A stretch of DNA of 39,857 nucleotides from Candidatus Gottesmanbacteria bacterium RIFCSPLOWO2_01_FULL_39_12b (GTDB lineage: Bacteria > Patescibacteriota > Microgenomatia > 2-02-FULL-39-11), in NCBI GenBank assembly GCA_001780955.1, contig MFJR01000007.1, positions 212,307 to 252,163 of the forward strand. Reading direction: 5' to 3'. Position 1 is the first letter of the stretch, and each line of letters starts with the position of its first letter. This document shows positions 1 to 39,857 of this stretch, piece after piece. A program made the position numbers and the translations under genes. Under the pieces are notes generated by a model. The model saw only the letters and a program-made list of their open reading frames with translations. It was not told the DNA's origin and searched no databases.

Positions 1-1128
1 ATTGCCGGTACCAATGGCAAGACGACAACCTCTTTGATGATAAAGAGAGTTTTAGAAAAAAAAGGATTTCGGGTAATTCATAATGAAAGCGGGGCCAATT
101 TACTTAACGGGTTAGTCTCGTCTTTTATTAAAAAAACGGGCTGGCGGGGTACAATAAAAGCAGATTTTGCCGTTCTAGAAGTCGACGAAAACTCTTTGCC
201 AATAATATTAGACAGTTTTACCCCTAAAGTTTTGATAATGCTAAATCTCTTCCGTGACCAATTGGATCGTTATGGTGAGGTCGATGTGATAGCGGATAAA
301 TGGCAAAAAGCGTTAAATAAAATAGCAGGCGATACGACGATTATCGTTAACGCCGATGATCCCTTAATTGCTCATTTGGGTAGATTATCAAGAGCAAAAA
401 TATTATATTTTGGACTTGAAGAACCAAAATCATTCCAGAAGAATTTAGAACATGCAACTGATTCAATTTTTTGTCTAAACTGCGGTCACAGATTAAGTTA
501 TAAAGGAATCTATTTTTCTCATTTGGGACTTTGGCACTGCCAGAAATGCGGTTCAAAACGCCCAAAAGTAAATTTGTCAACATGGGATTCTGTTCTTCCC
601 GGTTTATACAACCGTTATAATACTTTAGCTGGAGTTGCAGCTTTGAAATCTTTAGGGATCAGTGAGAAAGAAATTAAACAGGGGTTAAAGGATTTTATTC
701 CCGCCTTCGGTAGACAGGAGGAGATTGAAATTCAGGGCAAAAAGATAAAAATATTTTTAGCAAAAAATCCCACCGGATTTAACGAAACTTTAAAAACCGT
801 TATTAGTCTAGGCGGTAAACAACTTCTCATAGTACTTAACGACCAGATTCCTGACGGTCGTGATGTCAGCTGGATCTGGGATGTAGATTTTGAAATGCTT
901 CCGTCGTTTATAAACCCTGTAGTCAGTGGAGATCGAGCATATGATCTGGCAGTTAGATTAAAATATTCCAGACCCGCGCAAACACCGATTATTATTTATG
1001 AAAACCTTAGTAGAGCATTAGATTTTTGTATTCATCATGTAAATCAAAAGGACCCATTGTATATTTTAGCAACCTACTCTGCAATGTTAGAAGTCAGGAA
1101 AATTCTTAGCGGACGAAAAATACTCTAA
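1..1128 (+). CDS. murT: MurT, Mur-ligase-like subunit of lipid II isoglutaminyl synthase (5'-truncated by window)
   Basis: Frame is open from base 1 with P-loop IAGTNGKTTT. Also NESGANL, LEVDE, NLFRDQLDRYGE, Zn ribbon CLNC..CQKC, KNPTG and DGRDVSWIWD (DUF1727). Directly upstream of gatD. Confidence 0.95.
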   Translation: MAGTNGKTTTSLMIKRVLEKKGFRVIHNESGANLLNGLVSSFIKKTGWRGTIKADFAVLEVDENSLPIILDSFTPKVLIMLNLFRDQLDRYGEVDVIADKWQKALNKIAGDTTIIVNADDPLIAHLGRLSRAKILYFGLEEPKSFQKNLEHATDSIFCLNCGHRLSYKGIYFSHLGLWHCQKCGSKRPKVNLSTWDSVLPGLYNRYNTLAGVAALKSLGISEKEIKQGLKDFIPAFGRQEEIEIQGKKIKIFLAKNPTGFNETLKTVISLGGKQLLIVLNDQIPDGRDVSWIWDVDFEMLPSFINPVVSGDRAYDLAVRLKYSRPAQTPIIIYENLSRALDFCIHHVNQKDPLYILATYSAMLEVRKILSGRKIL

Positions 1129-1131
1129 ACT

Positions 1132-1929
1132 ATGAACTATGAATTAAAAATTGCCTGGTTATATCCGGATTTAATGAGTACCTACGGGGACAGGGGAAAC
1201 GTAATTATCCTGCAAAAGCGCTGTCAGTTTCGAGGGATTGAGGTGAATATAGAAAATATTACTCTCGAAACTCCTTTATCTAAATTAAAAAGTTGCAGTC
1301 TAGTCTTTATGGGCGGAGCGCAGGATCGGCAGCAGAAAATTGTCAGTCTGGATTTTCTTAAAAAGAAATCCTATGCCGTTTCTGAAATGATTAATATTGG
1401 AATCCCAGCCTTATTTGTCTGCGCTGCCTATCAATTTGCAGGTCATTATTACCGTCCCTATCAAGGTGATGATATTCCGGGAGCAGGTATATTTGACTTA
1501 ATAACCGAGCATCAAGGTAATCAAGCGAAAAGATTAACCGGAAATGTTGCTGCAGAATTAGTCAACCCTTCCGGGCTTAACGGGAAAACAATTGTCGGTT
1601 TTGAAAATCACGGCGGTAGAACAAAATTGGGAGCAAAGACTAAGCCTTTGGCTAAAGTGCTTAAGGGATATGGAAATAACGGAAGTGACGGTTATGAAGG
1701 CGCAGTTTATAAAAACGCCATTGGAAGTTATTTCCATGGCCCAATCTTGCCGAAAAATCCTCATCTGGCGGATTGGTTAATCGCTAAAGCTTTAGAGGTA
1801 AAATACAAAGAAAAAGCATATTTAAAGCCTCTTGACGACGCTCTGGAAAATCAAGCCCATAATTTCATGCTGAAAAAACTGGTGCATAGGTCAGTTTGGG
1901 GAATTGACAGAAAAAGTATGTTAGGATAG
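1132..1929 (+). CDS. gatD: GatD, CobQ-like class I glutamine amidotransferase
   Basis: LYPDLMSTYGDRGN, GGAQD, nucleophile in VCAAYQ, GFENHGG, YFHGPILPKNP; adjacent to murT. Confidence 0.95.
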   Translation: MNYELKIAWLYPDLMSTYGDRGNVIILQKRCQFRGIEVNIENITLETPLSKLKSCSLVFMGGAQDRQQKIVSLDFLKKKSYAVSEMINIGIPALFVCAAYQFAGHYYRPYQGDDIPGAGIFDLITEHQGNQAKRLTGNVAAELVNPSGLNGKTIVGFENHGGRTKLGAKTKPLAKVLKGYGNNGSDGYEGAVYKNAIGSYFHGPILPKNPHLADWLIAKALEVKYKEKAYLKPLDDALENQAHNFMLKKLVHRSVWGIDRKSMLG

Positions 1930-1932
1930 GAT
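1904..1932 (+). promoter_or_regulatory. Putative sigma70 promoter of glnA
   Basis: TTGACA (1904-1909), 17 bp spacer, TAGGAT (1927-1932). SD GGAGG at 1942-1946 precedes ATG 1953. Confidence 0.7.
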
Positions 1933-1952
1933 GCGAGTTACGGAGGATAGGT

Positions 1953-3299
1953 ATGCCTAAAGATGCAATAAAAGAAACTCTTGCCAGGGTTAAAAAAGAT
2001 AAGGTCAGTTTTGTTGATTTACAGTTCAGCGATTTTTTAGGAACGATCAAAAACTCCACCATTCCTTCTTATAATTTACCGGAGGCTTTAGAAAGAGGTA
2101 TTTGGATTGACGGTTCTTCTATAGAAGGGTTTGCCAGAATTCACGAGTCTGATATGTTTTTGATGCCGGATCCATCCTCTTATGCCCTGTTACCCTGGAG
2201 AAATCACGAAACTGGGGGAAGAGTAGTCCGGTTAATTTGTGATGTCTATAAGCCCAATCATGAGCCGTTTGAAGGAGATCCCAGAAATATTCTTAAGCGC
2301 GTTTTAGAAAAAGCTAAGAAGATGAGTTATGAATTTTACGCAGGACCGGAATGTGAGTTTTTTCTTTTCAAAAAAGATGAAAACGGGAAAATTACTAACC
2401 AGTCACAGGGTAACGGTTTTTACTTTAATCTGATAATGGATGAAAGTTACGGAATAAAAAGAGAAATAATGGAAGCCTTAGAAGCCATGGGAATTGTTAC
2501 CGAGACCAGTACTTACGAAGTTGCCGATAATCAGCATGAGATAGATATCCGTTATGATAAGGCCTTAAAAACGGCAGATAATACGCTGACCCTAAAAATG
2601 GCGGCTAAATTCATCGCTCATAAGCATGGATACTATGCGACATTTATGCCCAAACCGTTTTACGGAATAAACGGCAGCGGCATGCATACGCATCAGAGTC
2701 TTTGGAAAAACGGAAAAAACGCTTTTTATGACAAAGGAGACAAATATGGCCTATCTAAAATTGCTTATCAGTTTCTGGCGGGGCAATTGACTTATGCCCG
2801 TGAAATAGCCGGTGTATTTGCTCCTACTGTTAATTCATATAAAAGACTGACTCCCGGATTTGAAGCGCCAGCCTATGTCTGCTGGGCCAGAATCAATAGA
2901 TCAGCTTTAATCAGGATACCTCAAATTTCCAAAGGATACGAGGATAGAGCAACCAGAATTGAGATACGCTGTCCGGATCCGTCAGGTAATCCCTATTTAA
3001 CTTTAGCCGTATTACTTGAGAGCGGGCTTGAAGGAATTAAAAAGGGTTTGAAAGCGCCCAGTCCCGTGGAAGAAAACCTGTTTGAGTTTGACGATGCCAA
3101 GCTCTCAAAGTATTACATCACCAAATTGCCCGCAAGCCTTAGGGAAGCAATGATTGAAATCGAAAAGGGGAAAATAGTACGGGAAGTATTCGGCGAATAT
3201 ACTTGGGGCAGATATCTCGAAGCCAAAAAAGAAGAATGGGATGATTTCCGGACACACGTAACCGATTGGGAGGTTGCGCGTTATCTGCCGACTCTGTAA
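1953..3299 (+). CDS. glnA: Glutamine synthetase type I (alpha-like; ENLFE lacks the adenylylated Tyr)
   Basis: DGSSIEGF, GPECEFF, ATFMPKP, NGSGMHTHQS, NSYKRL, NRSALIRIP, RIEIRCPDP. Confidence 0.97.
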   Translation: MPKDAIKETLARVKKDKVSFVDLQFSDFLGTIKNSTIPSYNLPEALERGIWIDGSSIEGFARIHESDMFLMPDPSSYALLPWRNHETGGRVVRLICDVYKPNHEPFEGDPRNILKRVLEKAKKMSYEFYAGPECEFFLFKKDENGKITNQSQGNGFYFNLIMDESYGIKREIMEALEAMGIVTETSTYEVADNQHEIDIRYDKALKTADNTLTLKMAAKFIAHKHGYYATFMPKPFYGINGSGMHTHQSLWKNGKNAFYDKGDKYGLSKIAYQFLAGQLTYAREIAGVFAPTVNSYKRLTPGFEAPAYVCWARINRSALIRIPQISKGYEDRATRIEIRCPDPSGNPYLTLAVLLESGLEGIKKGLKAPSPVEENLFEFDDAKLSKYYITKLPASLREAMIEIEKGKIVREVFGEYTWGRYLEAKKEEWDDFRTHVTDWEVARYLPTL

Positions 3300-3308
3300 A
3301 ATTGGGAT

Positions 3309-3608
3309 ATGAGCTCGGCAAAAATAATTTCTCTTGATCAGGTTAAACACATAGCCAATCTAGCCAGACTTCCGATAAAAGAGGAAGATTTAACTAAATT
3401 CCAAAAAGAACTTACCGCAATTCTTGACCTATTCAGTAAGATTAATGAAATAGATACAAAAGGAATAGTTCCCACCAGTCAAGTAACGGGACTTGAGAAT
3501 GTTATAAGAAGTGATGAAGTAAAAACCTCTTTATCTCAAAAAACGGTTTTATCCAATGCCCCGAAAACAAACAACGGTTATTTCGTAGTTGAATCTGTTT
3601 TTGATTGA
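3309..3608 (+). CDS. gatC: Asp/Glu-tRNA amidotransferase subunit C
   Basis: VKHIANLARL, RSDE, LSNAP..GYF; 99 aa; upstream of gatA. Confidence 0.93.
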   Translation: MSSAKIISLDQVKHIANLARLPIKEEDLTKFQKELTAILDLFSKINEIDTKGIVPTSQVTGLENVIRSDEVKTSLSQKTVLSNAPKTNNGYFVVESVFD

Positions 3609-3610
3609 TT

Positions 3611-5020
3611 ATGTTACTTGATAAAAGTATTAAAGAATTATCCGAAGGGTTAAAAAAGAGAGATTTTTCATCGGAAGAAATCGTACTTGAATGTTTCGAA
3701 AATATAGAGAAACATAATAAAGAGATCAATGCGTTTATTACCGTTATCGAAAAAAAAGAGGCGATAAAACAGGCAAAAGACAAGGACAAGAAGCTTTCTG
3801 ACGATATAAATCCTTTGTACGGATTGCCTTTCGTTTTAAAGGATTCTTATCTAACATCAGGAATTTTGACTACCTCCGCTTCAAAGGTACTCGGTAATCA
3901 TATTGGTCAATATAACGCTACTGTATATCAAAAACTGTTGGACGCGGGGGGTATTTTGATAGGCAAGATGAATATGGATGCCTGGGGGCACGGAGGAAGC
4001 AGTGAAAATACCGACTTTGATCCAGTTAAAAATCCCTGGAATACTAACAGGGTTGCAGGAGGATCAAGCGGGGGACCGGCGGCAGCTATTGCCTGCCGCA
4101 TGGCCGTTTTTGCCATCGGTGAGGATACGGGTGGCTCTATCCGCAATCCCTCAGCCTGGTGCAATATAGCCGGATTAAAAGTTACCTACGGAAGGGTAAG
4201 CAGATATGGATGTATTGCTTATGCTTCTTCTTTTGACACCGTAGGACCGATGGCAAAAACGGTCGAAGATTGCGCTTATGTATTAAAGACTATAGCAGGT
4301 CACGATGTTTTAGACGCCACGTCTTCTTCCCGGCCGGTCCCTGATTATGTTAAGGAAGCCAACAAAAATTTGCCATTAACAGTTATTGGTTTACCAAAAG
4401 AATTTTTTAGAGAAGGATTGGACGAAGAAATTAAAAAAAGTATCGGTGAGGCGGTAAAAGTTTTTCAAAGTTTAGGTTTAAAAATCAAAGAAATTTCCAT
4501 GCCCATGCTCGAAATGAGTATTCCGGTGTATTACTTGATCGGACCTTCTGAAACCAGTTCTAATCTGGCTCGTTATGACGGTGTAAGGTATGGGAATACA
4601 AGAGATAATTTTACACGCGAAACGATGAGAAGAATTATGCTGGGAACTTATGCTTTATCGGCAGGTTATTACGATGCTTATTATAAGAAAGCCCAAGCCG
4701 TGAGAACGCTTTTAATCAAGGAGTATGAAAAAGCATTGAATGAATGTGATGTTTTACTGATGCCGGTGAATCCAACCCCGCCTCCTAAAATAGGAGAATT
4801 GATTAGTGATCCGGTGAAAAATCTTCTGGCCGATATTTTTACAACGAGCCAAAATCCGGTCGGTGTGCCATCTCTTGCGTTACCTTGCGGTTTTACAAAT
4901 TCAGGACTACCCATCGGGATGCAGATAGTCGGAAAAATGTATTCAGAAGCGCTTCTATTGCAGTTAGGTCATCATTTTCAAAAAAAAATTGATTGGCACA
5001 CGAGAAAACCTAACTTATGA
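3611..5020 (+). CDS. gatA: Asp/Glu-tRNA amidotransferase subunit A
   Basis: Amidase signature GGSSGG, DTGGSIR, SSNLARYDG, RRIMLGTYALSAGYYDAYY. ATG 3611 preferred to TTG 3605. Confidence 0.96.
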   Translation: MLLDKSIKELSEGLKKRDFSSEEIVLECFENIEKHNKEINAFITVIEKKEAIKQAKDKDKKLSDDINPLYGLPFVLKDSYLTSGILTTSASKVLGNHIGQYNATVYQKLLDAGGILIGKMNMDAWGHGGSSENTDFDPVKNPWNTNRVAGGSSGGPAAAIACRMAVFAIGEDTGGSIRNPSAWCNIAGLKVTYGRVSRYGCIAYASSFDTVGPMAKTVEDCAYVLKTIAGHDVLDATSSSRPVPDYVKEANKNLPLTVIGLPKEFFREGLDEEIKKSIGEAVKVFQSLGLKIKEISMPMLEMSIPVYYLIGPSETSSNLARYDGVRYGNTRDNFTRETMRRIMLGTYALSAGYYDAYYKKAQAVRTLLIKEYEKALNECDVLLMPVNPTPPPKIGELISDPVKNLLADIFTTSQNPVGVPSLALPCGFTNSGLPIGMQIVGKMYSEALLLQLGHHFQKKIDWHTRKPNL

Positions 5021-6321
5021 GTGATAACAATAAATTTTATCTCAAAGATTCAAATAAATATATTGGGAAAGAAGTAACGGTTAAGGGTTGGGTTTTTAAC
5101 ATAAGATCCAGCGGGTCAATAGTATTTTTACATTTGAGAGACGGGAGTGGATTTATTCAGGCAACGGTTATTAAGGGTGAGTTAACGGTTAAGGATTTTA
5201 CTGAAGTTCAGAAGATAACGCTGGAAACCGCTGTCGAAGTAAAAGGATTATTGAGGGAAGAAAAAAGAGCTCCGGGTGGATATGAAATTACAGTTAAGAA
5301 GGTTCAAATCATATCTTTGGCACAAGAAGAATATCCGATTGGTAAAAAGGAACACGGGCCTGATTTCCTGCTTACTCACAGGCACTTGTGGTTAAGAAGC
5401 CGTAGACAGTGGGCGATTTTACAGATTAGGAATGAAGTAATCAAATCCATAAATGAATTTTTACTGAAGGATAATTTTATCAGGATTGATAGTCCTATGA
5501 TTACTCCGTCAGCTTGTGAAGGAACGACGACTCTTTTTGAAATTGATTATTTCGGAGAAAAGGCGTTTTTATCACAATCAGGACAATTGTATTTGGAAGC
5601 GGCAATTTACTCAGTGGGCCGGTGTTATGACTTTAACCCTGTACTTAGGGCAGAAAAATCCAAAACAAGAAGACACTTAATCGAATTCTGGATGATGGAT
5701 GCCGAGGCGGCTTTTGTTGATTTTGGGGAAATATTGGAAATTCAGGAAGAACTTATATTATATATTTTGAATCATGTGATAAATAACTGCAGAAATAAGC
5801 TTAAATTGCTTGAGCGTAATTCTGAGATACTCACTATGATAAAATCGCCATTTCCAAGAATTACTTATAAAGAAGCGATTAAACAACTGCAAAAATTGGG
5901 TTCTGATATAAAATACGGAACGGATTTAGGCAACGACGATGAGACATGTCTTATGAATCACTATAAACAGCCTATATTTGTTACTCACTTCCCCGCAGAG
6001 ATCAAAGCTTTTTACTGTAAAAAAGATGAAGTAGACAACAGTCTTGCACTTTCCGCTGATCTTTTAGCTCCGGAAGGATACGGAGAGATCACTGGAGGCG
6101 GACAGCGGGAAGAGGATTACCAGTTATTGCTTAAGAACATTAAGAAACATAAGTACGACATTGCCGACTACGAATGGTATCTGGATCTTAGAAAATACGG
6201 CAGCGTTCCGCATAGCGGTTTTGGTCTGGGTCTTGAAAGACTGGTTGCCTGGATTTGTAAGTTAGATCACGTCAGAGAAACGATTCCGTTTCCGAGGATG
6301 TTGGAAAGGTTTAGACCGTGA
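5017..6321 (+). CDS. asnS: Asparagine--tRNA ligase
   Basis: OB-fold (LRDGSG), SQSGQLYLEA, RAEKSKTRRHLIEFWM, WYLDLRKYGSVPHSGFGLGLER. These are AsnRS-type motifs, not the QSPQLYKQ of AspRS. Confidence 0.93.
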   Translation: MSDNNKFYLKDSNKYIGKEVTVKGWVFNIRSSGSIVFLHLRDGSGFIQATVIKGELTVKDFTEVQKITLETAVEVKGLLREEKRAPGGYEITVKKVQIISLAQEEYPIGKKEHGPDFLLTHRHLWLRSRRQWAILQIRNEVIKSINEFLLKDNFIRIDSPMITPSACEGTTTLFEIDYFGEKAFLSQSGQLYLEAAIYSVGRCYDFNPVLRAEKSKTRRHLIEFWMMDAEAAFVDFGEILEIQEELILYILNHVINNCRNKLKLLERNSEILTMIKSPFPRITYKEAIKQLQKLGSDIKYGTDLGNDDETCLMNHYKQPIFVTHFPAEIKAFYCKKDEVDNSLALSADLLAPEGYGEITGGGQREEDYQLLLKNIKKHKYDIADYEWYLDLRKYGSVPHSGFGLGLERLVAWICKLDHVRETIPFPRMLERFRP

Positions 6322-7772
6322 TAGAAGCGAATAATTTTGAAGTAATTATAGGACTTGAAATCCATGTAGAGTTAAAGACCAAGTCCAAGATGTTTTGTGG
6401 TTGCGATGCTAATTGGTTCGGTAAAGAGCCGAACACTCTTTGTTGCCCCGTTTGTCTGGGACTTCCGGGAGCTTTGCCGGTTCCAAATAAAAAAGCGGTT
6501 GAGTGGTGTGTCATGCTGGGATTGGCATTAGACTGTGTGATACCCGAGTTTAGTAAGTTTGACAGGAAGAATTATTTTTATCCCGATCTGCCGAAGGGAT
6601 ACCAGATAAGCCAGTATGATAAACCGTTTGCGATTAATGGTCACCTTGTCATTCCGAGTGAACGAAGTGAATCGAGGAATCTAGCGACCAAAGGGAGCGC
6701 TTCGCTAGATTTCTCCCGACGATTAGATCGGGGTCGAAATGACAACCTGAGGAAAATATGTATAAGGAGAGTGCATATGGAAGAAGATACAGGAAAATTA
6801 ATTCATGCAATTGTTAATGGAGAGAAATGCACTCTTATTGATTTCAATAGAAGCGGGGTGCCACTTGTAGAGATCGTGACGGAACCGGATATCAGAAGCA
6901 GTGAGGAAGCTAGAAGTTTTTTGAAGAAACTGCATCAGATTGTCCGATATTTGGGCATTTCGGACGCGGATATGGAAAAAGGGAGCATGAGGTTGGAACC
7001 GAATATCTCCGTTCGAAAACTGCAAAGCGGCAAAGACACACCCTTGGAATTACCTTCTTACAAAGTGGAAGTGAAGAATATTAATTCCTTCTCTTTTGCC
7101 AAAAAAGCGATTGATTACGAGATAGAGAGACATATTAATTTGTTAACAAAAGGAGAAATTCCTAAACAGGAAACGAGAGGTTGGGACGAGAAAAAAGGAA
7201 TTACTTATTCCCAGAGGAGTAAGGAAGAAGCCCATGACTATCGCTATTTTCCCGAGCCGGATATCCCGCCCATAAGATGGGCGACAAATTTCATCCGCCA
7301 GCTGGCGGATCAAATACCGGAATTACCGGATAAAAAATTAGAAAGATTTATGAAAGAGTTCGGGTTGAGTGAGTATGACGTGACGATATTGACGGATGAT
7401 AAAGATATAGCTGATTATTACGAAAGAGCAGTTTCGGTATCAAGAGGGGTCAGACCTTCAAGTAATTCAAGGTCTGACCCCAATGCAAAGGTTATTGCGA
7501 ACTGGATAATTAATAAAAAAGCAGATATAAATAAGACATCACCAGAAGAGTTGGTAAAGTTGATAACACAACAGAATCAGAAAGTGAATATTACTGAAGA
7601 GGAATTAGTGAAAGTAATAAAAAAGATAATTGAAGCAAATCCAAAGGCTGTGGCCGATTATAAATCAGGCAAGGAACAAGCTCTAATGTTTTTAGTGGGA
7701 CAGGTGATGAGGGAAACAAAAGGGAAGGTAGGAGCTGAGTTTGTCAAAAAAGTTATATTAAAACTATTGTAA
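6318..7772 (+). CDS. gatB: Asp/Glu-tRNA amidotransferase subunit B, carrying three palindromic elements
   Basis: IGLEIHVEL, FDRKNYFYPDLPKGYQISQ, HMEEDTGK, EVKNINSF, DYRYFPEPD, C-terminal YqeY-like domain. GTG start overlaps the asnS stop (GTGA). Confidence 0.96.
   Translation: MIEANNFEVIIGLEIHVELKTKSKMFCGCDANWFGKEPNTLCCPVCLGLPGALPVPNKKAVEWCVMLGLALDCVIPEFSKFDRKNYFYPDLPKGYQISQYDKPFAINGHLVIPSERSESRNLATKGSASLDFSRRLDRGRNDNLRKICIRRVHMEEDTGKLIHAIVNGEKCTLIDFNRSGVPLVEIVTEPDIRSSEEARSFLKKLHQIVRYLGISDADMEKGSMRLEPNISVRKLQSGKDTPLELPSYKVEVKNINSFSFAKKAIDYEIERHINLLTKGEIPKQETRGWDEKKGITYSQRSKEEAHDYRYFPEPDIPPIRWATNFIRQLADQIPELPDKKLERFMKEFGLSEYDVTILTDDKDIADYYERAVSVSRGVRPSSNSRSDPNAKVIANWIINKKADINKTSPEELVKLITQQNQKVNITEEELVKVIKKIIEANPKAVADYKSGKEQALMFLVGQVMRETKGKVGAEFVKKVILKLL
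6646..6745. repeat. ~100-bp nested palindromic (MITE/RPE-like) element in frame within gatB
   Basis: Outer IR TTGTCATTCCGA/TCGAAATGACAA (11/12). Inner IR GAGGAATCTAGCGA (6674-6687)/TCGCTAGATTTCTC (6702-6715) (13/14). Side hairpin CCCGA..TCGGG. Confidence 0.88.
7293..7310. repeat. Perfect 18-bp palindrome ATCCGCCAGCTGGCGGAT in gatB
   Basis: Self-reverse-complementary; encodes IRQLAD; same TCCGCC-N-GGCGGA pattern as the purL element. Confidence 0.8.
7446..7481. repeat. 36-bp REP-like hairpin, copy 1 (in gatB)
   Basis: GGGGTCAGACCTT-N10-AAGGTCTGACCCC, 13-bp perfect stem; 33/36 identical to 19669-19704. Confidence 0.92.
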
Positions 7773-7802
7773 ATCCAGAGCGTTAGAATAATCCCTAATT
7801 TC

Positions 7803-9269
7803 CTACGGGTTGTTAGAAGGGCTTTCTGACGCAATACATACTTGATTTCTCCCATCTTTTTTTGCCTTGTATAGTGCATCGTCAGCTTTTATTAATAAAA
7901 CCTGTTCAGATTCAACTCTCACGGTAGGAAAACTAGCTATACCTATACTTAAGGTACTACCGGGATTATCGTCGGTGTCATTATTTTTAGGGAGGCGTTC
8001 TCTCATAGCTTGAAGAATTTTTTGTGCCAGAGTCGTTGCACCAGCTGTATCAGTATCAGGAAGAATAATGGCAAACTCTTCTCCTCCATAACGGGCTACA
8101 AGATCAGTTTGTCTTACATTGTCACATAATATCCTTGCAACTTGTTCTAATCTTTCATCTCCTGCCGGATGTCCAAAGGTGTCATTGAATCTTTTAAAAA
8201 AGTCCAAATCCGCCATTATTAATGAAATAGGACGATTAGATCTTCTTGCTTGATTAAATTGATCAGCAAGTCTTTCGAAAAATACTCTTCTATTAAACAA
8301 CCCAGTTAGATGATCTGTTGTAGCCAGGCGGTTAAGATCGTTAATAAGGGCAGACATATTGATTGCCTGGCTCAGTTGCTCGCCAAACGCAAAGACATTT
8401 TCACCATCTCCCTCGTTGAAAAAACCTTCATGTGAGCTGTTTGCGCTTAAGATACCAATGGTTTTTCCTTTTACAATGATTGGAATGCCTACGTATGATT
8501 TAATTGGTAGTTCCCCGTCTCTGGTTGTATCTTTCCACCCTTTGTGTTGTGAAGTGTCGGGGATGACTAACATTTTACCTGTTTTTGCAATTTGATTAAG
8601 AGGTTCAGCATCCTCGATTTTTTCTATTGATGGTTCACGTTCAATTACTTGACCATTCCCATCGTATCCCCAACTCATATTAAATATCCGATTCTTGTCT
8701 ATAAACATTATATTGGCTGTTTCAACGTCAATAATATTCGGTAACAATCGTTTCGTTTGATCAAGAATTATATCCAGTGAATGATCTCTAGTTAGAATTT
8801 CTGAAGTTTTCCGAAGTGCTTCGTCTCGTTTTTCTTTGGTGACATCTTGAATACCCAATTCAACGACAGTGGGTTTTCCTCGCTTTATAATAAGATGGGG
8901 AAATAATCTGACTGTTTTTTTCCTACCTGATTTGGTTATTATTTTTACTTCTGGAGGATTAACTACAGATAAGGGTTTATGATGAGAGAAAGCCCGTGCG
9001 GCAGAAATTGTGGTTTCAAATATTTTGTGAAGATATCCTTTTCTGTCTTTAATCGTTCTATCATTGAGTATTTCGTCTACATCTCTACCTACAAGGGTTT
9101 CGTTTCCAGTTAAACCATATTCAACTAAAGCAGCAGGATTAGCTCTTGTAATCTTACGATCTCTTGGATTTACCATTATATGCGGTATAGGATCTCTTAC
9201 TCTATAACGATTTTCTGCAAATTTTACTGGTGGTTCAGAAGTTAAAGAAGGAACTGTTTCACTCATCAT
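7803..9269 (-). CDS. PAS-GAF-GGDEF diguanylate cyclase
   Basis: PAS-like ANPAA..YG; GAF (KSYVGIPI..IGIL); TDHLTGLFNRR, DLDFFKRFNDTFGHPAGD, RQTD I-site, RYGGEEF. Start ATG 9269 or 9266 (ORF track uses TTG 9278). Confidence 0.9.
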   Translation of the reverse strand: MMSETVPSLTSEPPVKFAENRYRVRDPIPHIMVNPRDRKITRANPAALVEYGLTGNETLVGRDVDEILNDRTIKDRKGYLHKIFETTISAARAFSHHKPLSVVNPPEVKIITKSGRKKTVRLFPHLIIKRGKPTVVELGIQDVTKEKRDEALRKTSEILTRDHSLDIILDQTKRLLPNIIDVETANIMFIDKNRIFNMSWGYDGNGQVIEREPSIEKIEDAEPLNQIAKTGKMLVIPDTSQHKGWKDTTRDGELPIKSYVGIPIIVKGKTIGILSANSSHEGFFNEGDGENVFAFGEQLSQAINMSALINDLNRLATTDHLTGLFNRRVFFERLADQFNQARRSNRPISLIMADLDFFKRFNDTFGHPAGDERLEQVARILCDNVRQTDLVARYGGEEFAIILPDTDTAGATTLAQKILQAMRERLPKNNDTDDNPGSTLSIGIASFPTVRVESEQVLLIKADDALYKAKKDGRNQVCIASESPSNNP

Positions 9270-9321
9270 AAGTTTCAAAAGTAACAGGATTATTATATAC
9301 TAAATCAACTGAAAGTTTGAT

Positions 9322-12300
9322 ATGTCCGATTTTGTACACCTTCACTGTCACACTGAGTATTCTCTTCTGGATGGCTTGGCCAAGATTCCGGACTTGCTGC
9401 AAAGAGCCAGAGATCTGGGAATGGATTCCTTGGCCATTACCGATCACGGGGCGATGCACGGGGCGATAAAGTTTTTCCTCAAGGCCCGGGAGGCAGGCAT
9501 AAAGCCAATAATAGGAGTAGAAGCTTATCAGGCGGGAAGAAGCCGGTTTGATAAACAGCAGGGGATAGATCGCGACCAGTTTCATCTGGTGTTATTGGCG
9601 GAAAATAATACCGGTTACCAGAATTTGATGAAGCTTGTTACCCATGCCAATCTGGAAGGATACTACTATAAACCAAGAATCGATCTTCAGGTTCTTCGGG
9701 ATCACAGTGAGGGATTGATCTGTTTATCCGGCTGTTTGAATGGTGAGGTTCCGCACCTACTGATTACTGATCAGGAGGCACAAGCTGAGCGAAAGACCCG
9801 CGAATTTATGGAAATTTTTGGCGAAAACCGTTTTTACCTTGAGATCCAGCAGCACTCAAAAATTATCCAGCAAGTTCAGGCTAATGAGAAAATAATCGCT
9901 TTATCGCGTAAATTAGGTTTGCCGCTTGTAGCAACTAACGATATTCATTATGTGGATAAAGATGATGCTGAAGCGCAAGAGATTCTACTCTGCGTACAAA
10001 CTCAGCGGACGATTCTTGAATCCGGAAGGCCTCTCTCCATGATTGATTCACCGGATTTTTATATGAGAAGTCAGGAAGAAATGAAAGGCTTGTTTATCCA
10101 GTATCCGGAAGCAATTGAGAATACGGTAAAGATAGCAAATCGATGTAATGTTGAGATAGAGCTGGGAAAATGGATTCTTCCCCATTTTGAGGTTCCGCAG
10201 GGAGATACAGCCAATTCTTATCTTAAAAAACTGGCTCATGAGAGACTAAAAAATAGATTTTCTCAGGTCACCCCGAATTTAGGAAACCGTCTCAACTACG
10301 AGCTGGAAATAATTTCGCAAAAAGGTTATTCGACCTATTTTCTGATCGTTTCAGATTTTGTCAATTGGGCAAAAGAAAAGGGAATTGCTGTTGGTCCCGG
10401 TCGTGGATCAGCCGCTGGCAGTCTGGTTGCGTACTCTTTGGGTATCACAGATCTTGATCCGATAAAACATCTTCTTCCTTTTGAAAGATTTTTAAATCCG
10501 GATAGACCTTCACCACCGGATATTGATCTGGATTTTGCCGACGACCGGAGAGATGAGGTAATTGCTTACGTGACCGAAAAATACGGTAACGATAAGGTGG
10601 CTCAAATAATTACTTTTGGGACTATGGAAGCCAGGCAAGCCATTCGGGATGTAGGACGTGCTTTGGGAATGCCTTATGCCCAGCCTGACCGGATTGCCAA
10701 GCTTATTCCAGCTGGAGCACAAGGTTTTCCTATGTCAATTGATAAAGCAATACAGATCACTCCAGAGTTAACTTATGCCTATCAGAATGAACCCGAAACA
10801 AAAAGATTGCTGGATTTAGCCCGTAAACTGGAAGGAGTTGCCCGTCACGCTTCCGTACACGCTGCAGGAATTGTCATCTCAGATAAACCATTAACCGCTT
10901 ATACTCCATTACAAAAAGAAACCAAAGGCCAAAGAATAATTACCCAATATGATATGTATTGCTTGGATCTTAATGCCGCTGACGGTAAAGCGGTAGGACT
11001 TTTGAAGATGGATTTATTAGGACTTCGTAATCTAACAATACTTGAAAATTGCATGAAGTTTGTGCAGCAAAATCGTGATATAAAAATTGATTTACTATCA
11101 CTTTCTCTGGAAGACCACGATGTTTACAATCTTATTTCTTCGGGTGAGACGACGGGAATATTTCAGATGGAATCAGCCGGTATGAGAAGACTCGCCCGGG
11201 ATCTCAAACCATCAAAGTTTACTGATATCTCAGCCATGGTAGCTCTATTTAGACCTGGACCGATGGATTGGATACCTTCTTTTATCGAAGCTAAAGCCAA
11301 TCCGAAAAAAATTAAATACCCGCATCCGGATCTTAAACAAATCTTATCAGAAACTTACGGGATAGCCGTTTATCAGGAGCAATGTATGCAGATTGCGAAC
11401 CAAATGGCAGGTTATTCTATGGTAGAAGCCGATAAACTGAGGATGGCAATCGGTAAGAAAAAACCGGAATACATGAAGAAAGAAAAAGCCAAATTTATAA
11501 GCGGATGTGTGAAAAAAGGATACACAAAAACGGTAGCCGAAAATATTTTTTCCCTGATAGAGAAATTCGTCGGTTACGGTTTTAATAAAGCCCATTCTGC
11601 TTCCTATGCCATGATTGCTTATCAAACGGCTTTCATGAAGGTAAAGTATCCTGTAGAGTTTATGACCGCAGTCTTTATAGCAGAAAGTAGAGGAGTCTCT
11701 GGCCCGGCCAGAGACGACAAGATTTCTCAAGCTATTTTAGAATGCCGAAGGATGGATATATACCTACTTCCGCCTGACATCAATACGTCTGAAATCGAGT
11801 TTACTATCGAGCAGGATAAAACAAGTAAGTGGGGGGGGAAAATTAGATTCGGATTATCGGCCATAAAAAATGTAGGTTCTGCCGCCATCAATGTCTTGCT
11901 TGACGCGAGACTTAAGGAAGGTCCTTTCAAATCATTTACTGACTTTATAAATAGAGTGGACCTGTCAAAAGTTACCCGGAAAACACTTGAGAGTTTAATT
12001 AAAGCAGGCGCTATGGACCGGTTTGGTAAACGAGCGGCTTTGCTTGCTTGTTATTCTCAGATAGTAGAAAAAATTCATAAAGCAAAAGCTAAAAAAAATG
12101 AGGATCAGGTCAGTTTATTTGCTGAGGATGAAGAGATTAACCTAACAGATAATCTTCCTGAAATTGAAGAGTTGTCAAAAGAAGAATTGTTACTCTTCGA
12201 AAAAGAATTATTAGGTTTTTATCTTACCGAACACCCGTTGACTCCTTTACTCCCAACACTTGAAAAAAAGGTAACCCATAGAATTAATACCCTTTCTGAA

Positions 12301-12564
12301 GCGAAATCAACTGTGATTATAGGCGGATTAATTTCCTCGGTAAAAAAAATCTTTACCAAAAACGGAAACAATGAAATGGCCTTTGTCAAATTAGATGATT
12401 TCACAGGGGCGATTGAACTCGTGATATTTCCTTCAGTATTTGAAAGAACGAGATATTTATGGAGGCAAGATGCGGTAATTTTGGTAAAGGGTAATATTAA
12501 TGAGAGAGAAGACAGATTAACGGTCATAGTTGATGACGCCAAAAATTTAATTTCGGACTCTTGA
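9322..12564 (+). CDS. dnaE: DNA polymerase III alpha subunit
   Basis: PHP HLHCHTEYSLLDG, GPGRGSAAGS, PPDIDLDF, KMDLLGL, YGFNKAHS, C-terminal OB-fold; no intein evident. Confidence 0.98.
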   Translation: MSDFVHLHCHTEYSLLDGLAKIPDLLQRARDLGMDSLAITDHGAMHGAIKFFLKAREAGIKPIIGVEAYQAGRSRFDKQQGIDRDQFHLVLLAENNTGYQNLMKLVTHANLEGYYYKPRIDLQVLRDHSEGLICLSGCLNGEVPHLLITDQEAQAERKTREFMEIFGENRFYLEIQQHSKIIQQVQANEKIIALSRKLGLPLVATNDIHYVDKDDAEAQEILLCVQTQRTILESGRPLSMIDSPDFYMRSQEEMKGLFIQYPEAIENTVKIANRCNVEIELGKWILPHFEVPQGDTANSYLKKLAHERLKNRFSQVTPNLGNRLNYELEIISQKGYSTYFLIVSDFVNWAKEKGIAVGPGRGSAAGSLVAYSLGITDLDPIKHLLPFERFLNPDRPSPPDIDLDFADDRRDEVIAYVTEKYGNDKVAQIITFGTMEARQAIRDVGRALGMPYAQPDRIAKLIPAGAQGFPMSIDKAIQITPELTYAYQNEPETKRLLDLARKLEGVARHASVHAAGIVISDKPLTAYTPLQKETKGQRIITQYDMYCLDLNAADGKAVGLLKMDLLGLRNLTILENCMKFVQQNRDIKIDLLSLSLEDHDVYNLISSGETTGIFQMESAGMRRLARDLKPSKFTDISAMVALFRPGPMDWIPSFIEAKANPKKIKYPHPDLKQILSETYGIAVYQEQCMQIANQMAGYSMVEADKLRMAIGKKKPEYMKKEKAKFISGCVKKGYTKTVAENIFSLIEKFVGYGFNKAHSASYAMIAYQTAFMKVKYPVEFMTAVFIAESRGVSGPARDDKISQAILECRRMDIYLLPPDINTSEIEFTIEQDKTSKWGGKIRFGLSAIKNVGSAAINVLLDARLKEGPFKSFTDFINRVDLSKVTRKTLESLIKAGAMDRFGKRAALLACYSQIVEKIHKAKAKKNEDQVSLFAEDEEINLTDNLPEIEELSKEELLLFEKELLGFYLTEHPLTPLLPTLEKKVTHRINTLSEAKSTVIIGGLISSVKKIFTKNGNNEMAFVKLDDFTGAIELVIFPSVFERTRYLWRQDAVILVKGNINEREDRLTVIVDDAKNLISDS

Positions 12565-12589
12565 CTTAATTTAAAGGCTAATTTACAAT
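12561..12589 (+). promoter_or_regulatory. Putative sigma70 promoter of atp operon
   Basis: TTGACT (12561-12566), 17 bp spacer, TACAAT (12584-12589). Confidence 0.7.
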
Positions 12590-12616
12590 GGAAAACAGTT
12601 TTATAATAATTGATAA

Positions 12617-12925
12617 ATGCCGATTAGGAAGCGAATTGCCTTAAGTTTCAAAGAGGGAAGATTAGTTTCAAAAGAGATAAATAAGAATAGCCCTAATGAT
12701 AAGGATAATAGTCGAGAGAAACTAATTAGAGGTGTCGGTTTGGTCAGTGAGTTGGGATTTGTAATCTCTTTTCCTCTAGTTGGAGGGGTTTTTTTAGGGA
12801 TATGGCTGGATAAAAGATTTTCGTCTTCACCTAAAATGACCCTTTCTTTTCTTTTTTTAGGGCTGGTAATCGCTTTCTCTAATTTGTTTTTAATAATAAG
12901 CGAATTTTCTAAAAAAAAGAAGTAA
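12617..12925 (+). CDS. AtpZ/AtpI-family ATP synthase accessory membrane protein
   Basis: Two hydrophobic helices, GGVFLGIWLDKRF motif; first gene of the atp operon. Confidence 0.8.
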   Translation: MPIRKRIALSFKEGRLVSKEINKNSPNDKDNSREKLIRGVGLVSELGFVISFPLVGGVFLGIWLDKRFSSSPKMTLSFLFLGLVIAFSNLFLIISEFSKKKK

Positions 12926-12930
12926 ACAAC

Positions 12931-13692
12931 ATGCCTCAACCACACATCTCTCTTTCTGCTGAAAAAATAGGGTCATTATTTGGAATTCCTATCACAAATT
13001 CAATATTAATGACCTGGATGACAATGTTATTTCTGACAGTTTTTTCTCTAATGGCAGTTGCCAAGATATCTTTGGTTCCTTCCAATATTCAATCAATGGC
13101 TGAGGTTATAATTGATGGATTGTATAATATTTTTAAGAGCGTTGTCGGTGAACATTATATTAAATCTTTTTTTCCTCTTCTGGCAACTATATTTCTTTTT
13201 ATAGCGGTTGCAAATTGGGGAGGGTTGCTTCCCGGGGTTGGTACGATTGGTTTTCATAGGGAGGTAATCACCGAGGTCGTGGAGGCGAAATCAGAATTTA
13301 TACCACTTTTTCGAGGTGCCACAGCGGATCTTAACACCACATTAGCGCTTGCTATTATCGCTGTCTTATCTATTCAGTATTTTGGCGTACGTTCTTTGGG
13401 AGGCGGGTACTTTAAGAAATTTTTTAATTTCTCAGATCCGATCATGTTTGGAGTAGGTCTTCTGGAAATAGTGTCCGAGATATCCAGAGTTATTTCATTT
13501 GCATTTCGTCTTTTTGGTAACATTTTTGCCGGTGAGGTATTGTTAACAGTCATTGCATTTTTGATGCCCCTCATCGCCCCCTTACCATTTTTGGGTCTGG
13601 AACTGTTTGTGGGTTTTATTCAAGCGCTGGTTTTTTCCATGCTAACCGCCGTATTTTTGAATATGGCTACTGTTTCACATGACAGTCACTAA
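12931..13692 (+). CDS. atpB: ATP synthase Fo subunit a
   Basis: TADLNTTLALA, SFAFRLFGNIFAGE, FIQALVF. Confidence 0.97.
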   Translation: MPQPHISLSAEKIGSLFGIPITNSILMTWMTMLFLTVFSLMAVAKISLVPSNIQSMAEVIIDGLYNIFKSVVGEHYIKSFFPLLATIFLFIAVANWGGLLPGVGTIGFHREVITEVVEAKSEFIPLFRGATADLNTTLALAIIAVLSIQYFGVRSLGGGYFKKFFNFSDPIMFGVGLLEIVSEISRVISFAFRLFGNIFAGEVLLTVIAFLMPLIAPLPFLGLELFVGFIQALVFSMLTAVFLNMATVSHDSH

Positions 13693-13709
13693 TTTTTAAA
13701 TTCGATTTC

Positions 13710-13960
<251 letters not shown>

Positions 13961-13963
<3 letters not shown>

Positions 13964-13999
13964 GTAACTTAAGTGCCTTAGGTGACCTAAGTGACATAG
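13961..13999 (+). repeat. Degenerate 9-bp tandem repeat between atpE and atpF
   Basis: TAAGTAACT TAAGTGCCT TAGGTGACC TAAGTGACA TAG. Confidence 0.75.
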
Positions 14000-14009
14000 A
14001 AATTTATAC

Positions 14010-14519
14010 ATGGAAAAATTAGGTATTGAACCATCATTATTGATTACGCAGATTGTGAATTTCACAATCATGATTTTCATTCTCGGAAAACTTTTGTATA
14101 AACCTATACTAAAATCCTTAGAGGACCGGAGGAAAAAAATAGAGGAAGGGCTTTTGTTTACAGAAAAGGCAAAAAAAGAGTTAGAAACAATAGACAAGCG
14201 TCATGAAACGGTACTCAATCAGGCCAGAAAAGAAGCAAAAGCCATTTTAGAAGATGCAAAAAAAGACGGGAGGAAGCTAAAAGAAGAAATGTTGACAGAG
14301 GGAAAAAATGAGGTTAGCCATTTAAAGCAAAAATTGGAAAAGGAGATGAAAAACAGAGAAGAAGAAATTCAAGCTGAAATGACTTCTCATACAGTTGAGA
14401 TTGCTGCCGAAATGGTAAAGAGGCTTATTCCAGAGGTGCTTAAAGATGAAAGCCAACATCAACTGATATTGAAACAGTTAGAGCGAATTGAAAAAACCCA
14501 TGAAAAAAGACAATCATAA
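14010..14519 (+). CDS. atpF: ATP synthase Fo subunit b
   Basis: LGI..LITQIVNF, LYKPI..LEDRR..I, coiled coil. Confidence 0.95.
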   Translation: MEKLGIEPSLLITQIVNFTIMIFILGKLLYKPILKSLEDRRKKIEEGLLFTEKAKKELETIDKRHETVLNQARKEAKAILEDAKKDGRKLKEEMLTEGKNEVSHLKQKLEKEMKNREEEIQAEMTSHTVEIAAEMVKRLIPEVLKDESQHQLILKQLERIEKTHEKRQS

Positions 14520-14841
14520 ACTTCAAGAAGCATTAGATCTGATGAACTTCGATACCACCCATGTTTTTGCTGATGATTTACAGGAATCTATTAAGCTGGC
14601 AGTAGAAAAAGCGAAAGGTGAAAAAGCGGCTATGGTTGAAAGTGCATCCACGTTTATTCCTGCCGAAAAACAAAAACTGGAGAATATTTTAGATACCATC
14701 TTCAAAAGGAGAATAAGTGTCGATTATTTTGTCAAACCTAGTTTGTTGGGCGGATTTCGTGTAACTGTGGGAGATTGGAAATTGGATGGAACTCTGGCTT
14801 GTCAATTAGAAAAAATTCAATCTAAGTTTGGAGTGAAATAA
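14500..14841 (+). CDS. atpH: ATP synthase delta subunit, short form
   Basis: C-terminal delta motifs VESA and VKPSLLGGFRVTVGDWKLDGTL; lies between atpF and atpA. ATG 14500 preferred to TTG 14488. Confidence 0.85.
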   Translation: MKKDNHKLQEALDLMNFDTTHVFADDLQESIKLAVEKAKGEKAAMVESASTFIPAEKQKLENILDTIFKRRISVDYFVKPSLLGGFRVTVGDWKLDGTLACQLEKIQSKFGVK

Positions 14842-14844
14842 TTT

Positions 14845-16356
14845 ATGAGCAGTGGAAGTAAATTAGTTACCAAAATTCTAGAAAAACTGGCGACTTATCA
14901 ACCAAAAATAGAAGAGCAACTGACGGGGAAAATTATCGCAGTTGCCGATGGGGTTGCTAAAGTTTCAGGTTTATATGGAGTTTCATATCTGGAAATGGTT
15001 GAATTCCCGCACGGAGTTTTTGGCGTAGCAATTAATTTGGAAGAAAAACAAGTAGGAGTTATTGTTTTAGGTGACTATTTAAAGCTGCAAGAAGGAGACG
15101 AAGTGAAAAATACCGGAAAACTGTTGTCAATTGCAGTAGGAGAAGAATTAATCGGAAGAGTTATAGATCCGATTGGAAATCCTCTGGACGGTAAAGGAGA
15201 AATCAGATCAAAAAAAAATTATCCTATAGAAAAAGTAGCCCCGGGTGTGATTGCCCGTCAACCGGTAAATACGTCATTGGCAACAGGGATAAAAGCAATT
15301 GACGCTATGATTCCAATCGGTCGGGGACAAAGAGAACTTATAATTGGTGATCGGGGCGTTGGAAAAACTCAAATAGCTTTGGATACGATAATAAACCAAA
15401 AAGAGGAAAAAGTTATTTGTATTTATGTGGCCATCGGTCAAAAAGCCTCAAGGGTGGCTCAAGTAATATCTGAGCTGGAGAAAAATCACGCTTTAAGTCA
15501 CACTATTATAGTAGCAGCAAATGCTTCAGATCCTGCTTCATATCAATATTTGGCTCCATACGCAGGTTGCGCCATCGGTGAATATTTTATGGATTTAGGG
15601 CGTGATGCATTGGTAATATATGATGATTTGTCAAAACACGCTTGGGCTTATCGGCAAATATCTTTAATCTTGAGGCGTCCTTCCGGACGAGAGGCCTATC
15701 CGGGTGATGTATTTTACCTGCACAGTAGACTTCTGGAAAGAGCTTGCAGATTAAATCAGGAGCATGGAGGGGGATCTTTGACTGCTTTGCCTATTATCGA
15801 GACACTGGCTGGAGATCTCTCCTCATATATCCCTACTAACGTAATTTCGATTACCGATGGACAAATTTATTTGGAACCTGACCTATTTTATTCCGGAATG
15901 CGACCGGCAATTTCAGTCGGAGCATCAGTTTCCCGGGTGGGTGGTTCTGCACAGATTAAGGCGATGAAACAAGTCGCCGGAAGGTTGCGTCTTGATTTGG
16001 CCCAATATAGAGAGTTGGCAGCCTTTGCCCAATTTTCCTCAGATTTGGATGCGGCGACTAAAAATCAAATTGAACGAGGGAGCAGAATGACCCAACTGTT
16101 AAAACAGGCAACCTTTAAGCCGATGCAGGTAGAACTACAGATCGCACTTCTTTGGGCAGGAGTTAACGGTTTTTTGGATGATATTGCCACAAATGATATT
16201 ACCCAATTTGAGACTGAATATCTAGAGTATTTACAAACGAGTGAGAGGAAATTGTTAAAATCCATCAAAGAAGAAAAGAAGTTAAGCGAAGATATAGAAA
16301 AAAAACTTAAAAAAGCAGTTGAAGATTTTAAAAAAAGTTGGCAGGTGAAAAAATAA
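14845..16356 (+). CDS. atpA: ATP synthase F1 alpha
   Basis: [37 protein letters not shown]. Confidence 0.98.
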
Positions 16357-16359
16357 TCT

Positions 16360-18628
<2,269 letters not shown>

Positions 18629-18631
18629 ATT

Positions 18632-19051
18632 ATGTCTTCATTTCTTCTCGAGATTATTACACCTGACCGGATTGTATTTACTGATAATGTTGAGATGGTG
18701 GTTGTCCCCTCAAGTTCCGGAACACTTGGTATATTACCAAAACATGTTCCACTCTTTGCCTTACTTTCCGAAGGTGAATTAAAAATTAAAAGACAAGTCG
18801 AAGATTTTTTTTTGTCTATTGGCGGGGGGTTTATCGAAGTCACAAAAAATAAAGTCATGATCTTGGTTACTCGGGCGGTGAAAGCTTCTGAACTGAATGA
18901 ACAGGAAATTATTCAAGCGCGTCAAAAAGCCCAGGATGCTCTCTCGCAGAAGCCAACTGGTGAGGCCTTAATTTCTGCTCAAGTGATTCTTCGTCAATCA
19001 CTGATAGACTTAAAAGTTTTACGACGAAGGAAGAAAATTATAACTCACTGA
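18632..19051 (+). CDS. atpC: ATP synthase F1 epsilon
   Basis: LEIITPD, GTLGILPKHVP, GGGFIEV. Confidence 0.95.
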   Translation: MSSFLLEIITPDRIVFTDNVEMVVVPSSSGTLGILPKHVPLFALLSEGELKIKRQVEDFFLSIGGGFIEVTKNKVMILVTRAVKASELNEQEIIQARQKAQDALSQKPTGEALISAQVILRQSLIDLKVLRRRKKIITH

Positions 19052-20161
19052 ATGAATAAAAAAGGTTATTTGATTTTAGAAAATGGCCAAATTTTTGAGG
19101 GAATATCTGTGGGCGCCGAAAAACAAGTTACCGGCGAAGTAGTTTTTAATACCGGTATGGTTGGTTATCCGGAAGGCTTTACCGATCCCTCTTACTTCGG
19201 ACAGATCCTCACGATGACTTACCCTCTTATAGGTAATTACGGTGTAACAGATAAAAAAACCTGGGAATCGGATAGGCTTCAAATAAGGGGACTAATTGTA
19301 TCATCATATATCGATAATAAATCACACTATACGGCATCTCAGACTCTAAGTGACTGGTTAAAAAAAGAAGGGATTCCTGCTTTGGCCAATATCGATACCC
19401 GAACTCTGACTAAAATTATTCGTGAATTTGGCGTTATGAAAGGCCAAATTACTTTTTCACCCCCGATTAAATCGGGGTTATTTTTTGATGACATTAAAGA
19501 CGATAATTTATTACCCTACGTGTCCTGCAAAAAACCCTCAGTTTATAAAGGTGGAGACTTTCGCATTCTGACTCTAGATTGCGGATTGAAAGAAAACCAA
19601 ATCAGAATTTGGCAAAAATTAAAAGTAACGGTAATCCGAGTTCCTTGGGACTATGACCCATTCAAAAAGGGGTCAGACCTCAAAGTAAATCAAGGTCTGA
19701 CCCCAGTAAAATTTGACGCTGTTTTTATCAGTAACGGACCGGGAGATCCGAAACAAGCCGTGAGAACCATAGAAATTGTCAGAGAGGCGATTAAACGAGA
19801 GTTTCCTTTACTTGGAATATGTTTGGGGAATCAGATTCTGGCTCTTGCGGCTAAAGCAGATACCTTCAAATTGAAATACGGACACCGCGGACAGAATCAA
19901 CCGGTTAAAGATGAAATCAGTGGCCGCTGTTATATTACGACTCAAAACCACGGATTCGCGGTTGATATAAAAACTTTGCCCGAGGGATGGATACCCTGGT
20001 TTACTAATCTTAATGACGATACTAACGAAGGTATAAGGCATAAAAAATTACCGTTTCTTAGCTGTCAGTTTCATCCAGAAGCAACACCTGGGCCGACTGA
20101 TACCGAGTGGATTTTTGAATACTTCCTGACGGAGGCAAAAAAATGGCTAAAAAAACCTTAA
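19052..20161 (+). CDS. carA: Carbamoyl-phosphate synthase small subunit
   Basis: GEVVFNTGMVGYPE, SNGPGDP, GICLGNQ, TTQNHGF, QFHPEATPGP. Confidence 0.97.
   Translation: MNKKGYLILENGQIFEGISVGAEKQVTGEVVFNTGMVGYPEGFTDPSYFGQILTMTYPLIGNYGVTDKKTWESDRLQIRGLIVSSYIDNKSHYTASQTLSDWLKKEGIPALANIDTRTLTKIIREFGVMKGQITFSPPIKSGLFFDDIKDDNLLPYVSCKKPSVYKGGDFRILTLDCGLKENQIRIWQKLKVTVIRVPWDYDPFKKGSDLKVNQGLTPVKFDAVFISNGPGDPKQAVRTIEIVREAIKREFPLLGICLGNQILALAAKADTFKLKYGHRGQNQPVKDEISGRCYITTQNHGFAVDIKTLPEGWIPWFTNLNDDTNEGIRHKKLPFLSCQFHPEATPGPTDTEWIFEYFLTEAKKWLKKP
19669..19704. repeat. 36-bp REP-like hairpin, copy 2 (in carA)
   Basis: GGGGTCAGACCT-N12-AGGTCTGACCCC; 33/36 identical to 7446-7481. Confidence 0.92.
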
Positions 20162-23100
20162 AAGGAAAAAAAGTTCTTATCTTAGGATCCGGTGCCTTGA
20201 AGATAGGTGAGGCCGGAGAATTTGACTATTCAGGGAGCCAGGCGGCAAAAGCTTTAAGAGAAGAAGGTATTGAAACCATTCTTGTTAACCCCAATATTGC
20301 CACAATTCAGACCTCACACGATTTTGTCTCTAAAGTGTATTTTCTGCCGGTAACACCATATTTCGTAGAGAAGATCATCAATAAAGAAAAGCCGGCGGGG
20401 ATCTTACTAGGATTTGGCGGACAAACTGCCTTAAACTGCGGACTGGAATTAGAGAAGCGAGGAATATTTAAAGAATACGGAGTTTCCGTACTGGGGACTC
20501 CGATTTCTTCCATAAATGTTACAGAAGACAGACTTCTCTTCCGTAAAAAAATTGAAAGTTTGAGATTGAAAGTCCCTCACAGCGTTTTGTGTAAGAGTAT
20601 GGGCGACCTTTCTAAGTTAAAAGACAAAATACGCTTTCCAGTCATCGTACGGGCAGGATTTTCTTTGGGTGGTTTGGGATCTGGAGTTGCCTATAATTTC
20701 GAAAAACTGACACAAATAGCCCAAAAAGCTTTAGGTTTGACTCCACAGATACTGATAGAGGAATACCTGGATAAATGGAAAGAAATTGAATATGAAGTGG
20801 TTCGTGATGCCTACGACAACACGATAACAGTCTGCAATATGGAGAATTTTGACCCGATGGGTATACATACCGGGGAATCGATAGTCGTAGCTCCATCCCA
20901 AACCTTAACCAATCACGAATACCATAATTTGCGTGAGATTGCCATAAAAGTTGTTAAATCCCTTCCCGTTGTCGGTGAATGCAATATTCAGTTTGCCTTG
21001 TCTCCTAAAAATGGAGACTACCGAATAATAGAGGTCAATGCCAGACTATCCAGATCATCTGCTTTAGCCTCCAAAGCTACCGGTTACCCTCTGGCTTATA
21101 TTGCTGCAAAACTGGTTTTAGGATATTCTTTAGACGAAATTCCCAATAAAGTAACTTCTGCCACATCTGCATTTTTCGAACCCGCTCTTGATTATGTCGT
21201 CGTGAAAATTCCAAGATGGGATTTTCTTAAATTTAAGGATCATAACGAAATTATCGGAAGTGCGATGCAGAGTGTGGGAGAAGTCATGGGAATCGGGCGG
21301 AGTTTTGAAGAGGCTTTGCAGAAGGCAATACGATCTTTAGATTTGGATTATGAGGGGATAATTTCCGACGATCTCGATCCTGACAAAATAAAAAAAGGAA
21401 AAAAGATTAGATTCAAAAGTATTGACCCAACGCCTAACCGGTTATATAACATCGCCTACAATATTTTTTTCGGCCAAAAAATCTTTGAAATAAGAAGCAG
21501 AACAGGAATAGATTTATGGTTTCTGGAAAGAATAAAACATATAGTGGATTTTTATAAAAGAATGATTAATGAGTCTAAGCAGGCTATTAAGGAAGAGACC
21601 CTGAGGGGTGCTAAAAAACTCGGATTTACCGATACCCAAATCGCCGAAATTTATCACAAAAATTGGGAAGAAATCAGAAACTTGAGAAAAAAATGGAATA
21701 TCCTTCCTAAAATTTGTCAGATAGATACTTTGGGTGGAGAATTTCCGGCAAAAACCAATTATCTCTATCTGTCCTATCATAGGATGGAAAATGACATAAA
21801 ACCAGGCGAGAATAATCAGGTGGCAATACTGGGTGGCGGGCCTTACCAAATTGGTTCCTCTGTCGAATTCGACTGGTGTGCAGTTAATAGTGTATTAACA
21901 GCAAGAAAAATGGGATACAAAACTATTATGATTAACTGTAATCCCGAGACAGTCTCTACTGATTATGATATTTCCGGCAAACTCTATTTTGAAGAGCTGA
22001 CTTTAGAGAGAGTGCTAGATATAGTAGATGTAGAGAATTGTCCACTGATAGTTTCGGTCGGTGGTCAAATCCCCAATAAACTTGCCCCGAAACTGGCAAA
22101 ACAAAACGTTAAATTTTTAAGTAATGATCCCTATATAATTGATAAAGTCGAAAACAGGCAAAAGTTTTCCGCCCTTTTGGACAGATTGAAAGTTAGACAA
22201 CCGCTTTGGAAGAAATTAACCAGTAAAAAAGAAGCATTAAAATTTGCCAATAAAATTAACTATCCTGTTTTAATTAGACCTTCATATGTTCTGTCAGGGA
22301 CGGCGATGTTTGTGGCTTATTCTAAACAGTCATTTACAGCCTACCTTGATCATTCCAGCTCTATTGTAAATCCTGAATTTCCGTTAGTAATTTCCAAATT
22401 CATCAGAGGGGCAAAAGAGGTGGATTTTGACGCCGTCTCACGGAAGGGTAAGATTATAATAGCTGCAATTTCCGAGCACGTAGAGCACGCCGGCGTTCAT
22501 TCAGGGGATGCCACCCTGGTCCTACCCTCGTTTTCTTTAAGTGAAAAATCACACGAAGAAATTAGATCAGTTGCCGAGAAAATCTCAAAGGCGCTAAAGA
22601 TTAACGGACCGTTTAATATACAGTTTCTTATTTATGAGAGATCTCCATTTGATTTGGAGGTGCTGGTGATTGAAGCCAATCTCCGGGCATCACGCAGTTT
22701 TCCGTTTGTTTCTAAAGTTTTAGGGGTGAACTTTATAAAACTGGCAACCGAAATTATGTTAGGGAAAAAAGTTTTACCAATTGATATAAAAACTCCACCT
22801 TATTTTGGTGTGAAAGTCCCGCATTTTTCTTTCACAAGATTGCGACAAGTTGATCCGGTTTTGAGAGTCGAAATGGCTTCTACCGGAGAAGTAGCTTGCT
22901 TCGGAAAAGATTTTTATGAAGCATATTTGAAAGCACTTCTTTCTACCGGAATCAGTTATCCAAAAAAAAGCGCCCTCCTTTCTTTTGGAGGAGATGAAGC
23001 AAAGCAAAGACTTTTACCGGCGGTGCGTATTCTTCATAAAATGGGCTTTAAACTTTATGCGACCAGAAAGACGGGCCTCTATTTACGAAACTACGGGATT

Positions 23101-23394
23101 AAGTCAGAATTTGTCTACAAAGTGTTCGAGAAGAAAAGTCCCAATGTTCTTGATATAATAAAGGAGAAAAAGGCAGATGTTGTATTCAATTTATCCGATC
23201 GAAGCGATATTGATATGAAAGCTTGGACGAAACAGATTACGGACGGTTATCTGATAAGACGGGCGGCAGTGGACGCTAATATCCCTCTTTTCACCAAATC
23301 TACCATCGCTAATTTGTACGTCACCAGCCTTTATAAATACAGTCTGGATAAACTAAGTATTAAATCGTGGGAGGAGTATGTTCATGAAAAATGA
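20143..23394 (+). CDS. carB: Carbamoyl-phosphate synthase large subunit
   Basis: [40 protein letters not shown], second ATP-grasp, C-terminal MGS domain. Confidence 0.98.
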   Translation: [1083 protein letters not shown]

Positions 23395-24322
23395 TTTCTT
23401 CGGAAAGGACGTGATTTCGGTTAATGATTATAGTCGAGAGGATCTTGAGTTACTGTTTAGCAGAACAAATGAGATGAAGAAGTTGGTTGAGGAAAGGGGT
23501 GGGGATGAAAGGCTAAAAAGGAAAATGATGGCAGCTTTGTTCTATGAACCTTCAAGCAGAACTTTTTCCTCTTTTATTTCCGCGATGCAAAGATTGGGAG
23601 GAGGTATTATCCCGCTAAATGGCATGACTAATACCTCGGTAGCAAAAGGAGAAACGCTTGAAGATACCGCTCGCGTATTTTCAGCATATGTTGATGTTTT
23701 AGTGATAAGACATTCCCAGGCCGGTTCGTTGGCTACTGCAGCAAAATATTGTTCAAAGCCCATAATTAATGCCGGTGAAGGCGCCACAGGAGAACATCCG
23801 ACTCAAGCATTCATTGATCTTTTTACTATTAAAAAGATATTTGGAAGAATTGAGGGCTTACATTTTCTAATAATTGGAGATTTGGCCCATTACCGGCCGA
23901 CTAATTCTCTAATGATGGCCTTAACTAATTTTAAAAATATAACTTTGACGCTTGCCACGCCAAAGCAAGTCCCGATCCAGGACTACGTAAGAAAGTTTTT
24001 GAAAGTTAGTAAGATTTCATTCAGTGAAACCAGCGAATTTGATAAGTTATTACCTGAGGTCGATGTATTATATGTAACCAGAGTAAAGAAAGAATATATG
24101 TCTGAATCACTTTATCGTGAGATACAAGGGAGTTACATTGTCAATAATTCATTAGTTAAAAAAATGAAGAAAAAAAGCCTCATTATGCACTGTTTGCCTA
24201 GAATTGACGAGATTGATAAAGAAGTAGATGACGACCCAAGATCAGTTTACTTTAGAGATCAACTTCAAAATGGACTATATGTAAGGATGGCTTTACTTGA
24301 TTTAGTACTTAATAAAGATTAA
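23384..24322 (+). CDS. pyrB: Aspartate carbamoyltransferase catalytic subunit
   Basis: FYEPSSRT, KGETLEDT, EHPTQA, MHCLPR. SD GGAGG at 23370-23374 favours ATG 23384. Confidence 0.95.
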   Translation: MKNDFFGKDVISVNDYSREDLELLFSRTNEMKKLVEERGGDERLKRKMMAALFYEPSSRTFSSFISAMQRLGGGIIPLNGMTNTSVAKGETLEDTARVFSAYVDVLVIRHSQAGSLATAAKYCSKPIINAGEGATGEHPTQAFIDLFTIKKIFGRIEGLHFLIIGDLAHYRPTNSLMMALTNFKNITLTLATPKQVPIQDYVRKFLKVSKISFSETSEFDKLLPEVDVLYVTRVKKEYMSESLYREIQGSYIVNNSLVKKMKKKSLIMHCLPRIDEIDKEVDDDPRSVYFRDQLQNGLYVRMALLDLVLNKD

Positions 24323-24323
24323 T

Positions 24324-24365
24324 TATATATTATTTTTTCGCGGCCGCTAACTAATTAATATATTT
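24324..24365. repeat. Intergenic quasi-palindrome with GCGGCCGC core, copy 1
   Basis: TATATATTA-TTTT-TTCGCGGCCGCTAAC-TAAT-TAATATAT; core 24337-24351 is the exact reverse complement of 26807-26821. Confidence 0.85.
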
Positions 24366-24370
24366 TAGAA

Positions 24371-25441
24371 ATGGGAAAGCTGCTTAGACTTCCAGGTCTT
24401 ATAGATATCCACGTTCATCTTCGTGATCCGGGACAAACCCATAAAGAAGATTTTTTAACCGGCACGTCTGCTGCATTGGCCGGTGGAGTGACAACTGTTT
24501 TTGACATGCCTAATAATAAAGAACCTATTTTCAGCTATGGGAGATTAAAAGAAAAGATAGAAATAGCAAAAAGGAAAGCTGTGTGTGATTGGGGGCTTTA
24601 TTTTGGGACGGATGGGCAAAATATCAAAGAATTCGAAAAAGTGGTAGATAAAGTAGTCGGTCTTAAAGTTTATTTAAATTTAACAACGGGAAAAATTTTA
24701 ATAGAAAATGAAAAATTAGTTGAGAAAGTCTTTAAATATTGGCCGAAAAATAAAATAATCGTTGTCCATGCAGAAGGAGAAAAGATTGATTTGGCAATAG
24801 GATTATGTAAAAAATATAATAACAAAATACATATAACTCATATTAGTAACAGACAAGATCTCGATAAAATACTCGAGGCAAAATTAAAAAAAATACCTGT
24901 AACTTGCGACGTAACGATTAACCATTTATTTTTAGATAAGCATGACGCTGATTTTTATAAAGACCTTCTTGTTATGAAACCATCTTTGCAAAATGAGGAC
25001 GAGGTAGATTATCTCTGGGAAAATTTACCAAGGATTGATTGTATTGCAACAGACCATGCACCTCATTTAGCTTCTGAGAAGAGATCGTTTGATCCACCTA
25101 CTGGTGTAACAGGAGTCGAAACAATGTTACCCCTCCTTTTGACAGCTGTAAAACAAAAGAGATTGACTATTAAAGAGATAGTGAGACTTACTAATACCGA
25201 CCCCCAAATAATATTTGGATACAAACAGGATAAAAATACTTATGTAGAGTTAGATCCTGAAGAAGAGTATAAGATAGACAACAAAAGACTCTTCACCAAA
25301 TGCGGCTGGAGTCCTTATCATGGATGGAAAGTATATGGAAAGGTAAAAAAAGTAATTCTTCGCGGAGAAAAAGTTTTTGAAGAAGGAAAAGTATTGATTA
25401 AACCTGGTTTCGGGCTAAACATTTGTTATAATAAAGTTTAA
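24371..25441 (+). CDS. pyrC: Dihydroorotase (CAD-like)
   Basis: LPGLIDIHVHLRDPG.THKED, AALAGG..DMPN, GLKVYLN, VHAE, HITHIS, IATDHAPH. Confidence 0.95.
   Translation: MGKLLRLPGLIDIHVHLRDPGQTHKEDFLTGTSAALAGGVTTVFDMPNNKEPIFSYGRLKEKIEIAKRKAVCDWGLYFGTDGQNIKEFEKVVDKVVGLKVYLNLTTGKILIENEKLVEKVFKYWPKNKIIVVHAEGEKIDLAIGLCKKYNNKIHITHISNRQDLDKILEAKLKKIPVTCDVTINHLFLDKHDADFYKDLLVMKPSLQNEDEVDYLWENLPRIDCIATDHAPHLASEKRSFDPPTGVTGVETMLPLLLTAVKQKRLTIKEIVRLTNTDPQIIFGYKQDKNTYVELDPEEEYKIDNKRLFTKCGWSPYHGWKVYGKVKKVILRGEKVFEEGKVLIKPGFGLNICYNKV
25424..25432 (+). promoter_or_regulatory. Putative extended -10 promoter of pyrD within the pyrC 3' end
   Basis: TGtTATAAT ending 10 nt before ATG 25443; no SD. Confidence 0.55.
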
Positions 25442-25442
25442 T

Positions 25443-26366
25443 ATGTATGATTTAAGTGTTAAGTTCTGCGGTGTGGGGTTTGGTAACCCCTTTATACTTC
25501 CTTCAGGTATCATCACTGAAATTCCTGAACATAAAAAAGCGATTGAGGCGGGTGTGGGTGGAGTAACTTTGAAATCCCTAACTTATGAAAGACGTGAAGG
25601 TAATCCACTGCCGAGAATATGGAAATATGATTGTGGCATGATTAATTCAGTGGGACTTAGAAACGCAGGGATTGAAAAGGGAAGTCAGGAGATAGCAAAA
25701 TTTTTATCCGAACACAAAGAAATTCCAATCATTGTCAGTCTGTTTGCCACGAAAATTAAAGAATTTTTATATCTGGTCGAAAAAATAGTTCCTCTTAACC
25801 CATCATTTATAGAGCTAAATCTTTCCTGTCCCAACGTGGATGACGAATTCGGGAAATCTCTTGGAATGGAAAAAGGGGCGGCCGGTGAAATTGTTAAATC
25901 AGTCAAGAAGATTTCCGGGAAAGTGCCGATTCTGGCTAAACTGTCACCTAACGTAAATGACATTGCCGATATTGCCAGGTCGTGTGAGGAGGCTGGAGTA
26001 GACGGAATCGTGGCGATTAATACGGTCGGTCCGGGAATGATCATTGACATCAATAAGAAAAAGCCGGTTTTGGGAGCAAAAAAAGGAGGCGTTTCCGGTC
26101 CGGGAATTTTGCCGGTCACTGTCAGATGTGTTTATGAAATTTATGAGGCAGTCAAAATTCCAATCATCGGTATGGGCGGCATAACCAAATGGCAGGATGT
26201 AGTTGAAGCGATGATGGCTGGAGCCACACTGGTTGGAGTAGGGACGGCTAGTTATTCTAAAGGTATGAAAGTATATGAGGATCTGAAACTAGGATTACAA
26301 GCGTATATGGGAAAAGAAGGCATTAAGAATCTCAAAGAATTAGTTGGAGCAGGGCACAAAAATTAA
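25443..26366 (+). CDS. pyrD: Dihydroorotate dehydrogenase class 1 (1B-like catalytic subunit)
   Basis: NSVGLRN, ELNLSCPN (catalytic Cys), AKLSPN, AINT, GGVSG, IIGMGGI. Confidence 0.95.
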   Translation: MYDLSVKFCGVGFGNPFILPSGIITEIPEHKKAIEAGVGGVTLKSLTYERREGNPLPRIWKYDCGMINSVGLRNAGIEKGSQEIAKFLSEHKEIPIIVSLFATKIKEFLYLVEKIVPLNPSFIELNLSCPNVDDEFGKSLGMEKGAAGEIVKSVKKISGKVPILAKLSPNVNDIADIARSCEEAGVDGIVAINTVGPGMIIDINKKKPVLGAKKGGVSGPGILPVTVRCVYEIYEAVKIPIIGMGGITKWQDVVEAMMAGATLVGVGTASYSKGMKVYEDLKLGLQAYMGKEGIKNLKELVGAGHKN

Positions 26367-26373
26367 TTTTGCT

Positions 26374-26793
26374 ATGAGCTGGATTATTTACTCATTTATC
26401 GCAATTGGAGTTATCGGAATTTCAGATCTTTTTAGAAAATTAGCATCTCATTTACAGGACCCTTTTTTTACCAATCTTGTATTTCAAATAGCATCAGTAA
26501 CTACCGCAGTTATTTTATTTCTATTATTTAGCAGGAAAATAGAAGATAATCCGCGTGACATCATCTATGCAGTTCTGGGCGGAATGAGCATTTCACTATT
26601 TTCTCTGATTTCATTTAAAGCTCTTTCTACCGGGCCAGGAGTATCTGTGGTCATACCGGTTCTAAGAATCGGAGGTATTGCATTAGTTGTTGTTCTCGGA
26701 ATATTTTTACTGAAGGAAAAATTAACTCTCCAAACGATTCTTGGTCTCCTTTTTTCTGCAATCGGAATTTATTTATTGTATTCCAACAAATAA
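26374..26793 (+). CDS. Single-domain EamA/DMT-family small membrane transporter
   Basis: About five hydrophobic segments, FKALSTGP.VSVVIP, FLLKEKL..ILG. ATG 26374 preferred. Confidence 0.8.
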   Translation: MSWIIYSFIAIGVIGISDLFRKLASHLQDPFFTNLVFQIASVTTAVILFLLFSRKIEDNPRDIIYAVLGGMSISLFSLISFKALSTGPGVSVVIPVLRIGGIALVVVLGIFLLKEKLTLQTILGLLFSAIGIYLLYSNK

Positions 26794-26836
26794 ATATATA
26801 TTATTTGTTAGCGGCCGCGAATGAATTAATATATAT
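26794..26836. repeat. Intergenic quasi-palindrome with GCGGCCGC core, copy 2 (inverted)
   Basis: ATATATATTATTT-GTTAGCGGCCGCGAA-TGAATTAATATATAT. Confidence 0.85.
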
Positions 26837-26851
26837 TCATAAAAGAATAAG

Positions 26852-27718
26852 ATGTATTTTAGATCTAAACTAGACAATATAGTAAAAAAGAATAACAGCC
26901 TCCTTTGCGTAGGACTGGATAGTGATATCGATAAACTTCCAATATCTATCCGTAATGGTGAGCACCCCCAGTCAACTTTCAACAGAGCGATTATCGAAGC
27001 GACACACGATCTGGTATGTGCCTTTAAACCTAATACGGCCTTTTACGAATCAAGAGGAAAAGCAGGTATAGAAGCGCTAAAAACGACCTGCGATTTTTTA
27101 AAAGAAACCTACCCGGATATTATAATTATTCTTGATGCTAAACGGGCAGATATTGGGAATACCAACGAAGGATATGTGCAGTTTGCCTTTGACTATTTAG
27201 GAGCAGATGCCATAACACTTCATCCATATTTGGGAAAAGAAGCATTAAAACCATTTTTGGATAGGAAAGATAAAGGATTTTTCATTCTTTGCCGAACGTC
27301 TAATCCGGGAGCAGGGGAGTTTCAAGACTTGCTGCTAAGCAAGTCGCAGCCCTCCGACTCGGCCTTCGCAGCCGCTTCGGCGAAGGAGGGCACACCACTC
27401 TACCAAATAGTAGCAGAACACGTAGTTCAAGACTGGAATTACAACGGAAACTGCGGATTGGTTGTGGGAGCTACCTACCCTAACGAACTAGAGATTGTGC
27501 GACGTATTGCAAAAGATCTACCGCTATTGATTCCAGGAATTGGCGCTCAAGGCGGAGACACGGAAAAAACCGTAAAAGCCGGAGTTGACAATGATGGTCA
27601 AAATACCATCATAAATTCTTCCCGCGGCATAATTTTCGCTTCAGAAGGTGAAAATTTTGCAGAAAAATCAAGAGTTGAAGCGGAAAAATTAAGAGACGAT
27701 ATAAATAAATTCAGATAG
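26852..27718 (+). CDS. pyrF: Orotidine-5'-phosphate decarboxylase (subfamily 2)
   Basis: LCVGLD, FKPNTAFYE, DAKRADIGNT, RTSNP, VVGAT, PGIGAQGG, NSSR. Confidence 0.96.
   Translation: MYFRSKLDNIVKKNNSLLCVGLDSDIDKLPISIRNGEHPQSTFNRAIIEATHDLVCAFKPNTAFYESRGKAGIEALKTTCDFLKETYPDIIIILDAKRADIGNTNEGYVQFAFDYLGADAITLHPYLGKEALKPFLDRKDKGFFILCRTSNPGAGEFQDLLLSKSQPSDSAFAAASAKEGTPLYQIVAEHVVQDWNYNGNCGLVVGATYPNELEIVRRIAKDLPLLIPGIGAQGGDTEKTVKAGVDNDGQNTIINSSRGIIFASEGENFAEKSRVEAEKLRDDINKFR
27349..27391. repeat. GC-rich degenerate palindromic element in frame within pyrF
   Basis: Arms GCCCTCC/GGAGGGC and CCTTCGC/GCGAAGG; encodes PSDSAFAAASAKEG. Confidence 0.8.
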
Positions 27719-28733
27719 AGCATTTAATCAGAATTTTTCCGAAGGCTTTCTGTTGATCGAATTTATATAATGCTTCCTTTGTCTTCTCTAGAGGATATAT
27801 AGAATCAATAACCGGTTTAATGGTATCTTTCTGCAACAGTTTTATAACTTCTCTCAGATCATTAACTGTTCCTCCATATGACCCAAGAATGTTGGTTTGC
27901 CTGGAAAAAGCGCTTGCCAAATTTACCGATCCCGGATCGTCAAGGGTAGTTGAACAGAAAACCATCGTCCCGTTTTTAGCAAGCAACTCAATACCTTTTG
28001 ACCAGACGTTTCCGCCCATGATGTCTATGACATAATCAACTCCGTTGGATGAAATATTTTTTACCTCGTTTATTAAATTATTGGTTTTTACCACTTCATC
28101 GGTCCCTAATTCTTTTAATTTTTTGACTTTTGAGTTATGGTTTGTGGCACAAATAACTTTACATTTTCGCTCTTTCAAAAGTTGTGCCGCAGATGTTCCG
28201 ACTCCTCCTGTTGCGCCCGTAACTAAGACAGTCGCGTGATTTTTTATATTGGCGCGTTTAATCATGTGATAGGCGGTTATTGTAGATAAAACGGATGCAG
28301 AAACTAATTTGGAAGATAAATAGGAGGGTATTTTTACGAGATTTTTGACCGGTACGGAAACAAATTCTGCAAACCCTCCCCATCTTGTCCGTCCGAAGGT
28401 GCCTCCGTTATCACAGATATTTTCGTTTCCCCTCCTACACTGCTCACATTTTCCGCAGAAAGTCCAAGGATAAACCGCTACCCGATCGCCAATTTTAAAG
28501 TTTCGATCTTTTGAATTTATTTTAACAATTATTCCTATAAATTCAGACCCAAGAATATGGGGAAAAGTTTTCGGTCCCAGACGTTTGCCTTCGATTATCA
28601 GGAGGTCAAGATGATTGAGGCCGCAATACTCAACTTTTATCAACATCTCATTATTGTCTGGCTCGGGAATTGGAATATCCGTATAACGTAAATTGTTTAG
28701 ACTTCCTATTTTGTCCAAAACTACTGCTTTCAT
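27711..28733 (-). CDS. MDR-family (zinc-ADH-like) NAD(P)-dependent oxidoreductase
   Basis: GLNHLD, ILGSE, structural-Zn C-x2-C-x2-C-x7-C, VTGATGGVG, GKILI. Confidence 0.9.
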   Translation of the reverse strand: MKAVVLDKIGSLNNLRYTDIPIPEPDNNEMLIKVEYCGLNHLDLLIIEGKRLGPKTFPHILGSEFIGIIVKINSKDRNFKIGDRVAVYPWTFCGKCEQCRRGNENICDNGGTFGRTRWGGFAEFVSVPVKNLVKIPSYLSSKLVSASVLSTITAYHMIKRANIKNHATVLVTGATGGVGTSAAQLLKERKCKVICATNHNSKVKKLKELGTDEVVKTNNLINEVKNISSNGVDYVIDIMGGNVWSKGIELLAKNGTMVFCSTTLDDPGSVNLASAFSRQTNILGSYGGTVNDLREVIKLLQKDTIKPVIDSIYPLEKTKEALYKFDQQKAFGKILIKCSI

Positions 28734-28757
28734 AATTGAATTTATCTATTAGTTGTA

Positions 28758-28763
28758 TATAAT
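28758..28763 (+). promoter_or_regulatory. Putative -10 of leaderless pyrE transcript
   Basis: TATAAT 7 nt before ATG 28771; TTGAAT at 28736-28741; no SD. Confidence 0.55.
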
Positions 28764-28770
28764 ATCATAT

Positions 28771-29403
28771 ATGACAAGTGATGATGTTTTGGCAATATTT
28801 AAAAAAACCGGCGGCTATATTACCGGTAGTCACATCGTTTATACTTCCGGGAAACACGGCGAGGCATATCTGAATAAAGATGCCATTTACCCGCACGTAG
28901 CGGAAATTTCGGCAATCTGTGAAGAAATAGCCAAACGATTTCAGGATAAAAATATTGATGTGGTGGCAGCTCCGGCTTTGGGAGGAATTATTTTGTCCCA
29001 ATGGACGGCTTACCACCTGTCAAATATTACTAAAAGGGAAATCCTGGGAGTTTATACCGAGAAAACTCCTGACAAGAATCAAATATTTACCCGCGGATAT
29101 GATGCTTTGGTGAAGGGTAAGAGAGTTTTGATAGTTGAGGATATTACAACAACCGGCGGATCGGTAATCAAAGTAATAAATAGCGTTAAAAATGCCGGTG
29201 GTGAAATTATAGCCGTGTGCGTTTTGGTAAATCGCGACCCGGTAAATATTAATTCTCAATCAATCGGAGCCCCATTTTATCCTCTGGCAGAGGTAAAAAT
29301 GCAAGCTTGGATCGAGTCGGATTGTCCGTTATGTCAAAAAGGAGTACCAATAAATACCACAGTGGGTAAGGGAAGAGAATATTTTAAAAAAACTGCCTCT
29401 TGA
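28771..29403 (+). CDS. pyrE: Orotate phosphoribosyltransferase
   Basis: HIVYTSGKH, PALGG, PRPP motif VLIVEDITTTGGS, C-terminal CPLC; pyr context. Confidence 0.92.
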   Translation: MTSDDVLAIFKKTGGYITGSHIVYTSGKHGEAYLNKDAIYPHVAEISAICEEIAKRFQDKNIDVVAAPALGGIILSQWTAYHLSNITKREILGVYTEKTPDKNQIFTRGYDALVKGKRVLIVEDITTTGGSVIKVINSVKNAGGEIIAVCVLVNRDPVNINSQSIGAPFYPLAEVKMQAWIESDCPLCQKGVPINTTVGKGREYFKKTAS

Positions 29404-29429
29404 AAATATAGGGTACAATTTGTTATCCT
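29400..29429 (+). promoter_or_regulatory. Putative promoter of leaderless pyrG transcript
   Basis: TTGAAA, 18 bp spacer, TGtTATCCT ending 5 nt before ATG 29435. Confidence 0.5.
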
Positions 29430-29434
29430 AAAAC

Positions 29435-31096
29435 ATGCCACTCAAATATATATTCGTTTCAGGCGGGGTAATTTCAGGCCTTGGAAAGGGCATTTCTTCG
29501 GGTTCAATTGCATTTCTCCTTCAGTCAGCCGGATTTCGAGTAACTCTGGTAAAATGTGAAAATTATCTCAATATTGATGCCGGTACAATTAATCCCATAG
29601 AGCACGGAGATCCTTTCCTGTGTGAAGACGGAACAGAAGCTGATATGGATATCGGCACCTACGAAAAGTTTTTGGACAAGAATATGCACAGGCATAATTT
29701 TGTGACCATGGGTCAGGTTTATAAGACCGTAATAGACCGAGAGAGAAGGTTTGAGTACAACGGAGAAGATGTTGAAGCCATTCCTCATATAACCAATGAA
29801 ATTACCGACAGGATTAACAAGGCGGCAGAAACAGATCGCGCTCAGATTGTGATTGTTGAGTTGGGTGGAACGGTAGGAGAATATCAAAATCTTTTCTATT
29901 ATGAAGCGGCAAGAATTTTAACTTTAAAACGCCCCAAAGATGTTATCCATGTACACGTCAGTTATTTGCCTACTCCTTCACACTTAGGTGAACCTAAAAC
30001 TAAACCTACACAGCAGTCTGTAAGAGCCTTGAATTCGGCAGGTATTCAGCCTGATTTTATTGTAGCAAGAAGCGAAAAGCCTCTGGACAAAAGGCGGCGC
30101 GACCGTTTTTCTCTTTTCTGCAATATGCGGCCGGAGGATATTATCTCAAGTCCTGACGCCGAGACAGTTTATGAAGTACCGTTACAGTTTCATGCGCAGG
30201 GATTGTTGCAGAAAATCTGCCAGAAACTTTCCCTAAGTTATAAAGATCCTGATCTTGGGAAATGGGAACTACTTATCGGAAAAATAAAAGCCAAAAAGGA
30301 CAGGAAGATTACTATCGCAATAGTAGGTAAGTATTTTGCCACCGGCGAATATCAGCTCCGCGATTCTTATGCGGCTTTGATGGATGCAATCGACCACGCC
30401 TCGTGGGCGTTAGGTGTGAAAGTAAATACTAACTGGATTGATGCTGAGAAAGTAGAAAAAGAGGGAATTGAAAAATATGTGGATCAAAATATAAACGGAC
30501 TTATTGTTCCAATTGGTTGGGGAGAAAGAGGTGCTGAAGGAATGATTAAGGCTGCCGGTTGGGCCCGTAACAATAAAGTACCATACTTAGGGCTTTGCTA
30601 TGGAATGCAGCTTGCCGTGATTTCTTTTGCGCGAGATATTTTAGGCTGGCGCGATGCAAATACTACTGAGAATGATAAAAAGACTACTCATCCGGTGATT
30701 CATCTGATGCCGGCGCAAAAACAGTTTATGGAGAGGCGATCTTACGGCGGAACGATGCGTCTGGGGGCTTGGAAGGCAATTGTAAAAAAAGATACGATTG
30801 CCTGGGGATCTTATGAAAAATACAATCAATTTATCGATAAATCAAAAGGGCTAACTTCCGAACGTCACCGACACAGGTACGAATTCAATGATGCCTATGC
30901 TAAAAATTTTGATAATAAAGGCCTTATTATTGCAGCGCGTAGCGTAGTTGAAAACCTGGTTGAAATAGTAGAACTGCCTAAATCAGTCCATCCGTTTTAT
31001 TTAGGAACCCAGGGTCATCCCGAATATAAGAGCCGTCCGCTATCCCCGCATCCCATTTTTCTGGAGTTTCTTGAAGCTTGTATTAATAAGAAATAA
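29435..31096 (+). CDS. pyrG: CTP synthase
   Basis: GGVISGLGKG, ELGGTVG, KTKPTQQS, GLCYGMQ, GGTMRLG, ERHRHRYE, QGHPE. Confidence 0.98.
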   Translation: MPLKYIFVSGGVISGLGKGISSGSIAFLLQSAGFRVTLVKCENYLNIDAGTINPIEHGDPFLCEDGTEADMDIGTYEKFLDKNMHRHNFVTMGQVYKTVIDRERRFEYNGEDVEAIPHITNEITDRINKAAETDRAQIVIVELGGTVGEYQNLFYYEAARILTLKRPKDVIHVHVSYLPTPSHLGEPKTKPTQQSVRALNSAGIQPDFIVARSEKPLDKRRRDRFSLFCNMRPEDIISSPDAETVYEVPLQFHAQGLLQKICQKLSLSYKDPDLGKWELLIGKIKAKKDRKITIAIVGKYFATGEYQLRDSYAALMDAIDHASWALGVKVNTNWIDAEKVEKEGIEKYVDQNINGLIVPIGWGERGAEGMIKAAGWARNNKVPYLGLCYGMQLAVISFARDILGWRDANTTENDKKTTHPVIHLMPAQKQFMERRSYGGTMRLGAWKAIVKKDTIAWGSYEKYNQFIDKSKGLTSERHRHRYEFNDAYAKNFDNKGLIIAARSVVENLVEIVELPKSVHPFYLGTQGHPEYKSRPLSPHPIFLEFLEACINKK

Positions 31097-31106
31097 CAAA
31101 TAGTTA

Positions 31107-34100
31107 ATGATTAGCAGAATCGAAATAAGAAGTAGAGTATTTGATGCCAGGGCAGAGGTAAGGAAAAGAAAATTTCTGGATTCGGGATTTGCTGGGAAAT
31201 TAAAAGATATTTATATTGTTGACGTTTATACTCTTGAGAAAAAATTATCTCCAATTCAATTAAATAAAATTGCCTCAATGTTTTGTAATCCTGTTACGCA
31301 GGAAGTTTCTATCTTAGATCCTAAGTCCAAACGCAAATCCAAGGATAATAAATTCTCTTGGGCGATTGAAATCGGATATCTTCCTGGTGTGACGGATAAT
31401 ATTGCCGCAACAGCAAAAGAAAGCATAGTAGATTTGTTGAAAGTGAAATTTTTACCTAAAGAAGGTGTTTATACCTCCCAGATTACCTTTATAGACGGCG
31501 ATCTAATAAGTAGTGATGCCGAGCAAATTGCCGAAAGCCTGTATAACCCGATAATCCAACGCTGCCATATTAAAAATTACCAGGAATATATTAGAGGCAA
31601 CGGTATGGATTTTGTGGTACCCAAGGTCAAATTAAGCCAAATACCGGAAATTGTGAAGGTAAATCTTGATGTTTCCGACGGGGAATTAATTAAGATTGGC
31701 AAAGAAGGGATAGCTAATAATGATGGTACAAGACGCGGACCATTGGCGTTAAGTCTGTCGTTTATGAAGGCGATCCAAACGCATTTTAAAAAACTGGGGC
31801 GGAAACCGACTGACATTGAACTGGAGTCAATTGCCCAAACCTGGTCTGAACACTGCAAACATACCATTTTTGCCGATCCGATTGATGAAATCAGGCAGGG
31901 TTTGTTTAAGAAATATATTAAAGGCGCCACAGATGAAATAAGGAAAAAAAAGTCGGCCAAAGGCCGATCCGCCTCGGGTGGAGATTTTTGCGTTTCGGTT
32001 TTTAAAGACAATTCAGGCGCAATTGAATTTGATGATGATTATCTTATCACCCATAAAGTCGAGACACACAACAGTCCCTCGGCGCTGGATCCATTCGGAG
32101 GCTCAATTACGGGAATAGTCGGGGTTAACCGCGATACGATCGGTTTTGGCCTGGGAGCAAAACCAGTTGCCAATTTTTATGGATTTTGTTTTGCCGATCA
32201 CAGAGTAGATATGCCTCTTTATAAAGGAGCCAATTATACCCAAAAAATGCTATCCAGTAGGCGGATTATGGATGGTGTTATAGAAGGCGTTAACGCCGGT
32301 GGTAACCAATCGGGCATTCCTACCCCTTCTGGATTTGTCTATTTTGACGAAAGGTATCGGGGAAAACCATTGGTATTTGTAGGGACGGTAGGTCTAATCC
32401 CTAAAAAAATTAAAGGTAAGTCTTCATATACAAAAAAAGCTAGAAACAGAGATTATATAGTTATGATCGGAGGGAGAGTCGGAAAGGACGGTATTCATGG
32501 TGCTACTTTTTCGTCAGAAGCAATGGATAGCGGAAGTCCATCTACCGCAGTCCAAATAGGAGACCCGATTACCCAAAAAAAATTATCAGACGCCATCGTA
32601 AAAGAAGCAAGGGAGATGGATTTATACCACAGTATTACCGATAACGGCGCCGGAGGACTTTCCTGTTCTGTTGCCGAAATGGCCAAGGAGTCAGGCGGTT
32701 GTATTGTTGATTTAGACAAAGTTCCTTTAAAGTATCCGGGGCTTGAACCCTGGGAAATTTGGGTGTCTGAATCCCAAGAACGGATGACTTTGGCAATACC
32801 AAAGAAAAATTGGAAGAAATTCGAAGATCTTATGAAACGCCGGGGCGTAGAAGCTAATGTAATTGGTAAGTTTACCGATTCTAAAAAGTGTCAGATTTAC
32901 TTTCGAGGACAGAAGATAATGGATTTAGGCATGGATTTCCTCCATTACGGTTTACCGCAAAGAAATCTTACATCTTCATATACAAAAGCTATAAATGACG
33001 AGCCAGGATTTACCGAAGAAAAAAATCTTAACCGACAATTTACAGAAATGCTTTCAAGATTGAATTTAGGAAGTTTTGCCTTCATTTCCCAGCAATATGA
33101 TCACATGGTGCAATCTAGCCTTATACTAGGCCCATTACAGGGAAGGGGCAGAGTTAATGCGGAAGTGACAGTCTTAAAGCCGGTATTAAATTCCAACCGT
33201 GGAATTGTTATGTCTTACGGCTTATATCCTTCCTATAGCGATATTAATACTTATCACATGGCTGCTTCATCCATTGATACCGCCATAAGAAATGCCGTAA
33301 GCGTGGGGGTTGATCCAAACGCAATTGCACTTTTGGACAACTTCTGCTGGTGCAGTTCTGATGATCCCGAAAGACTTGGTCAGTTAAAGCGTGCCGCTAA
33401 GGCCTGTTATGATCTCTCTACCGTTTTTGAAACACCTTTTATTTCCGGGAAAGACAGCATGTTCAATGATTTTAAGGGATACGATCGTAGTGGAAAATCC
33501 ATAAAAATTTCCATACCCCCTACCCTTCTTATTTCTTCACTCGGTGTAGTTGACGATATCACAAAGGTGGTTTCCCTGGACGTCAAATTCCCGGGCGATT
33601 TAGTATACATATTGGGCGATACTTACATGGAGCTGGGAGGAAGCGAATATTTCTCCTTAATTTCTGAAAAACAAAGGAATAATTCTATCGGAAATAATGT
33701 TCCAAAAGTAAACCCCAGGAAAAACAAAAAACTTTACACTGATTTTTATAAGAGTATAAAAAAACAATTAATCTCATCAAGTATAAGTATTAATCGGGGA
33801 GGTTTAGGAATTGCTTTAGCAAAAATGGCAATTGGCGGAGAATTAGGACTCGATATAAGGTTAAATAATTTGCCGGGTTTGGTAAGACGGAATGATTTTG
33901 CTCTGTTTTCAGAAAGTCAGGGAAGAATAGTCGTAACCGTACTTCCTAAAAATAAAAATATTTTTGAAAAGTTGATGCGCGGAAACAGTTTTGCCTTGAT
34001 TGGAAAAGTAATTAAAGAGCCAAAAATGATTATCCGGGGATTAAAAGGTGGCGAAATTATTAATACCGGTCTTAAAAAAATTCAAGATGCCTATACTTCA

Positions 34101-34118
34101 ACTTTTAAAGGATATTAA
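31107..34118 (+). CDS. purL: FGAM synthase synthetase subunit PurL with N-terminal PurS-like repeats
   Basis: QTWSEHCKH, KVETHNSPS, DGIHGATFSS, VQIGDP, DNGAGG, SESQERM, ISGKDS. Confidence 0.96.
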   Translation: MISRIEIRSRVFDARAEVRKRKFLDSGFAGKLKDIYIVDVYTLEKKLSPIQLNKIASMFCNPVTQEVSILDPKSKRKSKDNKFSWAIEIGYLPGVTDNIAATAKESIVDLLKVKFLPKEGVYTSQITFIDGDLISSDAEQIAESLYNPIIQRCHIKNYQEYIRGNGMDFVVPKVKLSQIPEIVKVNLDVSDGELIKIGKEGIANNDGTRRGPLALSLSFMKAIQTHFKKLGRKPTDIELESIAQTWSEHCKHTIFADPIDEIRQGLFKKYIKGATDEIRKKKSAKGRSASGGDFCVSVFKDNSGAIEFDDDYLITHKVETHNSPSALDPFGGSITGIVGVNRDTIGFGLGAKPVANFYGFCFADHRVDMPLYKGANYTQKMLSSRRIMDGVIEGVNAGGNQSGIPTPSGFVYFDERYRGKPLVFVGTVGLIPKKIKGKSSYTKKARNRDYIVMIGGRVGKDGIHGATFSSEAMDSGSPSTAVQIGDPITQKKLSDAIVKEAREMDLYHSITDNGAGGLSCSVAEMAKESGGCIVDLDKVPLKYPGLEPWEIWVSESQERMTLAIPKKNWKKFEDLMKRRGVEANVIGKFTDSKKCQIYFRGQKIMDLGMDFLHYGLPQRNLTSSYTKAINDEPGFTEEKNLNRQFTEMLSRLNLGSFAFISQQYDHMVQSSLILGPLQGRGRVNAEVTVLKPVLNSNRGIVMSYGLYPSYSDINTYHMAASSIDTAIRNAVSVGVDPNAIALLDNFCWCSSDDPERLGQLKRAAKACYDLSTVFETPFISGKDSMFNDFKGYDRSGKSIKISIPPTLLISSLGVVDDITKVVSLDVKFPGDLVYILGDTYMELGGSEYFSLISEKQRNNSIGNNVPKVNPRKNKKLYTDFYKSIKKQLISSSISINRGGLGIALAKMAIGGELGLDIRLNNLPGLVRRNDFALFSESQGRIVVTVLPKNKNIFEKLMRGNSFALIGKVIKEPKMIIRGLKGGEIINTGLKKIQDAYTSTFKGY
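31953..31982. repeat. Tandem pair of 15-bp hairpins in frame within purL
   Basis: TCGGCC-AAA-GGCCGA followed by TCCGCC-TCG-GGTGGA; encodes SAKGRSASGG. Confidence 0.82.
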
Positions 34119-34121
34119 ACT

Positions 34122-34922
34122 ATGAAACCTAAAGCTCTGGTATTTTCAGGATACGGATTAAACTGCGAGGAAGAAACAAAGTACGGATTTGAATTGGCAG
34201 GCGGAACTGCCGATATCATCCATATTAATGATTTGATTGGCGGAAGAGTTAAACTTTCTGATTATCAGATATTAGCCGTTCCCGGCGGTTTTTCTTATGG
34301 GGACGATACCGGATCAGGCAATGCCTATGCCAACAAGTTGAGAAACCACCTATGGCAGGATTTTTTAAGATTTATAAAGCAGGATAAGCTGATAATCGGG
34401 ATTTGTAACGGATTCCAGATACTGGTAAATTTAGGGCTCCTTCCGGCACTCAATAAAGATTATGGCAGGAGAACTGTGGCTTTGATGCCTAATGATTCGG
34501 CCCGTTATACAGTAAGATTTGTCGATTTAAAAGTGGAAAACAACAAGTCTCCCTGGGTCAAGGGGATAGATACCCTTTCAATACCGATTGCCCATGGAGA
34601 AGGAAAATTTTATGCAGATAAAGAAATACTGAGAGAGTTGAACAAGAAAAAGTTGGTTGCCTTCCGTTATTTTAACGGTCAGGCATGCAAATACCAAAAT
34701 TTTGAGGCGAATCCCAATGGATCGCTTGAGGATATTGCAGGTGTAACTGATGAAACAGGGAGAATTTTAGGCCTGATGCCCCACCCTGAACGCGCGCTTT
34801 TTTTTACCCAGATGCCTAACTGGCCTCTTTTGGCAAATCAATACAGACGTCTTGGGAAGAAGATTCCGCAAGAAGCTCCGGGGCTCAAAATTTTCAGAAA
34901 CGCCGTCAATTATTTCCAGTAG
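34122..34922 (+). CDS. purQ: FGAM synthase glutaminase subunit
   Basis: GLNCEEE, PGGFSYGD, GICNGFQ, IAHGEG, NPNGS, MPHPER. Confidence 0.97.
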   Translation: MKPKALVFSGYGLNCEEETKYGFELAGGTADIIHINDLIGGRVKLSDYQILAVPGGFSYGDDTGSGNAYANKLRNHLWQDFLRFIKQDKLIIGICNGFQILVNLGLLPALNKDYGRRTVALMPNDSARYTVRFVDLKVENNKSPWVKGIDTLSIPIAHGEGKFYADKEILRELNKKKLVAFRYFNGQACKYQNFEANPNGSLEDIAGVTDETGRILGLMPHPERALFFTQMPNWPLLANQYRRLGKKIPQEAPGLKIFRNAVNYFQ

Positions 34923-34926
34923 GTAA

Positions 34927-35805
34927 TTATTCAGATAGAACCTTGTCAATAATATCTGCAGCTATTCTTCTTGGCGCATATTTTTGCAATGACTCATCTC
35001 CAAGTCTGATTCTGTAGAAAATCGCTCCCCGGACAAAATTACTTAATTCTGCCATACCCAAAGCTAATAATCGGTTATCGGGCTCATTCATTTCAGAAAA
35101 AAAGTGGCTTTTGATTTTTTCATCCTTAAAAATCTCTTCCGCTTGAGGTTTGACTTTTCCCATAACACCTTTTACAAAAGCGACGACCTGATCTCTCAAA
35201 GAATCTTCACCCTTTAATTTTGTTTTTAGACCGACATTGTCAAAATGATGAGTATTCAAAGGCGAAAAAACGTTTCCGGTTACAGAATGATTTACAATAT
35301 ACTTATTCCACTCATCTATCACCAAATCGCGGTTTTCGTCTTTTGTAAAAAGAGCTTCAATAAACCTTCCAAAAGCTGTCTTACCGATAGGATTATCAAG
35401 AGTTTCTTGGACAATATCTCTTAATATAAGGTCTTCTGTTGTAAATCCATCACTATCACGTACTATTTTACCATCTTCATTTAAGAGTGTTGCCTTTGCT
35501 ATAGGTTTAATCCCGTCATAGTCCAGCAGACTTGCTGCTATTATATTTTGACGTTCCGCTACCGGTACATTGGCAAGGTCAATTATTAAGACACCACTTT
35601 GATGACCTCTTACATGTGCTGCTATCTCCCCAGGCCTTTTTCCAAAAAACTGAGTAGCAGTACAGTTTACAGATGGTAATGCTCCTATTTTTTCCCGTAG
35701 CTCCGGACTGGGGAAAGATAACCCATGCGGCGAGGATTCGTTCGGTAATGGACCACCACCTGGTCCAGGTCCTGCGGTATTAAAGTTTAATTCAAGTCGT
35801 GCCAT
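34927..35805 (-). CDS. Hypothetical protein (orphan, 292 aa)
   Basis: Long ORF filling the purQ-purC gap, with its own promoter; no family recognised. Confidence 0.75.
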   Translation of the reverse strand: MARLELNFNTAGPGPGGGPLPNESSPHGLSFPSPELREKIGALPSVNCTATQFFGKRPGEIAAHVRGHQSGVLIIDLANVPVAERQNIIAASLLDYDGIKPIAKATLLNEDGKIVRDSDGFTTEDLILRDIVQETLDNPIGKTAFGRFIEALFTKDENRDLVIDEWNKYIVNHSVTGNVFSPLNTHHFDNVGLKTKLKGEDSLRDQVVAFVKGVMGKVKPQAEEIFKDEKIKSHFFSEMNEPDNRLLALGMAELSNFVRGAIFYRIRLGDESLQKYAPRRIAADIIDKVLSE

Positions 35806-35842
35806 AATTATTAATAATCCAATAAATATTTCAACACAGGAG

Positions 35843-35870
35843 ATTATACTAAATGTAATAACATAGTCAA
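35843..35870 (-). promoter_or_regulatory. Putative sigma70 promoter of the orphan gene
   Basis: Minus strand TTGACT, 16 bp spacer, TATAAT. Confidence 0.65.
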
Positions 35871-35921
35871 ATTTATGTACCTATTGATTTTTATCTTAAA
35901 AATTAGTACAACCATAATGTA

Positions 35922-36878
35922 ATGTTGACTTCACGTCAAATAAATAAAGTAAGAACAGAGGTTTTAAATACTGTTGATTTATCATTCCTGGGTCCTAAAC
36001 ATCAGGGTAAAGTCAGGGATTATTATCTTCATAAGGGCAGGAGAATTCTCATAACAACTGATAGAATATCCGCTTTTGACAGGGTTTTGGGTTTTATCCC
36101 CTATAAAGGACAAGTTTTAAATCAACTATCTTCTTTTTGGTTTAGTAAAACTGCTGACATTGTTGATAATCACCTTATCAGTATTCCTCATCCTAACGTA
36201 GCAATAGTGAAAGACGCCAAACCGTATCCCGTTGAGATGGTTGTCCGAGGATATATTACGGGAGTAACTACGACCTCCATCTGGTATTCCTATGAAAAAG
36301 GAGAAAGGGTAATTTACGGAATTAAGTTTCCGCAAGGTTTGCGAAAAAACCAGAAATTAAAAACACCGATTATAACGCCAACTACCAAAGCGGAACATGG
36401 GCTTCACGACGAAAGGTTGACCCACGAGGAAATACTTAAAAAAAAGCTGATCAGTCCTACGGTCTTAAAACAGATGGAAAAAGCAGCGCTTGCCCTTTAC
36501 GAAAGGGGCAATAAGATTTGTAATAAGCGGGGACTGATTCTGGTCGATACCAAATACGAATTCGGCGAGTATAAAGGGAAATTAGTTCTAATAGATGAAA
36601 TTCATACTCCCGACTCAAGCCGTTATTGGAAAGCAGAAAATTATAGGCAGCGTTTTGAAAAAGGAATGGAACCGGAGAATTTTGATAAAGAATTTTTCAG
36701 GATTTGGTATACGACTCATGGTTATCGTGGTGACGGTAAACCACCCGAGATGCCGGTTGATTTACAAATCAAGACGGCTGTGAGATATATAAAAATTTAC
36801 GAAATGATAACGGGAAAAAAATTCAAACCCGGTAAATATCCGTTAGAGGAAGGAATTAGAAAAGCGCTTAAGAAGTAA
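35922..36878 (+). CDS. purC: SAICAR synthase (long type)
   Basis: GKVRD, TDRISAFD, KGQVLN, EMVVRGY, TPTTK, DTKYEFG, DEIHTPDSSR, DKEF. Confidence 0.96.
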   Translation: MLTSRQINKVRTEVLNTVDLSFLGPKHQGKVRDYYLHKGRRILITTDRISAFDRVLGFIPYKGQVLNQLSSFWFSKTADIVDNHLISIPHPNVAIVKDAKPYPVEMVVRGYITGVTTTSIWYSYEKGERVIYGIKFPQGLRKNQKLKTPIITPTTKAEHGLHDERLTHEEILKKKLISPTVLKQMEKAALALYERGNKICNKRGLILVDTKYEFGEYKGKLVLIDEIHTPDSSRYWKAENYRQRFEKGMEPENFDKEFFRIWYTTHGYRGDGKPPEMPVDLQIKTAVRYIKIYEMITGKKFKPGKYPLEEGIRKALKK

Positions 36879-36885
36879 TTTAATT

Positions 36886-37359
36886 ATGGTTATTATCATA
36901 CTAGGATCAAAAAGCGATTTGAACTGGGGTAAAGAGATAGGAAAGCATCTTAATAATTTTTGTGTAAGTTACAAGATTCATATTGCCTCCGCCCACAAGA
37001 CACCAGAACATCTTTTACGGATATTAAAAAAATATGAATCTAGCAATAATCCAATCATTTATATATGCGTTGCAGGAAGGTCCAACGCTTTGGGCGGGTT
37101 TGTCGACAGCAATGTTGTGCACCCGGTAATTAATTGTCCACCTTACTCCGAAAAATATGCTGGTCTTGATATTTTATCTAGCCTCAGAATGCCTTCCGGA
37201 GTCAGTCCGATGACCGTTCTTGAACCCGATCAGGTAGCTGTTGCCGCTGCCAAAATTTTAGGGTGCAGTGAGGCAAAATACAAAGAGAAAATTTTAGCAT
37301 TTCATCAGAAATTAAGAAACCAACTGCTCAAGGACGATGAAGAAGTTACTGTCGGTTAG
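36886..37359 (+). CDS. purE: AIR carboxylase PurE, class II-type
   Basis: LGSKSD, SAHKTP, AGRSNAL, PVINCP, SSLRMPSG. Confidence 0.92.
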   Translation: MVIIILGSKSDLNWGKEIGKHLNNFCVSYKIHIASAHKTPEHLLRILKKYESSNNPIIYICVAGRSNALGGFVDSNVVHPVINCPPYSEKYAGLDILSSLRMPSGVSPMTVLEPDQVAVAAAKILGCSEAKYKEKILAFHQKLRNQLLKDDEEVTVG

Positions 37360-38764
37360 GCAGCTGAAATACAGAGAGTCATTGCATGACCATTGCGGCG
37401 TATTCGGGATATATGCCCCGAGTTGTGACGTGGCCAAAATTACCTACTTTGCCCTTCACAGTTTGCAGCATCGGGGACAGGAAAGTGCGGGTATTGCAGT
37501 ATCTGATGGAAAAAAACTCAGAAGCATACGTAATCTGGGTCTGGTAACCTCGGTCTTTAACGAAAACAATTTAAATAAACTTAAAGGTTTTATCGCCATC
37601 GGACATAACCGTTATTCGACAACAGGCGGGAATACTCAGGCAAATGTTCAGCCTGTAATTTTATCGTCTAATCATAAAGTATTCTCCTTGGCACATAATG
37701 GTAATATCATTAACTCTTCTGAGCTCAGCCAAAAATTGAAAAATGTCAAACGAAGTTCAACTTCAGATACGGAAGTATTAGCCAAAATCATATCAGTCGC
37801 AAGCGGTGAAAAATGGAGCGATAAAATAATCAATGCGGCTCCTCAGCTTATCGGAGCATACAGCATCGTTGCCTGTTCCAAAAAAAGATTGTACGCTTTT
37901 CGGGATCCCTGGGGCTTTCGCCCTTTATCTATCGGTAAACTGAATGGGTATTATGCGATTAGCAGTGAAACCTGCGCTTTTGACACGATCGGCGCCACAT
38001 ATATTAGAGATGTTAATCCCGGTGAAATCGTGCAAATAGATAATAGCGGCTTTAAGGTATTAGGTCAGATCGCGCCTCATAATTTAAAATTCTGTCTGTT
38101 TGAATACGTATATCTGGCCAGACCTGACAGCATGCTAAACAATGTTTTGGTGCATAGCGTAAGATATAAAAGCGGCGAGATTTTGGCTAGTGAAGCACCG
38201 GTAAAAGCCGATCTGGTTTCCGCCATACCCGACTCGGGCACTTCCAGCGCCCTGGGTTTTGCCTCTAAGTCCGGTATACCGTTTGGTGAGGCCTTGATCA
38301 AAAACCGTTACATAGGCAGAACTTTTATTCAGCCCGAACAGCATATTAGAGAACAGGGAGTAAAGTTGAAGTTTAACCCGATGAGACAGATAGTCAAAAA
38401 CAAACGGGTGGTGATTGTCGATGACTCAATTGTGCGTGGTACCACGATGAAAAAAATTGTTGAGGTACTACGTCAATGCGGGGTGAAAGAAATACATCTT
38501 CGGATTTGCTCTCCACCGATTCGCTGGCCTTGTTTTTTTGGTGTTGATACTCCAGAGAGAAAACAACTTATCGCCGCAACAAAGACAATAGGTGAAATAA
38601 GAAAATATATTGCCGCTGACTCGCTAAAGTACTTAAGCCTTGATGGACTTATTAAATCATCGGCTCAAGAAGCATCAAACCTTTGCACCGCTTGCTTTAC
38701 CGGGAAATATCCTGTAAAAGTAAATTTAAAGCTTAAGAAAAACGTGTTAGAAAGTAATTGTTAA
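37337..38764 (+). CDS. purF: Amidophosphoribosyltransferase (propeptide, Fe-S type)
   Basis: CGVFG after a propeptide, LQHRGQE, HNGN, CLFEYVY, VDDSIVRGTT, CTACFTG. Confidence 0.97.
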   Translation: MKKLLSVRQLKYRESLHDHCGVFGIYAPSCDVAKITYFALHSLQHRGQESAGIAVSDGKKLRSIRNLGLVTSVFNENNLNKLKGFIAIGHNRYSTTGGNTQANVQPVILSSNHKVFSLAHNGNIINSSELSQKLKNVKRSSTSDTEVLAKIISVASGEKWSDKIINAAPQLIGAYSIVACSKKRLYAFRDPWGFRPLSIGKLNGYYAISSETCAFDTIGATYIRDVNPGEIVQIDNSGFKVLGQIAPHNLKFCLFEYVYLARPDSMLNNVLVHSVRYKSGEILASEAPVKADLVSAIPDSGTSSALGFASKSGIPFGEALIKNRYIGRTFIQPEQHIREQGVKLKFNPMRQIVKNKRVVIVDDSIVRGTTMKKIVEVLRQCGVKEIHLRICSPPIRWPCFFGVDTPERKQLIAATKTIGEIRKYIAADSLKYLSLDGLIKSSAQEASNLCTACFTGKYPVKVNLKLKKNVLESNC

Positions 38765-38810
38765 CCCGAACAAATTTTTTTTAAAAATTAGCGCGGGTAA
38801 AGGAGGATTT

Positions 38811-39857
38811 ATGAATAATATTAAAAATTTACAAAAAACGGATCCTGAAATTGCCAGATGGATTAGAGAGGAAGATAAGCGTCAAAGTGATGTTCTGGAA
38901 ATGATACCTTCAGAAAATTATACCTCCGTTGCCGTACGCGAGGCGCTTGGGTCGGTACTGACAAATAAATATTCCGAAGGATACTCAGCGCACCGGTATT
39001 ATCAGGGAAATCGATATATTGATAAGGTTGAAACGCTTGCTATAGAACGCTGCAAAAAACTCTTTCATGTACCCCATGTTAATGTCCAACCCTACTCTGG
39101 ATCCCCGGCCAATTCAGCAGTGTACTTTGCCCTGCTTAATCCTGGTGACAAAATCATGGGGTTAAAGCTTTCCGGTGGTGGACATCTTACCCATGGACAT
39201 CCGGCTGTCACTTTTTCGGGGAAATATTATACATCTGTCCAATTCAACGTCGAACCCAACGGATGGTTAGATATGGATAAAGTAGCATTACTGGCTAAAA
39301 AAGAAAAACCAAAAATGCTTATTGTGGGTACGACGGCCTATCCACGTTTTTTTGACTGGAAAAAATGGCGTCAGATTGCCGATAGCATTGGAGCGCTTTT
39401 TTTAGCAGATATTGCGCATGTTGCTGGATTGGTTGTTGGTGGGGCATATCCCTCGCCCGTCCCCTACGCTGATGTCGTCATGTTTACAACTCATAAAACG
39501 ATTCGTGGACCACGGGGAGCAGTCCTTATGGTTACGGATAGAGGCTTTAAGCGAGATCCTGATATGGGTAAAAAGATTGATCGGGCTGTATTTCCGGGAC
39601 TTTCGGGTGGGCCGCATGACAATGTGACTGCGGCGATGGCTGTTTGTTTCAAGGAGGCAGGTACGGCTGCATTTAAAAAATATGCTAAACAGGTAGTAAC
39701 AAATGCAAAAACTCTTGCTGGAATACTGAAACAAAATGGACTGAAGTTAACTACCGACGGAACCGATAGTCATCTTATCGTTATTGACCTTCGGCCACAG
39801 CGGGTTATTGGCAATATCGTGGCTGAAGCCTTGGAAGTTGCCAATATCGTTGCTAAT
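38811..39857 (+). CDS. glyA: Serine hydroxymethyltransferase (3'-truncated by window; absent from ORF track)
   Basis: SD AAGGAGG before ATG 38811. Translates to EMIPSEN, TNKYSEGY, NVQPYSGSPAN, GGHLTHG, TTHKTIRGPRG (PLP lysine). Confidence 0.96.
   Translation, partial: MNNIKNLQKTDPEIARWIREEDKRQSDVLEMIPSENYTSVAVREALGSVLTNKYSEGYSAHRYYQGNRYIDKVETLAIERCKKLFHVPHVNVQPYSGSPANSAVYFALLNPGDKIMGLKLSGGGHLTHGHPAVTFSGKYYTSVQFNVEPNGWLDMDKVALLAKKEKPKMLIVGTTAYPRFFDWKKWRQIADSIGALFLADIAHVAGLVVGGAYPSPVPYADVVMFTTHKTIRGPRGAVLMVTDRGFKRDPDMGKKIDRAVFPGLSGGPHDNVTAAMAVCFKEAGTAAFKKYAKQVVTNAKTLAGILKQNGLKLTTDGTDSHLIVIDLRPQRVIGNIVAEALEVANIVAN

Follow-up and report, generated by a model that had tools for sequence, protein, structure and literature searches.

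Six GC-rich hairpins lying in frame inside gatB (three copies), carA, pyrF and purL of Candidatus Gottesmanbacteria bacterium RIFCSPLOWO2_01_FULL_39_12b are probably (at a rough probability of 0.7) copies of short GC-rich self-complementary repeats, similar to REP elements and Rickettsia palindromic elements (RPEs), that have spread within the genome and patchily in its relatives, with one family (R1) likely spread by a RAYT. The window, that is, the whole stretch of DNA analysed, comprises 39,857 nucleotides (MFJR01000007.1:212307-252163, GCA_001780955.1), and corresponds to C7:212307-252163 of the genome under study (G000), which was also counted among the 41 related genomes of the comparison set. 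The genome is small (1.27 Mb, 38% GC, completeness rated at 84%) and about nine tenths coding, so that most new copies would land in genes. Surviving copies would be those that keep the frame open and sit in tolerant places (disordered surface loops, interdomain linkers), where they would be translated as 4-33 extra residues.

The host is probably a CPR bacterium. Ribosomal protein L30, which CPR bacteria are not known to encode, was found in none of the 41 related genomes but in 13 of 14 controls, and the runs holding this DNA came from groundwater and soil (no RNA run was among those listed), both consistent with the placement suggested in the first-pass annotation. The hairpins are not an assembly artefact, as contigs of other runs matched positions 6607-7315 (X2) and 6569-7194 (X5) with 0 differences. 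The contigs of four other runs showed no informative joint and, among those listed, none spanned either R1 copy; no transposition event or empty-site allele within the population was seen in them.

The six elements and their host genes

The genes and elements are listed below (no strand is assigned to the elements). Each region was folded as single-stranded DNA and compared with 200 dinucleotide shuffles.

6318-7772, + strand: gatB, NCBIfam NF004012 at 546.6 bits (cut-off 338); hosts three elements
6648-6743: family A element, 96 nt (32 codons), ends GTCATTCCGAG ... TCGAAATGAC, internal stem-loops; region 6640-6751, z -3.06, 0 shuffles as good
7288-7315: CCGCC-core palindrome, 28 nt, near-perfect, core CCGCCAGCTGGCGG at 7295-7308; region 7286-7317, z -4.69, 1 shuffle as good
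7446-7481: R1 hairpin in gatB, 36 nt, 13-bp stem and 10-nt loop, encoding GVRPSSNSRSDP; region 7443-7484, z -6.66, 0 shuffles as good
19052-20161, + strand: carA, TIGR01368 at 420.4 bits; hosts one R1 hairpin
19669-19704: R1 hairpin in carA, 36 nt, encoding GSDLKVNQGLTP; region 19666-19707, z -7.18, 0 shuffles as good
26852-27718, + strand: pyrF, TIGR02127 at 250.6 bits
27349-27391: imperfect GC-rich hairpin in pyrF, within an insert of ~17 residues (SQPSDSAFAAASAKEG); region 27340-27400, z -2.00, 8 shuffles as good (weak)
31107-34118, + strand: purL, TIGR01736 over residues 220-1001 at 508.3 bits, below the cut-off of 525.75
31953-31982: double mini-hairpin in purL, TCGGCC-AAA-GGCCGA then TCCGCC-TCG-GGTGGA, 30 nt; region 31945-31990, z -2.74, 2 shuffles as good

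All six hairpins recognised in the first-pass annotation were real, and all lay inside open frames, none of which was broken. Its division of the elements into about four unrelated families was revised: five groups were counted, and they are not all unrelated, since the CCGCC core is frequently nested in family A elements and shares the stem TCCGCC/GGCGGA with some mini-hairpins. Alignments of GatB, CarA, PyrF and PurL showed empty sites in orthologs, and the extra peptides expected at most hairpins were borne out at five of the six, where orthologs are shorter; at 7293-7310 the length is the same.

In gatB (26 orthologs aligned), the family A copy folds as a multi-stem structure and encodes GatB residues ~111-142 (VIPSERSESRNL...RGRNDN); this insert had no counterpart in 11 of the 26 orthologs, and residues 116-140 had none in Thermotoga maritima GatB (chain 3al0_B). 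The R1-encoded peptide was present in none of the 26, the shortest of which are ~13 residues shorter there. The CCGCC-core site encodes IRQLAD inside a helix, with a length equal to that of the orthologs, and as judged from the aligned sequences the site at 7293-7310 is a replacement of sequence, not an insertion. Genomes G021 and G006 carried the same 18-mer as G000 at the same gatB codons, and other orthologs had tandem heptamers instead. On the predicted structure the inserts mapped to low-confidence loops (pLDDT <50), between two strands for family A (residues 117-141) and between two helices for R1 (residues 379-384), and the CCGCC-core site fell on helix 323-332 (block pLDDT 93-95). The model thus places the gatB inserts at the protein surface, where they would be compatible with the fold.

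The carA copy of R1 is read in the other open frame than the gatB copy, and its insert was absent from all 23 aligned orthologs. The motifs of the pyrF hairpin are unique and single-copy in the genome; of 25 other aligned PyrF proteins, 17 had the short form, 2 had ~4 extra residues and 6 had long inserts of another kind there, those of G013 including a CCGCC-core element and a CACCTGGAAGG...CCTTCCAGGTG hairpin. The purL mini-hairpins add a net 7 residues (SAKGRSA), found among 18 other rows only in G016 and absent from its congener G001.

Copies in the genome and its relatives

GC-rich perfect hairpins (stem at least 9, loop at most 10) numbered 32 genome-wide, against 1 in a block shuffle. 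When synonymous codons were shuffled within 1212 ORFs (10 replicates), the observed numbers in ORFs of CCGCC 14-mers (31), GGTCWGACC arms (39) and GC-rich hairpins (23) lay far above those of the shuffles (0-1, 4-8 and 0-4, respectively); a codon-preserving null of this kind had been proposed in the first-pass annotation. As the motifs vanish on such shuffling, the signal resides in the DNA itself rather than in the encoded peptides. Reversed-pattern controls gave 0 matches in all 41 genomes. It is therefore extremely unlikely that the hairpins reflect chance, low complexity, mis-assembly or selection on the encoded peptides: the weak, single-copy pyrF hairpin taken alone would fit such an origin, but the reading is contradicted for the other five elements by the shuffles, by the use of one DNA element in different frames in different proteins, and by the identical contigs of other runs.

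R1 was present in the genome as 21 hairpin copies of 33-36 nt, 17 of them inside ORFs. Their translations run GSDL..GLTP or RVRPL..RSDP, except that of one 33-nt copy, whose reading begins in the third frame and ends as RSDP. In the 36-nt form the third frame holds a TGA in the right arm and was not seen used. The stems were nearly invariant and the 10-nt loops all different, a combination not expected if a master element were simply copied, and the only flanking features common to the 21 copies were a purine preceding the palindrome and a pyrimidine following it. Among 13 further hosts, 10 had Pfam domains; R1 hosts include PurD, PheT, a class II tRNA synthetase, an RsmI-like methylase, NUDIX and glycosyltransferases, and their domain spans exceed the profile length by 9-13 residues where the hairpin sits. 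R1 occurred in 4 of the 41 genomes (16 copies in this survey for G000, 9 in G007, 9 in G013 and 19 in G034). Only 3 of 18 retrieved copies in G034 were well inside long ORFs, and the intragenic habit is thus a trait of G000, not of the R1 family.

The CCGCCAGCTGGCGG core had 37 exact copies in 1.27 Mb (48 with variants). Of the 48, 40 were in ORFs; all three frames were used, giving PPAGG, SASWR or RQLAD. Domains were recognised in hosts of the core: 17 of 20 scanned hosts (from the ORFs holding these 40 copies) had domains, and the core often lay between them (GluRS, CysRS, GDH, Mur ligase, PolX, UvrD-nuclease). It does not behave as a fixed-length insert: length is unchanged at its gatB and cysRS sites, NadA and GluRS each gain 4 residues, and GDH gains 9; an insertion also accompanied it in CarA of G024. 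Between genera of a single family its copy number varied from none to 56, and within one genus G006 had 56 and G017 had 19, the gatB site being occupied in G006 and absent in G017. Copy number did not track the Y1_Tnp count (15 and 0 in G010, 0 and 9 in G014, 2 and 13 in G036, respectively).

These properties bear on the proposal that the core, and perhaps the mini-hairpins, are putative sites of a dimeric chromosomal protein, selected in place by point changes and not mobile. The parS sites and the palindromes bound by Noc and SlmA number in the tens and are dispersed within genes, and like them and HIP1 of cyanobacteria the CCGCC core is a short, exact, intragenic palindrome in tens of copies that sometimes leaves length unchanged. 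The perfect 14-18 bp palindrome with its 37 exact copies, the gatB and cysRS cores without length change, the identical gatB 18-mer at the same codons in three genomes of different genera, the lack of a linked transposase at the loci scanned and the presence of the core in G010, a genome lacking any Y1_Tnp match, all agree with such sites. We nevertheless regard them as unlikely, given a distribution that is patchy within a genus (56 against 19 copies, with the gatB core in one congener and not the other) and spans 0 to 56 copies between genera, the net insertions in GDH, NadA, GluRS and CarA of G024, the nesting in family A and other repeats, and the clustering in ORFs of unknown function.

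DNA uptake signal sequences, enriched by biased uptake or recombination in a bacterium dependent on imported DNA, would likewise be short exact motifs that are over-represented, tolerated in three frames and common to related genomes. The known uptake sequences have a density of roughly one per kb, however, against about one core per 34 kb here (37 copies in 1.27 Mb), and they are non-palindromic and come without insertions, whereas the copies here are palindromic and often bring insertions, several unrelated motifs coexist, and a RAYT gene is linked with one of the families; this origin is very unlikely.

Double mini-hairpins were found in seven copies with the two-hairpin layout, and their stems showed paired changes (TCGGCC/GGCCGA, TCAGCC/GGCTGA, TCGTCC/GGACGA); the purL copy has one G-T pair, which would be G-U in RNA. 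Such changes, together with the invariant stems and variable loops of R1 and the many copies between domains or in loops, could suggest that the hairpins are kept for a role in RNA or translation, as mRNA stem-loops that, at the boundaries of domains, would delay the ribosome or shield the transcript, with any selfish origin secondary. Loop placement is, however, equally expected from purifying selection on random insertions, the self-complementarity of the elements makes strand and orientation uninformative, and the same families are also intergenic, so that an RNA role appears improbable as the main explanation.

Family A is defined by conserved 11-nt terminal inverted repeats (GTCATTSCGAG / CTCGSRATGAC) around a variable, modular interior of ~40-140 nt. 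A relaxed pattern recovered 11 elements in the genome, 9 of them in ORFs, and a strict pattern was common in G006, G013, G017 and G016 (49-127 strand matches). No target-site duplication was evident at the copies inspected.

A RAYT-like gene beside R1 hairpins

All six Y1_Tnp matches over the cut-off in the genome, to RAYT-like genes, fell outside C7:212307-252163, in line with the earlier remark that the window holds no mobilising enzyme. NCBIfam NF047646 (REP-associated tyrosine transposase) was the best model for all six. The gene at G000:C7:547583-548230 scored 83.7 bits against a cut-off of 80 (and 52.1 bits against 23 for Pfam Y1_Tnp), and the other five scored below the NCBIfam cut-off. 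The nearest Atlas clusters to its protein were Y1_Tnp / RayT, and no related solved structure was returned by sequence search. An R1 half-site lies 49 nt upstream of this gene and a full R1 hairpin lies over its stop codon; G034 encodes a full-length RAYT that is 64% identical, its gene likewise having the half-site upstream and the hairpin at its 3' end. The first-pass annotation had proposed looking for HUH/Y1 or GIY-YIG genes flanked by the same motifs: an HUH/Y1 gene of this kind was found, for R1 only, and the small GIY-YIG genes were not so flanked. Five of the six Y1_Tnp genes had their own palindrome on at least one flank, and RAYT loci of other relatives were likewise flanked by their own palindromes.

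In G013, a 36-codon RAYT piece (78% identical) abuts an R1 hairpin. A close RAYT was thus present in three of the four R1-bearing genomes (G000 itself, G034 and, as a piece, G013) and in none of the 37 others, where the best RAYT match was at most 43% identical. The exception is G007 (completeness rated at 98%), with 9 R1 hairpins and a best RAYT match of 41% over part of the protein. From this arrangement and co-occurrence, the single-strand HUH/Y1 transposase encoded at C7:547583-548230 is likely to be the enzyme that spreads R1. IS200/IS605 enzymes and the E. coli RAYT bind a folded hairpin in single-stranded DNA, cut it and rejoin it; by analogy, the RAYT here would bind the folded R1 hairpin on single-stranded DNA, cut and rejoin. 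Mobilisation in trans, which had been proposed for all the families, is therefore supported by co-occurrence for R1 (two of the six hairpins) and by nothing found for the others.

Of 47 locus ids scanned, a motif filter recognised a Y1 ORF in 28, and no CCGCC core lay in any of these. Family A ends were seen at 2 loci out of 48 ids scanned, flanking the ORF on both sides in neither, and the loci examined contained no parent insertion sequence with family A ends and no mobiliser for the CCGCC core, family A or the mini-hairpins. At 84% completeness, a mobiliser gene may be missing from the assembly; the other families may have spread by a similar route, with their enzyme lost, unassembled or yet to be found.

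Resemblance to known repeats

The system resembles both REP/RAYT systems and RPEs, but its copies lie inside genes to an unusual degree, and its host is probably a CPR bacterium. As in REP/RAYT systems (REPtron, REPIN-RAYT), R1 is a short GC-rich hairpin repeat in tens of copies, a RAYT-family Y1/HUH gene has its own repeat on its flanks, one genome contains several pairs of RAYT and repeat, and repeat and RAYT co-occur across genomes. The differences are that REPs are described as mostly intergenic in PMC3733652, whereas 17 of 21 R1 copies lie inside genes in G000 (those of G034, mostly outside long ORFs, being REP-like); that no GTAG or CGTC end tag, which mark superfamilies in the same source, was visible at the ends of the 21 R1 copies; that these copies are mostly single and not inverted doublets; that the host is a probable CPR bacterium; and that the commonest family here, the CCGCC core, has no adjoining RAYT. 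Intragenic REPs are themselves reported, and the Rickettsia elements RPE-4 and RPE-6 are treated as REPs, in PMC3733652.

RPEs are described, in PMC10969869 and PMC3733652, as several families inserted in frame in unrelated housekeeping genes whose proteins stay intact, and by that description the palindromic repeats found here are alike, as they are in lying in conserved genes with empty ortholog sites and in predicted loops. RPEs are given there as ~150 bp, against 14-36 nt here (only the 96-nt family A copy in gatB comes near), and the elements here belong to a different bacterial lineage and have a candidate mobilising enzyme for one family, R1. Family A resembles bacterial MITEs (Correia, ERIC) in its inverted ends and its many copies in some genomes, but no target-site duplication was recognised at the copies inspected and no parent insertion sequence in the loci scanned, and most copies in G000 are in ORFs.

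Arrays of 7-nt units were also over-represented in the genome: 23 arrays of ~33 nt, 21 of them inside ORFs, with a unit sequence that varies from array to array, and some flanking a CCGCC palindrome. They recall the tandem heptanucleotide repeats of cyanobacteria and Beggiatoaceae (STRR, TAACTGA; abstracts of PMC4679880 and PMC4692102), but differ in being mostly in ORFs, ~33 nt long and of differing units, in some cases next to a CCGCC palindrome. The gatB 18-mer at the same codons in three genomes, and the perfect heptamer arrays that stand there in relatives, unlike in sequence but equal in total length, would fit a process that rewrites coding patches of ~15-35 nt at recurrent soft spots of proteins with heptamers or GC-rich palindromes, sometimes without change of length. 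The palindromes would then arise not by classical insertion but by templated patch-replacement or hairpin-directed conversion, possibly by domesticated RAYT-like enzymes. This idea is offered tentatively, as doubtful; such a process would diversify the loops of essential proteins in CPR bacteria.

Hairpins, host genes and lineage

All six hairpins described in the first-pass annotation were present in the sequence at the places it had assigned to them. Folded as single-stranded DNA and compared with dinucleotide shuffles, they gave, in window order, z = -3.06, -4.69, -6.66, -7.18, -2.00 and -2.74, the pyrF hairpin being the weak one (8 of 200 shuffles folded equally well). Across the whole source genome (G000), GC-rich perfect hairpins (stem of at least 9) numbered 32, relative to 1 in a block shuffle. 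The codon-preserving null proposed in the same annotation, for which synonymous codons were permuted inside each of 1212 ORFs (ten replicates), produced counts far below those observed within ORFs: 0-1 against 31 for the short palindrome CCGCCAGCTGGCGG (CCGCC core), 4-8 against 39 for GGTCWGACC arms, and 0-4 against 23 for GC-rich hairpins. Since permutation of synonymous codons removes the motifs, the palindromes are a property of the DNA and not of the peptide. Contigs from two other sequencing runs covered 6607-7315 and 6569-7194 with 0 differences, and the elements of gatB are therefore no assembly artefact. The organism was present at a depth of approximately 4x in four other runs, where none of the contigs listed bridged 7446-7481 or 19669-19704, and where the joints found in a search for empty sites were uninformative, as they derived from brief conserved stretches of DNA of other organisms (20-38 letters on a side, 88% likeness).

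The gene identities proposed for the ORFs from sequence alone were borne out by NCBIfam profile matches, with asnS upstream of these genes:

6318-7772, gatB (NCBIfam match)
19052-20161, carA (NCBIfam match)
within the window, carB (NCBIfam match)
26852-27718, pyrF (NCBIfam match)
31107-34118, purL (best NCBIfam model slightly below its cut-off)

In the purL ORF, about 220 residues precede the part matched by PurL models (window 31107-31760, residues 1-219). This N-terminal part is common to relatives in the same family, and in the more distant genomes G007, G034, G026 and G009 the match begins only at about residue 194-213.

The window corresponds to C7:212307-252163 of the G000 assembly, which comprises 1.27 Mb in 15 contigs (36-41% GC per contig) and is rated 84% complete. 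A search for ribosomal protein L30 (PF00327) found it in none of the 41 genomes from this class and in 13 of 14 control genomes; CPR bacteria are not known to have this protein. The lack of L30, the recovery of the window DNA from groundwater and soil metagenome runs (no RNA run was among the sequencing runs matched to this DNA), and the genome sizes in the class set (0.7-1.8 Mb) fit a CPR/Patescibacteria lineage.

Repeat families and the peptides they encode

ORFs were mapped by a greedy call that covered 93% of the genome, which probably overstates the coding fraction, so that the shares of copies 'inside ORFs' are approximate; most host ORFs are nevertheless real genes, since Pfam domains were found in them. 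The R1 family of hairpins, with consensus (G/A)GGGTCAGACCTT-N10-AAGGTCTGACCC(C/T), was represented by 21 copies in G000, 17 of them within ORFs, including the two in the window (7446-7481 in gatB and 19669-19704 in carA); 10 of 13 further hosts had Pfam domains. Two frames of the 36-nt form are free of stops, read as GVRP...RSDP in GatB and GSDL...GLTP in CarA. The third frame has a TGA in the right arm; the sole 33-nt copy starts out in that frame and exits as RSDP. Among the 41 genomes, the R1 hairpin occurred only in G000, G007, G013 and G034, and just 3 of 18 copies in G034 lay well within long ORFs.

The CCGCC core (gatB copy at 7293-7310) had 37 exact copies in the genome, or 48 including central variants, of which 40 were in ORFs. 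The 18-mer holding it contains no stop in any frame on either strand, and its translations PPAGG, SASWR and RQLAD were about equally common. Pfam domains were found in 17 of 20 hosts scanned, drawn from the ORFs holding the 40 copies, and many cores lay between domains. Family A, of which the gatB copy (6648-6743, 96 nt) is bounded by GTCATTCCGAG...TCGAAATGAC and encloses several stems, numbered 11 elements of 39-143 nt in G000, 9 of them in ORFs, with the CCGCC core often nested just within the left end. Under a strict pattern, strand hits for this family reached 127 in G006, 106 in G013, 86 in G017 and 49 in G016, against 0 for a reversed-pattern control in all 41 genomes. Copy numbers of both the CCGCC core and family A were high in G006 and G013, those of just one of them in G017, G016 and G000, and neither rose above zero or nearly zero in G008 and G004. 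The double mini-hairpins (seven genome copies, including 31953-31982 in purL) follow the layout TCNNCC-AAA-GGNNGA then TCNNCC-TCN-GGNNGA, with paired changes in the stems. No second copy of the pyrF element (27349-27391) was found in the genome with 1-2 mismatches allowed; its likeness to the right-hand halves of family A elements is an impression only. Altogether, 51 of 1253 crude ORFs carried at least one copy of R1, the CCGCC core or the mini-hairpins, and among the hosts are five tRNA synthetase genes, gatB, and genes for making purines, pyrimidines and NAD.

Most of the peptides had been described as extra or atypical relative to their families, and empty sites were indeed found in orthologs for GatB (family A and R1), CarA, PyrF and PurL; this reading failed for gatB 7293-7310, where length was unchanged relative to orthologs. 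The family A peptide of GatB fills a loop missing from 11 of 26 orthologs, others having different repeat-like peptides there, and Thermotoga maritima GatB (chain 3al0_B) has nothing matching residues 116-140. The R1 peptide was found in none of the 26 GatB orthologs, and the 12-residue R1 insert of CarA in none of 23; CarA of G024 has a 19-residue insert at another site, made of heptamers and a CCGCC core. For PyrF, 17 of 25 others had the short form, and in 6 a different long insert occupied this position. The PurL insert was common to G016 only (86% identical protein) and was missing from G001, a member of the same genus as G016. In G013, pyrF was found on two contigs as alleles or copies (loci L088, G013:C183, and L075, G013:C115) with different palindromic inserts at this hot spot, a CCGCC-core element in one and a CACCTGGAAGG...CCTTCCAGGTG hairpin (RAYT-type) in the other; since G013 is rated 3% contaminated, the two forms may stem from two strains.

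Mapping onto a predicted structure, also suggested in the first-pass annotation, placed the family A and R1 peptides, though not the core, in low-confidence stretches of GatB. In an AlphaFold2 model (26-row alignment, mean pLDDT 80.9), pLDDT fell below 50 in two stretches, which lie within the family A and R1 peptides, respectively: residues 117-141, with a strand on either side, and 379-384, with a helix on either side. The IRQLAD encoded by the core lies in helix 323-332 (block pLDDT 93-95).

The CCGCC core was partly tied to heptamer arrays. Its 18-mer occupies identical codons of gatB in G021 and G006 and is missing there from G017, a congener of G006; most other orthologs have tandem heptamers at the site. 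Among relatives (loci L003, L006, L011 and L030), the heptamer unit at this site differs by genome and total length is equal. In other hosts, length was unchanged (cysRS) or increased by 4 (NadA, GluRS) or 9 residues (GDH). A strict heptamer test of the core flanks (12 of 14 lag-7 matches) was passed by 2 of 37 copies, and a looser one (at least 8 of 11) by 11 of 37, relative to 1.9% of random places. A heptamer array of GDH is split by a palindrome in G000 and G001 and intact in G008. Arrays of at least 3.8 heptamers numbered 23 in G000, relative to 22 trinucleotide arrays; 21 of the 23 were in ORFs, and the commonest lengths were 33-34 nt. The arrays are perfect tandem repeats of about 4.7 units.

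Candidate mobilising enzymes and known systems

The statement that no mobilising enzyme lies in the window stood for Y1_Tnp, as all six such genes of G000 are outside it. For each of the six, the best NCBIfam model was the REP-associated tyrosine transposase (RAYT), and only C7:547583-548230 exceeded the cut-off (83.7 relative to 80 bits). At 49 nt upstream of this gene lies GGGGTCAGACC, and its 3' end carries a complete R1 hairpin, of which the left arm forms the last codons and the loop holds the stop codon. G034 encodes a RAYT 64% identical to it in the same layout, and in G013 a 36-codon RAYT piece (78% identical) abuts an R1 hairpin; in G007, which has R1 hairpins, no close RAYT was found. 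Outside the R1-bearing genomes, the best identity among the 41 searched was at most 43%. A wider search of genome contigs returned one distant match only (35% identical, gammaproteobacterial MAG), and a sequence search against solved structures gave 0 matches at E <= 0.001.

The suggestion of a transposase flanked by the same motifs held for R1 and, among the loci examined, not for the CCGCC core or family A. At the RAYT loci examined in G000 and relatives, neither CCGCC cores nor family A ends were found flanking a RAYT, and core counts did not track Y1_Tnp counts across genomes. Four further RAYT-like genes have small, mostly intergenic families of their own in their flanks (AAGGTTGGACCTT, CACCTGGGAGGTG, CACCTGGAAGGTG and CCCATGCCGGGCATGGG). 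A TnpB-type gene (PF07282) had 0 matches in G000.

GIY-YIG genes (11 matches in G000, 9 over the cut-off) were rejected as mobiliser: none of 9 inspected, all of them small and next to tRNA genes, was flanked by window palindromes, and one upstream region had a CCGCC-like tract. Genes of this type with a matched frame of only about 70-150 codons, one of them with internal stops, directly adjoin tRNA genes or tRNA-like sequence at the following places in G000:

C15:69453, small GIY-YIG gene
C15:8099, small GIY-YIG gene
C7:267661, small GIY-YIG gene
C7:191516, small GIY-YIG gene
C15:30144, small GIY-YIG gene
C7:333515, small GIY-YIG gene
C10:3729, small GIY-YIG gene

REP/RAYT systems are regarded as residents of intergenic DNA. 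Rickettsia has been the main example of palindromic repeats within genes, and the passages cited here name no enzyme for them (PMC3733652, PMC10969869). The first of these papers describes RAYT genes with flanking REPs; it also reports that REPs of the GTAG/CGTC type lie within genes of Opitutus terrae and Rickettsia conorii, and identifies RPE-4 and RPE-6 with such REPs (PMC3733652). The second reviews RPEs as in-frame inserts (PMC10969869). With intragenic REPs, RPE inserts and REP-flanked RAYTs on record, the kind of system is already known. G000 unites intragenic repeats, as known from Rickettsia, with an identifiable RAYT for one family, as known from REP/RAYT systems. New here are the lineage, the prevalence of copies inside housekeeping genes, cores of very short length, replacements of equal length at sites that recur, and the association with heptamer arrays. 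A literature search that left most subscription journals outside its coverage found nothing relevant on CPR or Patescibacteria with such repeats. With one family tied to a specific transposase gene, the entry of repeats into coding DNA and their retention become directly testable. CPR bacterial proteins are often longer or odder than their family; repeats may account for part of this oddity, with consequences for annotation, alignments and predicted structures in these lineages.

Further small palindromes

Doublets of the palindrome GCAAGGGC(A/T)GCCCTTGC lie in three ORFs (G000:C6:24404-24444, C7:526503-526540 and C8:6278-6315) and form a further small family. A single-copy perfect palindrome, GTCTCTGGCCCGGCCAGAGAC (11695-11715, 10-bp stem), lies inside a 1080-residue ORF (9322-12564) that by eye appears to be DNA polymerase III alpha subunit-like. 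The sequence GCGGCCGC (24332-24355 and 26803-26826) forms the middle of a longer, AT-rich palindrome (TATATATTA..ttcGCGGCCGCgaa..TAATATATA), located just upstream of the genes starting at 24371 and 26852; spacers of 18-34 nt separate it from the gene on each side. It occurs at 20 genome sites, about 11 of them in the same AT-rich palindrome context, and has the look of a regulatory element or a terminator/promoter unit, separate from the palindromes in coding sequence.

What the first reader, a model, noticed from the sequence alone, without database searches (positions are those of the whole stretch)
7446..19704. The same 36-bp hairpin occurs in gatB and carA and is translated in different frames
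Seen: GGGGTCAGACCT-TCAAGTAATTCA-AGGTCTGACCCC (7446-7481) and GGGGTCAGACCT-CAAAGTAAATCA-AGGTCTGACCCC (19669-19704). The 12-bp arms are identical, the three differences lie in the central 12 nt, and both copies are flanked by A. It reads GVRPSSNSRSDP in GatB but (K)GSDLKVNQGLTP in CarA. Inference: conservation is at the DNA/RNA-structure level rather than the protein level. This is the strongest evidence in the window for a mobile mini-element whose 3n length lets it survive in ORFs.
Basis: seen in the sequence. Interest (0 to 1): 0.8.

Follow-up and report, generated by a model that had tools for sequence, protein, structure and literature searches.

The report
Tiny mobile hairpin translated inside genes
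The two 36-base hairpins in gatB and carA are copies of a small mobile DNA repeat of an ultra-small groundwater bacterium; the repeat is tied to its own hairpin-cutting transposase gene and is simply read as a 12-residue protein loop when it lands in a gene.

Summary
Observation confirmed. Both 36-bp palindromes are at the stated coordinates and are read in different frames.

They belong to a family of 23 copies in this 1.27-Mb Patescibacteria (Gottesmanbacteria-like) genome. Pooled over 8 genomes there are 68 distinct copies.

Anatomy:
- a 13-bp stem with compensatory changes;
- a position that is never paired (0 of 55);
- two more pairs and a tetraloop.

In G000, 19 of 23 copies lie in long ORFs, including GatB, CarA, PurD, PheT, FolD and DNA ligase. 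Across the pool, only two frames are used by in-ORF 36-bp copies, because the third carries TGA.

A single-copy RAYT-type tyrosine transposase gene is bracketed by a left arm and a right arm of the element. It passes NCBIfam's REP-associated tyrosine transposase model. The same layout is seen complete in 3 genomes, and a gene-end fragment occurs in a fourth.

Evidence of insertion:
- PurD shows a clean 12-codon insertion.
- The CarA loop was hit independently (AU p = 0.002).
- There is no target duplication.

An independent assembly bridges the GatB copy.

Verdict: a REP/RAYT-like system, new variant (no GTAG, not extragenic). This scan has met similar in-frame hairpin families in other Patescibacteria.

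The parts
7446..7481 (.). 36-bp palindromic element, copy in gatB. It has a 13-bp stem, a C x C mismatch at positions 14:23, two A-T pairs and a GTAA loop. It is read in the frame G-V-R-P...R-S-D-P.
   Evidence: bridged by an independent contig
19669..19704 (.). 36-bp palindromic element, copy in carA. It has a 12-bp perfect stem and is read in the frame G-S-D-L...G-L-T-P.
6318..7772 (+). gatB host gene. The element codes residues 377-388, in a linker of variable length before the C-terminal helical (YqeY-like) part. The Pfam match resumes in frame after it (residues 411-484).
19052..20161 (+). carA host gene. The element codes residues 206-218, in a loop of the glutamine amidotransferase domain between a strand ending VIRVPWDYDPF and the FDAVFISNGPGDP strand. 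The Pfam GATase match (174-358) spans it.

Best explanation
What it is. The two hairpins are copies of a non-autonomous mobile element: a 36-bp 'double-foot' palindrome, [G/A]GGGTCAGRCCTT-N10-AAGGYCTGACCC[C/T]. It consists of the two terminal inverted arms of a RAYT-type (REP-associated, HUH/Y1) tyrosine transposase unit with the gene left out.

How it moves (inferred). The full unit in this genome is left arm, about 49 nt, a 215-codon RAYT gene whose stop codon lies in a hairpin loop, then right arm. The transposase would bind the folded hairpin on single-stranded DNA. The 13-bp stem and the always-unpaired position 14:23 would be its recognition features. It would cut at the feet and reinsert the hairpin without target duplication.

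Why it sits in genes. This genome has almost no intergenic DNA, so most insertions fall in genes. Copies persist only where three conditions hold: they keep the frame (36 = 12 codons), they are in one of the two frames without the TGA of the right arm, and they sit in a tolerant surface loop or linker. There they are translated as G-S-D-L-x4-G-L-T-P/L or G/R-V-R-P-x4-R-S-D-P.

Shown: family, anatomy, covariation, frames, host genes, insertion relative to orthologs, recurrent hits, link with the RAYT gene, absence of target duplication.

Inferred: that this RAYT moves it, the single-stranded DNA route, and that the inserts are translated and harmless.
For: Family.
- There are 23 copies in the own genome, and 19 of the 23 lie in ORFs of 190 aa or more.
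- It is by far the largest GC-rich hairpin family there.
- 68 distinct copies were pooled from the 8 genomes that hold the element.

Structure (55 copies of 36 bp).
- Pairs 1-13 are Watson-Crick in 53-55 of 55.
- Both-sided changes occur at 1:36 and 9:28.
- Pair 14:23 is Watson-Crick in 0 of 55, although all four bases occur there; this includes the 21 copies outside ORFs.
- Pair 15:22 is A-T in 46 of 55.

Frames.
- In-ORF 36-bp copies: 25 in the GSDL frame, 9 in the GVRP frame, 0 in the third.
- The third frame holds a stop in 109 of 110 strand-copies.

Hosts. 16 of the 18 host ORFs in G000 match Pfam families, among them GatB, CarA, PurD, PheT, FolD, a class II aaRS and an ATP-dependent DNA ligase.

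Insertion.
- PurD has an exact 12-residue gap in all 5 relatives aligned.
- CarA is 9 to 13 residues longer at that loop than 13 element-free homologs in the two alignments, and 9 longer than its six closest.
- No target duplication of 4 bp or more was found in 68 copies.

Recurrence.
- A CarA homolog (P0013) has an A-type copy at the same site, and the AU test rejects a clade with ours (p = 0.0019).
- G013 CarA has a 37-bp copy a few nt away.
- G007 PurD has a copy at another site.

Transposase.
- G000:C7:547583-548227 has HFH and YIHLNP motifs.
- NCBIfam NF047646, REP-associated tyrosine transposase, scores 83.7 bits against a cut-off of 80.
- The only PDB relative is E. coli TnpA-REP, 4ER8.
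- The same arm-gene-arm layout is seen in G034 (64% identity) and G044 (60%). G013 has a C-terminal fragment at a contig end (78% over 36 aa) that runs into an element.
- Such an ortholog was found in 4 of the 8 element-bearing genomes. In the 37 element-free relatives the best hit was 43% or less over most of the length, or 51% over a 99-aa part.
- At least 6 of 9 other RAYT-like genes of relatives carry their own inverted arms in the same places, judged by eye.

Literature (passages read).
- An unpaired position in the REP stem is needed for E. coli TnpA-REP, whatever its sequence (PMC8266576).
- 'Double-foot' REPs can arise by central deletion of an inverted REP dimer, and REPs sit in frame in tnpAREP genes (PMC6006769).
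- Intragenic REPs, and tyrosine transposases flanked by inverted repeats, have been described (PMC3733652).
Against: - No transposition event was seen directly. The four runs laid showed no allele without the element, though contigs drop rare variants.
- No cognate RAYT was found in 4 of the 8 element-bearing genomes (G007, G041, G042, G043). Their copies are either orphans or moved by something else.
- There is no GTAG/GTGG guide at the foot, and no conserved flanking target motif beyond avoidance of G at -1 (2 of 136 flanks).
- In GatB the site is a linker of variable length, so there is no clean 12-residue gap against the nearest relatives (70-73% identical).
- Loops differ between most copies (48 distinct sequences among 55) while arms are near-invariant. 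A simple recent burst from one master copy would not give this.
- The link between 3n length and in-ORF position is only p = 0.06.
- The same-site GatB copy in P0138 may be shared ancestry; the AU test (p = 0.255) does not decide.
Confidence: 0.8

Rival explanations
1. The hairpins are real repeats, but the neighbouring RAYT does not move them. They would spread by another route: an IS200/IS605-type enzyme, another of the 5 Y1 paralogs in the genome, or recombination or gene conversion between copies. The RAYT gene would then be just one more place where copies landed.
For: 4 of the 8 element-bearing genomes lack a detectable cognate RAYT. Y1_Tnp genes are common in this class: 32 of 41 genomes, and 6 matches in G000. 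Elements do land in many genes.
Against: The arm-gene-arm layout is seen complete in three genomes at three unrelated loci, and the gene's end runs into an element in a fourth. The left arm lies 45-50 nt before the start codon and the stop codon lies in the loop before the right arm. Other RAYT paralogs carry different arms in the same layout. The cognate ortholog was found only in element-bearing genomes.
Confidence: 0.1
2. The hairpins are kept because they do something for the host as DNA or RNA, for example pausing ribosomes or polymerases, stabilising mRNA, or binding a protein. Mobility would be secondary or extinct.
For: Arms are near-invariant while loops drift. The same protein loops are occupied in separate lineages. 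In G000 the share of copies in genes equals the share expected for random places: 19 of 23 against 81% of 4000 random windows.
Against: Host genes are functionally unrelated. Close relatives do without the insert at the same sites. There is no T-run or other signal after the stem. The element is present in only 3 of 40 relatives. Near-invariant arms are equally expected if only copies the transposase still recognises keep multiplying.
Confidence: 0.07
3. The repeat is a protein-level module (a selected peptide motif) or an assembly or sequencing artefact.
For: The two coded peptides start with Gly and end with Pro or Leu, which suits loops.
Against: Two different peptides come from one DNA sequence. 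4 of 23 copies in G000 and 30 of 68 in the pool lie outside long ORFs. Both-sided base changes keep the pairing, not the residues. An independent run's contig bridges the GatB copy. Eight separately assembled genomes carry the family.
Confidence: 0.02

Closest known systems
REP / REPIN sequences with their RAYT (TnpA-REP) transposase ('REPtron'; E. coli, Pseudomonas, Stenotrophomonas). Passages read in PMC8266576, PMC6006769 and PMC3733652; abstract of PMC3337134 seen in a listing.
   Same: - A short GC-rich palindrome in many copies.
- A single-copy HUH/Y1 gene bracketed by the repeat in inverted orientation.
- A required unpaired position in the stem.
- No target duplication.
- The 'double-foot' form equals a collapsed inverted dimer.
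- The repeat overlaps the 3' end of the transposase ORF.
   Different: - There is no GTAG/GTGG tetranucleotide; the foot is [G/A]GGG.
- Each arm alone cannot fold, so the 36-mer is the smallest unit.
- Copies are not extragenic (19 of 23 lie in ORFs in G000).
- The RAYT unit sits at three unrelated loci in three genomes and is patchily distributed, which looks more like transfer than the mostly vertical inheritance described for RAYTs (abstracts in the listing).
- The host is Patescibacteria, for which my searches found no such report.
Intragenic REPs, and 'TIRYT' tyrosine transposases flanked by inverted repeats (Di Nocera et al. 2013, PMC3733652; passages read).
   Same: - REPs are read through inside genes for known proteins, thought to sit in linkers or loops.
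[quoted passage not shown]
   Different: There the intragenic copies are a minority of large extragenic families. Here the share in genes equals that of random positions, and essential genes are hit repeatedly.
Rickettsia palindromic elements (RPE), as summarised in PMC3733652. Sizes are recalled, not checked.
   Same: Palindromic repeats inserted in frame in ORFs of a small-genome bacterium, giving extra peptide segments in proteins that probably still work.
   Different: RPEs are several times longer (recalled), belong to another phylum, and none of the passages I read names a transposase for them. Here the element is 36 bp and has a candidate transposase next to a master-like copy.
IS200/IS605 insertion sequences and their gene-less palindrome-associated derivatives.
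   Same: A Y1 HUH enzyme, recognition of hairpins on single-stranded DNA, and no target duplication.
   Different: Those have unlike left and right subterminal hairpins, a fixed target tetra- or pentanucleotide, and several full copies per genome (from passages in PMC8266576 and from recall). Here the ends are inverted copies of one arm, no fixed target was seen, the full unit is single-copy, and the protein scores as RAYT.

Membership tests
RAYT / TnpA-REP (protein G000:C7:547583-548227) | HUH motif and one catalytic-tyrosine motif of the Y1 type | tested here: met
   PNHFHIL and RYIHLNP are present. They align with the HMH and YIYINP stretches of 4ER8 and fit the class 2 motifs NH[IFV]H and YIxNNP / YIH[QN]NP tabulated in PMC6006769.
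RAYT / TnpA-REP (protein G000:C7:547583-548227) | Passes a curated family model | tested here: met
   NCBIfam NF047646 (equivalog, REP-associated tyrosine transposase) scores 83.7 bits against a cut-off of 80, a narrow pass. Pfam Y1_Tnp scores 53.5 bits against a cut-off of 23.
RAYT / TnpA-REP (protein G000:C7:547583-548227) | Gene flanked by its own repeats in inverted orientation | tested here: met
   Seen in G000, G034 and G044. In G013 only the 3' end is seen, at a contig end.
RAYT / TnpA-REP (protein G000:C7:547583-548227) | Single copy per genome, against multi-copy IS transposases | tested here: met
   In G000 there is one hit at 100% identity and the next is at 40%. The genome is only 84% complete.
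RAYT / TnpA-REP (protein G000:C7:547583-548227) | Cleaves and joins its REP as single-stranded DNA | not testable with these tools
   This needs a biochemical assay.
REP / REPIN (the 36-bp DNA element) | Short palindromic repeat, many dispersed copies, imperfect stem | tested here: met
   23 copies in 1.27 Mb. Pair 14:23 is never Watson-Crick, 0 of 55.
REP / REPIN (the 36-bp DNA element) | Conserved GTAG or GTGG tetranucleotide at the 5' foot | tested here: not met
   The foot is GGGG or AGGG in all 68 copies.
REP / REPIN (the 36-bp DNA element) | Extragenic location | tested here: not met
   19 of 23 copies in G000 lie in ORFs of 190 aa or more, equal to the 81% found for random positions.
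REP / REPIN (the 36-bp DNA element) | REPIN: two REPs, each a hairpin, in inverted orientation with a spacer | tested here: inconclusive
   Two inverted arms with a 10-nt spacer are present. A single 13-nt arm cannot fold by itself (GGTC-A-GACC leaves a 1-nt loop). It fits the 'double-foot' REP of PMC6006769 better.
Rickettsia palindromic elements | Palindromic repeat inserted in frame in ORFs | tested here: met
Rickettsia palindromic elements | Sequence families RPE-1 to RPE-8 of Rickettsia, about 100-150 bp | not tested
   No RPE sequence was compared. Size and taxon differ by recall, so this is not filed as a member.
Classical inverted-repeat MITE of a DDE transposon | Target-site duplication flanking the element | tested here: not met
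   0 of 68 copies have a direct repeat of 4 bp or more. For 3 bp, 5 copies do, against 2.4 expected.
IS200/IS605 gene-less derivative | Insertion next to a fixed target tetra- or pentanucleotide; unlike left and right ends | tested here: not met
   The flank profile of 136 flanks shows only avoidance of G at -1 and -2 and an excess of T at -2. The two ends are inverted copies of each other.

The most novel reading that the evidence does not exclude
An active RAYT/mini-REPIN system of ultra-small Patescibacteria whose normal habitat is the inside of essential genes, not the space between them. The 36-bp double-foot hairpin would be exchanged between families of the class. It would return to the same few protein loops in independent lineages, which would mean either true target choice by the transposase or a very narrow set of tolerated sites. 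It would thus be a steady source of loop insertions in streamlined proteomes, and a natural map of permissive sites. Because transposase and substrate together are under 800 bp, the long-open question of whether RAYTs really transpose their repeats would become directly testable.
Probability: 0.3. Interest if true: 0.65.

Novelty: new variant of a known kind. Interest (0 to 1): 0.45.

Why it matters
REP sequences and their RAYT transposases are textbook features of Proteobacteria. They are defined as extragenic, and their movement has never been caught directly.

Here the same kind of system appears in a candidate-phyla-radiation bacterium in its smallest form: a 36-base hairpin and a 215-codon gene. 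The hairpins sit in genes as often as chance allows, including genes for translation, nucleotide synthesis and DNA ligation.

Three things follow.
- It explains part of the odd length variation of housekeeping proteins in these organisms.
- It warns annotators and structure predictors that such 12-residue loops are foreign DNA.
- It marks loops that tolerate insertions.

It also offers a compact pair of enzyme and substrate for testing how RAYTs recognise and move hairpins, in particular the role of the always-unpaired base. This scan has already seen other hairpin families doing the same in other Patescibacteria, so the phenomenon seems general in the phylum. I found no paper describing it.

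Tried and rejected
- Clean empty site in GatB: not obtainable. The element lies in a linker whose length varies among 19 relatives, and the nearest of 120 homologs are only 70-73% identical.
- Presence/absence alleles: none listed in four runs laid as contigs. Contigs drop rare variants, so this says little. For the CarA copy, no independent bridging contig was among the rows shown.
- Shared ancestry against independent insertion for the same-site GatB copy in P0138: undecided. A FastTree tree separates them, but the AU test does not reject a clade (p = 0.255).
- Conserved target motif or target duplication: none.
- 3n length against in-ORF position: the trend is not significant (p = 0.06).
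- 'Solitary arms' in G007, G013 and G034 as markers of further RAYT genes: none of the 7 stretches held a RAYT-like ORF; two arms lie at contig ends and the rest have degraded or diverged partner arms nearby.
- Cognate RAYT in G007, G041, G042 and G043: not found with this query; the best hits were 40-47% identical.
- Phage carriage: 0 exact matches in the viral contig collection.
- AlphaFold model of CarA: only moderate (mean pLDDT 67, 14-row alignment). The insert is a low-confidence hairpin-like protrusion, with pLDDT under 50 at residues 213-217. This is weak support for a surface loop.
- Earlier notes of the scan, by sequence and by place: nothing for this family or this window.
- Literature: 'RAYT/REP/Patescibacteria', 'palindromic element/in-frame/CPR', 'repetitive extragenic palindromic + Patescibacteria' and 'CPR/protein insertions/palindromic' gave no paper on such elements in Patescibacteria. 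Supplementary files of the REP papers were not seen; the tables of intragenic REPs and of REP families in PMC3733652 and PMC6006769 could bear on novelty.
- Protein-motif, CRISPR-like, terminator and DDE-MITE readings were rejected for the reasons given under rivals and membership.
Full report
OBSERVATION

The window holds GGGGTCAGACCT-TCAAGTAATTCA-AGGTCTGACCCC at 7446-7481 and GGGGTCAGACCT-CAAAGTAAATCA-AGGTCTGACCCC at 19669-19704.

The host ORFs are GatB (6318-7772+, Pfam GatB_N and GatB_Yqey) and CarA (19052-20161+, CPSase_sm_chain and GATase). The element is read as GVRPSSNSRSDP in GatB and (K)GSDLKVNQGLTP in CarA.

As single-stranded DNA the two copies fold at -13.8 and -12.6 kcal/mol, with z = -6.0 and -6.8 and 0 of 200 shuffles as good. 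The exact arm occurs nowhere else in the window.

A contig from an independent run of another study (X3, window 7287-7534, no differences) bridges the GatB copy. Contigs of the probable source run bridge both copies. It is therefore not an assembly artefact. No independent bridging contig for the CarA copy was among the rows shown.

THE FAMILY

The window is G000:C7:212307-252163. The genome has 1.27 Mb in 15 contigs and is 84% complete. Homologs of its proteins are named Candidatus Gottesmanbacteria or Patescibacteria by their sources, and earlier notes of this scan say the same.

Six copies have exactly these arms. With relaxed arms there are 23 copies: 22 of 36 bp and one of 35 bp. A census of all perfect GC-rich hairpins in the genome shows this family as by far the largest; nearly all the others are singletons.

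Among 40 relatives the pattern occurs in 3:
- G007 and G013, of the same family but other genera;
- G034, of another family of the class.

The reversed-pattern control gives 0 everywhere. An exact scan of one genome for each of 185,579 species found 30 stretches from seven sets of records. Four of those sets are further genomes, G041 to G044. The other three sets have the contig numbers and coordinates of the G007, G013 and G034 hits and are counted once. That makes 8 genomes in all, own included. Viral contigs gave 0 matches.

After removing duplicates I pooled 68 distinct copies: 55 of 36 bp, 10 of 35, 2 of 37 and 1 of 34.

ANATOMY (55 copies of 36 bp, 48 distinct)

- Pairs 1:36 to 13:24 are Watson-Crick in 53 to 55 of 55.
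- Pair 1:36 is G-C in 24 copies and A-T in 30.
- Pair 9:28 is A-T in 49 copies and G-C in 5. These are changes on both sides.
- Pair 14:23 is never Watson-Crick (0 of 55), although all four bases occur there. It is the same base on both sides in 37 of 55.
- Pair 15:22 is A-T in 46 of 55, and 16:21 is often paired. Four bases form the loop.

So the element is a 13-bp stem, a 1x1 mismatch, two weak pairs and a tetraloop, with feet [G/A]GGG and CCC[C/T].

Coding constraints explain part of the mismatch rule. In the GVRP frame a purine at position 14 or 23 makes a stop. In the GSDL frame a T does. But the 21 copies of 36 bp outside long ORFs obey the rule too.

In E. coli the unpaired state of a stem position, not its sequence, is needed for cleavage by TnpA-REP (PMC8266576, passages read).

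WHERE THE COPIES LIE

In G000, 19 of 23 copies lie in ORFs of 190 aa or more. By the same criterion, 81% of 4000 random 36-bp windows of this genome do so. The element therefore neither avoids nor prefers genes here.

The host ORFs are:
- GatB, CarA, PurD, PheT and FolD;
- a class II aminoacyl-tRNA synthetase;
- an ATP-dependent DNA ligase;
- a TP_methylase protein, a NUDIX protein and a methyltransferase;
- three GT4 glycosyltransferases;
- a YfhO-like protein, an S24/nucleotidyltransferase protein and a collagen-repeat protein;
- two ORFs without a family, one of which carries two copies.

Pooled over all genomes, 34 of 55 copies of 36 bp lie in ORFs (150 aa or more, at least 15 aa on each side), against 4 of 13 copies of other lengths (Fisher p = 0.06). 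This is a trend, not proof.

Of the 34, 25 are read as G-S-D-L...G-L-T-P/L and 9 as G/R-V-R-P...R-S-D-P. None is read in the third frame, which carries the TGA of the right arm in 109 of 110 strand-copies.

The four non-3n copies in ORFs keep the frame through changes at their borders. G013 CarA is an example.

EVIDENCE OF INSERTION

- PurD (just beyond the window end, G000:C7:253169-253204) has an exact 12-residue gap in all five relatives aligned. The fifth, G007, has another copy of the family at a different place in PurD.
- CarA is 9 to 13 residues longer at that loop than 13 element-free homologs in the two alignments, and 9 longer than its six closest homologs, which are 77-81% identical.
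- PheT and the aaRS carry the element in loops of variable length.
- GatB carries it in a linker of variable length, so no clean gap can be shown.
- No target duplication of 4 bp or more exists in 68 copies.
- Flanks show no motif beyond avoidance of G at -1 (2 of 136) and at -2 (7 of 136), and an excess of T at -2.

RECURRENCE

Among 120 CarA homologs, one other (P0013) has the element, at the same site and in the same frame. It has A-type feet and a different loop. Its nearest row P0022 lacks the element, and so do the six nearest rows to ours. The AU test rejects a clade of the two carriers (p = 0.0019). G013 CarA has a 37-bp copy displaced by a few bases. The CarA loop was therefore hit at least twice, probably three times.

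Among 120 GatB homologs, P0138 has the element at the same site and P0133 has it in another loop. For P0138 the AU test does not decide between shared and independent origin (p = 0.255).

THE TRANSPOSASE

Pfam Y1_Tnp matches 6 places in G000. One of them, C7:547583-548227 (215 codons, with motifs PNHFHIL and RYIHLNP), has two features:
- a left arm GGGGTCAGACCTTGATT lies 49 nt before its GTG start;
- it ends ...KGVRP-TAG inside a complete 36-bp element, so the right arm closes the unit.

It passes NCBIfam NF047646, 'REP-associated tyrosine transposase', at 83.7 bits against a cut-off of 80. Its only relative among solved structures is E. coli TnpA-REP, 4ER8 (E = 0.004, with the HUH and Tyr motifs aligned).

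The same layout recurs:
- G034: 64% identity.
- G044: 60% identity. Here the inner left arm has decayed, but the outer left and right arms remain.
- G013: a 36-residue C-terminal fragment, 78% identical, runs into an element at a contig end.

The three complete units lie at unrelated places: between ORFs of unknown family near an MFS gene in G000, between a PBP and a Mur ligase in G034, and 10 nt after a tRNA-Ile in G044.

No such ortholog was found in the 37 element-free relatives. Their best hit was 43% or less over most of the length, or 51% over a 99-residue part. Nor was it found in G007, G041, G042 or G043, where the best hits were 40-47%.

Other RAYT-like genes of relatives carry other inverted arms in the same positions in at least 6 of 9 loci, judged by eye. 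Examples are GGGACGGTCCTTTGAT, GGGGACGGGGGTAGA and GGGGACGGTTCTCAA. Each transposase therefore appears to have its own arm.

READING

The 36-mer is the two ends of the RAYT unit without the gene. It matches the 'double-foot' REP that Quentin et al. derive from an inverted REP dimer by central deletion (PMC6006769, passages read).

I infer that the RAYT binds the folded hairpin on single-stranded DNA and moves it without target duplication. Selection then leaves only in-frame copies, without stops, in tolerant loops.

The AlphaFold model of CarA is only moderate (mean pLDDT 67). The insert appears as a low-confidence protrusion of the amidotransferase domain.

Near-invariant arms with drifting loops fit a population in which only copies the enzyme still recognises multiply. 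Identical 36-mers occur both within G000 and in G043, the RAYT is 64% identical between G000 and G034 while CarA is 50-54% identical, and the distribution is patchy. Together these suggest transfer between lineages. That is not shown.

COMPARISON WITH WHAT IS KNOWN

It works like a REP/RAYT system. It is not a plain member, because there is no GTAG/GTGG foot and it is not extragenic.

Intragenic REPs and tyrosine transposases flanked by inverted repeats were described by Di Nocera et al. (PMC3733652). In-frame REPs inside tnpAREP genes were described by Quentin et al.. Rickettsia palindromic elements are the classic in-frame analogue.

My four literature searches found no report of such elements in Patescibacteria. 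Supplements were not seen.

Earlier agents of this scan reported other hairpin families read in frame in other Patescibacteria genomes, two of them linked to Y1/RAYT enzymes. This particular family was not on record.

VERDICT

The best explanation is a RAYT-associated 36-bp double-foot hairpin element that is translated in protein loops (confidence 0.8). It is a new variant of a known kind, of moderate interest.

Noticed in passing
window 6674-6715: A second, unrelated hairpin lies inside gatB (arms GAGGAATCTAGCGA / TCGCTAGATTTCTC, 14 nt, 93% complementary). It sits in a segment of about 30 residues (about aa 114-145, ...SERSESRNLATKGSASLDFSRRLDRGRNDN...) that most relatives lack or replace. 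It is essentially a singleton in the genome: one half-similar site at C1:22966.
   Followed up: partly
G000:C6:24404 and G000:C8:6278; L053 (G013:C18) around 713-1430: Another palindrome family, GCAAGGGCAGCCCTTGC...GCAAGGGCTGCCCTTGC, has 2 copies in G000. One lies about 200 bp from the C8 copy of the element, in the same 1224-aa ORF. The same motif lies on both sides of a different RAYT-like gene (237 aa) in G013.
   Followed up: partly
G000:C7:205683-206120 (about 6 kb before the window start), and C7:483975, C7:502546, C7:535072, C13:35481: Five further Y1_Tnp (RAYT-like) genes lie in this small genome, 40-43% identical to the cognate one where matched. Such genes occur in 32 of 41 genomes of the class, up to 14 matches per genome. 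Their repeats in G000 were not worked out.
   Followed up: no
L093 (G034:C19:11977-12026); also flanks in L056, L090, L097: Some copies are nested or clustered. In L093 a 35-bp copy sits between the two arms of another copy, and several G034 copies have partial arms right next to them.
   Followed up: no
L018 (G007 GatB), L020 (G006 GatB), L126/L127 (PheT of G008, G007): Relatives carry other odd inserts at the same permissive loops. Examples are ...TPRGWPNGLPRGGETG... in the GatB linker of G007 and ...SDNPQPRIHPASAESHKRRDNPQ... in PheT of G008. GatB lengths range from 432 to 525 aa among 120 homologs. These may be other hairpin families.
   Followed up: no
G000:C7:197049-197083: The one 35-bp copy of G000 lies near the C-terminus of a GT4 glycosyltransferase (aa 328 of 370). 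Reading enters it in the otherwise forbidden frame (GQT...) and leaves it in the RSDP frame. The last 30 or so residues may therefore be a replaced tail.
   Followed up: no
L142 (G044:C57) 26-123: In G044 the left arm of the RAYT unit starts 10 nt after a tRNA-Ile(GAT) gene (ARAGORN).
   Followed up: partly
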